Source of the DNA: Chiloscyllium plagiosum
Taxonomy: Eukaryota
NCBI RefSeq assembly: GCF_004010195.1
Contig: NC_057718.1
Location: forward strand, 92,206,044-92,270,043
Length of the DNA stretch: 64,000 bases
Direction: 5' to 3'
Below are positions 1 through 64,000 of the stretch, in pieces; the first letter of the stretch is position 1, and each line of letters opens with the position of its first letter. The translations under genes were made by a program, and so were the position numbers. The notes beneath the pieces are model-generated. The model was not told the origin of the DNA. It worked only from the letters and a program-made list of their open reading frames with translations, and searched no databases.

Positions 1-10
1 CTGCCTTTAT

Positions 11-138
11 TCCTGATGAAGGGCTTTTGCCCGAAATGACGATTTTACTGCTCCTCGGATGCTGCCTGAACTGCTGTGCTCTTCCAGCACCACTAATCCA
101 GAATCTGGTTTCCAGCATCTGCAGTCATTGTTTTTACC
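11..138 (+). mobile_element. Penelope-like element 3' end/pseudo-LTR (family A) beginning with a hammerhead motif
   Basis: ctgatga-a-gggc-tttt-gccc-gaaa followed by ctcggatgctgcctgaactgctgtgctcttccagcac...ccagcatctgcagtc. The same sequence forms the 3' end of the GIY-YIG-encoding copy at 43561-43690. Confidence 0.85.
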
Positions 139-711
139 TATCCTTATGCAATGCACAGTGAATGCATCCTGATTCTGTGGATTCCTAATTGTAAGGTTGC
201 GTCAATCAGTGCTGGGTGAACTTAAGTTAAATTCAATGTTGTTGTATGAATTGCATTCTGAAAATAAAAAAACATGAAACGAAGGAGATGCATCTCAAGT
301 TCCATTAACTAGTTGTTCAGGGTTATGTCAGATTTTGCAGTTAATTAAGCCTTAGCAAGGGGTAACAGCAGCACTGGGGAAAATATGGGGGATGGAGAGT
401 AAGGCAATTCTTCCCTGGGAGGATGTGAATTAGCAGAGTAAACTGACCACCGCATGTGTTTTCCTTCAAAAGGGTTAGAGGAGAGCAGAGGGAAAGCTTT
501 CCTCCTTGGATACATGCCACAGAGTTGCAAAATTGGGGCTAAAAAGAAAGGAACATGTAGAGAGAGGAAGTAAATCTCTTCTGCCTGGGAGAGAAATAAA
601 TCTGCCCTGAAAATGGAAATCATTGATATGCTGATTCTCCTTTCAAGAAGATGGCGTTTAATTTAGATACATGTGAGGTGCTGTATTTTGGAAAGGCAAA
701 TCAGAGCAGGA

Positions 712-810
712 TTTTGGAAAGGTCAAAAGGGCAGTGCTGTGTTGGAGACTTGGGACTGGGATTAGGTCAGGGGAGGAAAAATGAGGAAACTGGTGAAATC
801 CACATTATTA
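712..810 (-). mobile_element. Short Penelope-like internal fragment nested in CR1
   Basis: ggtcaaaagggcagtgctgtgttggag...gaaactggtgaaatc aligns by eye with 42220-42300 and interrupts the CR1 frame. Confidence 0.7.
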
Positions 811-1190
811 TATACTTATACTTAACGGGAAGGTACTGGGGTGTGTTGCTAAACAAAGAGACCTTGGAGTACAGTTTCAATTGGTTGAAAGTTGAGTCGC
901 AGATAGACAGGGTAGGGAAGAAGGCATTTGTTATGCTTGCCTTTATTGGTCAGTGCATTGAGTGTAGGAGTTGGGAGGTCATATTGTGGCTGTACAGGAC
1001 ATTGGTTCGGCCACTTTTGGAATATTGCATCCAGTTCTGCTCTCCCTGTTGCAGGAAGAATGTTGTAAAACTTGAAAGGGTTCAGAAAAGATTTACAAAC
1101 ATGTTGCCAGGGTTGGAGGGTTTGACCTATAGGGAGAGGCTGTACAGGCTGGGGCTGTTTTCCCTGGAGTTTCGGAGGCTGAGGGGTGAC

Positions 1191-1499
1191 GGGTTGTAAG
1201 TTTGCTTGCTGAGCTGGTGGATTTGTTTGCAGACGTTTCATCATCATGCTAGGTAACATCATAAGTGAACCTCTGGTGAAGCATTGGTGTCCTGTCCCAC
1301 TTGATATTTATCCACCTGTGGTGGGTGATATCATTTCCAGTTCTGTTGCTGAGAGGTTGGTAAATGGATTCCAAATCGATATGTTTGTTAATGGAGTTCT
1401 GGTTTGAATGCCAGGCTTCTAGGAATTCCTGTGCGTGTTTTTTTTTAGCCTGTTCCAGGGTGGGTGTAATCTCCCAGTCAAACTGGTACAAAATCTCAA
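1191..1499 (-). mobile_element. Penelope-like element 3' fragment (family C) with 13-bp TSD
   Basis: gctgaggggtgac is duplicated at 1178-1190 and 1500-1512. The minus frame reads FDWE...AQEFLEAWHSNQNSINKHIDL (GIY-YIG C-terminus), followed by a degenerate hammerhead core at 1232-1265. Confidence 0.85.
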
Positions 1500-1709
1500 G
1501 CTGAGGGGTGACCTTATAGAAGTTTATAAAATCTTGAGAGGCATGGATAGGGTGAATAGTCAAGATCTTTTCCCCAGCGTAGGGGAGTCCAAAACTAGAG
1601 GGCATAGGTTTAAGGTGAGAGGGGAAAGGTTTAAAAGGGACGTGAGGGGCAACTGTTTCATACAGAGGGTGTTGTGTGTGTGTAGAATAAGCTGGCGGAG
1701 GAATGGTGG

Positions 1710-1825
1710 AGACAAAAAGATGCTGGAATCCAAGGTACACACGCAGGAGGCAGGAAGTACATAGCAAGCCAGGCAGCATCAGGAGGTGGAGAAGTCAACT
1801 TTTTTGGTATAACCCTTCTTCAGGA
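1710..1825 (-). mobile_element. Penelope-like pLTR fragment nested in CR1
   Basis: gatgctgga...aggcagcatc...cccttcttcagg is the reverse complement of the pLTR unit. The CR1 sequence aggaa(g)tg(g/c)tggag is repeated imperfectly on both sides. Confidence 0.7.
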
Positions 1826-2139
1826 AGTGCTGGAGGCTGGTACAATTACAATATTTAAAAGGCATCTGGATGGAGAGATGAATAGGAAGGGTTTAGAGGG
1901 ATATGGGCCAAGTGCTGGCAAGTGGGAGTAGGTTAATTTTGGATATCTGGTCAGCATGGCTGAGTCTAAGGATCTGATTCCATGCCGTACACCTCTACGA
2001 CTCCATCAATGAGGGTAAAAACTTTCACGTGCCTTAGTAGCTTCTCTGGTAGAGCACTAGCTTCCAAGAAAGACTTGGTAGTCCGAATCTCAGTCTAAAA
2101 TCTCATGCCAATTTTGCTTTCTTAAACATGTTTTTTTGT

Positions 2140-3430
2140 TGTTGTATCGCGGCTTATTGATTCTGCTGTCCAGTCTGCCGGGTAGATCACCTTGCAGTCA
2201 TGGACTGGAAGCCAGGAATGTGAAAAGCAATTGAGATCGTCAATAGCTGCATTCAGAAAGGTTACAAAGTCCACAGACGAGGCATCCCTACCTTCACGGT
2301 TATGTGACGGTGGGGCTGGGAAAAGCAGGAAAAGATATCAATAAGGGAAAAGATTGAAAAAAAATTGTTCCCTGCACTTCAGATGATTTTCGACTTTGCA
2401 CGTATGATATTGTTTAAGGATTCTTGTCGGAAGTGCGGATGCTATCAGACCGCTCGGTGGTGACAATAGATGGTACCGCAGAAATATTCAATATAAAATA
2501 AAATCATTGTGGAGCAGTACCTTAACATTTTGCGCAACAACGTGGACAAAGCCTCTTTCAGCGCACCCATGAATACATTGAATTTTTCTCTTCCCCCGGA
2601 AGTCATTTATTTTGTCTGCAGACAGCTGCAGAGTTTGGACGTCTCTGGCATTTGCAGCGTACTTGGCATGACTGATGAGGCACCGAGTCTTGCTTGTTCT
2701 AACTAGGGCTCTGCTTTGTTTGCGCTCCAAGTTGCTAAAATAAGCTGGAACAAGAAGCTTATTTGAATCGGTCTGGAGTGAAATTTGAAGTCGCCCCATC
2801 AAATGAGCATGGGATGGCATTATGGTGGGTTTGCGGTTATGCGGCTTCAACTTAGTTCTAGGACTGAGGGTCAGACACACACACACACAATTGCAGAAAT
2901 CGCAAAGACAGTTTAGCCCCCCCCCCCCCTCCTTTCAGGAGCATTCCTGTACCCAAGCATCTATTTTGGAAAAAATTGTGTTCTGAATAATCTACAACAT
3001 TATGAAAAGAAAAAGCTACAGATGCACAATTCTGATTAATTCGAAGGCAACAGAGTTTTTAAAACAAATTTGAACGCACCATAATAGCTGTCAAAAATAC
3101 AGAAACGTGATAAAATATTGATGTGTTTACGTTGATTTTAATAAGTATAGCTTTCTATTAATACCGGCATGTGTAAACATAAGTGAAATAGAAATAAATG
3201 GAACATAATTAACGCGATTCATCAGCATGGCAATAAAATTCACACATTAACCTGACAGATTCTGAGATTTCTCTTCCGTGACAAGTTGTGAAATATGACT
3301 GTCGGTTTTGAAGATCTGCCTGGACGCGAGAAATAAAACATACGGCAGGCTTTGTATTGAGTTTTGAGTTGTCCTGCAGGAAAGCACTGATGAATTATAT
3401 GTCCTGCAAATAGAGTACATAGCGTGTCCT
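2140..3430. promoter_or_regulatory. CpG-retaining unique region (candidate promoter or enhancer)
   Basis: About 27 CpGs by manual count in 2141-2902, against strong CpG depletion elsewhere. No repeat similarity seen. Includes (CA)n at 2875-2889 and C13 at 2917-2929. Confidence 0.5.
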
Positions 3431-5536
3431 CTACCACACAAAATAGCTGCATTGGTATGTACAGTTTTATTTTAATTGAGTGGGGATTGCAACATTTACA
3501 TCTGGGGCAACAAAATGGGCTTTGGCATAAATCACCAGAGTATACCTCAAGGAACCTAGGGGTTCCTACTTCTTTGAAGTGAAAATGACAGCAACTGAGT
3601 AGTGTGTGATGTTTCAGCAGAGAAATATGGACTATTACATCCATCCTGCTCATAAAGACTTGAAATTTTGCACCATGTTTAAGTACTGTTAAGTGGAGGC
3701 TGATATATGTTAGTGTGGTAGCTTCTGTTAGCTTGCAGGCCAACTTGGTTGTTTTGCACTAAAATAGATGATAATGCCTTTACAGCACCCTGAACACTTG
3801 AGGTTCAGTTAAACTGAAGAAAACAAATTGTGTTGTACAGAAAATAACATCCCAGTTCTAATATGACTATTAAATACACCGAAGCATGGCCTGATGTTGT
3901 TTAAATTCAAATTTCTGATGGTCTGAAATTGAGAGAGATGGTATTTTAAACATATCGTGCTCCAACATCTGCAGATTATGATTTGCATGTGGAAATTGGC
4001 TGGTTGAATTGAATGAGGATGAATACTGTCAATCTCCCTTTCTTCATCCAGTTCCTTTAATGAAATGCTAGAGGTCAACCCTTTGTCCTTAAATTAGTTA
4101 CTATATTTTTTCCGGTTACTTTCCGGATATATGAGATGTTATGGAAAGGTCGCCATTAATTCAGCCTTTGTTGAATACAGATATCTAACACTGGTTTTAC
4201 TAAACAGTTTGAAGTAAATTAGCATTTAGGAACTCTCAGTCTGGACCTATTCTGATTATCAAGAATGTATATTTTTTTTTGTCCGTGTGAAGAGAATGCT
4301 CTTCTGCAAGAACGCATTATCTAATGTATTCAGCTTTCTGTTGCTCATTTTTCAGATGAAGCGAGCTTAATTGAGGTTGAGCTTTTAAGTTTGTAGAGCT
4401 CTTCAGCATCTCAGACAAAAAACAACTTGAGTCTTCTCATTTGTCTTGAGTATGTTTTTAGATGTGAAAAAATATTTACATTACTCTCTAAATCAAAAAG
4501 GTGCACTGCAACTATTTTAAATGGAATAATACTAACTGCTGCTACAAAGATGCAGATATAGTCAGATTCAAAGCAAGGATCAAATTCATTACTGCCTAAA
4601 TTGCTTTATTCAAGTGCTTTCATTTAAACATCCTGTGATATTTTTTTGAAGCAATAATCACATTAACATTTTTCAAGCAGATATTTTGGCAAGTAATTAA
4701 CAGTACTGTAGAGGCAGAAAATCTAAGCTGGAGTGTGAAAATGGCTGGCAGGTAGCATTTTATTTATATAAATGTGTTGCTGTTGTCAACCAGATTGTAC
4801 CTCCATCTGCAAGATTTTGTCTCCTTAAAAATGATTGTTTAATGTTTTCAATAAGTAAATGTATTAGGTTTTATTTTTAAACTATTATCAAATCACTGTT
4901 TAAATATTACATTGTGAATGCCTTTAACAGCTGTTTTAGTAGACATTCATGGAATGTATAATCAATGGAGTGAGAGTTTTCAAATATGGAACACCAAAAA
5001 GAAAGAAAGCCTTAATATCATTTCCTTAAGAGCAAATGCACAGTAATGAGATGGTCACTTGATTTTTCCCACTAGGTTGCTGTCAGACACATTTTCATTA
5101 GGTTTTCTCTTACTTTTTTATGCCAAAATTGACAAAATAAGAATATTATTAGTCACCCTCAATAATTAGTCTTGTTACTTTTTGCATCAAAGTTGATCAG
5201 GAGTAATTGATAAATAGGCAACAGTGCAGATCATAGGATCTTGTTTTGTGTGCATGACACGCTGGCCCATTAGTAGACTGATTCAAGCAGCTATGCTGAG
5301 GAAATAAAATAATGTTTGAGGTGTAATAGGCTCGTCAAAATTAATGAGCTTACCCAATAAATAAAATGAATCACCAATCAGTATGATTTGGATAAATATA
5401 ATTTAGAATAATTGCTTGATTGCATTTCTCTTAGCGGGATGATTTGACCACACACAAGGGTTTGGAATTAAGATGTCAAGAAAAGAATTAATTTGGCAAG
5501 AGGGTTATACAATGTCTCCTTTGCTCTTTCTTTCAG

Positions 5537-5729
5537 AATAAAAAGGCAAGGCATCTGAGATGCGGTCTCCTAATTATTAAACAGTGACAGTGAAGATTTA
5601 CTAAGGCATTCTGCCACTCTACCTCTGAAGCGGGTATGTGTCCCCAAATGTACCTGCCCGCAAGATAAAAACAATCCGGCATTGCTCTGAAGTCATGAGC
5701 CTAAACTGTGGGGAAGGTTCAGGCAGAAG
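5537..5729 (+). other. Putative spliced exon (alternative donors after 5633 and 5729); possible ATG at 5695
   Basis: Acceptor ctcctttgctctttctttcag|. Donors CGG|gtatgt and AAG|gtaaat. Lies in unique, CNE-like flanks. Confidence 0.45.
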
Positions 5730-8700
5730 GTAAATTTGCTTTGATCTGCATTACATCTAATTGAGTCACTGGCGATGTCTCTATCCCAACATCAAGAAAT
5801 TTGAAATTGTTAGATTATTTCACTGGGGATTAAACCTAATTTACGCGTGTTCTGCATTAACCTATTAGACAGTCTCATCTGCATTGCTAATGTGGACCAG
5901 ACAGCTGTCAGTGCTAAAGAAAAACATGATCATGCAATCCTTGAATGAATGATTTGAGCTCTGATTAGTGCTTGTGAAGTTAGCTGAACCCCAGTGATAA
6001 GGAAAAGAAATTCCCAAGTTGCCAATAGCTCGAGAAATTATCAGACTGTAGGCAAAACCCTGTACCTCACAGCTCATGGGTTTTAATCCAAGTGCAGCTT
6101 AGAGTGACAATATTTAAAGTGATGAAAATGCAATTGGACCAACTAGGGCAGCGACAGATCTGTGGGAGGACTGAGCAAAGCATTACACTATTACAGTCTA
6201 ATTTCTAATGAACTTTGTCATGTAAATGCTAATAGGTGTTTCTGTAGATATTTTCACATTAAATGGAAAATCAATTTTGGGTTTTAAAATCCATAGATAG
6301 ATTATAACTATTGAGAAAAGACACAAAGCAAGTCTATATCTTTATACATATATAATTTATGTGTGTATTTCTATATACTAAAATGTATTTCCATACATAT
6401 TATTTTAATAAACCTTTTTGCCACTTGATTCTACATTAGAATCAGCAGTCACGGAAAGGTGAGTTTTACAAGCATTAGGCAGGAATGAAATTCTCCACCA
6501 TCATCCTATTTGAGTAAAATGTTAGATTTGTGTTGGCCTTGCTGATCCATCAGTCTTTGTGTACATTGTAACCAGCACTGCTGTAATCCTGAGCTTTTTC
6601 CTTGCTTCTTTCTTGAGGCTGCTGTCAGCTGTAAAAAGTAACAATGACAAGTCCCCATGAGAGGTGAAAATTTAGGGATGGTTTTGGGCTCCCAGTTATA
6701 GAGCTAGTAACCAATTTAATCCTATTAACAGCTCCAAACAATGGCCATTCCCACTGTAATACGGCAGGAATTGGTACTTGGTTTCTTTGGATCAAATCAA
6801 TGTTATCAAATGTGAGTGTGTGTGTTTGTTTGCATGTTTGCACATTTTCAGCCATCTACCAAGACAATAAACCATATAAATCTGAAAGGTTGCACTAATA
6901 GGTCAATATTTATTTGTTGTTTAGACTCCATTATCTGGAAGTAGGACTTGTTGATTGAACAAACTTTACATAGGCGATTTATCTCCCAACTCTTGGGATC
7001 CTGCTGTTCTACTTGTAGGATCAGTACAGAGCACTTGATTCTAGCAAAAGAATTGACATTTGGACAATTTAGAATGAGAGCACTTGTAGTCAAAAAATAG
7101 CATCCCAAGCAGGAAATGGGCATCTTGCTGGCTAAAAGATCAATGGACAATGTCAGTTTCCACTCCCTTCCCTGGACAGGAAATGAAGCAAAATTTCTTA
7201 TAGAACCAGACATGAAGGTAATAGTATTCTCTGCGTCAAAGAATTTCTTGACCATATGTCTGTACAGCTGGACAGAGAAAGAATACTTTTATTATTTCAA
7301 TTACACCCCATGCACTGTTACTGCTGTTGCTGGCCAGCATTGTGTGTTTGTTTTATACGCAGTCTGTGACCTTTTTAATAAATTCAAATGTACTCACTGG
7401 ATTGAAACTAATTGATTTTTTTTGTTTTCATTTACAGAGCAAATTACAGGTTTAATAAGTTGTTTCTCATGTGTATGTAAAATGATAATTTACTGGGTAA
7501 TAATTTGATTACAGATGAAATTAATCCATCTAGCATGTGTCAAGACTTTGATTTCTATAATTCTATAAACTGCTGCAAGGTTATTAACCAGATGAGACTT
7601 AATAAAAAGAGTTTGAATATATAGTCAGGACCATTATTGAAATAGCAATAGATAGTATTATACATTGAAATTATGTATGATTTTTGAAAATAAATTCATG
7701 GATAGAACTGTGCCTTGGTTTCTATACTTTGTTGAGAATGAACCAGTTCTTGCCTCTTAAAGTTAACTCTTCATTCACTGAATACTTGCCTGTGCCTTGT
7801 GTTGCATGCTTATATTTTAAATGAGTGAGAATAATATCAACAACACAACTGGGACCTACAGCTGCCAGCCCATTTACAATGTAAGATTTTTTTTTAAAAG
7901 TACCTGTTTAAAATGCACTCTATCATTATGATGGGATAAATTTCAGGAAGGCATAGGATGCAAATTCACTCTGCCGACCTCTGCTCTTGTCCCCTGGGCT
8001 CCCCCTGTGATTGACAAGAGCCAATGGAAAGCCAGTTACATCTGTGCAAATGGTTCTCAGAATACACCTCCAGCACAAAACCATCATAAACTATAGATTT
8101 TAATGGAATGAAAAAAGAAATCTTTTTTATTCTTACTTACACGATCAGGTTCTGACGGATTACAGAGAAGAAAACATTTCTTTTGATCACTGTGGGACAC
8201 TACAGCTTTAATGCAAATCCTGCCTGTTCAGTGACAATAAATTTGACAGCCTTGCAACCAAACCCCTTCATAAAAATCAAACACTACAAATAATTAATTT
8301 TCATACCTTTTTAATATTGTGATTCTGTTTATTTTTAAAAGCAAAGAATATTGTTGTTTAAACCATGGATGTTCATAACATCGATGAAAGAACCAGTTGG
8401 CAGGAATTATGAAACTCAACAATGTGAAAGAAGCTGAATTAACATCAGTACTATCATTAACCTGGGGTGTTTTAGTGATTGTGTCATTTTAGTGCTGTAA
8501 ATTATTTCAGCTATTTTGTACTCTCAAGCTCAGCCACCCTCATTATGTCATCAGCATTCACTGTTGATACAAAAATTGTTTTAGAAACCAGGACACAAAG
8601 GGAGGGGAGAATGATGCTTAAAGTTAATAATTTTATTTAACAATTTACATTTAATATGCTAATGACCAAATAATCTGTTATGAGTGCTGATGGAGATGGG

Positions 8701-8734
8701 AATATCTCCATTTTAAAACTTCCATTCTTATTTT

Positions 8735-8975
8735 CAAATCAATCTGTGGATTCAATCTTCCCTATCTCTGCTCCCTCTTCCACCTCGACAGCTCCTTCTT
8801 AAACAGATATCTGCATCCCTATAATTCTGGCTTAACCAATTTTAACTGGTCCACCCTGTATAGCAGTGCCTTAAACTGTGAAAGTGCAACTTTCTGGAAT
8901 TTCCTCCCTAAATCTTTCCACTCTGCTAACTCATTAAAACACTTGTAAAATCTACCTGAATAAGTTTCTGTTTCT
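8735..8975 (+). mobile_element. Old L2-type LINE 3' end
   Basis: ttctggaatttcctccctaaatctttccactct...taaaacacttgtaaaatctacc is a degenerate L2 ORF2 end (LWNSLP...FK..LKT.L). Confidence 0.55.
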
Positions 8976-8977
8976 AT

Positions 8978-9922
8978 TTATCATTCATTCACAGAATATG
9001 GGCATTGCTGGCAAGGAAGCATTTATTTTCCATCCCTACTTGCCCTTGGGAACTTGAGGGTGAGCTGCCTTCTTGTACTGCTGCAGTCATTGAGTGTAAT
9101 TACACCTACAGTGCTGTAGCAGAGTGACTTACAGGATGTTGACTTAGTGAAAGTAAAGGGATGGTGAAGGAACACTGACATAGTTCCAAGTCTGGATGGT
9201 GTCTCCCCTCACTTGGGGGAGAGGGGATCTTGCAAGTGGTGGTGTTCCCACGTATTTGCTGCCCTTGCTGTTGTAGGTGGTAGAGATTGCAGGTTTGAAA
9301 GGTGTTGTCTAAGGAGCTTTGGTGAGTGGATGCAGTGCATCTTGTAGATGGTATGCACACTGCTGCCACTGTGTATCGGTGGTGAAGGGAGTGAATATTG
9401 AAGGTGGTAGATGGGGGGCCAGTCAATTGGGGTGCCTTGATATAAACTATGCCAAGCTTCTCGAGTGTTGTTGCAATTATATTCATCTAGGCAAGCAGAG
9501 AGCATCCCATCAAATTCCTGACTTGTGCTTGCAGATAGAGGAAACATTTTAACGAGTCAGACGGTGACTTACTTGTTGCAGAATTCCCAGTCTCTAGTAT
9601 CTACAGCATTGATATGGTTGGTCCAGTTCAGTTACTGGTTAATGTTAACCCCTTGGATGTTGATCGTGGAGTATTCAGCAATGACATGTCACTGTTTGTC
9701 AAGGGCCGATGTTTGGAAATGGTTATTGCCTAACACTTGTGTGGCGTGAGTGTTATTTGCCACATATCAGCCAAAGTTTGAATATTGTCTGGGTGTTGCT
9801 TCATTGTTCTGATTTGCAAATGGTTTTGAATTTAATGCAATCTTTAGTGAAAATACCCACCTCTGACCTTAGATTGGAGAAAAGGTAATTGATGAAGGTG
9901 CTGAAGATAGTTGGGCCCAGTT
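8978..9922 (-). mobile_element. CR1/L2-group LINE (family B) 3' end, clade not determined
   Basis: Minus-strand peptide NIHSLHHRYTVAAVCI...IYKMHC. Homologous to 32430-33130 and 29965-30228. Ends in a (gaat)n tail. Confidence 0.8.
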
Positions 9923-9924
9923 CT

Positions 9925-10165
9925 AATATCTCTTTCTGTGACTTGGTGTCAAATTTTGTTGGATCATACTCCTGTAAAGCACCTTGCAACTTAGTACTAT
10001 AAGAACGTGCTATATAAATGCAAGTTATAGTTGTTGACATATAAACATTAGTCAGAACTCTAAGGAAGAGCTCCCCTGCTGTTCTTTGAACGGTGGCCAT
10101 GGGATTCCTGCTTCAATCTGAGAGGAAAGACAATTTAACATTTCACCCTTCTTCCATGAGTGTTT
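9925..10165 (-). mobile_element. Deu-domain SINE fragment
   Basis: The reverse complement contains atcccatggccaccgttcaaagaacagcaggggagctc, matching the Deu core also seen at 39069-39145. Confidence 0.6.
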
Positions 10166-10208
10166 ACGTAAAAAGCTTTTTGTATATTTTACTATATATC
10201 AATCAAGG

Positions 10209-10434
10209 AGAAAGTGAGGACTGCAGATGCTGGAGATCAGAGCTGAAAATGTGTTGCTGGAAAAGCGCAGCAGGTCAGGCAGCATCCAAGGAGCAGGCTA
10301 ATTGACGTTTCAGGCATAAGCCCTTCTTCAGGCATAAGCCTTCCTGAAGAAGGGCTTATGCACGAAACATCGATTCTCCTGCTTCTTGGATGCTGCCTGA
10401 CCTGCTGCGCATTTCCAGCAACACATTTTCAGCT
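10209..10434. mobile_element. Inverted pair of Penelope-like pLTRs (family A) with 17-bp TSD
   Basis: Arms 10241-10332 and 10343-10434 are near-perfect reverse complements. ctatatatcaatcaagg is repeated at 10192-10208 and 10433-10449. Confidence 0.92.
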
Positions 10435-11529
10435 ATATATCAATCAAGGCCAATTATGATGTGCATGAACAATGAAACTAGCACAAAAAGATAGAATTCC
10501 ATTTTTCCCAGTCTGAAATTCCATTAACTAAATTCTCATCTGGAATTTCATTTGTCTCAATTATCTGCCAAAGAGAACTGCATATTTCACTCTACTGTCC
10601 CCTACATGTACAGCGAGGAGAATGTGCAAATAAGTTTATTTGAACTCCTAATCATCCAATAAACAATTTCCATCATTCAGTTTCTGCAAAAAAAAATGAT
10701 ACCATTGAACAGGTTCTAAGGATTTGAATGACCTGTAATGATTATTTTTCAAAAAAAACAGGATTAGTTTTCTTTTAAAATCAAGTTAGTGTTTGAATTG
10801 GGTGCCAAGCATTGAACAAAGTTAAAACTGTTTGGCATAATAGCAAACTAGAAAGAAATATGATATTTTTGCTACTATTAATGTGATCAGATTACAATTT
10901 TTTATTAGGAAGATTTGTATGCCAGCCAAGCAGGTACTAAATTAATCTTGATTTTAACCTAACTTACCCAGTGAGAAAGAGATAGGGCCGGGTCATTTGT
11001 CTGCATCGCTGCTTATTCAATTTGTTCGTCATTAAAGTTTTCTTTCACTTCATCATTCAAACAGCCTACCATATTCTGAAAATGTTGTGTGATTTGTAGA
11101 AATTGTGGTTAAATCTAATCATTGACTTTATTGTAATACAGTGTTTTGTGCACCACTTGAACTTCATTGGTGATTCTTCAATTTTGTTGGGTTTTATTCC
11201 CAACTCACATTCCGTCATCCAATAGCAAGTATAAAATTTGCTTCTGGTGTGGTAAGGCTCAGGACAATTCATTCTTATGATTCTATCAATGGTACTCCTC
11301 TCCACTTTTTTCACCAAGGCAAGTAGTCTTTGGAAATTTTCTGAAATAGGGTGCCATTTCAGAAAATGTTAATGGGAATTTCTCCTCCTGCCCTCACCAG
11401 CCTGCAATTTTCTTCCTATCCAATTTAATGAACAGAAGGAACTCAAGCTGGCAAGCACAGAGGGAGAGACACTGATTGGCATGCCCTTGCTAAATAACTC
11501 AATTCTATTGTCAAAATTATAATTTTTTT

Positions 11530-12230
11530 TCAGCCTGGTTTCAGTGGTATCACACTTTCCTCTGAGACAGAAGGTCATGGGTTCAAGGTGTACTCCAAAC
11601 ACTTCAGCACATAATCCAGGCTAAGTCTCCAGTGGAGTACCAAGGGAGTACTGCATTGTTGTACTTGCCATTTTTGGATGAGACATTAAAGTGAGATTCT
11701 ATCTACCTTCTCAGGTGCATTTGAAAGAGCATATGACCCCAGAATCCTTCAGCCAACATCGCTAAATGGAAATTATCTGGGCACTACTTTATTGCAGTTA
11801 GTAAGATCTTGTTCTGTTAAAATTGATAATTTAATTTTCCTACATAACAGCAGTGACTTTATTTCAAATGCATTGATTTGGGTGGCAAGGTGGCTTGGTG
11901 GTTAGCAGTACTGCCTCACAGTACCAAGGACCTGGGTTCAATTCCACCCTTAGGTAACTGTGTGGAGCTTTCACATACTCTCTTTGTCTGTCTAGGTTTC
12001 CTCCCATCTAAAGATGGTGGATTGGTCATGCTAAATTGCCTGTGGTGTCCAGCTAGGTGGATTAGCAATGGAAAATGCAGGGTTACAAGGATTGGGTGGG
12101 ATGCTCTTTGGAGGATTGGGATGGGCTGAATGGCCTGCTTCCACCCTGTAGGGAATCTGATTGGCTGTAAACTGTTTTGTGGTACTTTAAGCTCATGAGA
12201 AATATTATGTAAATTTCTTTCTTTCTTCAG
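11530..12230 (+). mobile_element. tRNA-headed Deu-domain SINE (SacSINE1-like) split by an HE1 SINE
   Basis: A/B-box-like tggtttcagtgg and ggttcaagg. Deu core ttggatgagacattaaagtgag...ctcaggtg. The tail resumes after 12160 and ends in (tttc)n. Confidence 0.65.
11880..12160 (+). mobile_element. HE1-type V-SINE, degenerate
   Basis: tRNA head tggcttggtggttagca...gggttcaattcc, partial V core, CR1-like tail. Confidence 0.85.
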
Positions 12231-12234
12231 TCCA

Positions 12235-12582
12235 ATTGGAATTTAGAAGAGTAAGAGGAGACCTTATTGAAACATATAAGGTTCCTAGGAGCTTGACGGG
12301 ATCGATGTGGAGAGGTTGTTTCCCCTTTGAGGGAATCTAGGACCAGTAGGTTTAATTAGGGTAGTAAATTTATTGAATTCTTTACTTCAGAAGGTTGTTT
12401 AGGGTGGGGCATTAGGATTTTCAAGATTGAAGTATACAGGTTTTAATCAGTAAAAGAATCGAGGACTGTGGAGAAAAGGATAGTGGAGTTGAGGATTAGC
12501 AGAATACCAATTATCACACTGAGTGGGAAAGCAGACTCGATGGGCTGAATGGCCTACTATTGCTCTTACATCTTATGGCCTT
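12235..12582 (+). mobile_element. CR1 LINE 3' end
   Basis: EFRRVRGDLIETYK motif and tail gggctgaatggcctact...cttatggcctta. Confidence 0.85.
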
Positions 12583-12650
12583 ACCTCCAAAAGAAGTAGA
12601 TCAATTATATATGGCCTAAGATTTGAGAGTGTTACTAATGCATAACTGTC

Positions 12651-12684
12651 ACCTCAGATCCACTGTAACCTCAGATCCACTGTA
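12651..12684. repeat. Perfect 17-bp tandem duplication
   Basis: acctcagatccactgta x2. Confidence 0.95.
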
Positions 12685-12746
12685 ACTTAAACCTTCAAAC
12701 TCCCAGCAACTCATGCTGTTGGTTTTCTTGTCTGTTCTTCACTTTG

Positions 12747-12877
12747 AAGAAAATGAGGACTGCAGATGCTTGAGATCAGAGTTGAAGAATGTGGTGATGG
12801 GAAAGCACAGCCGGTCAGGCAGCATTCGAGGAGTAGGAGAATCGACGTTTCGAGCATAATTCCTTCATCAGGAATGA
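12747..12877 (-). mobile_element. Solo Penelope-like pLTR unit (family A) with 10-bp TSD
   Basis: cttcactttg at 12737-12746 and 12878-12887. Hammerhead core on the minus strand at about 12844-12871. Confidence 0.88.
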
Positions 12878-13384
12878 CTTCACTTTGTACAAGGAAACAT
12901 TTCATTTGCAAGATCTTTCATTTGCATGATCTTTTAAATTTATTGTGTGGTGTGGGAGTTAGCTACATATAAAAAATTTGCAAATTGGCAGTCTTAGGAA
13001 ACACTTAAAGAATCATTTAATTAAGAACAGAGCTTTAATTAAACAGAATGTTTCTTAACTAAAAGATACAATATGCCAATTTTTACTGGAACAACTATCA
13101 ATAAGTTTGCAACTGTAAAACACACAATACACTATAGCATGAGATTTGAATATACCTTGCTGTCACATTTATGACAATGTTAAGACTACAACTGGGGTAA
13201 TGCACATCATAGAGATTTATAACTAGATTAGTGAATATGGTGGCAACATTTTATGTACTATTTTCAGTAAAATTATGCCTTCTTGTCAGATTATGGTTTT
13301 AAAATAACTTGGTTCTTTCAGTTACCAAATTTTGCCACTGCTGGTATTAATGGTGGACATATGTGTTTTTGTGATATTCCCATT

Positions 13385-13570
13385 ACATGTAGACCAGGTA
13401 AGGATGGCAGATTTCCTTCCCTAAAAGGCATTAGTGAACCAGATTTTTTTCCCGACAACAGTTTCTGAATTCATTGTCAAATTCAAATTCCACTACCTCC
13501 TATGACAGGATTTGAACCCAGGTCCCCAACTGAGTTTAGTGATAATACCACTAGGCCATTCCCTCCCCAA
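13385..13570 (-). mobile_element. tRNA-derived SINE with Meta-like core
   Basis: Minus strand: head tggcctagtgg...gggttcaaatcc and core ctggttcactaatgccttttagggaaggaaatctgccatccttacctggtct. Confidence 0.75.
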
Positions 13571-14541
13571 TAAGTTGCTGTGTGCAAACTGAGTACAGTG
13601 TTTCTTACATTAAAAGATTTGGGATGTTCCAAGACTGTGAATGGTATATGAATAAATGTAAATAAATGATTTTCCATCTTTTGTGAAGTGAGCTTGTTCA
13701 GTGCTAAATATCACTGTTGTGATAACCCATATGGTTACTCGTTAGTCAACTTATTAAAAGCTGATAAGTAATGAGTGCGAATATCTCACCCAACACATTG
13801 CTGAACACTGGCATCCTGCATTTCCAGAAACTGCCAACTAATCAGAGACCGAAGGAGTTTCTGGACTCTAAAGTCCACTCGTTGAGGCTAACTCCATGGG
13901 GAATCCTACAGTAAGAAAGTACGTCATTTTTATCTTTTTGCCATGGGGTGAAGGGTCATGGAGAGAGGAGAGAGCTAGAATGAAGGACAAAGGGGTGCAT
14001 TTCTGAGACCTCACTCTTGTCCCATTCACATGCCCATGATTGCCCTCAGATGCTACAGTGGGATGATCACCCCAAATCCAGCTGATCATGGTTTCCCAAT
14101 AATAAACTGGCCATTTTTCTCACCTGTGGGGAAGGCTGATAATCAGGGAGTTGTTGAGTTGAAGCCCATCAACAGACCACTTAAATGTATTAACTGCTGG
14201 TGAGTTGAGAGAGCCATAGCATAGCATCGTTGTTAAGGTGGTGGGAAGTGAAGGAATTTCACTCCAGGATCAACTTACCCCATTATTTCCCTTTCTTCCA
14301 GGGAGGAGAAAAGTCATGACCTAAATCACTTCGAACTTGTAAGTGAAAGAGCAAAATAAGTCAATGTCATCATCTTATACAAGCAAGGAACACAGTAAAT
14401 CCAATTACTTGTGGAATGTATCTCATGAAAACTCAGTACACCTGATGTTCAAAGTAGGACACTTGATTTCCAGACACAAACTAACAACTAGAAATATCTA
14501 AAGGAAATACTTTCACAAATTTATCTTAAAAAGAGGGACTT

Positions 14542-14840
14542 TCTTTTAATCCATTCACAGGATGTGGGTGTTTCTAGCTGGTCCAGCATTTATTACCAAC
14601 CACATTGCTGTGAATTTGTCAGCCAGACCAGATAAGGAAGGCAATTTTCTTCCCTAAAGGGCATTAGTGAACCAGAAGTGTTTTTTCAGTTATCATTAGA
14701 TTCTTAATTTCAGATTTATTTAAAATTGAATCGAAACTCCACCACCACCACCCTGGGACTCAAACCCAGGGCTCCAGACATTACCTTGCTCTCTAGACAA
14801 ATAAGTTAGTGATAATACTACTGGGCCATTGCCTCCCCTT
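14542..14840 (-). mobile_element. tRNA-derived SINE with Meta-like core, near full length
   Basis: Same head and core as 13385-13570. The tail aataaatgctggaccagctagaaacacccacatcctgtgaatgga resembles the tail of LINE family B. Confidence 0.78.
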
Positions 14841-15483
14841 AAATAACACACTATGTACTAAGTACTGTGATGTTACCAAGAATAACAGAAATATAATATT
14901 TAACATGCTATCATTCTTTGAAACAAACACATAAATAAAATGATCATGTATTTTCTAACCTGCACCACATATATTGATAAACACGGGTGCATGGGAATAT
15001 ACAACTGTAAGGCATTAGCAAGATCCGAGCATATTTTATTCCTGAGTTTTGGTGCCCCAAAGCTGAATGCAGTACTCCAGATGGGGTCTGACCAAAACCC
15101 TCTACAAATGTTCATATATAAGGCTGAAGATGTAAATATCATTGCAGTAGTATGAGGATGTATCCACCCTGCCATTCTGTCACTATGACAGCACTTGCTG
15201 CACAAATGCCTAGCTGTCAGGATGCGGTTTATCATTCATTTTTCTCCCTCAGAGTGTGGACTAATAAACCCAGAAATTACAATCGCCTCCCTGCTGAATC
15301 CCTGATAGGCGGAAATAATGATATCAGCGCCCTGCTAATCTTCTTGCCTCCTCACTCGGCACCAGCCTATTGAGTCACCTGTCATACTCTGCTTTGATGA
15401 GGTGAATTCAATCTCTCAGCGCGTAATGACAATGGACCAGATTCATTTTTTGAATGATGTGTATTTTTTTTCTTGTTTTGCAG

Positions 15484-15518
15484 GTTCTATCTTGGTATCC
15501 AAGTCAGCCACAGGTTTG
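15484..15518 (+). other. Putative 35-nt micro-exon (30 nt if the donor after 15513 is used)
   Basis: Acceptor ttttttttcttgttttgcag|. Donors TTG|gtgagc or CAG|gtttgg. CNE-like sequence lies immediately upstream. Confidence 0.45.
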
Positions 15519-16249
15519 GTGAGCAGTGTCATTTGTACTTCTGTCTCCCTCTCAGAGAAAACAAAAGAAGATAAACATTCTTTTGCTCTTTTTATGTGAT
15601 ATTTATAATTTTGAAAATGATCCAGTGGTGTACTAGGTTAACAACATTTTTATTCTAATTTTCAATGTTAAGGTTTATTCTATTGTTGCCTGCTTGCAAG
15701 CAAATAAATCAGTGTATAGCAGGAGTGAAGCTGCTCATTAACAAGGTAACCCTTTCCAATATGACAATGCAATTACAGGGCATGAGATATCACAATGTGG
15801 ACCCCTGTAGTTGCTCCAAGGGTGTGGTCATACGTCAGTGAGTGAAAGCAATGATTTGAAACAATTTGGTGCTATTTCAGCTAGCACAGACCAGCAAACT
15901 GTCTGGCAGGGTGGATGCCTGTTATTTTAGTTGAACTCCAACTTCAGTAGTTAGGGCTGGACAAGTTGCAGTTTGCATATTTTGCACAGTAGTTGAAATA
16001 CAATTAGCTTGAGGGCACGTTATCATTTTTTGTATCATTTCACACTTATACTGATTGTGTTCATTCATATTTCCTAATGGAAGTGAAAGCATTATTATCA
16101 TTGTACCTGATAGATCAGGTTTACTCATGCTGAATGTTATAAGCATGTTTATCCACAGTTAGTCTGAAACAGCTTGCCTGAATCTGTAGGGATAATTTTT
16201 TTAAAAAAGTGACAACAGCAGATGTGTGAAATTTAAGCAGAAATTACGA

Positions 16250-16320
16250 GGACAAACCAGGCAATATCATTGGCAAGAGAAAGAGTTCATATTTCGAGTT
16301 GATGACCTTTCATCAGAACA
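16250..16320 (-). mobile_element. Penelope-like pLTR fragment (family B) with hammerhead core
   Basis: Minus strand gttctgatga-aaggtcatcaactc-gaaatatgaactc. Homologous to 27550-27630 and 41820-41895. Confidence 0.6.
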
Positions 16321-17218
16321 GGATATATGGAGTGAGCAGAGGTTGTTTAGGATCTGAAATATCATTGCAGAGCCCACTTTTAAACAGTTGTTTTTACATG
16401 AGATGTAGAAGGGCTCCTTCAACAAATGCTTTAGCTAGCTGCTGTGTAGGTAGAGAATTGTATACATACATTTCCTCTGAGTGGTGCAGAAAGGAGTACA
16501 AGTATCATAAAAGCTCTTTTTTCAAATTGATACAAATGAATCCTTGCAGGAATTTCCAATGTGCGCAGGTTTGAACAAGAAGTCAGATAATGGAGCAAAT
16601 TGAAGTTTGTGTACTTGGCTGTGGACATCCTTTCAACTAAAACATCTTGAAGCCATTACATGTCAAGAAAATTCACTTTCTTTTCAATTTGTGCATCTCT
16701 TAAACTAACTGCATATAACTCTAAGTAAGGAATTCCAATATTCTAAGGCACTTTATATTAATTTCACAATTCACATTTTATTCTTGAGTCCTCAATATTT
16801 TTGATGCTCAACCTGTTAAATATAATCAACTCACTAAATCTGTAATTCTTATCAAAGCTATTCCTCAAAGGTTGATCATGTGATGTTTCATCATTGTAGT
16901 TTTGGTTTGTAATACTTGATTTACTTTGCAATATTTAGTAATGGTTTCCCTGTTATTGATTGTCATGCTTTATGCTTTTGTGCCATCAGCTGTCATTTGA
17001 AGAGCAGTGAGAACTGCAAGACCGCACTTAAGCAGGCAAAGAAAGCAGCCAGGCTCAAACCAGCAGCATTTAGGAGATGCATCCTCCATTCCTGGATGCT
17101 TGTTGATAATCTAGGTTCGATCAAGTGATGAAATGCCATTAAGTACATTTAACTTGAAAGATATCCCACAGGATGTACAAGGCACAATTTCAAGAATTCA
17201 TAAAAGTTGGAAGTATTG

Positions 17219-17525
17219 GCGGGGCAGCACGGTGGCTCACTGGTTAGCACTGCTGCCTCACAGCGCCAGGGACCCTGGGTCGATTCTAGCCTTGGGCCAC
17301 TGTCTGTGTGGAGTTTGCACATTCTCCCCATGTCTGCGTGGGTTTCCTCTGGGTGCTCTCGTTTCCTCCCATGGTCCAAAGATGTGCAGATCAGGTGAAT
17401 TGGCTGGGCTAAATTGCCCATAGTGTTAGGTCCATTGGTCGGGTAAATGTAGGGTAATGGGTCTGGATGGGTTACTCTTCGGAGGGTCGGTGTGTGTGGT
17501 TGGGCCAAGTGGCCTGTTTCCACAT
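17219..17525 (+). mobile_element. HE1-type V-SINE; its tail (gggaatctaatcta) is displaced to 18067-18082 by a CR1 insertion
   Basis: A box tggctcactgg, B box ggtcgattct, V core gtctgtgtggagtttgcacattctcccc...ccaaagatgtgcag. Confidence 0.93.
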
Positions 17526-18066
17526 AGAGCCATAGTCATAGAGATGTACAGCATGGAAACAGACCCTTCAGTCCAACCTGTCCATGCCGACCAGATATCC
17601 CAACCCAATCTAGTCCCACCTGCCAGCACCCGGCCCATATCCCTCCAAACCCTTCCTATTCATATACCCATCCAAATGCCTCTTAAATGTTGCAATTGTA
17701 CCAGTCTCCACCACATCCTCTGGCAGCATATTCCATACACATACCACCCTCTGCATGAAAAGGTTGCCCCTTAGGAGTCTTTTATATCTTTCCCTTCTCA
17801 CCCTAAACCTATGCCTTCTAGTTCTGGACTCCCCGACCCAGGCAAAAGACTTTGTCTATTTATCCTATCCATGCCCCTCATAATTTTGTAAACCTCTATA
17901 AGGTCACCCCTCAGCCTCCGATGCTCCAGGGAAAACAGCCCCAGCCTGTTCAGCCTCTCGCTATAGCTCAAATCCTCCAAACCTGCCAACATCCTTGTAA
18001 ATCTTTTCTGAACCCTTTCAAGTTTCACAACATCTTTCCGATAAACAGGAGACCAGAATTGCACGC
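17526..18066 (-). mobile_element. CR1/HER1 LINE 3' end, 5'-truncated, inserted in a SINE
   Basis: Minus ORFs VQFWSPVYRKDVVKLERVQKRFTRML...LRGDLIEVYKIMRG and WNMLPEDVVE. Confidence 0.93.
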
Positions 18067-18094
18067 GGGAATCTAATCTAATGTTATACAATAA

Positions 18095-18390
18095 AAACAT
18101 TGCCATCTGTAAGAAGGGAAATGTTAAACTTCAATGGCAGGCAAAATGTAATGCGGAGAAATCTTAAATGATTCATTTTGCTAGGAAAAATGGGGAGAGG
18201 CAACATGAAACAAAGGTTACAGTTCGAAAGTGGGTGCAGGAGCAGATGCACCTGGGAATATATGTATACAAACCACTGAAGGTGATAGGCAGTTGAGAAC
18301 ATGCTTTAAAAAAGTACAGGATTCTGGGCTTTTGAAATAGGTACATACCATAGATGCAGTAAGCAGGAAGGTTATAATAAACATTAATAA
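18095..18390 (+). mobile_element. Old CR1 ORF2 fragment
   Basis: Degenerate WQ...NAEK...IHFARKN and DLGIYV-like motifs. Confidence 0.55.
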
Positions 18391-19644
18391 AATAAAATCC
18401 TAGCCAACCTCTTTCACAGTGTCACTGAAAGTACATAAGTTATGATGTATCAAGTTGTTAAAGAGTGAAGTGCCAGAGAGATAAATTGCCAGCTGAGTTT
18501 GGGTTTGATGCCAAGTTGGGTTGGTGCAAGCAAGTGGATAGGGTGTCTAGGGGTTGGAGTTAGGGTTTTCGAGGGAGGGGTGGCTTCAAGTTGGTATGGG
18601 TCCAGGGTAGGTTGGGGGAGTTTTGGTTCAGATTGAAGGAAGGATTCAGTTAAGAAATTTGTCAGAAGCTAGAACAAATTTTTAATAATCTAATTTTTCT
18701 GAAGTAATTATTTACTTAACTAAAGTGGAACTCTTCAAATTTTCTGGTTCAAGTGAGCACTTTCGGAGGATTCCAGGCATAGCGGAATTGTCTAATGGTA
18801 CCTTCAATTTTCCAGAGTCTTCAGTGTCTGCTATGATGGGAATGTTACAAGGTCCCTCAACACAAGTCACATCCACACCGCAGAAATGACTGTCAGGCCA
18901 TCAGAAAGTCTAGGCAATATTATCAGTCATTGTCACCTGCTATTGGGAGACTTTCCTACATGCACGTGATCTGATAATTTTTCTTTCAATAGCATGAGAC
19001 AATATGTCCAAAGGATGTAAAGTGCTTTGGGACACACAATGGTTGTGAATGGTGCTATATAAATGCAAGTCTTTCCTTTTATTTCCCCAGAGTCATTTGT
19101 TTGCATGTATTTGGTCAGACTGTAGTTCTACAAATTGAATAGAAAATTATCTGATCAGATTTCAATCTAATGGTAACACACCCACTCTTATCTAAGATAG
19201 AATTATATACACTATTATTTCAATTTCAAATCTTCCTGTTTTATTTGGGATTTGTGCACCTCTCCTAGTTGAGGGGCACGAAATGGGGACCATTTGCTGT
19301 CTTTCTTTTGGAATCTAAAATTTCATGGGATTTGTTTTGTTACCCTTGAACAGAAAAACTTGCTGGGGCAATTTCAGGTGAATAAACTTCGAGTATGCGA
19401 GGGAAACTCAGCAGGTCTGGCAGCAGTTGTGGAGAGAGAAATAGAGTTACATTCCGAGTCTGGTATGAGTCTTTTTCAGTACTGTCACATGAAGCCAGGA
19501 GTCACAGGTAGGCCCAGCAAATTTCCTTCGCAAAAGGATATTAGTGAACTTGGGAGGCTTTTGTGACAATCAATGATAGCTTCACACATACCCTTGCTGG
19601 GGCTGGCTGTCAATCCTCGACTTCTTTATTAATTAAATGCAATG

Positions 19645-19945
19645 AAATCATTGAATCCATACAGTTTGGAAGCGGGTCATTAGGCCCATGAAGTCCACAT
19701 CAAACATTCGAAAAGCATCCCACTCAAACCCACCCCCATCCTGTAACCCTGCATTCCTCATGGTACTCCACCGAACTGACACATATCCCTGGACACTATT
19801 AGCAATTCAGTATGGCTTATCCATCTAACCTGCACATCTTTGGACTGCGGGAGGAAACCCACGCAGACACGTGGAGAATGTGCAAACTCCACACAAATAG
19901 TTGCCTGAGGGTGGAATCTGGGTCCCTGGCGCTGTGAGGCCAGAA
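19645..19945 (-). mobile_element. HE1-type V-SINE
   Basis: Reverse-complement V core ctaacctgcacatctttggactgcgggaggaaacccacgcagacac...caaactccacac. Confidence 0.88.
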
Positions 19946-22494
19946 TACTTGAATAGCTGTTTCACAATTTGGATCTGAACAGGAAAACCAGTACCTGGTC
20001 CAACACTGTGTCTGACTACAGGACAGTTCCAGTGACAGCAGCAGTGATCAGTTCAAGAGCTTTGCTGAGTTTATAGTTTTATTTTCTCTCTCAGGATGCT
20101 CACAGCTGGGCCAGGGAGATCGACTCTCAGTTTTGTGAGACTCCCAGAGAATCCGGGAAGGCTGCCAGACTTAAATATTGAGTTTTGCTGTGGCACTGGC
20201 ACATTTTTAAAGCCTGACCCCGTTTGTCTAAATCATACATTTAACTGTTCTGCTTCAGTTTATTTAGATTGAATAGCACAACCAACTTTGGCTGGCAATA
20301 CACAGAACTACAGATATGCATTTCTTTGTCTAGTGTGTACAGAATGCTTAATCCAAGCATAATCCTGGTCCTAGAACCAAATTTCATGGTGCACTGGTTA
20401 CGGTTTAGCAGGATTCAGTTGTATTAGTAATTTGATTTAGTGTTAGGCCTTTTGCTTCCTCCTTGGACTGTATCCTTTAATACCCTGGTGTTCCCAGGAA
20501 GCGTGAGAAAGGTTAGCCTAATTGTCTGCTAATTGCCCCACAGGTTTGTCTTCACTAAATTATAAACCCAACCTTTCTTTCCCAACCTTCTCAAGGGATG
20601 CTGTGCACCATTCTCTACAGTGTGCAGAAATATTACCTCTCATGCTAATGAAGGGTCTCTCTTTTACAGTGAGGAAGCAATTAGAGGCAGCTCCGTACAA
20701 GGAAATAGTTGGTTGGAAAACAGCATGTTAATGGAATATCAAAGCTGCAAGAAAAACAACTTACTATTTAATAATCTTTTCAACCAATAGCTGAATTCTG
20801 TAGTAGGACAGGAAAAGCACTATTTTATTTCAACCATTTCAGTGTTGAATTACATTTTTTTTTTGCCACTCATCTCCTGTAAAAGAAACAGTTTTGCATT
20901 TACTTCTGAAATGTTTGAAAATTTCTATTTAACCATTCTTTCCTTACAAGAGAAAAATAGGTGAAGAATGTACTTTTAACATTCTGGTCAGAATTTGGTG
21001 GTATTTCCCATCAGTTTAATGTCTTTCTTGCTGCTTTTAATAGAACAGAATGCACAAAGGTTGCTTTCTAACAACATGAATATGGTTCATTTTGTTCCCC
21101 TGTCTTTGCTGCGGAAGTGGCCCAAAGAACAATGACATTCTTGTCTGACAGACAAGCGTTTTCCACAGAGTGACACCAAACATGAACGACCCGCTCTGGT
21201 CACAACAGGAAGAAAGGGACAGGGGAAATGGCAATGGGTATTAACAACACAGCATGTTATGGGGGTTACTGGGGTCGGGGAGGTACATAATCTATGAGCT
21301 GTGAGGTGTTAGCACTTATATCTTTGCTTACCTGATTTCAGGCGCAGTGTTAGGCAACATGGAGACTTATTTAGCGACCTTTATTTTAACATAGGGCTGC
21401 CACACATTTTGACTTTGCATTCTTCGTGGTATTTTGATATGAATATTGATGAGGCTGGGCTGGGTGGGCTGGTACGGTTAATCCTTGGATTTACCCAGCA
21501 TTACTTTTTTGTAGTGGGGTTGGCGTGGTTGAGGATGCTGGGAGATTTGGGAGGGTTGTTGCTCAAGGTGTCTGATTAATATGTGAATATGGGTTACATT
21601 TAGTAATAGGCATTCTGTAGCAAAAGCAGCTACTGATTTAACAGGTCTAAACTTGACCAAAATATTGCATACATCTTATTGCACCCAGTTTATGTTTGTG
21701 GCAATAAAAATAAATTAATAAGCTTTGGGGAAATTCAGGCAGTGCTTCATTTTTATTAGTCACTATAAGTGTAAGCAATAACAAAATGGAAACTATCTTT
21801 GTTGACCCACAGTGACAGTATTACTGCAGATATGAGCTTTATCAAGATGTTGCAGTTAATGTTGCGAAATGTACATTTAGATTCAAGCAGAAGTGAAGAC
21901 TACGGACGAAACCTTGGTTGTTGACCCTTAGATAGCTAACTTTTTTATATATATATATATTTTGCAGCCTCGGTGTATGATACACTGATTCATTGTCTGA
22001 TACAATGTATTGAAGAACTCCTACCTGTTATTAATTTTACATTAATTTTCCTAAGTGCTGACTTGCTCACTGATAAAGGGAGCATTGTCGACAGGAAACT
22101 CATTTCCAGTGACAACATATTATTTGAGAAAGCATTCAAGGCCACCTCTTGATTGATACTACGGATTGAATGCAGCCTGCTCTTCAGCTTCTGAAAAAAC
22201 TATTGTTTGACTGTACAAGAGAGTACAGAACAGAAATAAATTGACTTGGATGGTACGGAATGAAGCACCAAATGCGTTGAACTAAATGGTTTTCAAATGG
22301 TGATAAAAGGCATACTTTTGTTGCAGATGATTTTTTTAAAAGTTGCTGCAAGAGATATTTATTAATTGTAATGTAAGAATTCAAAAAGAAAACAGGTGTA
22401 TCTGTAGCTTGAGTACAATCGATCATATTATAAAGTTTGCTTCACTTTGACACAAAGTCTTAATTTGCAAAAGTCCTGTGTGTATTTATTTTAG

Positions 22495-22529
22495 GATTTT
22501 TAATATTTGGAAATCTTTTCTGGGAGAAG
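22495..22529 (+). other. Putative 35-nt micro-exon
   Basis: gtgtgtatttattttag|GATTTTTAATATTTGGAAATCTTTTCTGGGAGAAG|gtatgt: strong donor in unique sequence. Confidence 0.5.
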
Positions 22530-22711
22530 GTATGTTGTTTTTCAATAAATTGAAGTGGTGCAAATATAAATATTTTGCTATTTTTAAAATAATTTAAATA
22601 TACAATAAGTTCCCTCGTGCTCTGCAGTCACAGATGTAATGTATGTTTTTAAATGCAACTTTTCTGACTAATATTTTGTCCCTTATCGACTCATTTTATT
22701 TTTCTTGTCAG

Positions 22712-22739
22712 AAGCCAGGGTCAGAGTTTGCTGCAATTG
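22712..22739 (+). other. Possible further small exon (good acceptor, weak donor)
   Basis: Branch-like ctgac/gactcat and cattttatttttcttgtcag|aag (NAGNAG). The donor TTG|gtactg is weak. Confidence 0.25.
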
Positions 22740-22964
22740 GTACTGACATCATTTAATATTTGGGTCGAAGGGAATACTGAGCAAGAAGGCTGAAACCTTC
22801 CTTATTTTTCTTAGTGGAAATTGCATGTCGATGAGAACTGAAGTGAGAAGCTTTACAAGCTGCTGACACCTTGGAGATCCTTCTGCATGTAAAAATTGAC
22901 GCACAACTCCTGACCTTCCAAAGCATCTCTATATTTTCAATCCAAAGGTGATACATTAAAAACA

Positions 22965-23090
22965 TTGGGAGTTGTAGTAATGCAGTGATAATGCCCCTAC
23001 CTCCAGACCAGAGGGCTTAGGTTCAAGTCCCACCTGTTTTGGAAATATACAATAACATTCCTGAACAGCTGGATTAGGAAATATCATTAA
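22965..23090 (+). mobile_element. Short tRNA-derived SINE; related copy at 28430-28550
   Basis: B-box ggttcaagtccc. Both copies share aagtcccacct...tggaa/ga...ctgaa...ttag(g)aaa. Confidence 0.6.
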
Positions 23091-23756
23091 GTATGTTCCA
23101 TTTTGCTCACTTGTAAATTCAAATTAAAAAGTATTTTGCAATTGTACTTAAATGCTTCAAATAATTATTTTCTGCTGTTTTCTCCTTGCAAGAATGTGAA
23201 TTTCTCGACATTTTTGTTCAAATGAAATGCTGAAGGTTAATAGACAGAAATGTGGGCTCAGGCTAGCAAACAGCATATGTGTATTACTGTGCGATCACCC
23301 CATAAAATGCAGAGATGGCACCAAGCCTTCTCATGGGATTTATGCTTGCAGTGTCTCCATGTATTTCAGGAAATTATGTAAATAAGGAGAGAAAATGGAG
23401 AAAATTGATAGTGCAAACCCAGCCTTGCAATTCTGTGTCTGTGTAAATTGGGAGAAGAGAGGATTGGACTGAGTGTGATGTCCACCAAGCCAAATAGTTT
23501 GCCCTAAACCACTGGCTTTAGCTTCCATGTAAAAGATGACTTTACATGGCTTGACTGGGTTAGTAACTTGGCGACTATAACCTGTGGAGCCATAATCAGT
23601 ATCTTCAGGAAAAGAGGGACGAAAATTTGCTTCAACAAATTTGAGGGCTGAATGTGACCTGCTTTATGGTTCACAGAAAACACAGAAATAGGCCATTTGT
23701 CCCAACTGATCTCTGCTGTCAATTATGCCTCCTACCTTTCTATTTAATCTACCTCT

Positions 23757-24035
23757 GACAGGTGAGAGGAGAAATGTTTTCAAGAGATTTAGAAGGATTT
23801 AAAAAAGGCATGAGGGGCCTTTTTTTAACTCAGTGTGTGAAATCCACTTCTAAAGGAAGTGGTGGATGCAGGATACAGTTACAACATTTAAAAGACATTT
23901 AGAGAAGCACATGAATAAGGAATGTTTGGAGGGATATGGGCCAAGCACAGGCAGGTGGGACTAGTTTAGTTTGGGATAATGGTCAGCATAGACTGGTTGG
24001 ACCAAAGGGTTGTTTCCACACTGTATATGACTCAA
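23757..24035 (+). mobile_element. CR1 LINE 3' end
   Basis: acaacatttaaaagacattt...gagggatatgggccaa...actagtttagtttggg tail. Confidence 0.85.
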
Positions 24036-24741
24036 TGCCTCTATGGCAGGTCTCCTTCCACACTTGCATTAACTTATTTTCTCAATAATTGCCTTGATGT
24101 TATCAACCTCAACTACTCATTGCAGTAGCAAGTTCCACATTCTCCTTGGATTAAAAATAAACTTTCTTCTCAATTCCCTATTTATAGCCCCATAAACGTC
24201 ATGAAATTCTGATGAGTTGACTGATATGTTGTTGCACTTTGTTTTTTTTCCTGATGAATGTAACACTACTGAGCCTCTGTGCCTGTTTTCTAGGTCCAGA
24301 ATCAGACAAGAACAAAGAGGTTCCTCAAAAATACTGATGTTCAAGCAGGTATTAAATCTGTTCCACTTATTCAGCCAACTCAGTTGATTTTGGGTTACTT
24401 CTGTTCAAAATCATTGCAGGCAACATGTTGGGTTAAGAGAAATTCAGAAATAGTAATAACATTGACCACTGCTGACAGAGGATGATTCTCAGGCATTATG
24501 TGCAGTAAAGTAGACAGTTTGTACCAGTGATTCTACACCAAGATTGATGACTATAGGGCTGTCAGACCCAAAGTGCCATTGCAGTTCACAGAATGCTGCA
24601 CATACATCTCCACAACAATGGATCATTGTGCTGGCTGTGTTTTCAAATTAGTTCCATTTAACTCCCCTGTGTGCAAATGACAGGTTGGAAGAACAAAACT
24701 CAAAAAGGGTCAGTACATTAGGATACTGACTGGCAAAGTGA

Positions 24742-25048
24742 ATCATGGAATCCCTGCAGCGTGGAAAGAGGTCCTTTGGCCCAATAAGCCCATACTGACC
24801 CTCTGAAGAGTAACCCACCAGACCCATTCCCCTAACTAATGCACCTAACCGACACATCCCCAAACACTATGGGAAATTCATCTCACCCAATCATCTTTAG
24901 ATAGTGGGAGGAAACCAGAGCACCTGGAGGAAGCCCACACAGGCATGGGGCAAATGTACAAACTCCACACAGACAGTGACCTGAGGCCGGAATTGAACTT
25001 GGGTCCCTGGCACTGTGAGGCAGCAGTGCTAGCCGCTAAGCTACCCAG
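24742..25048 (-). mobile_element. HE1-type V-SINE
   Basis: Reverse-complement V core and tRNA head. Confidence 0.88.
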
Positions 25049-26707
25049 TGCTTTGGAGCTTTACAAAATTAACTGTACAGGATACCTTGTAAATAATACT
25101 TTCCATGTCTCGGGAAAACTATCTAGTTTCTAAAGTGGATGAAACAGGAGTATTTTAACTCAAAGACATGGAATATTTAGGGTCAGATGAGAAGTCAAAA
25201 TGCTTAAGATTCAAATCCCAGTCCAACCCACTCAGCTCCAGTTTTAACAGAGGGCTGGACCACTGGAGTAGGGTTCAGTTATGGGTGATCAAATATTCCT
25301 CAGGGGGCAAGTTCACATTTCCTTCCTTTTCATTTATCACTTTGAGTTCAACTTAGATGGTTAGGTTTTCCAGACAAGGACCGCTGAATCCAGGATCTAG
25401 TGGCCTTCCACTTACCTGTTGCAATCTGTGTACTTCTGTGCCACATGATTAGATAAGTGTATCCCTCACCCCATCCTTCCAATCCCTTCCTAATCTCCAC
25501 TGTCCCCCTCCCCAACCAATGTGAGGTCTCTGACCTGCTCCCAAATCTTGACCACCCCACACTACACCTTGTCCCCATTTAGAGCATAAGACAGAGGAGT
25601 GGAAGCAAGGCCATTCGGTCCATCGAGTCCACTCCACCATTTAATCATGGCTGATGGGCGCTTCAATCAGCATGAAGCTTCCAAGTTTACAAACTCTTCA
25701 CATGAGGCATTCTTTATGGAAATCTGGCCAAAAAAAAACTGCCTTTTCAGTACAGGGAGGAGAGTCATAAAGGGCATGGTGGTGATTCAGTGGCTGGTGT
25801 AAGCAGTCTTGGTAATGAAAGCTGTGTAGCTACTCAGATGTTGGCAGGTCAATGAAGATAAAACAGGCATTGACAACTTGAACAATGTTAGAATCATGTT
25901 GATAGAATCTGTTAATTGCCCTCTCAAATCAAATACTGTTCAGTATCTCCTTGCAATCTCCAAGCGGAACAAGCAGACTCTTCTTTTGAAATTGGAATAT
26001 TGGAAATTTAGCAGCATTTGAGGAGTGAGAAAGACAGTCAATAATTAGAGTTGAATATAACTTGTTCAGAACTCAAGAAGGAAGAATTGTGATGGGTTAC
26101 GTGCAGTTGAAAGGGGGTGGAGAATGAATGAAAGGGAAGGTTGGAGATAGGGAAGAGGGTAGGAGGGTTTAAAATGATCAAACCTTCTTGGAACAAAAAG
26201 TAAATGGATTGGTAATGGCTGCAGTAAAGAATTGTTGCACTTGCTCTGAGTGAGTGTAACAGGCAGCAGAAAGAACAGCTATGTGTGAAAGCAAAAACAT
26301 GAAAAGCAAACTTCAGATCAACAAATGCCAAAAAACAGATTCAAGTAATATTTGCTATAATTACTGAGTAATTATATTCTGGGAAGTTTAATGACTGAAT
26401 TTATTTGTTTAATATTAAAGAACAGAAAATAATTTTATATATTGCTGGGCCTTTACTAGAGACCCTCATCTCAGGAGAAGGAGGTTGGAATTTGTGAAAG
26501 TTGCTGTCTAAGAAATGCAAAAATAACACATTAATTTCAATTTACCCAGTTTAGACTGAAGAAGGAGGAGGGCACCATAAACCAGATTTCTCTGTTTTAT
26601 GACTAGTAACAGATACAGAGAACAATAGAAAATCTGATAGAATATAGAGAAAACATTCAGCATGTTTACAGCTCTTATCGTTTTCCTGGTTCTAAGGAAA
26701 ATTATAT

Positions 26708-26980
26708 TTAGAGTCATAGAGATGTACAGCATGGAAACAAACCCTTTGATCCAATTCATCCATGCCAACCAGATATCCTAAAGCAATCTAGTCTAATTAG
26801 CCAGCACTTGGCTGATATGCCTCCAAACCCTTCCTATTCAGATGCCTTTTTAATGTTGTAATTGTACCGACCTTCACCACATCCTCTGGCAGCTCATTCC
26901 ATACACACACCACCCTTTGCGTGAAAAACTTGCCCCTTAGGTCCCTTTTAAATCTTTCCCTTCTCACCCTAACCCTATGT
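26708..26980 (-). mobile_element. CR1 LINE 3' end
   Basis: Minus ORF ERFKRDLRGKFFTQRVVCVWNELPEDVV. Confidence 0.9.
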
Positions 26981-27544
26981 CGTAATGTTAATTTGCTTGA
27001 TCTCCCAGCTGAAACTGACTGACCTGGCATAAGTTTACAGCTTTTCCTGGAAAAGCAAGTCTTATGGTGGAAGTCAAGAAGAAAGCTGCTCTTGGAAAAT
27101 TAATGAATGCAACTAACATCTTGTCTCAGTTCCCAGAACTAGCATCAGGATGTGACAGTGTGACAATCATCTGAACAGAAACATCAGCAGATCAGGCAAT
27201 GGATGGATGAAGGCAGACATACCCCGGAATTTGGGGTATTCAAACTGGATGGTCATGGCAACAAAAAGTACTTCTTGGAAATTATAAATCATTGGAATTG
27301 CAGAGAAATCAAAGGCCTTATTCTTAAAGGCAGGATGATTGTAACTACTCAAAGTTTGTGTAAACATATTTTGCCCATAATTCATGTGGAACATCCCAGT
27401 GGTAAGGTGTGCAAACAAAGCCTTTATGATTCGATAATGACCATGTTTGAATCTGGAACTAAATAACCTGATGGAAAAATTGCCTTTAACCTTTCATTTC
27501 TTAACACAAATGATGTGCAAAAAATTCCAACTAACACCTGATTT

Positions 27545-27632
27545 ACTGAAGAAACTGAGCAGGTCTGGCAGCATCTGTGGAGAAAAAACAGAGTTAACAT
27601 TTTGAGTTCACTGACTTTTCATCAGAACTGTT
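27545..27632 (-). mobile_element. Penelope-like pLTR fragment (family B)
   Basis: gcaggtctggcagcatctgtggaga...gagttaacattttgagttcactgacttttcatcagaact. Confidence 0.65.
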
Positions 27633-27639
27633 TCACAGC

Positions 27640-27805
27640 TCCTCTCTCTCATTAGAGTTTAATCAAGGAGTCACCATGCCTTAGGCAAGGGGTGAATTGA
27701 GAAGGTGAGACCTTCATGGTAACTTCACCCACTACAGGAATTGAACCCATGCTATTAGCATCAGTGTGCATCATAAACCAGCCAACTGTGCTAACCAACT
27801 CCCTT
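27640..27805 (-). mobile_element. Short tRNA-derived SINE; related copy at 29772-29960
   Basis: Minus-strand head gggagttggttagcacagttggctgg...gggttcaattcc. Both copies end in ctaatg(a)gagagag. Confidence 0.6.
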
Positions 27806-28228
27806 AAGCGCAACACTAAAGATGTTTTCATCCATGATAGTTATTCTCATGTTATACAGAATTCTGTAATATGTGCTAAAATAAGAGAACTAACTCACAC
27901 TGCTTCATGTTTATATTCTGCCAGAGCCACTTAACTCCTGATCCTATTACAGCCATGGGCCAAACATGGTGAAAGGGTATCAAACAAGTGGGCTGCTTTG
28001 TCCTGGCTGCTGTTTGGCTTCATGAGTGTTGTTAGTATTGCTTCTGGCAAGATCATAGGTGATACAACATACAACTATTGAAAAAGTCCTACCCTCCTGT
28101 CTCTAAAACAGACAGAGTCTGCCCATGCATCAAATACAGCTTGATTTAATTAGTTTCTCATTATAGGCTGTGATATTATAGAGTCGTATAGTCAAACAAC
28201 AGGGAAACAGACCCTTCTGTCCAACCTG

Positions 28229-28324
28229 ATTCCTGAAGAAGGGCTTATGCCCGAAACGTCGATTCTCCTGTTCCCTGGATGCTGCCTGACCTGCTGCGCT
28301 TTTCCAGCAACACATTTTCAGCTA
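28229..28324 (+). mobile_element. Penelope-like pLTR unit (family A), young
   Basis: Nearly identical to the arm at 10343-10434, with CpGs intact. Abuts a CR1 tail at 28180-28228. Confidence 0.88.
28231..28262 (+). ncRNA. Minimal hammerhead ribozyme motif (best-preserved copy)
   Basis: tc-CTGAAGA-a-GGGC-ttat-GCCC-GAAA-CGTC-ga: CUGANGA and GAAA core boxes, 4-bp stem II, palindromic ACGU in place of stem III, GUC triplet. Confidence 0.75.
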
Positions 28325-29964
28325 TCTTCCTGCTATATATTGTACTGAGATTCATGCTCAACTACAGGCAGTCATTGTTGAACAAATGTTATTCAAATCC
28401 ACTTGCTGCTATTGAACTAACTTTGTTTAGGGGTCCTCTTGTGGCGCAGTTATAGATTCCCAACCCCTAGAATGGGAGTTCTGTGCTTAAGTCCCACCTT
28501 CTTTGGAGATGTGAACTGACATCTCTGAAAAGGTTGCTTAGAAAAATAGGTTAGAGAAAGAATGAAATAATTTTGTTTACACCTCCCCAACAGAGAGGGT
28601 GACATAACAAAATGTCAAGATTTTGCACCATAGTACATGTGGAATGATGACAATTGAGGTATTTGAGAAGGCAGAATTAGAAGACTGCATTGTCTAGGAA
28701 TATTATAGAACTGGAGGAAATCACAAGTGCCTGAAAATCAAAGATATTAATTTTAGAATCAACGCATCATATGACCATGTCTCAGCGTATGACAGCAAGC
28801 AAAGGGATGATGAGTGAACAAGGTGGAAATGTGTTAGGACGTGGGAAGCACAGTTGTAGAAGACATTGAGTTTTGGAAGGGCAGTTAATGCAAAAGTGCA
28901 GGATAATTTGTCAGCCAGGCTCTGAATTGACAAAGAGAGCTAAAAGGAGTGAAAGTATCTCTCGATACGTTATCTAATTGTAAATTTGAGTGTCAAAACA
29001 CAATCTGATATGAAACCAAGAACAAGTAATGCCCACAGTGTCCATTATATGGATTACACAGACTCTTTTCAGTCTTATGGATGTAAATATCATATTTGCT
29101 CATTCTCTCTTCACATTCAACATAATTTCCATTGTGAACAATGAATTCAAGCTTTGTTAGCACACTCCGGCTGCCAAAGTTCACAACCAACTTTACAAAT
29201 AGTCGACTCAGGCCAATATCTCTAGTGCATCAACAGCTTGAACCAATCTCCAAACAAAACAGAAGCTTTTTTGGATCCATCATAAAACACCACCACATGA
29301 ATTACCAACTGAGAAGAAAAATGAGTACCTGATGCTTTGGAAATAAGGGCATAAAGGCCAAAATCTGTTGGGCTGTTTAAATATATTCGGAGAGTACTTG
29401 TTCTTCATTAAAATGACAGCTGCAATGCAATAAAGAACAAGCAAATACTGGAACATAGCTGTTTAGTAAACACTGCAATTAAGTGATATCCCTAGTTCCT
29501 ACAGCAATGCAGACACCGTCATTGCCACAGTGCAGCAGTATGTTAGGGGTCAAACTGGGAACAAATCCAACTCCAGCCACGATAAATAGGAAACCTGATT
29601 CTCTCATCCTCTTAGGAGCTGCTTGAATCCTATCCGGTTTGTGGGTTCACTAAATCATAGAAACTTAGAAAAAAATCAAAGTATGGAAAGAGGCCATTGC
29701 ATCTGTGCTGGCTAAATAGGAGCTCTCCAGTCAAATCCAACCTTCCATCTCTTGCTCCACGTGAGACCATTGGCATCTCTCTCCATTAGAGAAACAACTG
29801 GTTATTTGTAGCTTGAGGGTAATCACTCCACAAGTGTAGGGTAATTTGGGGAGGTTGGCCTCCATGAACTATCACGGTCGGTATAGGGACTGAGCCCATA
29901 CTATTGGTTTTATTCTCCATCACACTCTAGTCATCTAGCCAATTTAGCTAAATGATCCCCAACA

Positions 29965-30228
29965 TTTAGAGGGACAAAGGTAAGTTGGGAACACCATAAC
30001 ATGCAACTTTCCCTCCAAGCTACATACCATCTTTACTTGGAATTATACTATTGTTTCTCCATTGCCACTGGGTCAAAACTCTAAAAGTACAGTGGGTGAA
30101 TTCACAAATAAAGGACTGAAGCAATTTAGGAGAGTAGCTCACCATCACCATCTCCAGGCCACTTAGGAATGGGCAATAAATACCTGCCTAGTCAGCAAGA
30201 CTCACATCACATACACGAATATGAAAAT
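29965..30228 (+). mobile_element. LINE family B 3' end
   Basis: Reverse-complement homology to 8978-9270; ends ttaggaatgggcaataaat...cacatc. Confidence 0.75.
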
Positions 30229-30419
30229 AATTTGAAATCTTTTTATCACGTGTGAACAAATACTATGTAATTGGCAGAAGAGACCAGACAACCAATCAAG
30301 CAACATTAAATGAACGGTAATATATTTCCCAGACAATAAAGGTTAATGGTAAGGAAATTTCCATTTTTGTCGCATTGAATGGATTGTATCAATTATATAT
30401 TAATTTTATTTGATTAATT

Positions 30420-31285
30420 AAATGAATTGTTGGATTATGCCATTTGGGATTATGAACACCCCAACCATATTTCAATCATTAATGAATAGAGTCACAACTG
30501 AAGTGCCTAATTGTGTGTTATACATGGATGACATCATAGTATACAATGTTACATGGAAGGAGCATATGGAAGTGTTAGAAAACATGTTTACACAATTATT
30601 GTCAACTGGGTTGGTGTTAAATCTAACAAAAAGTGAAACTGCAAAAGACAAGGTGATGTACTTGGGACCTTTTGTGCTACAAGATCAAGTGTCACCCAAA
30701 TAATAAAATTAAAAGCTTTAATTGATATCCCCACATCTAAAACAAAATGAAAGAAAATAAGGTTCTTGGGAATGTGTAGATTTTTTTGAAAATTTTTATT
30801 TAATTTTACTACTGAAGCCATATCCTTAACTAATTTGCTACAAAAACAAACAAAGATGGAATGGTCTCCAGAATGTCAGACAGCCTTTGAAAAGCTAAAA
30901 ACAATTTTAACAAATGAACCTGTAATAATTGTATCTAACTCCAACAAGCTATTTAAATTAACAGTAGATGCTATAAATTTGGGGATTGGAGCAGATTTCT
31001 TACAGGACACCCAGACTGGAATGAAGAAGAGCCATGGCTTATTTATTGAAGACATTGAACCTATTCCACCATGAACCAGGAAGTATTGGCAGTGTTAACA
31101 GCTCTTCAACACTTTGAAGTTCATGTTTGACATGAAAATTTTGAAATTGTGGTTCTTGTTGAAAATTTAGAAAATAAGACTTCAAAGCTGTTCAGATAGA
31201 GCCTAGATTTTCAACCATTTAACATAAAAACGGTATATTTCCAAGAAAAGAGAATGCAATTGCTTATATTTTATCCTAAATATAA
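30420..31285 (+). mobile_element. Ty3/Gypsy pol remnant (RT and RNase H), with stops and frameshifts
   Basis: MPFGIMNTPTIFQSLMNRV, YMDDII, WSPECQTAFEKLK, FKLTVDA...IGA and a terminal FR*SL.FQPFNIK...ENAIAYILS*. Confidence 0.9.
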
Positions 31286-31445
31286 ACTGCTGTGAATTTA
31301 AGGATGTGACGAAGCAAGTTGAATCATTACTAAAAATCTGGTGAGAAGAACAATGAATGGCTGTGAGTTTTGTGTTTTGTTCGTCATTTAAGTATTAGTA
31401 ACCTTGTCATGAAGTGTGTTTTTTAATGTTATGAGGGTGGAGGCA

Positions 31446-32420
31446 TGTTAGAAAGGCCACTGATACTTCATTATCTTTACTTTACTCTTTTAGCAGTTTT
31501 GATTTGGAGCTGTGAACTGGGAACTCTGAGCTTAAGATTGACTTTTGGACTGTGGGTAACAGTTTGTATTAAAAGGAAAAGAGATCAAACAATCTTTTGT
31601 TTATTGGTGAGGCCGGGCCTGGAAATTAGTTGCAGATTGGTTCCTGATCAAGATTCTATAGATGTTTCATCTGTGGGGAATAGCATTATGTTTAAACAGA
31701 CGGCAGAGTTGGATAGTAATGATGACGCTGCCTGGGAATTGGCTCCAGCAAGTCTGGAGAAATCTTTGTGCTCAAGCAGATGGCTCATGTTGAATGGTAA
31801 CTGGGACCTCTTGGAGAAGATGGTCAATCTGTCAGGGAGTGGTAAGAGTTTGAATTGAATTTTGGATTGTATTTTCTGTGAAACTAGCTGTTGATGCTAC
31901 ATCATGAAAATGTTAAAGCTCCTAGCTTAACTTCCTGTGAGCAGCTGTTAGAAGCATAGATAATAGAAAACTAAGTTATATGTATTAGTGCTTTTGTCTG
32001 TGTGAACTGTAAAAGTGACCCTGATTGAAATCTTCAGAAAATCAACCAAAGAACCATCATCGTCTGTGGTACAATGCATCATGTAAACCACTTAAGTAAT
32101 CCAATCAGATTTTCTTTTAATTATGTATTATATCTGTTTGTCTGTCCTTTGTGTGAATAGAGCTGAAAACAAAGGCTTTGGGTTTATAGCATAGACCAAT
32201 TGTTGTTTAATTTTACGCTGCTAAACTTGCTATACTGATAATAAATTGCTAAGTCGTTTGTTTAAGATACAAACTGGTGCTTGGCATTGATTAGTCAAAA
32301 TTCTGATGAGGAACTATTGGAGTCAATTTTGATGATCTTTGAGAGCTTTCATCTTACTGTGTTGCAAATACAGATGTACAAAGACTGACTTGGTTCAGCT
32401 GACTGTCTCCACATCATATT
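31446..32420 (+). mobile_element. Probable 3' LTR of the Gypsy element (3' boundary approximate)
   Basis: Polypurine tract gagggtggagg (31433-31443) followed by tgtt. AATAAA near 32240. LINE family B begins at about 32430. Confidence 0.6.
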
Positions 32421-33466
32421 AAGCCATCATTTTCCCACGTATTTGCTGCACTTGTCCTCCTAGATGGTGGTATTTGTGTGTTCGGAAGGTGCTGTCTAAA
32501 GAGTTTTGATGAATTCCTGCATCTTGTAAATGGTACACACTTCATTTTGGTGATGGGGAGACTGAATATTGGAGGTGTGAGATGGGGTTCCAATCAAGTG
32601 GGCTACTTTGTCCTGGATGGGCTACTTTGTCCAATGTTCTTGAGCATTGTTTGAACTGCATTTTTCCCAGGCAAGTGGAGAGTATTCCATTGCATTCCGA
32701 TTTGTGCCTTGTTGACATTGGACAGGTTTTGGGGAGTGCGGAGGTAAGTTACACAATGCAGGATACCTAGCCTCTAATCTTCTTTTGTAGCCACTATATG
32801 ACTTGTTCAATTCAGTTTCTGATGAATGGTAACTACCGGATGTTGATATGGGGGATTAAGCAATGGCAATGCCATTGAATGTCAAGGGATGATGATTAGA
32901 TTCTCTCTTCTTGGAGATAATCATTGCCTGGCATTTGTATGGCATGAATATTGCTTGTCATTTGCCAAATCTGGATATTATCCAGTTCTTATTTTGTTCA
33001 AACTTGGACTGTTTTAGTATCTGAGAAGTTGTGAATGGTGTTGAACATGATATAATCATTGGCGAACATCCCCACTTCTGACCTTATGATGGAGGGAGGG
33101 TCATTGAGAAACAGAAGATGGTTGGGCCTCTGACACTACCTGAGGCATTCCTGTAGAGATGTCCTGGAGCTAAGACAATTGACCTCCAATAACCACAACC
33201 ATCTTCGTTTAAGTCACATATGATCCCAACCAGTGGAGAATTTTCCGTGATTCCCATTGACTTCAGTTTTGCCAGGGCTCCTTGATGCTACACTCAATCA
33301 ATTGTCGCCTCAATTGCAAGAGTAATCATTCTCACCAACCTCTGGAATTCAACTCTTTGCCCATGTTTAAATCAAGGCTGTAATAAAGTCAGGAGCTGCA
33401 TAACCCTGGCAGAATCTAAACTGAGGATTAGTGAGCAAGTTACTGTTAAGCAAGTGCTGATTTATG

Positions 33467-33551
33467 AAGAGCATATGCTCAAAATGTTGACTGTCTTGCT
33501 CCTCGGATGCTGCCTGACTGGCTGTGCTTTTGCAGCACCACACTTTTCGAC
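33467..33551 (+). mobile_element. Solo Penelope-like pLTR fragment with imperfect 12-bp TSD
   Basis: tgctgatttatg (33455-33466) and tgctgattcatg (33552-33563) flank family A pLTR sequence. Confidence 0.8.
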
Positions 33552-33884
33552 TGCTGATTCATGGCACTATTGATGAACCCTTCCATTATTTTGCTTATGC
33601 AAGCGAGTCAATTGATGAGACAGTTATTGTCTGGTCTGGATTTGTTCTTTTTTGTTAAAAAGGATGCCTGGGCAATTTCCACATTGTCGAGTAGTTGCCA
33701 GGATTGTAACTGTACTGAAACAGTTTGGCTAGGAGAGCGGCAAGTTCTGGAGCACAAGCTTCAGTCCTATTTCCAGAGTGTTGTTTGGGCCCACAGTATC
33801 TAGCCATAGTATTCCGATATCACATAAAGTGAATCGAATTGGCTGAAGACCGGCATCTATGATGCCGGGAACCTCTGGAGCAGA

Positions 33885-34331
33885 TGAAAAAGGGCTTATG
33901 CCTGAAACATCGATTCTCCTGCTCCTCCGATGCTGCATGATTAGATTCCCTACAGTGTGGAAACAGGCCCTTCGGCCCAACCAGTCCACACCGACCCTCC
34001 GAAGAGCAACCGACCCAGACCCATTCCCCCCTAACTAACGCTCCTAACACTATGGGCAATATAGAACAGCCAATTCACTTAACCTGCACATCTTTGGGCT
34101 GTGGGAGGAAACCAGAGCACCCGAAAGAAACCCACGCAGACACGGGGAGAATGTACAAACTCCACACAGACAGTCGCCTGAGGCTGGAATCGAACCCGGG
34201 TCCCTGGCGCTGTGAGGCAGCAATGCTAACCACTGAGCCACCGTGTCACCCCGTTGTCCTGATCTGCTGTGGTTTTCCAGCACCACACTTTCGACTCTGA
34301 TCTCCAGCAACAGCAGTCCTCACTTTCTCCT
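33885..34331 (+). mobile_element. Penelope-like pLTR unit split by an HE1 SINE
   Basis: pLTR sequence at 33885-33938 resumes at about 34255-34331. Degenerate TSD aacctctggagcaga (33870-33884) and aacttctagagaaga (34332-34346). Confidence 0.8.
33939..34252 (-). mobile_element. HE1-type V-SINE, full length
   Basis: Head ggggtgacacggtggctcagtgg...gggttcgattcc, V core, tail gtagggaatctaatc. Confidence 0.93.
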
Positions 34332-35563
34332 AACTTCTAGAGAAGACCACTTGGTACTTCTGGCTGAAGATTGTTTCAAATGCTTCAGCCTTATCTTTTG
34401 CACTGATGTGCTGGGCTCCCCAATCATTGAGGATGGGGTATTTGATGAGCCTCCTCCAGTGAGTTGTTTAATTGTTCACCACCATTCACAACTGTATGTG
34501 GCAGGGCTACAGAGTTCAGATTGGTTGCAGAATCATTTAGCCCAGTCTATCGCCTTTTGCTTGTGTTGTTTGGCAAATAAGTAACTCTGGTGCATAGCTT
34601 CACCAGGTTGGACACTTCATTTTTAGGTATATCTGATGTAACCACTGGTGTGCCTTCCAGCACTCTACCAGGGTTGGCCACTTAGCTTGACGGTAATTGA
34701 AGAGTAGGGGATAAGTCAGGAAGTGAGTTTGTGGATTGTGTTGGATCAAAGCACCTCATGGATGTCCAGTCTTGAACTGCTATCTCTATTTGAAGTCTAT
34801 CCCATTTAGTACAGCGATAGTGCCACACAATACAATTTCCTCAATGTGAAGATGGGACTTTACCTTCACAAGGACTTCACTGTATGATAGTCACTGTTAC
34901 TCATACATTCATGGACAGATGCATCTGAACAGGTGAGGACAAGGTCAACTGTGTTTTTCCCTCTTGTTGGTTCCTTCACCACTTGCATTGACCCAGTGAA
35001 GGAGCTATGTCCCTTCAGTCTTGACTAGTTTGTCAGTATTGGTGCTGGTCAGGCACAATTGGTGATAAACACGGAGGTCCTCCATGCAGAGTAAATTCTA
35101 GGAAGTTTTAGATAATACGTGTTTACTGTTTCTTTCCTCATCTCCCGAAAGTATAGTGATAATGAAGAGGTGGTTCAGGATATAAAGTGATGCACCAGTG
35201 CCCTATGTGAGATTATCCAAGTGAGCTGATTGCAACAACAGGAGTATCATACTCATCCGCATCTATCTTTTGAGTAACCAATGGATAGTTGTTGAGGTTG
35301 AGAAGGCAGGCTGATTTAATGAGAATCAAAGTCAGCTGTGGGAACCTACCTGATTCAACTCCATACTGTTCAGTCGTGGCTTACAGCCTGGAGAAGCTAC
35401 ATTTGTGTTTAAAAGACCTACATGATCATATAAGTTAACTATTTTTTTTCATTATGAGAATAGACTTATTTGGTATATTAGATGTATTTTGTTTATTAAT
35501 GTAGCATGTTAACACCTCATAAAATATGAATACCTTTTAATAAATTAGAATATAGTTAACTTT

Positions 35564-36155
35564 TCAAGACGAGAGGGCATAGTTTTAAAGTAAGATGCGA
35601 GATTTAAGAAATACATGAGGGACAAATGTTTTACACAGAGGATTGTTTGCGAGTGGAATGAACTTCCAAAGGAAGTGACGGACGTGGGCACAGTTACAAC
35701 TTTAAAAGGCACTTAGAGAAGTGGCATGATAGCTCAGTGGTTAGCACTACTGCCTCACAGCACCAGGGTCCAGGGTTCAATTCCCACCTCGGGGCTGTGT
35801 GGTGTTTGCACATTCTCACCGTGTCTGCTTGGGTTTCCTCCGGGTGCTCCGGTTTCCTCCCACAGTCCAAAGATGTGCAGGTTAGGTGAATTGGCCACGC
35901 TAAATTGCCCATAGTGATAGGTGCATTAGTCAGGGGTACATGTAGGGGAATGGGTCTGAGTGGGTTGCTCTTCGGAGGGTCAGTGTGGACTTGTTGGGCC
36001 TGTTTCCACACTGTAGGTAATCTAATAAATTCATGAATAGGAACTGTTTGAGGGATATTGGTCAGGAACAGGCAGGTGGGACTAGTTTAGTTTGGGATTA
36101 TGTTTGGCATGGACTGGTTGGACTGAAAAGTCTGCTTCCATGCTGTATGACTCTG
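35564..36155 (+). mobile_element. CR1 3' end interrupted by an HE1 SINE
   Basis: CR1 acaactttaaaaggcacttaga continues as catgaatagg...gggatat after the SINE. Confidence 0.85.
35721..36025 (+). mobile_element. HE1-type V-SINE
   Basis: tagctcagtgg, gggttcaattcc, V core, tail gtaggtaatcta. Confidence 0.92.
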
Positions 36156-38277
36156 TTAAATTGCATCAAAATTCTGGAAAATAACAACATCAGTTATTAA
36201 GAACAAAAGGCTATCCTTTGGAAAGGAGCTTTTAGATGCGAATGTGGCTAACAATGTAAGTAAGGTCTTGTGACATTTTTTGATTAGAAATACTCATGCT
36301 GACATTTTCTGTGCAGACCCTTTTTATTATCCTGCCTTATTGCGTTGTAATGAAAGGAAGAAAGCAGTTTTGTTACTTTGACCAAGGTATATCAGTGCTT
36401 TGGGGATTTGTGGTGTGGCTACCTACTGTTGGATTCTCTGGTGGTCTGATTGGACATGTGAAAGTGTGACAGAATGCCTCAACACAGCAGGGGAGTGGTG
36501 GTGGGGGACTTTGTTGATGCAGAGTCCCTGGGTTGAGGAATGTACCCTCACAGGCTGCTGCGTACATGATTGTTTCTATTTAATACGAAAGTCTTCCTAA
36601 TTAAGGTAGTCTATCTAATTATGCACAGTTTTGTCAAATATTTCTCCAACTGCTTGCAGTGCAACCTGGTGCAGTTGATCAAAGCCACTGTGCACTGTGA
36701 TTAGGGATGCTGGGTTTGATAGGCCTGACAAGCATTTCATCTCGCCTGGGTGCATCTGTCTCCGAGTGCTGCGCTGTGCTCCCTCTCTCATTTGCTCCAC
36801 TGCTCGTATCAAACACAGAACATAATTACTAAAGTTAGGAAAACATCTCAATAATTAGCAAGGCAACTGTGAGCACAAGAAATGGAAATTAGTCACAGTA
36901 TAATAAATTAGCTCGTGCATATATTAAGTGCAATGAACACCCTGGAGGACTTATATTAGTAGCCTTAGATTTGCACTCCCATGTATCTCAATAAACCATT
37001 CATCCCCTGGTGATTATATTCTACTGAAAGGAATTTTACTGAATTGCAAATTCTGTAATTCACTTGTACACATAATTTAGTTAAAGACTGAGGCTTATTG
37101 AATGCATCAGTTCTGAAATTGTGTAACAGCAGTCTCTTCCTCCTTCCAAATGCTGTTTTCCTGCAGGCAATTAAAATATTATTAATCCAGGGTTCTCGGT
37201 GCTGGAATTATATTTTTTCAAACAAAACTGTTTAATTAATTATAATCAGTAGTTTTCATTTGGACCTATGATTTGTAGCAATTAGCTTCAGAGGGATAAG
37301 AGATAATTTAGGTGTCTTTCTTTTATTCAGCAGTAAAGGACAGGATATAGGAGGAAAACAAACACAGTGTAACAACATTTGCATTGAAATAATACCACAG
37401 GCAGGGGAGATCAGCGCGAGAGTACTGGGAAGGAAGCTGTGGAATACAAATGAAAAGGAGTAATGTAAATTGTCTTTTGTCATTAAGCTTCAATGACCAT
37501 TTAAACCGGGCACAATGCATCACGGTACTGTGGTTTTTGATGAGCATCATCCAGTTTGATTATTCGCACTTCTGTGTACGCTTGAATTAAAGCAGAAGTA
37601 CTAAAGCCTGTTAGAGTAAAATACTTAAATTGCCAGTGAACTCTCACCTTTCACTCGCATCCATTTACTTTTCAAATGAATAGAAAATACAGTCTGTGCG
37701 TCTCATAATGGATCTTTTTGTAGAGAGTGTGGTCATTACACACTAATTTTAATCTGAACCTCTGCTGTAGAAATGCTGAATGCTGAACAGTAACCAACTT
37801 AGCCAGATTACATAGAATCCAACAAAGTGTGCTCACGGATAAGGTGCACTCGAGGGCAAGAATTTACTCTTTTGGCAACACTTGAGGCAAATCAATATGT
37901 TGAATAGCGATGCCAAAAGCTTACTTAAGTACAGGGAAAAAGTATATGTTCCTGATTCATTGCGAGGAATGTTCATATCTATTATATTGGGCTTTAAACA
38001 TGATACTGTATATAATTGGAAAGGGGATCAGTTAGCTCAGGAGGCTAGATGTTTAGGATATGGTGTAGAATAAAGTTATCTTCAGTTCCTGTGTCAGTTT
38101 AGGTAGTGTCCTGTCTCCCTGCTTTTCCCCCTAATATTATGCAACATAATACGTAATGAGCAATTTTCACACAATTAGTATATTATATAGAAGGGAGTGG
38201 AGTGGTTGGAAGCTGTACCCTGTATAGAGTTCATTGTTTAGTTTGGTCCTGTTCTGTGGAGTGGTCGTGTGGGAGAT

Positions 38278-38725
38278 CATTTGATTTGATTTGATTTATT
38301 ATTGTCATGTGTACCTAGCTACAGTGCAAAAATCTGTTTTGCGTGCAGTACAGACAGATTATACCAGACAAAAATCATCGGGTGATAGAACAGAGCGAGA
38401 AAAACAAAGTTATGGCTGCAAAGAAGGTGCACGAAAGCAAGATCAACATTAGATTTGAAATTTGAAAGGTCCAATCAGAAGTCTAATAATGGTGGGGAAG
38501 AAGGTGTTCTTGAACATGTTGGTATGAGTGTTTAAGCGTTTGTATCTACTGCTTGATGGAAGAGGTTGGAAGAGAGTATAACTGAGGTGGAAGGGATGTT
38601 TGATGATGCCAACTGCTTTTCCGAGGCAGCAAGAGGTGTCGATGGAGTCAATGCATGGAAGGTTGGCTTGCGTGATGGACTGAGCTGTGTACACACTCTG
38701 TAGTTTTGGACAGGTAGTAGATCAT
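38278..38725 (-). mobile_element. Rex1/Babar-type LINE 3' end
   Basis: Minus ORF LFQPLPSSSRYKRLNTHTNMFKNTFFPTIIRLL resembles the Rex1 C-terminus. (tcaaa)n tail at 38280-38296. Confidence 0.75.
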
Positions 38726-38949
38726 AGTTAGGACTCCCATTCAGGTGAGTCCACAATCCCAATCTTTCATAGGGAGGGAAATTCTGCGAAGATTTCACCA
38801 CGAGGTAGAGGTGAAAATCAGAAAGAGCTATCTAACATTCTCAGTGTGCAACTTCTGGTAATTAGTTATTGGAAGTGGCATCCACCAGACTTTCGTCCTT
38901 CCATTCTCTGCTGACTGCATGGCACCTGGGGGTATTAGTCATGCCAGCC

Positions 38950-39300
38950 TTGGCTCTTTGGTATCTTGTCTTGGTGTCAGAGATTGTGGGTCTAGCCCAC
39001 TGCAGCACTATTGGAGATTATGCATTTTTGATGTATTTTTAAACCAAAGCCTTGTTTATGCTCAGACAGATTCCCATGGCACTGTTTTGAAGAGGAGAAG
39101 AAGAGTTCTGTCTGGTAGTTTGGCCAATATTTATCCCTCAATCAACACAAATGTAGGTTGTTATTATTTTTTGATGGTGTCTGTGGGATATTGTACACAA
39201 ATTGGGCTGTGTTGTTTCTGATACTGTAACAGAGACTTCAAAAGCCCTTTTTAGTTGTAGAACATACTGGAAAGCTGTAAGGTCCTGAAAGACACTGGTC
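38950..39300 (+). mobile_element. Deu-domain SINE (SacSINE1-like)
   Basis: gattcccatggcactgttttgaagaggag...tggccaatatttatccctcaatcaaca Deu core. Confidence 0.7.
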
Positions 39301-39547
39301 TCTCAAAAACAAATCAAAACAAGAATGTTGGAGGAAACACAAAATACCTTTAGTGGGTTTTTTAATGACATAATAGATGCAATATCCTTCCATTTCATTC
39401 TGGTGCAGTATTAACCTCCATTTGGCATAAACGGAAAATGTTCCCATTCAAAATATTTAATACTTTCTTTATGAGCAACAAATTCTGCTAAAATGTAATA
39501 AAATTCTGCCAACTCTGAAAATAATTGGACAATCTCTATGTAAGACT

Positions 39548-39745
39548 CACCAAGACCACAAGACATAAAACATAAGAGCAGAAATTAGGCCATTCAGCCC
39601 ATCAAGTCTGCTCTGCCACTCAGTGATGGCTGATAAGTTTCTAAACCCCATTCTCCAGCTTTCTCCCCGTAACCCTTGATCCCCTTTACAATCATGAATC
39701 TATTTATCTCAGTCTTAAATATACTCAATGACCTAGCCTCCACAT
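39548..39745 (-). mobile_element. CR1 LINE 3' tail
   Basis: cataagagcagaaattaggccattcagccc...tctcagtcttaaatatactcaatgacc. Confidence 0.8.
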
Positions 39746-40019
39746 AAATTAAACTGAAGCAAAGTTCTAATTCAAATATTAATGAGGATTTTTCTTTAGA
39801 AGTTTCTTAAAGTATTACTCACCAGTAAATTCCTCTGTAAGGTGTCTAGAATCTCATCTTGTGGACTGGAGAGAAAATTTGATTTCTAAAGTTACATTTT
39901 TTCACCAAGAATCTTGAACATTTTTCCATTCAAGTGGGCATATTGCATTTATGATGTGATACCTTTTTGCTTAAAAACCTTATTAAATTTTAATTAATAA
40001 TAGAATGATTTAATTATTG

Positions 40020-40468
40020 GTTGCCTTTGGAATACTGTATTTGATTCCAGTCTCTTTATTATAGAAAAGATATTGTTAAATTTGAAAGGGTTCAGAAAAG
40101 ATTTACAAGAATGTTGCCATGATTGGAGTGTTTGAGCTATAGGGAGAGGCTGAATAGGATGGGGCTGTTTTCCCTGGAGTGCCAGAGGGCATGGGTTTGA
40201 GGTGAGAGGGGAAAGATTTAAAAGGGACCTAAGGGGCAATTATTTCACAGCAGAGGGTGGTACATGTGTAGAATAAGCTACCAGTGAAAGTGGTGGAGTC
40301 TGGTACAATTTACAACATTTAAAAGACATTCTGATTATGAATAAAAAGGGTTTAGAGGGATATGGGCCAAATGCTGGCAAATAGAACTAGCTTAATTTAG
40401 GATATCCGATCGATGTGGACCAATGGGTCTGTTTCCGAGCTGTACATCTCTATGAATATGACTCTATA
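40020..40468 (+). mobile_element. CR1/HER1 LINE 3' end with internal deletion
   Basis: LEYCI...RKDIVKFERVQKRFTRML and a tail ending ctctatgaatatgactctat. Confidence 0.9.
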
Positions 40469-42092
40469 ACCACGTTTAAAGTTGATAAATCACAGCCACA
40501 AAGCACCATTACAATGATCCAGGTCTCCAGACAGTTGAAGAACCAGATATAGCCTCAAAGACATTTGACGGGACTTTTGGAAGTCCCAACTCATTGACTA
40601 CCCAGTAATTGCTCCAGCAATTTTAACTTCCAGTGGGCAATTTCCATTTATTCGGAAGCCTTTGAAAAAATCTACACATCTAAGTTAGCATCGGAAACCT
40701 CAAATGGTTCTTACACCTAATAGTTAGTGAGGAAAAGTCAGAGGATTAAAACTTCTGTATATCCTGGCTAACTATAAGGTTGATTCTCACTCCCATAACT
40801 TACACTAACCCCCATTCACCTGTGCTAATTCCCTCTCAATACCTGACCCTCCAACCTCAAATACAACCTGGTTATCTGATGAAACCCTGTCACCTTCCCT
40901 CCTCACCCTTACCACTTCTTTCTCTCTTCTTCAATGATTCCCTGGCAGTGAAAAGTTGAAGCTAACATGTAGGCTTTCCTGAGAACCCATTAGTATATTG
41001 TCAGAAGTCTTTGAGAGAAAATTAACCTGCTGATTTACTCGATAGACTGTTGAGATGTGGTAATTTAGAACAGAGCACAATTTTACATTAGTTTCCTTTG
41101 AGTTGAACACAGTATTACATTAAGAGAACCTTTTACCTTTTAAAAGAAACCCACTGAACTACAGCTTTTACAATTTCACTATTAATGGGGAGAAAGGCTT
41201 GGGACAGAAAAGTCAGCCAGCATTAAGTAGAATAGTTATTTTGTTTCAGAAAATGTCACATGTTCTCCAAATTTTTGTCATCAATGTTGGAGTGTCGAAA
41301 TAGCAAAAGTGCTGCCTCAAGATAGGCAGACTGCCTAGTGTGGCCCCCATTCTAGTCTAGACTTCAAAGGAAACAACCAGAAAATCAAGGCTACTTCCAT
41401 TGTAACACCACACCTGAATGTTTTTATTTGGATTCTTTTGCTCTGCAGATCCTTGGGTTTTCAAATTCTTCCTTTATTTTGTAACGTTTCTTTCTGGAGT
41501 CGGAGCACAATTTGATTTGGCAGCAGAATAAATTTGCTTGGCCTTTGGTCTTGTGCCATGTTAATGGATCCCAATGACAATAATGATAGAAACACTAAAT
41601 TTATTCAGCATGCCTGGACTACAAAGAGGAATATATAGGTCAGGAATGTGCTGTTTTTGGGGATAAAAATAGGGGGAAGGGGATGGATTTCAGCTGACCA
41701 GCAGCCTGCCCTTCAAGGATTCTTAAAACTTTGCTTAATCAGAAATTGGTTTAGTTAATGTTTTGGGTTCCCTCAGCAGCCAACTAAACCAATTATTACA
41801 AAAACATACATTTCTGAAGAAACTCAGTGTGTCTAGAAGCATCCGTGGAGAGTAAGCGAGTTAACATTTCAGGTCCAGTGACCCTTCTTCAGTACTGATT
41901 GAGGTTAGGAAAAGGTTGGGAAAAACGCTGAAGTTGGAGTGTTAGGAGTAAACAGTAGGTGGAGATGGAGCCCAGAGAGAGAATAGCAGTTGGACAGACA
42001 AAAGATTAGGTCATGGTCAGTCTGGGAGAATCAATAGCTGCTAATTGGGAACATTAGTACCTAACAATGTGTAGGTTGCAGTAGCAGTTGTA

Positions 42093-42868
42093 GTCGAAAA
42101 GTGTGGCGCTGGAAAATCAGAGCAGGTCAAGCAGCATTTGAGGATCAGGAAAGTCAATGTCTCGGGCATAAGTCCTTCATCAGGAATGTGGAAGGGAAGG
42201 AAGATGGACTGGTAGGACAGGTCAGGAGGGCAGTGCTGAGTTGGAGGGTTGGATCTGGGATGAGGTGGAGGAAGGAGAAATTTGGAAACTGGTGAAGTCA
42301 ATGTTGATGCCATGTGGTTGAATGAGTCCCAAGGTAGAAGATGAGGCATTCTTCTTCCAGTTGTCGGGTGGCTAGGATTTGGTGGTGGAGGAGACCCAGG
42401 ACTTGCATGTCCCTCGGGGAGTGGGAGGGGGAGTTGAACTGTTCAGGCACAGGGCAGTGGGGTTCTTTGGTGCATGTTCCCTGAAACGTTCCACAAGTTG
42501 GCATCCTGTCTCTCCAATGCAGAGGAGGCCACATCGAGAGCAACGGACATAGTAGATTAGGTGGGTGGATACACAGGAAAATCTCCGCCTGATGTGAAAA
42601 GACCCTTTGGAGCCTTGGATGGAGGTAAGGAGGGTTGTGAGCACAAGTTTTACACCTCTTGCGGTGTAAGGGAAGGTGCTGGGTGTAGAGGGTGACTTGG
42701 TGGGATGGGGGGGTGTTTGGCCGTGGACCCAATGAGGGAGTCACGGAGAGAATGGTCTCTGTGGAACGCAGATAGGTGTGGGGAGGGAAATATACCTTTG
42801 GTGGTGGAGTCTGATTGTAGGTGGCGGATAATGCGCTGTATCCAGAGATTAGTAGGGTGGAAGGTGAC
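42093..42868 (-). mobile_element. Penelope-like element (family A), left inverted arm with GIY-YIG remnant
   Basis: IQGSKGSFHIRRRFSCVSTHLIYYVRCSRCGLLCIGETGCQLVERFREH and RQLEEECLIFYLGT; pLTR at 42093-42186. Confidence 0.9.
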
Positions 42869-43690
42869 GTCTGGGATAGAACTGCCTTCGTTAGGTACAT
42901 ACTCCCGGCCAACCCACCCTCTACACCCGGAACCTTCCCTTGCTGCTGCAAGAGGTGTAAACCTGTGACCGCCCCTCCCACCTCAACTCCATCCAAGGTC
43001 CCAAAGGATCCTTCCAGACCTGGCAAAGATTTTCCTGCACATCCAAACACCTCATCTACTGTGTCTGTTGCTCTTGATGTGGTCACCTTTACATCGGGTA
43101 GACAGGATGCCAACTCACGGATGTTTCAGGGAACATCTCTGAGACACACGCACCAAATAACCCCACTGCCCTGTGGCTGACCACTTAAACTCCCCCTCCC
43201 CGAAGGACATGCACCTCCTGGGCCTCTTCCACCGCCTAATCGAAGCCACCCAATGCCTGGAGGAAAACTGTCTCATCTTCCGCCTTGGGACCTTTCAACC
43301 ACACGGCTTCAACATTGACATCATTAGTTTTCAAATCTCCCCTCCCCTCATCTCATCCCAGATCCAACCCTCCAACTCAGCACCACCCTGTTGACCTGTC
43401 CTATCTGTCAATCTTCCTTCCCACCTATCTGCTCCACCCTCCCCAGCAACCTATCACTATTACCACCCCCACCTGCATCCACCTTTGACTTTCCCACCCA
43501 CCTTCTCCCCAATCCCACACCCAGCCCTCGATTTATCTCTGAGCCACTGTCCCCCAACACTCCTGATGAAGGGCTTAAACCCAAAACATCAACTCTCTTG
43601 CTCCTCGGATGTTGCCTGACCTGCTGTGCTTTTCCAGCACCACACTTCTAGACTCTGACTCTCCAGCATCTGCAGTCCTCATTTTCTCTC
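42869..43690 (+). mobile_element. Penelope-like element (family A), right arm
   Basis: PGTFPCCCKRCK, ADHLNSPS...LEENCLIFRLGTFQPHGFNID; pLTR with hammerhead remnant at 43561-43690. Confidence 0.9.
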
Positions 43691-44718
43691 AGGTTGCAGT
43701 AGTAGCCCATGTGACGAAAAGGCTAACTGTGTGGGGATTGGGAGAAGGATGTGGAAGAAGGTGCTCAGGTCTTGTAATGAATGAACTCGATATTGAGACC
43801 TGAAGGCTGCAGGGTCCGCATAGGGAGAAAGCGACGCTGTCCTTCCAGTTTGCGTTGAGCTTCACTGGAAGACCGCAACAAGCTCTAGATACAGATATTG
43901 GCCAAGGAACATGGTGGTGTTTTTATGTTTTTTTACTTGTTAAAACAAGTGGCGGGTGGTTTACTTGTGTATGGAAGTACACCACACTGTTGCGAAAGTG
44001 TAACCCCAAGGAGAGCAGCAGCTACCATGCCTACTTTGCCCAGGTTTGTGTAGTACGAATGTAACCTAAAAGATGGCTGCCATAGGAAAATAGAGTTAAA
44101 TTTAAACACCTCCCAACTCCACAGGCAAAATAGGCCGTCAGCTGCTAGATGAGACAGAGGGCCTAATTCAGGGCTAGTCTCAGACTTCTCGATTCTAGCT
44201 TCCAGCATGCTTTCCTATCCTAATATCCCTGGCATTCTCCTGTTGGTCACTATCTAATGCCCTCTGGTTGAAGATGCATTCAAGTAAGATTGAGCTGAGG
44301 ATTTGATTGAGTTCATGGTTTTAAAAAGCCTCCAAGGCTCATTTCATAGACTTAGATACGAAGAAATCACCCCCTTGAACAAGAAAATAAAAGGCTTGTG
44401 AAATACTTCCTCACTCTGAGAAAGAAATAAAGAAATTATTCGGAAAAAAAGCTACCATTTCATGAAGAAGATTTTCCTGCTCGTCCACCAGCCAATATTG
44501 AAACATCTGAGCACAGGAAAGAAAAGGAAATCTCAACCAGTTGGAACATGTCCAGCAAAGAGCCTGCCTGACTTTCTTGTAACGATTGAAGTGGGTGTTT
44601 AATCAGGTGGGTTTCTTTACAAAGCAGCCTTCCGGTATGCCTGTTTCTCCTTCCCAATGTGTCCAGATTGTGTTTGTTATTCACTGGCGCAGGGACAAGA
44701 AAATTTCCCTTCTTGTTT

Positions 44719-44737
44719 CACACACACACACACACAC
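44719..44737. repeat. (CA)n microsatellite
   Basis: cacacacacacacacaca run. Confidence 0.9.
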
Positions 44738-46634
44738 AAAGAAACTATAACGAATTGAGAAGGAAGCAGAACTACACTGTCCACCAGGTGGTTGAATTTA
44801 CTTTGTGGTCTGTTTTAGCTCCATGCTTGGCAGTAGGAACAGATATATACAAACATGAAAGCAAACATCAGTATTTCATCCAATAGATAAAGTAGGTTTA
44901 TTTGTTTTTGTTGTTTGCACTTCGCTGACCTTCTCTCTGTCCTATCATGAGTATATAAACCAAAATGTTTCATACACATTGTAGCTGCAAATGCTTTCTT
45001 GATCCACAAACACAAAACAAGGTCCCCAGAGAGAACCTTCACACCCTGATTCCTAAATTGGGGTCTCTACACTGTTTCCCGAAGGGGTTCCAATTGGCCT
45101 AACTTATTTAGCTACGCTGATGTCTAACAGCTACAGTGAATCATTCCAACATTATCTTGTTTACATCACTACATTTAGCAATTAAAATCGATGTATAAAG
45201 GCAGTGAGCTCTCATCAGTCCTACCTGGCTGAGAGAACGTAAGCTAAATGGGGCAGTTTTAAACTTAAGCAGTGCTCAAACCTTGTATGAGGTATAGCAG
45301 AGTCACAGTACAAACTAGGCATTGCAAACTGCTGGCAGAATTACCCCCACAGGCTAAACCTTACTGATCTTGCAGTGTGACCTATCGTAATGTGCAGCAT
45401 ACAAAAAAAATGTTGAGCTCTCAGTGCATCACTTAGCCATGGAGTGTGAGGCTGCTAACACTGCAAAGAAAGTGGAAGTGCACAGAATATGACACCTTAC
45501 AAAAAATGTTTACTGTTTCACTCTTGCTGGTCTTAACAGATGCTGGGGTGGACTGACACTGATGCATCTTCCTCAAGGTGCACTTCTTCATCAGTTAAGT
45601 GAATATACAAAGGTTGACTGAAAAACGTGATAGGGCTGGGAACTCAGCTGGATATTGTCTGCATAGATCCTATCACCCTTTCTGTTTGTCCAACACACAT
45701 ATAGTTTTTTTTACAGCAGGAATGATTGAAAATTATCGGGAGCAGGAGAAGCAACCTTCTGACTTTTTAACCAAAAAGATGCTGAAATATTTAGCCATGT
45801 TATATCTAATTCATGTTATAACTGTTGTGGTCAAGCCAGACTCCGAGTCAGAAATTTATGTTCATTAGAATAGAGTTGAGAAGTGCCCTTTTTGCCAACA
45901 GCCCCACAGCATAATACATTGACACTAGTTCTAATGTGCCCATGTCAGTGAGGAAGTTTGGTCGGGAAGTAACAGGGTTAATCTAGAATCTTCTCATCCA
46001 ATATAAGAGAGCACTGGGTGCATATTTGGTGTTTACAATGATTGAATTAGCCAAATCCTATTTTTATTGATGGATTTCCAGGATCACGATCAAAATTCCA
46101 GTTTCCAACACATTTTGGCATGTTGACTTTGTTTATTGCCACTCCTCCTCAATATAAATGTTTCCATTCGACAGAAAGTGACAGGTAGATAATGTACTAA
46201 CTAATCTCTCAGGATTGTTTCATGTTCTGTCTCCAACTGTTGATCAAGAATATTAATGATTGAAGCTGTTAATTTTTTCTCTCTTCCTTGATTTATTAAT
46301 TGCTTAGTGCTTTTTGGCTGATGATTGGGATCCAACTGTTTTTAATTGATTCTGCAAAGTTTGCAAAGCCATGACAGGGTAGCTTTCTAGCATCTTCTGG
46401 CTGCTGTATTTAAAACTTGATAAGAATAGACCATGTTTTATAATGAATCCCAAAAGTGAAAAACAAATGGCACTGCTCTGGATTAATTGAGCTCTTGCTG
46501 AAAGACACCTGTCTCTGCTAATTGTAAAGGTCCTCAGAGCTCTCCTTCCCGAACCTGACTTTTTCAGCATCCTCTCCTTACTCTTTGCAGTCTATCATTG
46601 ATGATGGAATCTTCATCTATTACTTCATTGTGTT

Positions 46635-47650
46635 CTGGAATTCTGGACAGGAAGCAGAGAGTTGGGATAATGAGACATTTAAATTGACAGGCAGCTTCTA
46701 ATGGAATGCCACAGGAATCAATGCTGGGGCCTGATTTATATTCATGACTTGGCTAAAGAGACAGAAAGTAATGTATCTGAGATTGCTGAAGACACAAATC
46801 TAAGTGGAAAATAAGCTGTAAGAAGTACACAGAGATGATGCAAAGAGATAAAAACAGATTATATGAGTTGGCATTAAGATAGTAGATGGAGTATAGTATA
46901 GGGAAGTGTGAAGTTATTCACTTTTGTCATAAGATTAGAAATGCATTTTTTTTTTATTTAGTGAAACTTGTAAGTGTTGCCAGTAAAAGAATAGCTCATA
47001 CAAGGAATGCAGAAAGCTGGCAATCAGGTGCAGCAAATGATTAGGATGGTAAATGATCTGATAGCCTTTACTGTAAGGGGATTGGAGTACAGGAATAAAG
47101 AAGTATTGCTAAAATTGTACATGGCTTTGGTGAGAGACCACATCCAGAATGCAGTGTGTACTGTGCAGTTTGGTCTCCACATTTACAGTAGGTTATACTT
47201 GCATTGCAGGCAGGACAGTTAATGTTCACTAAATCAGTCCCTGGGAAGAAGGTGCTGATGAATGATGAGACACTGAGTAAGTTGGAGTTTAGAAGAACGA
47301 GAGGCGATCTAATTGCAATGGGGTCTGAAGGGTTTGAAATGGCAGATGCAGAAAGATTGTTTCCACTAAAACTTAGGGGAAAAGTCTTAGGATAAAGAGC
47401 TGATCATTTTCATTTATGGCTGGTTTGAGAAGACATTATTTCACTCAAAGTGTTATGAATCAATGGAATTCTGTACCTGAGAAGGATGTGGATGCTCCAT
47501 CATTGAATACATTCAAGGCTGCAATAGACAGAGCTTTGGTCTTGCAGTGAATCAAGAGAAATGGGGAGTGAGCAGGAAGGTGGCTCAGGATCAACCATGA
47601 TCGAGTTCAGGAGAGGAGCAGGCCCAATCATCTACTCTTGCTACTATTCT
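46635..47650 (+). mobile_element. Old CR1 LINE RT and 3' end
   Basis: GMPQESMLGP, IAEDT, GLEYRNKEVLLKLYMALVR, LEFRRTRGDLI. Confidence 0.88.
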
Positions 47651-47971
47651 TTGTGCTATTGGGCTCTTATTGACTTTCTAACTTCTCTGTCTTGCTTTAT
47701 CTCCCCTCAAACCTTCTTCTATACCTTTAGTAACTTTCTTCAATCTTTCCAAAGTCAACAGATCAATCGACCTGCTTCCCTGTTGTGCTTCTGGACATTT
47801 CATTGTATTAGAAGCACAATACAGATTATTGTTGTTGATGCCAACACTGCTGCTGAGAATTTCCTCAGACTCTTCCTGAACCCACCATGTAAATTTGATG
47901 TAGATTCAATGGAAAGGTCTTTCATGTACATAAACAGGGTTACTACCAAATTTCTGGCAACAGCGAGGGTG

Positions 47972-48400
47972 AAGACAGGATCACAAAATTGTTAAAGTGC
48001 AGAAAGAGGCCACTTTGGCCCACCTTGTCTGTTCTCCAAATGAGTGGTTCACTCAGTGACATACTTATACATTTGCCCCTAACTTTGCATATCATTCCTT
48101 CCCAAATGACAGTCTAATCCCTATTTGAATGCCTCGATTGATTTTGCTGGCATCACGCTCTGCATTGGTGAATGTTGAGCCCATGAATTCGCTGTATGAA
48201 AATGTTTTTCTTCTCAAATTACCTTTTCCGCTTCTGTCAACTACATTAAAACCATGCTCTCTCATTCTCCATCACTTCATGAATGGAAACAGTTTTGCCC
48301 TCTCTACTCTATCTGTGTCTTTCTTCATTTTAAATACCTCTATCAAATCTCCCATTAGCTTTCTCTTGTCCATAGAAAACAGTCCTAAAATTTCCGTTAT
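47972..48400 (-). mobile_element. Old CR1 3' end
   Basis: acctctatcaaatctccc is GDLIEVFKM on the minus strand; tail at about 47980-48030. Confidence 0.7.
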
Positions 48401-49061
48401 AATATTTCTCCAAAATTTGATGAAATTCTAATCTAGGTACGAATCTCCTAAGTGGAAAAATATTCAATTTCTTAGAGCCAAGCTTGTTTCATCTTAATGA
48501 GAGTAAAAATTCACAAATTTAAAAGTATGTGGCTGCCATGCGAATTTTAAATCAGACAAAGAAGTAAATGACCTGTAGCTCAGTTAAACACATACACACA
48601 TAATTAAGCAAAATTCTCCTTAGACTTTTATGATCTGTATATTCAAATGACAAAAAAAATCATAGCACGTTAATGTATCACATATGGATTGTTTACCGAA
48701 ATATTTTCATGGCTTGAGGTGGACATTTATTCACCAAAGTATACTGCAAAACATGGACTCAGGGGGTATTTTAATATTTGGATGACCTTGAATCTGATGC
48801 GTCTTCTTTTTACCGTCATTGTTGTTGACTTTTTCATCGATGTTGATTAGAGAATTCTTCAGTCTTCATCATGCTCCATTAATATTGCCATGGTGTTAAA
48901 ACATGAACAGATTAACAAAAGCTCAATGGAAAATAATGATTACTACTTAAGCAAATCTCGACAAAGTTAAATGCATTACAAAGGATAACATCAAAACACA
49001 GCAAAAGCAGGGTCATTTGAAAACAGGTCATTAATTTACTGCTTCTGAAACCTCGCAGTTA

Positions 49062-50750
49062 TGGAATCATAGAATAGTTACAGCATAAACAGAAACCATT
49101 CAGACTTCTGAATCCATGTCATTTCCATGTAAGAACAATTTAATTCGTCCTGTTCACTGTGCTTTCCCTATAGTTCTGGAATTCTTCACTTTTCAGATTC
49201 ATATTCAATTCTCTTTAAAAGCCATCATTGAATCTGCCTCCAACACGCTCTCAAGCTTGCAATACAGATTACAACCACTGGCTTCCTGATAAACTTTCCT
49301 TTGTGCCGACTTTTGTTCTTTTGCCAATCATCTTAAATCTGTATCTTCTGGTTCTTGACCCTTCAATCATTTGAAACAATTTCAATCCACACTGTCCAGG
49401 ACCCCTCTTGATTTTGAAAACATCTATCAAATCTCCTCTCCAATTTCTCTTCACTAAGGAAACAACTCCAACTTCTACAATCCAATTTCCTCATCCACAT
49501 AACTGAAATCCCTCCCTTCCAGAACCATGGGTGGCATGGTGGCACAATGGTTCGCACTGCTGCCTCACACCGCCAGAGACCCGGGTTCAATTCCCACCTC
49601 AAGCAACTGTCTGTGTGGGGGTTGCACATTCTCCCCGCGTCTGCATGGGTTTCCTCCGGGTGCTCAGGTTTCCTCCCACAGTCCAAAAAAACAAATGTGC
49701 AGGTTAGGTGAATTGGCCATGCTAAATTGCCCGCAGTGTTAGGTGAAAAGGTAAATGTATGGGAATGGGTCGAGGTGGGTTGCTCTTCAGAGGGTCGGTG
49801 TGGACTTGTTGGGCCGATGGGCCTGTTTCCACATTGTAAGTAATCTAAATTCTTGTCAATCTTTTCTGAATCCTGATCAAAGCCTTCACATTTGTCCTAA
49901 AATATTGTATCCAGAACTGGATCCAATATCCAATTGAAGCTAACACAGAGTTTTATAAAAAATAATTGGTGAGAAAAAGAGATTTGCTGTTAAAGGTATT
50001 TTTCTTGCACTTATCAGGACAAATGCAAGAATACCAAATTGTAAAGGGTACACCAACTTATACTGCATGCAAAAAAGTATACTGATTGATTGGTTGAATT
50101 CTGATGGGATAAGGCATTCAATGGAGAATATACCAAGGAACAGGTGCATCATAGGCTTCTTATAAAAGTTCATCAATGTTTCCCTTATCTTTTGTATTCT
50201 ATGCTTCTACTTCCGAAGCTCAGATCCTGCAAATGTTTTAAACTATCCGCCCTGTCATCTTTAGCAATGTGCGTTTATATACCCCAAGACCCATTTGCTC
50301 CTAGCTCCATTTTAGGAATGCACTCTTTACTTTATACTACTTGTTCTCATTCCTCTTCCCAAAACATTTCACACATCTCTACATTCAATTTCATCTGCTA
50401 GGTATCCGCTCATCCCACCAACCAGTTTATGTTCTCTTGAGGTCTATCGCAATTCACACTTTAAAGTGTTATGCAAGTGTTGAAACTATTTCCCATTCAC
50501 CCAAGTCTAGGTTATCAATTTGTATTGGGAGAAATAGTGGTCATAATACTAAATCCTGGAGAATTTCACTGTTTATCTTCTTCCAATCTGAAAAATAAGC
50601 ATGTCACTCGGCCAACACTGTAAACATACTGCCCTCTCCCTTTAATTTCATGGACTTCAACTAACAAACTTATTTTGAAGCCCTTATCTTTCACAAGTCT
50701 ATAAACCATGTCAATTACTCTGATGCATACTCCCTATTACATCACCAAAC
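49062..50750 (-). mobile_element. Old CR1 LINE remnant, fragmented, with an HE1 SINE inside
   Basis: Minus RGDLIDVFKI, LDIGSSSG and DLDLGE-like motifs; tail atcatagaatagttacagca. Confidence 0.7.
49529..49848 (+). mobile_element. HE1-type V-SINE
   Basis: tggcacaatgg, gggttcaattcc, V core, tail gtaagtaatcta. Confidence 0.92.
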
Positions 50751-50809
50751 AAAATGTCAAATTGTAGAGTCATAGAGACTTACAGCACAGAAAAGTCCCT
50801 TCAGCCCAT

Positions 50810-51613
50810 TGTTACAACACGGAGGTGAACCCCTCTGTTATTTAAACCCAACCACCCAGAAAAGCTCACCTCACCTCATCATCTGTTAAAATATGAGTGA
50901 CAGAGAACTCCCAAATTCCACTATTTAAAGAAAATAATGTCAATTTATTTTTAAACTCTAAAAGTGAACATTAAAGAACAACTATTCACAACTCTAAGCC
51001 CCCTCACAACTCTAAGCCCCCTTTCTCTTAACTGCTTATTATCTGCCTCCAACTCTATAACAATATGCAGTTCCAAAAAAACACTTAGTAAAATTACATC
51101 AGCTTTATTTTAAAACCACACGGCCATTGTCATTTTCTGTGTCTTTCTTCTTCCAGCTGAGGATCTCCCTGGGTCATCTTCTTTCTTTTTATTGTGGGTA
51201 TGTTTCATATGAAAAGATACTTTTGATAGCCAGTGTTTCCTAATTTCTTGGAGAGCAAGATGTTAGATCTGCAGGCTTTTCTGTCTCAATGGCAATTTTC
51301 AAAATGTCTGCATTTTTATATCCCAAACATCAGATCATCTCATTGGTTCGATGTTGGCAAAACAATAAATTCAAACTTGATTGGGTTTTAGTATTCGGGG
51401 GCATAATTTAAATTAATTGGTTAAATTCGAAGTGTTGTCAAAACAGCAATCAAAACTCAGGTATCTCTTCACTACCAAATATTACATCTTTTAAATTTTC
51501 CAGTACATCCTGGTACTGCTATCTAGTCATATCACAGGTACTTGTGATCTCTCAGTTCAGAACAGCACTCACTCTGTCTTAAAGATACTGTACACTTTTT
51601 CAATGTCACAACA
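50810..51613. mobile_element. Solo LTR (804 bp) with 4-bp TSD, inserted in a CR1 tail
   Basis: TGTT...AACA termini with ccat at 50806-50809 and 51614-51617. The flanks rejoin as CR1 tail cttcagcccat|caagtc. Internal 18-bp duplication at 50986-51021. Confidence 0.82.
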
Positions 51614-52739
51614 CCATCAAGTCTATGTCAGTCAAAGACAAGCATCTCACTATTCCAATCCCATTTCCCAGAACTTGGACCATAGCCTTGCTGTTTGTTG
51701 TATATAAAAATTATTCAGTGTTGATTGTAGAAAAGTTGATCAGGTTATATAAAAATTGTTAGGATGATAAATACTGATGAGGACAGCCTGAGTCTATTAA
51801 AGGATATAGATGGGCTGATCAGTGGTAAATGGAACTCAATACAGACAAGAGTGAGGTGATGCACACAGGCAGAACAAACAAGACTAAGGGAATGTGTGAT
51901 AAATGGTAGGATCTTGCAGAATACAAAGATCAGACAAGCACCTCAATGTAGTTCAGAATGAACCAAGTCAGAGGCAAGTTACAGAAAATGACCAAGTTTT
52001 CCAATTTGTTAATCTCACATCCCATGTCAATGTTATAAGGTGTTCCATGGGAGACAGTTTACAAGACACCATCTCACATTATACAACATATCACTAGTTC
52101 TGTGCACTGACAGAATCTCACCACAGTGACAATAAGCAAGCTCATCTAGGATTCCAAAAATCTTCTCCCTGGTAGATGCTCTTAATTACAAAGCTGAAGA
52201 CTGAAAGTAATTCCATTGTCCTTACCTCTGGATCACACTATCACCTCTCTTCCATGAACCTTTGGTCTATGGTTCCACTGTGATCCTGGACCTCAGGTGG
52301 ATGTTTTGCCATCTCATTCATTGGTGTTTTTGCAATGAACATCAGCAACCCTCTGATAGACTGGATGCTCTCAGTGGATAGGAGTGTACCATAGGGGTCC
52401 ACAATCACACGGATAGCCTAACCATGGCCACTTAAGTGCCTGCAGTCTCTGACAAGTGAACAAGTGTTGGATCTCCCTCATAGTGCACTGCTATCTGAAA
52501 TTTGGGATGCACTTAATTGGACACATCTCATTTGAAAACCTGCTGGATTTGCTAAATTTAAATTATAGAAGGAAGTACATTTCAACTCCATAATCTTGAT
52601 TTGCTTAATCATTGGAGATGATTCAATTTTTGTATCCTCTCCAGAGCTCATGGATGCCAAGACCTACGCTAGGGAAACAATCACTCCATTAATACTAAGC
52701 TATGAAGCACATTACTGTAGTATAAAACAAAGGAGTGGG

Positions 52740-52960
52740 GATGGTGGAAATCTGAAACAAAAACAAAAAGTGTTGGGGAAAATCACTAGTTGTGGCAGAG
52801 TCTGTTGAGAGAAAAGCAGAGTTAATGTTTAGAGTCCAACAACCCTTTGTCAGAGCTGAAAATGACTGGGAAAGGATGGTAAGTATGTTAATGATGGAGG
52901 GGAAAGGTTGGTAGGAAGTGAATAGGATATATGGAATCAGTGCTGAGAGAGAGAGAGCAG
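52740..52960 (-). mobile_element. Penelope-like 3' fragment (family B), degenerate
   Basis: agagaaaagcagagttaatgtttagagtccaacaaccctttgtcagag is homologous to 41850-41895. Confidence 0.6.
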
Positions 52961-53892
52961 AATGTCTCACTTGTCCATGAATTAATATTGCCTGCAAAGC
53001 ATGTCTGAGTTGTGGGTCCAGAGCCCAAACCTCAGAGCAATGGAACCCATCCTAAAATAGAAATCAGGCAGAGAGTCATAAAGTGACATGATGATTGCAA
53101 TTAATTACATAGTGCATGCACAGGGAGAAGTATTGATTGCAGCTTCCATCCTAATGAACACTGTTTGTAAACTGCACAACCATGAAGAACCCAGCCCCTT
53201 TACAACACTGTGTGTATTTGGTAGAACAAAAAAATCTTAGAGTCCATGAAAGTAAATAAAACATTTGTGCACTTGTCCTTCCCCCCCAAAGTACATTGAG
53301 GAAATGTTGCAACTGATGTATGAAGAGGTGGAGCTGAATGGTCAGATTCCAATCTCACACTTCTGCTGTTTCAGAGCAGCAATTGGCAGGAGCTCTTACC
53401 AAGTTATCTGCCCCTCTCAAACAAAGTATAATGTTGGCAGGGTAACCTAAAAAATAGGAGAAAAGTATTTTTTAAGGGAAAACAAAACTTGCCACAATAA
53501 ATAAATTTTAATAAATCTATCACTCATAACTCAGATAATTCATCTTTAATTGTTTCTGATGGATGACTTGTTGGAATGTAATAACTTCCTGAGCAGTTTC
53601 CCTGTTCCTCTCTTGTTTTTCCCTTTCATTGATTAAAGACAGTTGTCATGATATGGCTCAATGTGTGCTAGGCACCCTGGAATACCTATTCAAGTGAACA
53701 ATAATCACGTGTAGGTGTAGGCGGTGAATCTTGGTAGCTATTTCCTTATAGACTGGAGGCCGATCATACTCTTATCCAGTGGCCGATGTACATACACCAT
53801 TCTACACAGGGATTACTGGATCTAAACCACAAGCATGTACCTTGCTTTAAGATAAGGGCGATGAGACCACTTGTAGATCCCAGCTGTGTCAG

Positions 53893-53964
53893 GTGTGTGC
53901 TGGTGGGAAAGCACAGCAGGTCAGGCAGCATCCGAGGAGCAGGAAAATTGACGTTTTGAGCATG
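53893..53964 (-). mobile_element. Penelope-like pLTR fragment (family A)
   Basis: gtgtgctggtgggaaagcacagcaggtcaggcagcatccgaggagcaggaaaattgacgtttt. Confidence 0.8.
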
Positions 53965-56900
53965 GCGGGATAAAACCTGGATTTGTGCAGCTGAAATCCA
54001 AACAAGGTAGCACACACTTCCTAACGGAGCTGCTGGAGCAATTGATGAAGCTACTGGCTAACTTGCCTTTCCACTTCGGCAAATAATATTTTCTGCTGTT
54101 ATTTGTCACATGGATGCAATGTCATTGCTACTCAGTTTGTAATGACATTAGTCATTGTTGAGAATGGGCTAGTGGGATGGAGATGTTGTGTAGTTAGCTT
54201 CTTGATCTTTCACCTGCTGGCCACAGATTTTATTTCTCTCCACAAAAGAGCGTACCAACCTGTGACCATCTAGAAAGCACTATATCTAATCTACATTTAA
54301 ATGTCAGAGTTCACTGTTATGAATCAGTCAGTCTGATTGTATTATTATCTCTTCTGTTCCAAAGGGTTCACAGGATATTCAGACCATCATTAGTGGGTGA
54401 GATTGCCTCAGTCCTTTTCTATTTATGTCACTTGTGTATCCAACATCAATCCTTTTATGATAATTTATAGGAATCCAATTCTTTTCACTGATTGGGATAG
54501 AACTGTGTTGCATCTGCTACAATGCAAGTCACCAATTCATATCATTACAGTAACAATGATTTGTCTACTTTCTGACATTATGAAGAAGTACTGTGCATCA
54601 GGAAACACTAAGTACCCTCATTTTCAATGCTCTAATAATAACATATTTTACCTGAATGCAGTAACACATTGTACATTTTGTTTTAAATTGCCTCTTGCGA
54701 TGAACCCATGTTGTAATTAACAACCATTGATTCTCATCATCTAAGAACAAGCAGCGTGGCAGGTGAAAGACACTATGGTGTTTCTTATAAGCTTTCTTGA
54801 TATCTCTTGCCCTTAGATATGGAAAGAGGTTGGTTTAAGTGCGTTCGTTAAATGTGTTAAAGTGACTGACATGAATCTCCTTCCAAATGACTGAGTGAGG
54901 TGACAAGTGATTACTTTTAGAGGATGGGAAGGCAGTCTCACAACCAAGGAGGCACTGGAAACAAAGCAGCTAGAATTCCTAATGAGGAGACTGATTCTGC
55001 CTGAGGATGGAGAGATGGAACAATAGGATGACACAGATATTACTAAGTATGGTGTTTACAGAAATTAGCTGAGATGAAACGCGTATACACTACAGAATGT
55101 AATTGTCAGCATTCAACAATCACATCAAGCGATAACCAACTTCAAAGGGACTGTGAAAACTTTCAAGATGGTTGGGAAAGTTTAAAATTGACAGACTAAG
55201 TTTATTCCTTTGGAGAGGTGTTAACTCAAACTAGGGGTCCAGAATAAGGTCATCTCAGGGTTTTCTGCTTACCAAAGGGAACACTTGCTCCCAGAGTATC
55301 CATGTTGGAACTTCCAGAATATTGCACATTATATTCTGACTCAAATAGAAACTGCATCAAAACTCCCAACGTGCATCCACAGCAAAGGAAGATCCCAAAT
55401 AGGAGCAGTAAATTGGAAATGCAATTTTGAAATAGCTTTAATTTACATATAGCCTGTCGTGACTTTAGAGTATCCCACAGCTCTTTGACATGGATGTAGC
55501 ATTATCACTGTTATAGTCAAATTATTGTTTGAAAACATAATGCTTGGGGAAAATTGGACTCTTCCCACCCCACCTTATTCCCATTCCTATTTTCCTTTCC
55601 TTTGCTCAAGATGGTAATTCAAATTGCAGTCTGTTGTGTAAGGTAATGACTCGGAAAGGGTTAGTGTTGGAGACACTAAGCTCCATTCAATCTGATGATG
55701 CAATACAGATTTAGATGGGAAAAGTGGGAAAATAGCTCTGGATCTTGAAAAGGGGAAAGATGTGGCATCTGTGTCCCCCATATTCTTTGCTAATGTGACT
55801 TATACTTAACTACTTTCATGCAATAAACTAAGCCTTGTGATGGAAGAGTATCTTCATGTTAACACTCACTAATGGTTGTTCCTCTGGCATTATAGGGCAA
55901 ATAGAATCTTATATCCAATTAAGAAAACTGAAACGGTGGAAGCGTTCTTCTATCCACAAATACCCATGGGGATGAGCAATGGTCACTGTTGCTCAACATG
56001 ACAAATGTACAATAGTGAAAAAACCCATTGGGCTCAGGAGAAGAAATCTTCATAAGACTGAGTCAGTTTACCATTTTCAGAACTTTGCTGCATTAAAAAC
56101 TATTCACAAAGACAGTCAGCAGCTGTAGGCACTTGAACAAACAAGCAGTCATCAGGATTTAATGGGAACGTCAATGAGGGAGAAACAGTTCAGAACCAGA
56201 GTGACAGTGAGATCTACCAGAAGGAGAGCAAACTGACTGTGGTACAGGAAGCCATTCTAGAACCAGGAGGAAATAGAAATGTAGTTATGGTAAACAATAG
56301 GATACTTATGGGGATGGATTCTGTACTCTGCAGCCAGGAGTGCAAGTTCCAAAGGTTGAGTTGCCTGCCTGGTGCCAGCCTAAGGACAGGGCAGGAGAGG
56401 AACATGGAGTAGGAGGGGAGGGATCCAGTTGTCAACATCCAAGTTGGAACTGATGACATTGATAGGGCCAAAAAGGAGGTTCTGCTAAAAAAAGATGTTG
56501 AATGGTTAAGAGCTACACTTAAAAAGCAGAACTTTCAAGGTAAAAATCATAGGATTACTACCTGTGCCACAGAAAAACTGGTGTAGGATATATAAAGTTG
56601 AGGATTTACATGAATAGTTCAAAGATTGTAGTGGTGAAATGGGTTTTGGTTCATGGGGCACTGGCACCAGCACTGGGCAGAAGGGGGGTGTTCCAATGGG
56701 AAATACTTCACTTGAAAGGTTCTGGATCAAATATACTGGAAAAATTAATAACTATTCCAGTAGAGAGGGCTTTAACTAATTAGAAGGGATAAAGATTTAG
56801 GAAGCAAAAGGATGTAGTGGTAATACAGGGCAACTATTTTGGTAATGATGCACAGAGTGGAAGAGGAAGGGTCAGTATAACATTAAAAAAAGCAGGAGAA

Positions 56901-57447
56901 CAGGGTGAAAGGGGGGAAAAGATGGTTAAGAAGACAAAATTAACTTTACTTAAAATGGAACAAAATAAATGAACTACACAAGTAGAGATTAATAGGTAAG
57001 TTCTTATAGCTATGACAGAGGCATGGAAATCAAAACTGGGAACTGAGTATTCAATGAAATGTTACTTTTTTAAAGGCTAGATGAAAAGGGAAGGATCATG
57101 GGGTAGGTTTGTTAGTTTGGAATAAATACAATAAAAAGAATCTTGAATCAGATGATGCAGAATCCATATGGGTGGAGATAAAAGGAAACTAGGGGAAAAA
57201 GACATCATGGTGAGCAGCCTGGAATGTTTCTAACAGTAACTGTTCTGTAGGACACAGAATAAATTAGGAGACAAAGAGGACATGTGCAAAAAAAGGCAGT
57301 ACATTAATCATGGGTGACTTTAAACTTCATGTAGGTTAAGAAAATCAAATTGGCAGAGGTAACCATAAGAAAAAAATCATACAGTGCATCTGGAACAGTT
57401 TCCTGGAGCAATATGTTTTGAAGGGGTAAAGATTTAGGAAGCAAAAG

Positions 57448-58686
57448 GATGTATCCTAGGATTATGTGGGAAGCAAGAGAGGAAATTGCAGAGCCTTTGG
57501 CAATGATCTTTTCGTCTTCACTGTCAANNNNNNNNNNNNNNNNNNNNNNNNNNNNNNNNNNNNNNNNNNNNNNNNNNNNNNNNNNNNNNNNNNNNNNNNN
57601 NNNNNNNNNNNNNNNNNNNNNNNNNNNNNNNNNNNNNNNNNNNNNNNNNNNNNNNNNNNNNNNNNNNNNNNNNNNNNNNNNNNNNNNNNNNNNNNNNNNN
57701 NNNNNNNNNNNNNNNNNNNNNNNNNNNNNNNNNNNNNNNNNNNNNNNNNNNNNNNNNNNNNNNNNNNNNNNNNNNNNNNNNNNNNNNNNNNNNNNNNNNN
57801 NNNNNNNNNNNNNNNNNNNNNNNNNNNNNNNNNNNNNNNNNNNNNNNNNNNNNNNNNNNNNNNNNNNNNNNNNNNNNNNNNNNNNNNNNNNNNNNNNNNN
57901 NNNNNNNNNNNNNNNNNNNNNNNNNNNNNNNNNNNNNNNNNNNNNNNNNNNNNNNNNNNNNNNNNNNNNNNNNNNNNNNNNNNNNNNNNNNNNNNNNNNN
58001 NNNNNNNNNNNNNNNNNNNNNNNNNNNNNNNNNNNNNNNNNNNNNNNNNNNNNNNNNNNNNNNNNNNNNNNNNNNNNNNNNNNNNNNNNNNNNNNNNNNN
58101 NNNNNCGTTCATTAGCAGAGGGATTTAATTCAAGAGTCGTGAAGTGATGTTGCAGCTGTACAGGAATTTGGTTAGGCCACAGTTTGAGTACTGTGTGCAG
58201 TTCTGGTCGCTTCACTTTAGGAAAGATGTGGAAGCTTTGGAGAGGGTGCAGAGAAGATTTACCAGGATGTTGCCTGGAATGGAGAATAGGTCATACGAGG
58301 ATAGGTTGAGAGTGCTAGGCCTTTTCTCATTGGAATGGCGAAGGATGAGGGGTGACTTGATAGACGTTTATAAGATGATCAGGGGAATAGATAGAGTAGA
58401 CAGTCAGAGACTTTTTCCCGGGGTACAACAGAGTGGTACAAGGGGACATGAATTTAAGGTGAAGGGTGGAAGGTATAGGGGGGATGTCAGGGGTAGATTC
58501 TTTACCCAGAGAGTGGTGGAGGCATGGAATGCGCTGCCTGTGGGAGTGGCAGAGTCAGAATTATTGGTGACCTTTAAGCGGCAATTGGATTGGTACATGG
58601 ATAGGTGCTTAAGCTAGACAAATGTTTCGGCACAACATCGTGGGCCGAAGGGCCTGTTCTGTGCTGTATTGTTCTATGTTCTATGA
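57448..58686 (+). mobile_element. Young 5'-truncated CR1/HER1 LINE spanning the assembly gap
   Basis: MYPRIMWEAREEIAEPLAMIFSSSL before the gap; open frame LYRNLVRPQFEYCVQFWS...FKRQLDWYMD after it; (gttctat)n tail. Confidence 0.88.
57528..58105. other. Assembly gap (578 N)
   Basis: Run of n characters. Confidence 1.
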
Positions 58687-59029
58687 ATCCAAGCAGTAAT
58701 CAAACAATTTCAATCTGGCAATATATAATGAGAGAGTTAAATAAAAAATCTCAGAGTAAAAGATCCCTGATGGAACAGCGACCATAACATGGTAGAATTT
58801 AGCATTCAGTTTGAGAAGGAGAAACTTGAGTTGGAAACAACTGTGCTAGTCATAAATAATTACATAGGGATGAAGGCAGAGTTGTCTGGAGCAAACTGGG
58901 AAAGAAGCTTAGCAGAAAAGATATTTGAGGTACAATAACACATGTTTAAATAAATACTTATTGACTCACAGCAAAGATGTATCCCAGTCAGGAAGATGGA
59001 TTAGTGATGTGCTTAAACCAACCATGGTT

Positions 59030-59365
59030 CACAGAATCCTTGCAGTGTGGAAACAGACCATTCAGCTAAGCTGGCCCACACTGATCCTCTAAAAAGCATT
59101 CTACCCAGACCCATCCCCCTACATCTCCCATGGCTAACCCACCTAGCATGCACATCCCTGAACATTATGGGAAATTTAGCATAGCCAGTCCACCTAACCT
59201 GTACATCTTTGGATTGTGGGAGGAAACTGGAGCACTTGGCAGAAACAGATGCAGACACAGGAAGAACATGCAAACTCCACACAGACAACTGCCCAAGGGT
59301 AGAATCAAACCTGGCTCCCTGGCACTGTGAAGTGGCAGTGCTAACCACTGAGCAACCATGCTGTC
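59030..59365 (-). mobile_element. HE1-type V-SINE nested in CR1
   Basis: Reverse-complement head and V core; CR1 aaccatggt continues as ctaaagaggttaaagatag. Confidence 0.9.
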
Positions 59366-60999
59366 CTAAAGAGGTTAAAGATAGAATCAAATTGAAAGAC
59401 AGAACATATAACGTGCCAATGTCTAGTGGTAAACCAAGTATTGGGAAAAATTTAAAATCCAATGAGAGATGACCAAAAAGAAAGAGGGGAAAAATAACTA
59501 TGAGGAAATAAACTATGAGGATAAACTAGCAAGTAAAATAAAAGCAGACAAGAACTTTTTCGGTATTTAAAAAGGAAGTGAGAGTCCAAACTAAACATTG
59601 ACCACTTAGAAAATGAGTCAGAGGAAATAATAATGAGACAGCAGGAAATTGCAGATGAGTTAAATAAGTATGTTCTATTAGTCTTTACAGTAGATGTCAC
59701 AAATAGCATTCCAAAAATATTAAATAATCGAGGGGCTAATTGGGCAGAAGGAAATTGTATCACTTAGAGAAGTTGTACTCAGGAAACTAATGGTGCTAAA
59801 AGCTGTTTTACCTCTTGGATCTGATGGGATGCATTCAAGGATTTTAAAGGAAGTAGCTACTAAGATTGTGGATGCACTGGTAGTGTTCTTCCAACAATCT
59901 TTAGATCCTGGAAAAGTCACAGAGGTTTGGAAAACTGCCAGTGTAATACCCTTATTACAAAAGGGAGGAAGAAAGAAAAAGGTAACTTATAGGTCAGTTA
60001 AAATAATATCTTTCATAATATCTATTATGAAACATGTCATAGCAGGTTATTTACAAATCCATAACATGATCAAGCAAACTAATCATGCCTTCATGAAGGG
60101 CAAACCGTGCCCAAAACATTATGAGCCTTCTTTGAGGAGAAAGCAAGCAATACAGATCAAAGGGAATGAGGAGTTGTCATGTATTTTGAGTTCCAATAGC
60201 GTTCAATACTATTCCATGCAAGACTACTTAATAAAATAAGAACTGCTGGTGTTAGGATTAGAATAGAGGCATTTTCAGGTGGTAATCTGAAACTAATATA
60301 ATGCCACAAGAATTACTGCTGGGCCACATTTACTTACAACGTATACTTTTTCACTACGTTTGCAGAAGACAATACATTGGGGGGAAGGCAGGTAGTGAAT
60401 AAAAATATGGAGATCTTGTTAAAGCTATACCAGACACTTGTCAGACCACACCTGGACTACTGCAAACAGTTTTGGTCCCCCTATCTAAGAGAGATATCCT
60501 ATCACTGGAAGCAGTCCAGAGAAGGTTCATCATGCCAATTCTGACAATCGACTGATTTTGTTCCAGGTTGAATAGATTGGAATGGTACTCATTGAAGTCT
60601 AGAAGATTGAGAGGAGAACTTATTGAAACATATAAGATTCTTGGGGGGGGGGGGGGGGGGTGGAGGCTTGACAGTGTAAATGCAGAGATGTTGTTTTCCT
60701 TTGTAGGAGAGTCCAAGATAAGAAGGCATAATCTCAGAGTAAGAGATCACACATTTAAAACCAAGATGAGGAGGAATTTCTTCTCTCAGAGGGCAGTGAA
60801 TTTGTAGAATTCTTTACCACAGAGGGCTGTCCAGGTTGGATCAATAAGTATATTCAAGGCTGAGATAGACAGACTTTAATCAAGAGTTATGGTGATTAAG
60901 GCAGGAAGGTGGAGTGAAGGATAACCAGAGCAGCCATAATTTCATTGAACAGCAGACCAAACTCAATGGCCTACTTCAGCTTCCATATCTTATGATCAC

Positions 61000-61765
61000 C
61001 ACCCAGTTCATGTGAAAACAAAGTCCATCCTCATATTGAGGATAGCCTCCATCATAGTGTGTGTCACTATCATCATGTTAAATGGGACAGACTCTGAACA
61101 GATCTAGCAACTCAGACCTGGGTGTGTATGAAAATTTGTGAGCCATCAGCAGCAGCAGAATTCAATTGAATTCTGCTGCTGCTGATGGCTCACAAAACAT
61201 GTAACCTCATGGCTTGGCACAAGACTCACTCTACCATTGTCATCAAGCCAGAGGACTAACCCTAGCTCAGTGAAGAATGCACAAGGACATGTCAGAAGTC
61301 CTTAAAAATCAGCTTACAGAGCAAAAAGCTGAAGAATTTGTGTATGCCTTCAGCCAGAAGTGTCACACCTCTTCCAACTCGATTCGCTCCACAGGATATC
61401 AAGAAGTGGTTGAAGACATCATACTATAAAGGCTGTGGACCCTAACAACATTCTAGTAATTGTGTTGAAGACTTGTGGTCCAGCAATAACTACCCCTCTA
61501 TCCAAGCTGATCCAGTGCAGCTATGACATTGTTATCTACCTAACAATGTGAAAAGTTGCCCAGATAATTCCTGTCCATAAAGAACAGGACAAACTTGAGC
61601 CAGCCAATTACTGCTGATTCAGAATATTGTCAATAATCAGTAATGTGATGGAAAGTGTTATCAATAATGCAATCAAGTAGCTTTGGCTCAGCAATTCTCA
61701 TTGATGCTCAGTTTGGTTTTCACCAGGACCATGTACCTCCTGATGTCATTACAGCCTTGGTCCAT
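61000..61765 (+). mobile_element. LINE family B internal fragment
   Basis: KAVDPNNI, PLSKLIQCSY, QFGFHQDHVPPDVITALV; homologous to the reverse complement of 33350-34900. Confidence 0.8.
61135..61196. repeat. Perfect 62-bp spacerless palindrome
   Basis: tttgtgagccatcagcagcagcagaattcaa|ttgaattctgctgctgctgatggctcacaaa. Confidence 0.97.
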
Positions 61766-62067
61766 CTATCAAGAATTTTTTTAAAAATCACTCAACTCTA
61801 GTTCTGCTGGGTAGGACACATCATTCACAAGCTTAACACCAGATTCACAAAGAAATGTTACTACTTTGAAATTGGCATTGGCCAAAGCTCTCTCCAATTG
61901 TTATGGTGACTGAGCAGAACTCTGAGTGGTCTGAATGGCACTTTGCATCCTTTGAGTGGAAGATATAAAGGCAGTATTTTTTTCACAATTTATTTATTGA
62001 AGATTAAAAGTGTGCATTTATATTACTTGACAGTTACAGGTATTCCACCTGCCAAAATAAACAAAAT

Positions 62068-62355
62068 TGGTGACTCAGTCGTTAGCACTGCTACCACACA
62101 TCGTCAGGGACCTGGATTCGATTCCAACCTTGGGCAACTGTCTGTGTGGAATTTGCACATTCTCCCGGTGTCTGCATGAATTTCCTCCCACAGTCCAGAT
62201 ATATGCCGGTTAGGTGGATTGGCCATGATAAATTGCCCATAGTATCCAGGGATGGGTAAGTTAGCCATGGGAAATACGGGTTACAGGGTTAAGGTGGGTT
62301 TGGGTGGGATGCTGTTCAGAGTGGCCTGCTAGCACACTGTAGGGATTCTATGATC
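62068..62355 (+). mobile_element. HE1-type V-SINE
   Basis: gtgactcagtcgttagcac, gattcgattcc, V core, tail gtagggattctatga. Confidence 0.9.
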
Positions 62356-63654
62356 TGTGACTCAGAGGTCTGGGATCCCATTTAGCGATGGAACGTACAC
62401 CACATATATGACCAGCTTACACCAGTAATTTCTTCACTCTTCTGTTGGCAGTTACTCATGCCTAACTGTTTTCTGTCCCAACGATTGTATATTGCACATA
62501 AGTTTATACTTTGTCCAGATGAAATGTACAAAAACCTGCACAGTGCTACCAGTTCACCTAGAACAACATTCAGAAGGCAACAGAGTTGCATTGACAGGTT
62601 CAGGGAATACTTGTTTACTACATTGTTACACTTATTTACTTGCTATGTTCAATAGTTGATCAGGACACTGTAGTTTCACATGAGTGCACTCACTGCAAAG
62701 GGTCTTGACAGTCACCTCACTTCATTCAGAGATTGAATGCACCATACTCTTCAAATTGTCCTTTCTTACTGTCCACCTATTAATCATGGTACATACTGTT
62801 TTTAGAAGCATTTCACTAACTTGCAAAATTGCTTCCAAGCATCATCTTTTCCCAGATATTCTCTGTGAATAATGCTGTTCTGACAAATGTTTGACTTCAC
62901 ATTGCATCACTCTTACTGATCTACTTTTCTTTCTGAGCATAACAATAAGGTCTGTCCAATGTATACATCACCATCTTCTGTGAGTCAAGGTCACTGTTAA
63001 CATAAAATTGCTTGATTGCTGTCATACGAGAGACATGCTCGCAATGCAGTCAAGGTTAAAAACTCCTGCAAAGACAGTCTTGCAAACAACTTAAGTCTCT
63101 GGTCAAAACATAATGTTCAAAAGTAACATTTTTCTGTACTGAAATGTTTGTACTTTAATCTATTATGTAAATATGATTTGGACAATGCATCCAAGAACTG
63201 TTTCTGCTGAAGTTAAATGTACCCCACAAATTCAAAGATGTAATCTTTGCTGCACCAGCTCTCAGTAATTGCTGTGTACTTCACCATGTGAAAATGAACA
63301 TCTTGCATGAAAAGCCATGAAGCATTCACTTTTACCACAAGTGTTATATTGTCAATGAGAATGTTCACTATACCGCAATTAGGCTTTTTGTGCTCTGCAT
63401 GCTGTACCTCATCACACAATCTCCTGGTGTTTTGAAAACCATTCATAACATGTCTTCTTTGTTTTGGTTTTTTAAAGTTGTAGCAGCATCAGTCAGCACC
63501 TTTTGGCCCAAATGCTGCTAAAGGAAGTCTAGGTTCCCATGGTGTCACTTTTTTGCAGCGCTGAACTCATCTCCCACGTTTGATTTAGAGCAAATAGTGT
63601 GCGGGACATCATCATTTCCATGATAAATGAAAATCTTGCCAATTTCTGCTTCTG

Positions 63655-64000
63655 GGGTGAAGATGCAAAATAACTGTTCAATTCATCTGCCATCTCCTTC
63701 TTTCCATTATTAATACCCAAAGGTCACTTTCGATAGAACCAATGCTTATGTTGTTCACTTTTCTTCTTTAAACAACTTGACAAATTCTTACAATTTGTTT
63801 TTATGTTTCCAGCCAGCTTTCTCTTGTATTCTAATATTTCCCTTCCTGTTAATCTGAATTTAATTCGTTATATTTTGAATATACTTTATCCAATCTTCAG
63901 ACATGTATCTTTCTGCAATTATTTGTTTTCCTTTAAATTTAATACTAGCTTTAACTTTGTTTTAGTTAACTGCAGATGGTGGCTCCTCCATTTCACAAGC
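63655..64000 (-). mobile_element. CR1 ORF2 fragment running off the window
   Basis: Minus INNGKKEMADELNSYFAS, homologous to 59625-59690 (IMRQQEIADELNKYV). Confidence 0.8.

Follow-up and report, generated by a model that had tools for sequence, protein, structure and literature searches.

The hammerhead-like motifs scattered through the window (the whole 64-kb stretch of DNA that was analysed) are very probably the 5'-truncated and mostly decayed ends of endonuclease-bearing Penelope-like elements (PLEs), whose hammerhead likely serves the RNA of the source element and is likely inert when scattered. A search of the window with family profiles gave 18 matches, comprising 12 of family A, five of family B and one of family C. 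A preliminary description had reported more than ten hammerhead motifs here, and the 15 sites that it listed are real: all 15 are PLE ends, and their coordinates and strands hold, except that the copy at 1795-1822 lies on the minus strand. Their intactness had been overstated, as the 11 core bases and cleavable base 17 are kept in only five of the 15 (10304, 10344, 12844, 28233 and 41863), and the core, both stems and a Watson-Crick palindrome together in only one, 28233-28260. The profiles added three matches that had not been listed, at 19396-19485(-) in family B, 53892-53963(-) in family A and 34258-34306(+), the last being the displaced tail of the family A copy at 33885. Since the pattern CTGANGA-(11-27 nt)-GAAAYGTH occurs four times in the window, as compared with a mean of 0.115 and a maximum of 1 in 200 dinucleotide shuffles, these motif matches are not due to chance. 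The features are as follows.

4..112 (+): PLE end of family A; motif 13-40, with a core break at U16.1
1189..1488 (-): fragment of a family C (probably Poseidon-type) 3' end, the sole family C copy of the window; motif 1232-1265, G5 changed, 5' box CUUAUGA instead of CUGANGA
1488-1288 (-): GIY-YIG C-terminal remains within the family C fragment (tblastn E 8e-21)
1750..1827 (-): degraded family A end; core-broken motif at about 1795-1823
10209..10440 (unstranded): single head-to-head family A insertion; 9-base target-site duplications at 10200-10208 and 10441-10449
10304-10331 (-): family A motif of this insertion; core kept, stem I lost
10344-10371 (+): family A motif of this insertion; core retained, with loss of the palindrome and of a single stem II pair
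12779..12879 (-): family A end whose motif, 12844-12871, retains the core and 2/4 stem II pairs
16228..16322 (-): old end of family B; motif at about 16287-16316, with G as base 17 and 3/5 stem II pairs
19396..19485 (-): family B end, newly found; core broken
27536..27633 (-): family B end; motif about 27596-27625, G12 changed
28224..28326 (+): young family A end, ~100 bases; motif 28233-28260, predicted cut after 28260; no other minimal hammerhead of the window is fully intact
33464..33554 (+): degraded family A end with a damaged 5' box
33885..34306 (+): degraded family A end, interrupted by an unrelated repeat between its head (33885-33942) and its tail (34258-34306)
41794..42072 (-): family B end, ~280 bases; motif 41863-41892 with a retained core, a palindrome that has decayed to U.G and a stem I break at pair 1
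42085..43690 (unstranded): single inverted family A insertion, 1.6 kb; 12-base target-site duplications at 42073-42084 and 43691-43702
42810-42220 (-) and 42996-43496 (+): broken zinc-finger and GIY-YIG coding remains in both arms of the 1.6-kb insertion
42155-42183 (-) and 43563-43590 (+): core-broken motifs ending the arms of the 1.6-kb insertion
52750..52860 (-): old family B end; core-broken motif at about 52823-52853
53892..53963 (-): family A end without 5' box; begins within stem II

The identification of these sites as minimal type-I hammerheads of PLE ends with paired, family-specific stems, which had been proposed from the motifs, is upheld both by a comparison of the stems and by the coding sequence to which the motifs are linked. 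In a comparison anchored solely on the two boxes, stem I, stem II and the palindrome in place of stem III pair within each family, and the stems quoted earlier (GGGC/GCCC and GGGUC/GACCU; stem I uc/ga, aguu/aacu and ca/ug) are all present. A fourth family, D, which is common nearby and absent from the window, was included. The commonest variants of all four families carry the CUGANGA and GAAA boxes with an NUH cut triplet, and in helix II the closing pair is G10.1-C11.1, with A9 followed by a single extra base; cleavable base 17 is C, U, C and A in families A, B, C and D, respectively. The commonest pairs at stem I positions 1-2 are C-G/U-A (A), U-A/U-A (B), A-U/C-G (C) and C-G/A-U (D), and when one natural copy per family was compared, stem I formed 3-4 of 4 pairs with its own arm vs 0-2 of 4 with that of another family. 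Helix III is absent, and the four-base palindrome that replaces it is ACGU in families A-C and AGCU in D; its positions 15.2-16.2 have been lost to CpG decay in many copies. Among 60 family A copies the CG position of the palindrome reads CG in 32, CA in 13, UG in 12 and otherwise in 3; the UG/CA forms are products of CpG decay, not functional variants, and CpG decay likewise accounts for the G.U forms of the helix II closing pair. An Rfam search of the window with E up to 10 returned seven weak unrelated matches and no hammerhead family, which we attribute to the motif having no stem III. The proposed division into three families stands insofar as A, B and C are distinguished, but A and B are sister lineages rather than independent ones: their profiles cross-match and the RT/EN protein upstream is common to both. 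Compensation in stem I therefore counts for about three independent lineages.

Upstream of family A motifs lie RT (Pfam RVT_1, E 3.4e-06, slightly below the curated cut-off), zinc-finger and GIY-YIG-like sequences, and upstream of family B copies are matches to family A's RT/EN protein. The motif thus stands at the end of an RT and GIY-YIG reading frame, seen in broken copies only. The frame upstream of family C resembles GIY-YIG clusters (score 0.94, with the family on ~20% of members), and in one family C copy, L136, an ATG at the start of stem II is in frame, through one stop, with a Poseidon-type ORF. A Cys motif before GIY-YIG is present in family A and was not seen in the family C fragment. 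Judged by motifs rather than by a tree, A and B appear to be Neptune-type and C Poseidon-type. A zinc-finger-like motif between RT and GIY-YIG is shared by A, B and the Neptune-clade PLEs described by Craig et al. 2021 (PMC8557442), while a start codon placed where stem II begins is common to family C and the Poseidon element of Anolis carolinensis (Frangieh et al. 2024, PMC11167929), with 28 bases from start codon to cut in the former and 26 in the latter. A PDB search with the RT fragment gave 0 matches, and the Pfam GIY-YIG profile did not match the decayed frames. Two long open frames were rejected, as they proved to be assembly gaps. Gaps in the assembly and stops prevented recovery of an uninterrupted full-length element, so the two-repeat dimer in a source element is putative.

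Genome-wide, the core pattern has 219,275 matches vs 3,499 for a control, and one intact 33-base family A motif recurs in 38,410 exact copies. The window, which had been described as densely seeded, turned out to match the genome average, with four core matches vs ~3.9 expected. In 471.5 kb, 27 head-to-head pairs account for 54 of the 123 A/B/D copies, and two such insertions with target-site duplications lie in the window. Pairing of this kind would bury the motif inside long hairpins; the insertion at 10209..10440 is predicted to fold into one long hairpin whichever strand is transcribed (about -162 kcal/mol). The 5' truncation, inverted partner arm and tail on one arm seen here are hallmarks of PLE insertion, shared with the insertion units described in PMC8557442, which also show an adjacent inverted copy and an optional one-arm tail.

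Conservation was examined across copies and between the arms of single insertions. Across family copies, 37 of 907 non-CpG core cells differ from their nearest neighbours vs ~80 expected from tail rates, so that conservation of the core is double that of the tail and the excess conservation anticipated in the preliminary description was found. When the two arms were compared in 40 head-to-head pairs, differences fell in 12 of 141 core cells vs ~9 expected from the tail, where a halved core rate would predict ~5; this test is small and columns close to the junction are possibly misaligned. After insertion, the core is thus shown to mutate like neighbouring sequence. Since the core is conserved across copies but neutral between arms, selection acted on source elements and not on inserted copies. 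Copies also span the cut site and keep the uncut junction: a tail pattern starting at the cut has 67,263 matches, and 67,332 are found when five of its tail bases are swapped for four upstream core bases. Genomic copies derived from uncut RNA are likewise described for the anole Poseidon (PMC11167929). Of at least 692 inverted-arm junctions, the first 100 were read by eye; four clearly and two doubtfully start at the cut site, vs 0-3 at each of seven positions upstream, which may be a slight excess within these first 100. Taken together, arm-to-arm decay and the retained uncut junction argue for a ribozyme of importance to source elements alone.

The same retained junction would suit a motif kept in source elements for a non-catalytic job, such as forming a fold that binds protein, signalling a stop or turn-round in reverse transcription or, in family C, overlapping the start codon. 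The ATG inside the family C motif points the same way, as do the reports that insertion in vitro is unaffected by catalytic mutants (PMC11167929) and that some PLE clades thrive without canonical motifs (PMC8557442). We nevertheless regard this explanation as unlikely, because every family keeps the exact catalytic bases and a cleavable base 17, along with a self-complementary palindrome in two spellings, which is what cleavage as a dimer requires. Moreover, the anole motif does cut, in a C3/G8-dependent manner (PMC11167929).

Intact dispersed copies might instead remain active as ribozymes and cleave host pre-mRNA, pairing in cis or in trans via the palindrome, perhaps aided by PLE protein in the germ line. 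The 38,410 exact intact family A copies, together with family RNA on both strands, would offer many potential partners, and the conserved core and the possible slight excess of arms starting at the cut site also count in favour. Fold prediction gives the short 28233 RNA a stem II probability of 1.0 and a stem I probability of 0.6, but adding 60-70 bases of flank lowers that of stem I to 0.01. The bare dimer (-13.3 kcal/mol) is predicted to be less stable than two monomers (-18.6). The sole fully intact copy among the 15 listed has its nearest intact same-strand family A partner ~65 kb away, and the core is unconstrained between the arms of head-to-head pairs. RNA was examined in one run, a poly(A) single-cell library sampled at ~2 in 100 reads and ill-suited to 5'-OH/cyclic-phosphate ends. 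Family RNA amounted to 1,116 reads from both strands, ~670 deep at the cut site, which the reads cross; no pile-up of read starts or ends was seen there in this library, and the unique flanks within 27700-28800 had no RNA depth at this ~2% sampling. In published work, a single motif did not cleave and dimers did so little (PMC4209133), and the anole motif cut only with protein, with no RNA-seq reads beginning, ending or piled at the site (PMC11167929). Nor was a host gene found: no Pfam match rose above cut-off among the window frames of 45 residues or more that lie outside repeats, 143 on the plus and 133 on the minus strand (of 324 listed), or among six frames from flanking loci, in a search that would miss short exons. 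The motifs also differ from a domesticated intronic hammerhead in being multi-copy, lacking helix III and showing no constraint between arms. The earlier suggestion that intact copies could cut any spanning pre-mRNA is therefore unsupported, and we consider host cutting by dispersed copies very unlikely. We give equally little credence to its extension, in which ~200,000 core-intact minimal hammerheads would suffice for trans-dimer or protein-assisted cutting of host transcripts whenever PLE protein is made, with head-to-head hairpins and ADAR editing of A13/A14/A15.1 as a host brake on an RNA-cutting load across the genome. That the short copies form an independent SINE- or retrozyme-like family is the least probable reading of all, for although many are ~100 bases long and begin near the motif, the same ends extend upstream into RT/EN coding sequence, no tandem arrays of a 50-1000-base unit such as non-LTR retrozymes form occur in the window, and a candidate separate 5' leader, upstream of 28233 and its best matches, is a query artefact present only 27 times genome-wide.

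The family RNA carries strand-biased A-to-G changes. Over eight listed A sites they were found in 307 of 3,177 sense-class cells vs 70 of 2,164 in the other class, and at A13, A14 and A15.1 they reach 5.1, 7.8 and 9.3% in RNA vs 0.2-0.3% in contigs, which come from a different individual. Because four changes other than A-to-G (28280, 28284, 28285 and 28305) are likewise strand-biased, a few highly expressed copies can mimic editing; the A-to-G changes at core adenosines are nonetheless likely to be ADAR editing. Penelope RNA has been reported as a major ADAR target, linked to double-stranded structure, in a lizard and in Xenopus tropicalis (PMC5625713, PMC10636886). The relevant text of those papers does not mention the ribozyme, whereas here the changes fall on hammerhead A13, A14 and A15.1.

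The closest known relatives are the min-HHR in pseudo-LTRs of metazoan PLEs (Cervera and de la Pena 2014, PMC4209133), which are reported from fish elements of the Poseidon and Neptune types. The two boxes, one unpaired base between 9 and 10.1, G10.1-C11.1, the palindromic 15.2-16.2 and a short helix I are common to both, as are the presence of several consensus families in one genome, the predominance of single truncated copies and some close opposite-strand pairs. Unlike the motifs described there, helix II here is short (4-6 bp), and family A has a helix I of 2 bp plus a mismatch. Core matches above control number ~216,000 here vs ~4,000 in coelacanth and ~9,000 in Xenopus, a rough contrast given that the descriptors differ. 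No shark term occurs in two word-searched supplementary files of that paper, and we found no earlier shark report of such motifs in the sources covered, which left out most subscription journals and Repbase. Animal non-LTR retrozymes, also PLE-related and hammerhead-bearing and reported from one chondrichthyan, are tandem arrays (bioRxiv 10.64898/2026.07.22.740005), whereas the ends described here are dispersed, single or inverted, and continue into PLE coding sequence.

Drawing on published PLE work, we propose that two motifs in a source element with two terminal repeats would pair via the palindrome, with slow cleavage after base 17 that probably requires binding of the element's protein. 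The RNA, for the most part uncut, would be reverse transcribed from a point ~70-130 bases downstream of the motif, often with an early stop and often with addition of an inverted second arm. Activity, protein assistance and RT start sites were measured in the anole (PMC11167929) and are inferred here. Host transcripts running through head-to-head copies would form long double-stranded hairpins, which ADAR may edit, catalytic adenosines included. These findings extend a known kind of element, the class recognized in 2014, to a shark-like genome, in which its copy number is very high. Their importance would be much greater if dispersed copies did cut host RNA. The likely editing of catalytic adenosines suggests that the copies meet the host as double-stranded RNA, and hundreds of thousands of dated copies provide a means to ask whether the PLE hammerhead cuts in cells.

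All 15 sites at which the preliminary description had placed Penelope-like element (PLE) hammerhead motifs were found in the sequence. Its count of more than ten hammerheads holds for the presence of the sites, but the catalytic core is kept in only 5 of the 15, and core, palindrome and both stems in one alone (28233-28260). Using profiles derived from genome loci other than the window, we found 12 matches to family A, five to family B and one to family C in the window, three of them beyond those described before. A two-box pattern (CTGANGA, 11-27 nt, GAAAYGTH) matched the window four times, against 0.115 in 200 dinucleotide shuffles. Window and flanks together (471.5 kb) hold 133 copies of four families; the whole motif is spanned by 75 of these, with the core kept in 36 and everything in 13. 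On the strand that carries 28233, the nearest intact family A motif lies ~65 kb downstream. The fourth family, D, with an AGCU palindrome and A as base 17, occurs in three loci outside the window (L007, L020, L108) and in 24 flank copies, with no copy in the window. The locus had also been called densely seeded, which did not withstand comparison with the genome (3.56 Gb; the contig is 106 Mb). The pattern matches 219,275 times genome-wide (3,499 for a reversed control), or ~3.9 times per window-sized stretch, and the window is therefore ordinary for its genome in motif density. The flanks hold 20 matches in 408 kb, and one exact 33-base family A motif occurs 38,410 times in the genome. Compared with fetched loci, about one quarter of the window consists of repeats. 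Other features of the window and of loci outside it (L-handles) are as follows.

627-2018, 17798-18130, 58129-58617, 59724-60239: LINE 3' fragments, presumably CR1-like
11870-12160, 17220-17440, 19650-19940, 24740-25050, 33940-34255, 35700-35940, 49510-49850, 59030-59370, 62060-62250: tRNA-headed SINE-like family, ~300 bases, both strands
30422-31074: broken pieces of reverse transcriptase and RNase H, LTR-retrotransposon type (Pfam RVT_1, RT_RNaseH_2)
42085-43690: inverted family A insertion, two arms, target-site duplications flanking the single insertion
57530-58110: N run, 578
L107 3839-4936 (+): host-gene open frame, 366 residues, which we take to be FAM43-like, on a different contig and adjacent to a PLE copy
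L142 1-819 (+), L144 1087-1491 (+): long open frames in non-repeat sequence, lying ~200 kb downstream of the window; candidate host-gene exons, with no Pfam match
43525-43545, L028 7290-7325, L028 5585-5615: pyrimidine run and AG upstream of a family A motif

The family C fragment at 1189-1488 is flanked by LINE pieces on both sides, and a SINE-like copy interrupts the PLE end at 33885. A family B end (41794-42072) abuts the 1.6-kb family A insertion at its target-site duplication and has the orientation of that insertion's left arm.

Stem I positions 1 and 2 are paired in 84% and 86% of 189 matches anchored by the boxes alone, drawn from 900 kb of loci fetched in part via the motif itself. 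The paired bases of stem I, stem II and the palindrome differ by family, and stem I arms pair within a family and poorly across families, bearing out the covarying, family-specific stems proposed earlier; the stem II arms of A and B do pair with each other, owing to the relatedness of these families. The families carry the four marks of minimal hammerheads listed by Cervera and de la Pena (PMC4209133). A 52-base RNA around 28233 is predicted to fold into the hammerhead frame, with stem I lost when longer flanks are included, and the bare dimer is predicted to be less stable than two monomers. Head-to-head pairs contain 54 of the 123 A, B and D copies nearby; one such insertion (10209-10440) is predicted to form a single hairpin of ~-162 kcal/mol on either strand.

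Each arm of 42085-43690 carries broken zinc-finger and GIY-YIG coding sequence leading into the family A motif, and longer family A copies outside the window retain a reverse transcriptase match (RVT_1, E 3.4e-06; 27.4 bits, cut-off 29.6). Since family B copies match the same protein upstream (e.g. E 1e-34 in locus L059) and the A and B profiles match each other's copies, the two are sister lineages, and the zinc finger suggests membership of the Neptune clade as described in PMC8557442. The GIY-YIG frame upstream of family C differs from that of A and B; in locus L136 a pair of C repeats is followed by a Poseidon-type frame with its ATG at the start of stem II, as in an anole element (PMC11167929). 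The pyrimidine run, which terminates in AG 25-30 bases before the family A motif, resembles a 3' splice site and recalls the intron end beside the hammerhead of Drosophila Penelope (PMC4209133).

The excess core conservation anticipated in the preliminary description was found in every family. Non-CpG core differences between nearest neighbours, a comparison in which local alignment slightly favours a deficit, numbered 13 in 442 cells in A (25.0 expected from the tail downstream of the cut), 14 in 203 in B (29.8), 3 in 100 in C (12.6) and 7 in 162 in D (13.0). This deficit could stem from selection acting either on the source elements or on copies already inserted. Assuming that the arms of one insertion were initially alike, differences between them arose after insertion. 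In 40 arm pairs, a small sample selected independently of core state, A/T cells differ at 8 of 119 core and 47 of 785 tail positions, and G/C cells at 4 of 22 and 85 of 815, with no sign of core constraint after insertion.

If cut RNA were copied, many copies would start at the cut. A tail pattern beginning there matches the genome 67,263 times, against 67,332 for one with five tail bases swapped for four upstream core bases, so that copies starting at the cut are rare. In the first 100 head-to-head junctions of a list of 692, most second arms begin at one loop II point, with two-base microhomology to the first arm's end; by eye, four clear and two doubtful starts fall at the cut and 0-3 at each of seven positions upstream, compatible with no excess at the cut or with a slight one. 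One poly(A) single-cell run gave 1,116 reads on the 28224-28326 element and none on its unique flanks; nearly all extend into unlike sequence and thus come from copies elsewhere. Their depth is unbroken across the cut, with no pile-up of starts or ends there among the positions listed; a second RNA run gave 0 reads on the element. In the first run, X5, A-to-G changes at eight listed sites in 28233-28320, core A13, A14 and A15.1 among them, are 4-35 times as frequent as in contigs and are higher at all eight in the read class matching the motif's sense strand (p <0.02 at seven). Because four other changes are likewise strand-biased, ADAR editing of hairpins is the likely, rather than proven, source of these changes in family A reads. 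In lizard and frog, ADAR is known to target Penelope RNA (PMC5625713, PMC10636886).

What we observed directly is how the motif is built and how it pairs, that it is constrained across lineages and decays once inserted, together with uncut junctions in DNA and RNA. Earlier studies describe weak cleavage, as dimers only (PMC4209133), and protein assistance with an internal start of reverse transcription (PMC11167929). No shark report of these motifs was found in the literature and supplements searched; PLE expansion in whale-shark introns is already in print, and the motifs extend a known class. At some stage the motif may trim or circularise the RNA of the source element, and the dispersed copies would be passengers that are frequently held in hairpins and edited.

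Follow-up and report, generated by a model that had tools for sequence, protein, structure and literature searches.

Short hammerhead-bearing insertions in Chiloscyllium plagiosum are pLTR copies of a Penelope-like element and share a 5' edge

The 64,000-nt stretch of the Chiloscyllium plagiosum genome (3.56 Gb) analysed here, hereafter the window, contains inserts of 90-130 bases that begin within a few nucleotides of a hammerhead ribozyme core, which raises the question of why they begin there and whether they are elements in their own right. A sequence-only reading of the window had proposed a non-autonomous, retrozyme-like family, arising either from a short ribozyme-bearing RNA mobilised in trans or from reverse transcription that terminates or switches template at the ribozyme fold. 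We found that these inserts are short copies (stubs) of the pLTR of a GIY-YIG Penelope-like element (PLE), an element of a known kind, and we consider it likely that they are short because the reverse transcriptase (RT) starts 90-125 bases inside the RNA and runs off a presumably capped 5' end at A(-3). Published sources are cited for those parts of them that were accessible.

Positions are numbered with the C of CUGAUGA as +1, which is window position 12871 in the insert that raised the question. This insert is 131 nt long, starts 5 nt before CUGAUGA and is bounded by an exact 10-bp target-site duplication (TSD), CTTCACTTTG (Table 1); the G at its start is part of the TSD and thus a target base. 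Its hammerhead motif consists of CUGAUGA, one extra A, helix II (12863-12852, with two of four pairs broken), GAAA and an ACGU palindrome, and cleavage is predicted after 12844 (+28); an Rfam scan of the window gave no match at the gathering score. Short tandem duplications (17- and 16-bp units, at 12645-12686 and 12900-12934) lie within 100 bp of the insert, and no link between these two flanking duplications and the insertion was seen.

Table 1. Features of the insert under study and of related copies in the window
Feature	Position	Strand	Basis
TSD copy, element's 3' end	12737..12746	.	exact 10-bp repeat
TSD copy, element's 5' end	12878..12887	.	exact 10-bp repeat
Solo pLTR stub of Penelope-like element, -5 to ~+125, older subfamily S1, 89% to S1 consensus	12747..12877	-	
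Optional 30-40-nt tail between preferred 3' ends ~+90 and ~+125	12747..12780 (limits approximate)	-	bimodal 3' ends
Minimal type I hammerhead motif	12844..12871	-	sequence
Inr-like TCATTC; A(-3) at 12875, putative transcription start of source RNA	12872..12877	-	5'-end peak, G excess
Head-to-head inverted pair, young subfamily S2, 17-bp TSD (10192, 10433)	10207..10434	.	
Solo untailed S2 stub, start A(-3) after a G, no TSD found	28229..28323	+	
Untailed solo stub of S1, +4..+97; its ends overlap a 12-bp repeat with one mismatch	33464..33558	+	
Short tailed copy split by SINE-like insertion at ~33944-34257	33885..34330	+	
Long inverted insertion, decayed GIY-YIG endonuclease remnants	42092..43688	.	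same element as stubs
S3 copy cut at -11 by assembly gap at window start	1..126	+	
Short copy, +15..+83, no TSD found	53895..53963	-	

Several of the copies from which the sequence-only reading had drawn its cluster of starts needed reinterpretation. The two listed near 10332 and 10342 are the arms of one inverted insertion, a tailed arm (-6..+125, minus strand) and an untailed arm (-2..+91, plus strand); that at 33885 is a single SINE-split copy; that at 1823 is a member of a more diverged relative (40 bits); and that at 11 carries upstream element sequence to -11, where the assembly gap cuts it. The long insertion with GIY-YIG remnants, flanked by a 15-bp TSD with one mismatch (42073, 43691), connects the stubs to an autonomous element. 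More diverged hammerhead-bearing PLE ends of other families lie on the minus strand at 27544-27631, 41814-41893, 1718-1826 and 19400-19436; the ends at 27631 and 41893 are distinguished by their helix II and by AGT-type bases ahead of the core, and the one at 27631 has better helix I pairing. The window also holds an abundant tRNA-like SINE, which we take to be of the shark HE1-like family, at 17220-17439, 33944-34257 (inside a PLE stub), 35701-36000, 49511-49850, 59033-59366 and 62060-62253, and LINE 3' remnants, presumably of CR1 type, seen in translated ORFs at 627-1960, 17534-18130, 40026-40430 and 58129-58617. One assembly gap, of 578 N, occupies 57530-58107 of the window and another includes the base just ahead of position 1; such gaps are frequently inside or beside PLE copies, and full-length elements are hidden by them.

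Copies of the parent element were found by searching the genome with the long inverted insertion 42092-43688. In long copies the unit stands downstream of a GIY-YIG coding remnant and a C/T-rich 3' UTR, an order of endonuclease (EN), 3' UTR and unit that is seen in 25 of 29 long loci, and it also precedes the ORF start in loci L301-L306; occurring both before the ORF and after the 3' UTR, the unit is the pLTR. The earlier suggestion that the pieces are PLE pLTRs made by the PLE RT and endonuclease is supported. Long copies match protein P0001 with 63% identity (E 2e-60), and the window remnant matches it at E 7e-21; P0001 in turn has Pfam matches to RVT_1 (E 0.008) and GIY-YIG (E 0.0003), neither of which reaches the curated cut-off of Pfam, and a Pfam search of the decayed genomic fragments alone gave no match. 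The named proteins nearest to the parent-element protein are shark proteins. A C-x4-C-x2-C motif precedes GIY-YIG in the RT-EN linker of P0001 and of the genomic copies; since a CX2-5CxxC zinc finger in this linker marks Neptune and Nematis (PMC8557442), the parent element would, by this motif, be of Neptune/Nematis type. An ORF with RT and C-terminal GIY-YIG, a pLTR, an optional tail and an inverted 5' copy, the features of EN+ PLEs, are all present. In the search for a gap-free full-length element, six of six candidates were rearranged or contained N gaps.

Three subfamilies, S1, S2 and S3 (77-83% alike, S2 the youngest), served as references. The hammerhead core CUGANGA/GAAA/NUH, helix II and a palindromic helix III are present in the consensus of all three, and an intact core is retained by 29 of the 39 short copies and by 32 of the 46 long ones. 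Helix I has three of four pairs and minimum-free-energy folds of the hammerhead do not give the active form, self-cleavage being a prediction only. Divergence is 0.029 in the core and 0.12 at downstream sites, a comparison that is confounded by subfamily differences and by the way copies were found and was therefore not used.

How the copies begin and end was then read from an unselected sample of 114 stretches of 10 kb at round coordinates (1,098,837 non-N bases), which contained 130 insertions with 168 arms, 20 of these censored by N, an edge or the reference end; arms under 40 bits in one analysis or 60 bits in another were dropped, and L222/L223 was counted once. There were 38 solo short copies, 39 short inverted pairs, 22 single long copies, 9 inverted insertions with a long arm, 8 same-strand chains and 14 censored insertions, which extrapolates to about 400,000 insertions in the genome, about 240,000 of them short (77/130). 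The inverted share, 48 of 130, is a lower bound, as some copies called solo conceal short inverted pieces. The rate of 5' ends is 0.031 per nt at -11..+15 (89 ends) against 0.0032 at -12..-400 (33 ends), a ratio of 9.7 (p 3e-33) that is 7.8 without inverted pairs and 12, 8 and 9 in the individual subfamilies. Resolved further, the rate per nt is 0.005 at +16..+45, 0.016-0.022 at +1..+15 (35 arms), 0.073 at -5..0 (41 of 168 arms), 0.040 at -6..-11 (14 arms) and 0.001-0.005 upstream of -11, with 0.0013 at -12..-25. The clustering of starts by the hammerhead core, first noticed in a handful of copies, is therefore confirmed genome-wide and lies far above chance; the ends do not decay smoothly along the element and peak at -5..0, so the boundary is indeed non-random. 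An alignment artefact at the C-rich linker was considered and rejected: the peak persists with three subfamily references, TSDs mark the same boundary and the exact-pattern counts given below are free of alignment. We did not use the 12,653 copies that reach -9 as a truncation rate, since upstream variants are missed, or contig-run depth profiles as copy numbers.

At the other side, the 3' ends of both short and long copies fall into two groups, at about +84-96 and +116-126; the tail that lies between them in PLEs has been described (PMC8557442, PMC11167929). A TSD of at least 8 bp was detected for 28 of 35 short inverted pairs, with a mode of 15, for 10 of the 37 solo short copies and for 5 of the 21 long copies standing singly; among mismatched-flank controls the figure is 9 of 544. 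Thus the TSDs first reported hold for the insert at 12747 and for the inverted pair with its 17 bp, but not as a general property of the solo copies, in the majority of which no TSD was detected.

Evidence on the nature of the 5' edge comes from the base before A(-3). The templated base at this site in S2 is C, which 23,664 exact genome-wide matches keep; in an exact genome-wide search with one S2 variant, 8,822 copies have a base other than C, and this is G in 5,322 (60%); part of this count stems from inverted junctions, at which the G may be contributed by the opposite arm (9 of 11 inverted loci). Counted by eye among the first 100 matches listed, G occurs 14 times one base downstream and 23 times one base upstream, and two bases upstream it makes up 38 of 100 purines among the matches listed (Fisher p 3e-9, 0.003 and 9e-7, respectively). 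Among copies with unique flanks, those starting at -3 have a preceding G in 10 of 17 cases and those starting at -2/-4 in 1 of 14 (p 0.007). Three of these ten Gs are untemplated, standing between TSD and element, and the rest are target bases, in most cases extended by 1-3 nt of additional microhomology, which is what annealing of a C-ending cDNA at such a site should give. Raw reads (X21; 46 reads) and contigs (X15; 20 contigs) also have a main unique-flank junction at A(-3) and a consensus G next to it, at the low overall consensus agreement expected for mixed flanks. In the older S1 and S3 the excess is weak, with 52 G to 48 A (p 0.01 when tested against 40% and 0.06 when tested against the -6 control), and the insert at 12747 is an S1 copy. 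A(-3) lies within TCATTC, a pyrimidine-A motif that we take to be Inr-like. Transcription starts within the pLTR are known from PLEs (PMC2377424), and an untemplated G is the accepted cap signature for L1 and SVA (PMC4859970). As to RNA itself, the one informative run had no shared molecule start or adaptor-type loose end, so that no RNA 5' end was seen. Nothing from run X22 aligned; X21 reads cross the unit in either direction but reveal no start site, and so give no evidence on expression.

Copies that carry ORF sequence start at the same edge (10 of 29 loci at -3..+9, read by eye). Of 56 discontinuities between same-strand pieces, in loci partly selected for ORF sequence, 18 lead to a unit starting at -7..+3, and ten of these 18 depart from ORF sequence. 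Most simply, the RT would have arrived at the end of the RNA and jumped from there, on a template that carried the ORF. Template switches, as the sequence-only reading allowed, do occur, but from the RNA end and not at the ribozyme fold. The inverted pairs are equally regular, with one tailed and one untailed arm in 27 of 29 classifiable pairs of the unselected sample (half expected, p 8e-7; 6 of 35 pairs were not classifiable by tail) and in 78 of 81 across all loci including selected ones. Because the untailed arm extends further 5' in 12 of 27 pairs, and a copy of the first cDNA could not gain a tail, a simple fold-back of that cDNA does not account for them. The arms of S2 pairs share the variant at +43 in 42 of 42 cases (50% expected), and arms differ by 3.3% within pairs against 6.1% between pairs, a similarity to which gene conversion or subfamily timing could also have led. 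A tail on one end only has been described before (PMC8557442, PMC3846280), with self-priming on an antisense template as the proposal of PMC3846280; the G before A(-3) points instead to a sense, capped template. Together with the anole data (PMC11167929), the pairs suggest that each target end primes at one of two start sites.

Could the stubs nevertheless propagate themselves? SINE-like trans-mobilisation, by the PLE protein, of a short RNA transcribed from solo copies would suit the large share of short insertions and the finding that pLTR sequences alone sufficed in a rotifer (PMC3846280), and a few small short-only groups are supported on the tree. Against it, the tree of 62 short and 47 long copies has 33 label changes compared with 35 after shuffling (88 columns only), no site separates the two classes (best p 0.04; Bonferroni 0.0006), their mean identity is the same (0.884 and 0.885), stub 5' ends are also found joined to ORF sequence, and, by analogy with the anole PLE, whose minimal RNA needs sequence past the priming sites (PMC11167929), the stubs would lack a required part. 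We therefore regard such mobilisation as improbable. As far as sequence comparison can tell, short and long copies interleave, and neither a separate family nor the lineage of its own with diagnostic variants that defines a SINE-like family finds support; the mutations private to short copies on which the retrozyme-like family would have rested were looked for, with limited power, in 109 rows and 88 columns and none appeared. Tandem arrays of the unit, also looked for, were absent from the window and from the sample insertions: 1 of 130 has adjacent same-strand arms and is not a unit tandem, and among 390 insertions three have such arms, none joined at +28/+29. This bears equally on a retrozyme cycle, in which hammerhead self-cleavage would give monomers or circles that are copied and inserted. 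The motif has the minimal dimer-type architecture of PMC4209133 and a few ends do fall at +29, but with 3 of 168 arms at +28..+30 there is no excess at the predicted cleavage site (p 0.41 against local background), which lies 3' of the peak, and the sequence-only reading was right that self-cleavage does not explain the boundary. Neither tandem units each with a hammerhead nor unit ends set by the cleavage site, as in non-LTR retrozymes, were found, and the probability of this cycle seems to us remote. Starts at +27..+29 occur in L192, L194 and L208 (one duplicated insertion), at L307:7462-7559 and in L076 and L099; a minor class from cleaved RNA starting near +29 is possible, and in the sample such starts are not above background.

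The remaining alternatives concern how the edge itself arises. If the RT stalled or switched template at the hammerhead fold of a longer RNA, the raised end rate at +6..+15 (0.016 per nt), inside helix II, and the use of the helix II palindrome as microhomology at many inverted junctions would be understandable; the ends should then lie at the 3' side of helix II (+20..+22), where 3 of 168 arms end, whereas the RT at the peak has already passed this helix (+9..+20). There is a cliff upstream of the peak, helix I has only three pairs out of four, and a position-specific G is not predicted by a stall. Termination at the ribozyme fold, as first envisaged, is thus not supported by the position of the ends, and we hold a stall there to be very unlikely. 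An RT can also add C at an uncapped RNA end. A defined but uncapped 5' end at -3, left by processing and extended by terminal transferase activity, would accordingly give the same edge and the same G, and DNA alone cannot distinguish it from a cap; the edge falls on the A of the pyrimidine-A motif in all three subfamilies, where no cleavage motif is present, and we judge processing to be unlikely. Post-insertion recombination of a full-length copy's pLTRs with each other, the route by which solo LTRs form, has been suggested for some solo pLTRs (PMC3846280) and would leave a -3..+125 unit with TSD and G, since full-length 5' pLTRs start near -3. It would require two events for each inverted pair whose arms are both short (39 of 130 insertions), only 2 of 130 insertions contain young-subfamily 5' ORF sequence, and stubs 97-100% identical to the consensus exist, which together leave recombination with very little probability.

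The run-off reading that we favour can be set out as follows. Pol II would start at A(-3) within TCATTC, and the GIY-YIG domain would make a staggered cut of about 15 bp, at which the RT, by analogy with the anole element (PMC11167929), would prime at about +90 or +125, where the 3' ends are observed. The cDNA would then reach the cap and gain a C, corresponding to the G observed on the sense strand. Joined to the other target end, such a strong-stop-like cDNA would give the solo copies that we observe; joined to a second cDNA, one that the opposite target end had primed at the other site, it would give an inverted pair with one tailed and one untailed arm; and by jumping elsewhere on the element RNA it would give partial tandems. 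The stub may thus be the first product of the cycle, comparable to strong-stop DNA, and the stubs are likely dead ends. Off-peak ends, the 14 arms at -6..-11 and 35 at +1..+15, need trimming, chance matches or several starts. A fuller model is possible, although we put it forward tentatively and find it rather doubtful: PLEs would rebuild their pLTRs by a retrovirus-like strong-stop step in which the cap-reaching cDNA jumps to the 3' repeat of the RNA, a protein dimer would use both start sites of a single RNA, priming one target end at each, and stubs and one-tailed pairs would be failed intermediates. If it were true, stubs and pairs would record a mechanism that the field lists as undefined, as the making of PLE pLTRs, tails and inverted ends is described (PMC8557442, PMC2377424). 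In any case the stubs provide constraints that can be counted: the 5' edge is fixed and bears a cap-type G, the 3' ends are fixed at two positions, and tailed arms pair strictly with untailed ones. The kind of element is already known; neither cap-bounded PLE stubs nor this end signature was found in the literature covered, which lacked most subscription journals and repeat databases.

Both arms of a pair here cover the same 90 nt, whereas the arms of L1 twin priming cover different parts of the RNA. Otherwise, full-length L1 and SVA share with the stubs an extra G at the RNA start, and in L1 twin priming, too, two-end priming gives inversion (PMC4859970). EN+ PLEs likewise have a pLTR, a 30-40-nt tail at one end only, an inverted 5'-truncated copy and TSDs, and in D. 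virilis Penelope and Chlamys transcription starts inside the pLTR, as it probably does here; their 5' truncation is given as variable in the accessible text, whereas 59% of the insertions here are cut at one place with a cap-type G, and the D. virilis start lies upstream of an intron ending at helix I, while the putative start here lies at helix I itself (PMC8557442, PMC3846280, PMC2377424). PAc, the Poseidon element of Anolis carolinensis, also has two internal RT start sites that define the tail; they lie about 110 nt downstream of the hammerhead, both strands are cut and extended, a dimer is predicted and hammerhead cleavage is not needed (PMC11167929). PAc belongs to Penelope/Poseidon, whereas the shark element has the Neptune/Nematis linker zinc finger, and in the accessible portion of that report the RNA 5' end is not mapped and run-off stubs are not discussed (PMC11167929). 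The minimal hammerheads of metazoan PLEs resemble those here in the extra base before helix II, the palindromic helix III and the short helix I, and are mostly single dispersed motifs with some close opposite-strand pairs, ascribed to truncated PLEs, as here; the same paper proposes cleavage and circles, whereas here the ends stand some 30 nt 5' of the site of cleavage (PMC4209133). Non-LTR retrozymes share the type I hammerhead, the relation to pLTRs and the many 'monomers', but are defined by tandem hammerhead units, whereas the stubs are solo or inverted (bioRxiv 10.64898/2026.07.22.740005). Dispersed hammerheads or 'retrozyme monomers' counted in large numbers in genomes of this sort may be by-products of PLE insertion.

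Some further features of the parent element were noticed around the hammerhead. In L302:1220-1300 (S2, +15 and beyond) the helix II loop supplies an ATG for a short frame, about 26 codons long, that lies upstream of the main ORF. The main ORF has its first in-frame ATG near +170; the ORF of the anole element itself begins at helix II. Upstream of the hammerhead, at about -40..-25, the S1-S3 consensus has a pyrimidine tract ending in CAG, like a 3' splice site, and in D. virilis Penelope an intron ends near the hammerhead. Finally, L304:3484-5111 is a 1.6-kb minisatellite with a 25/50-bp period.
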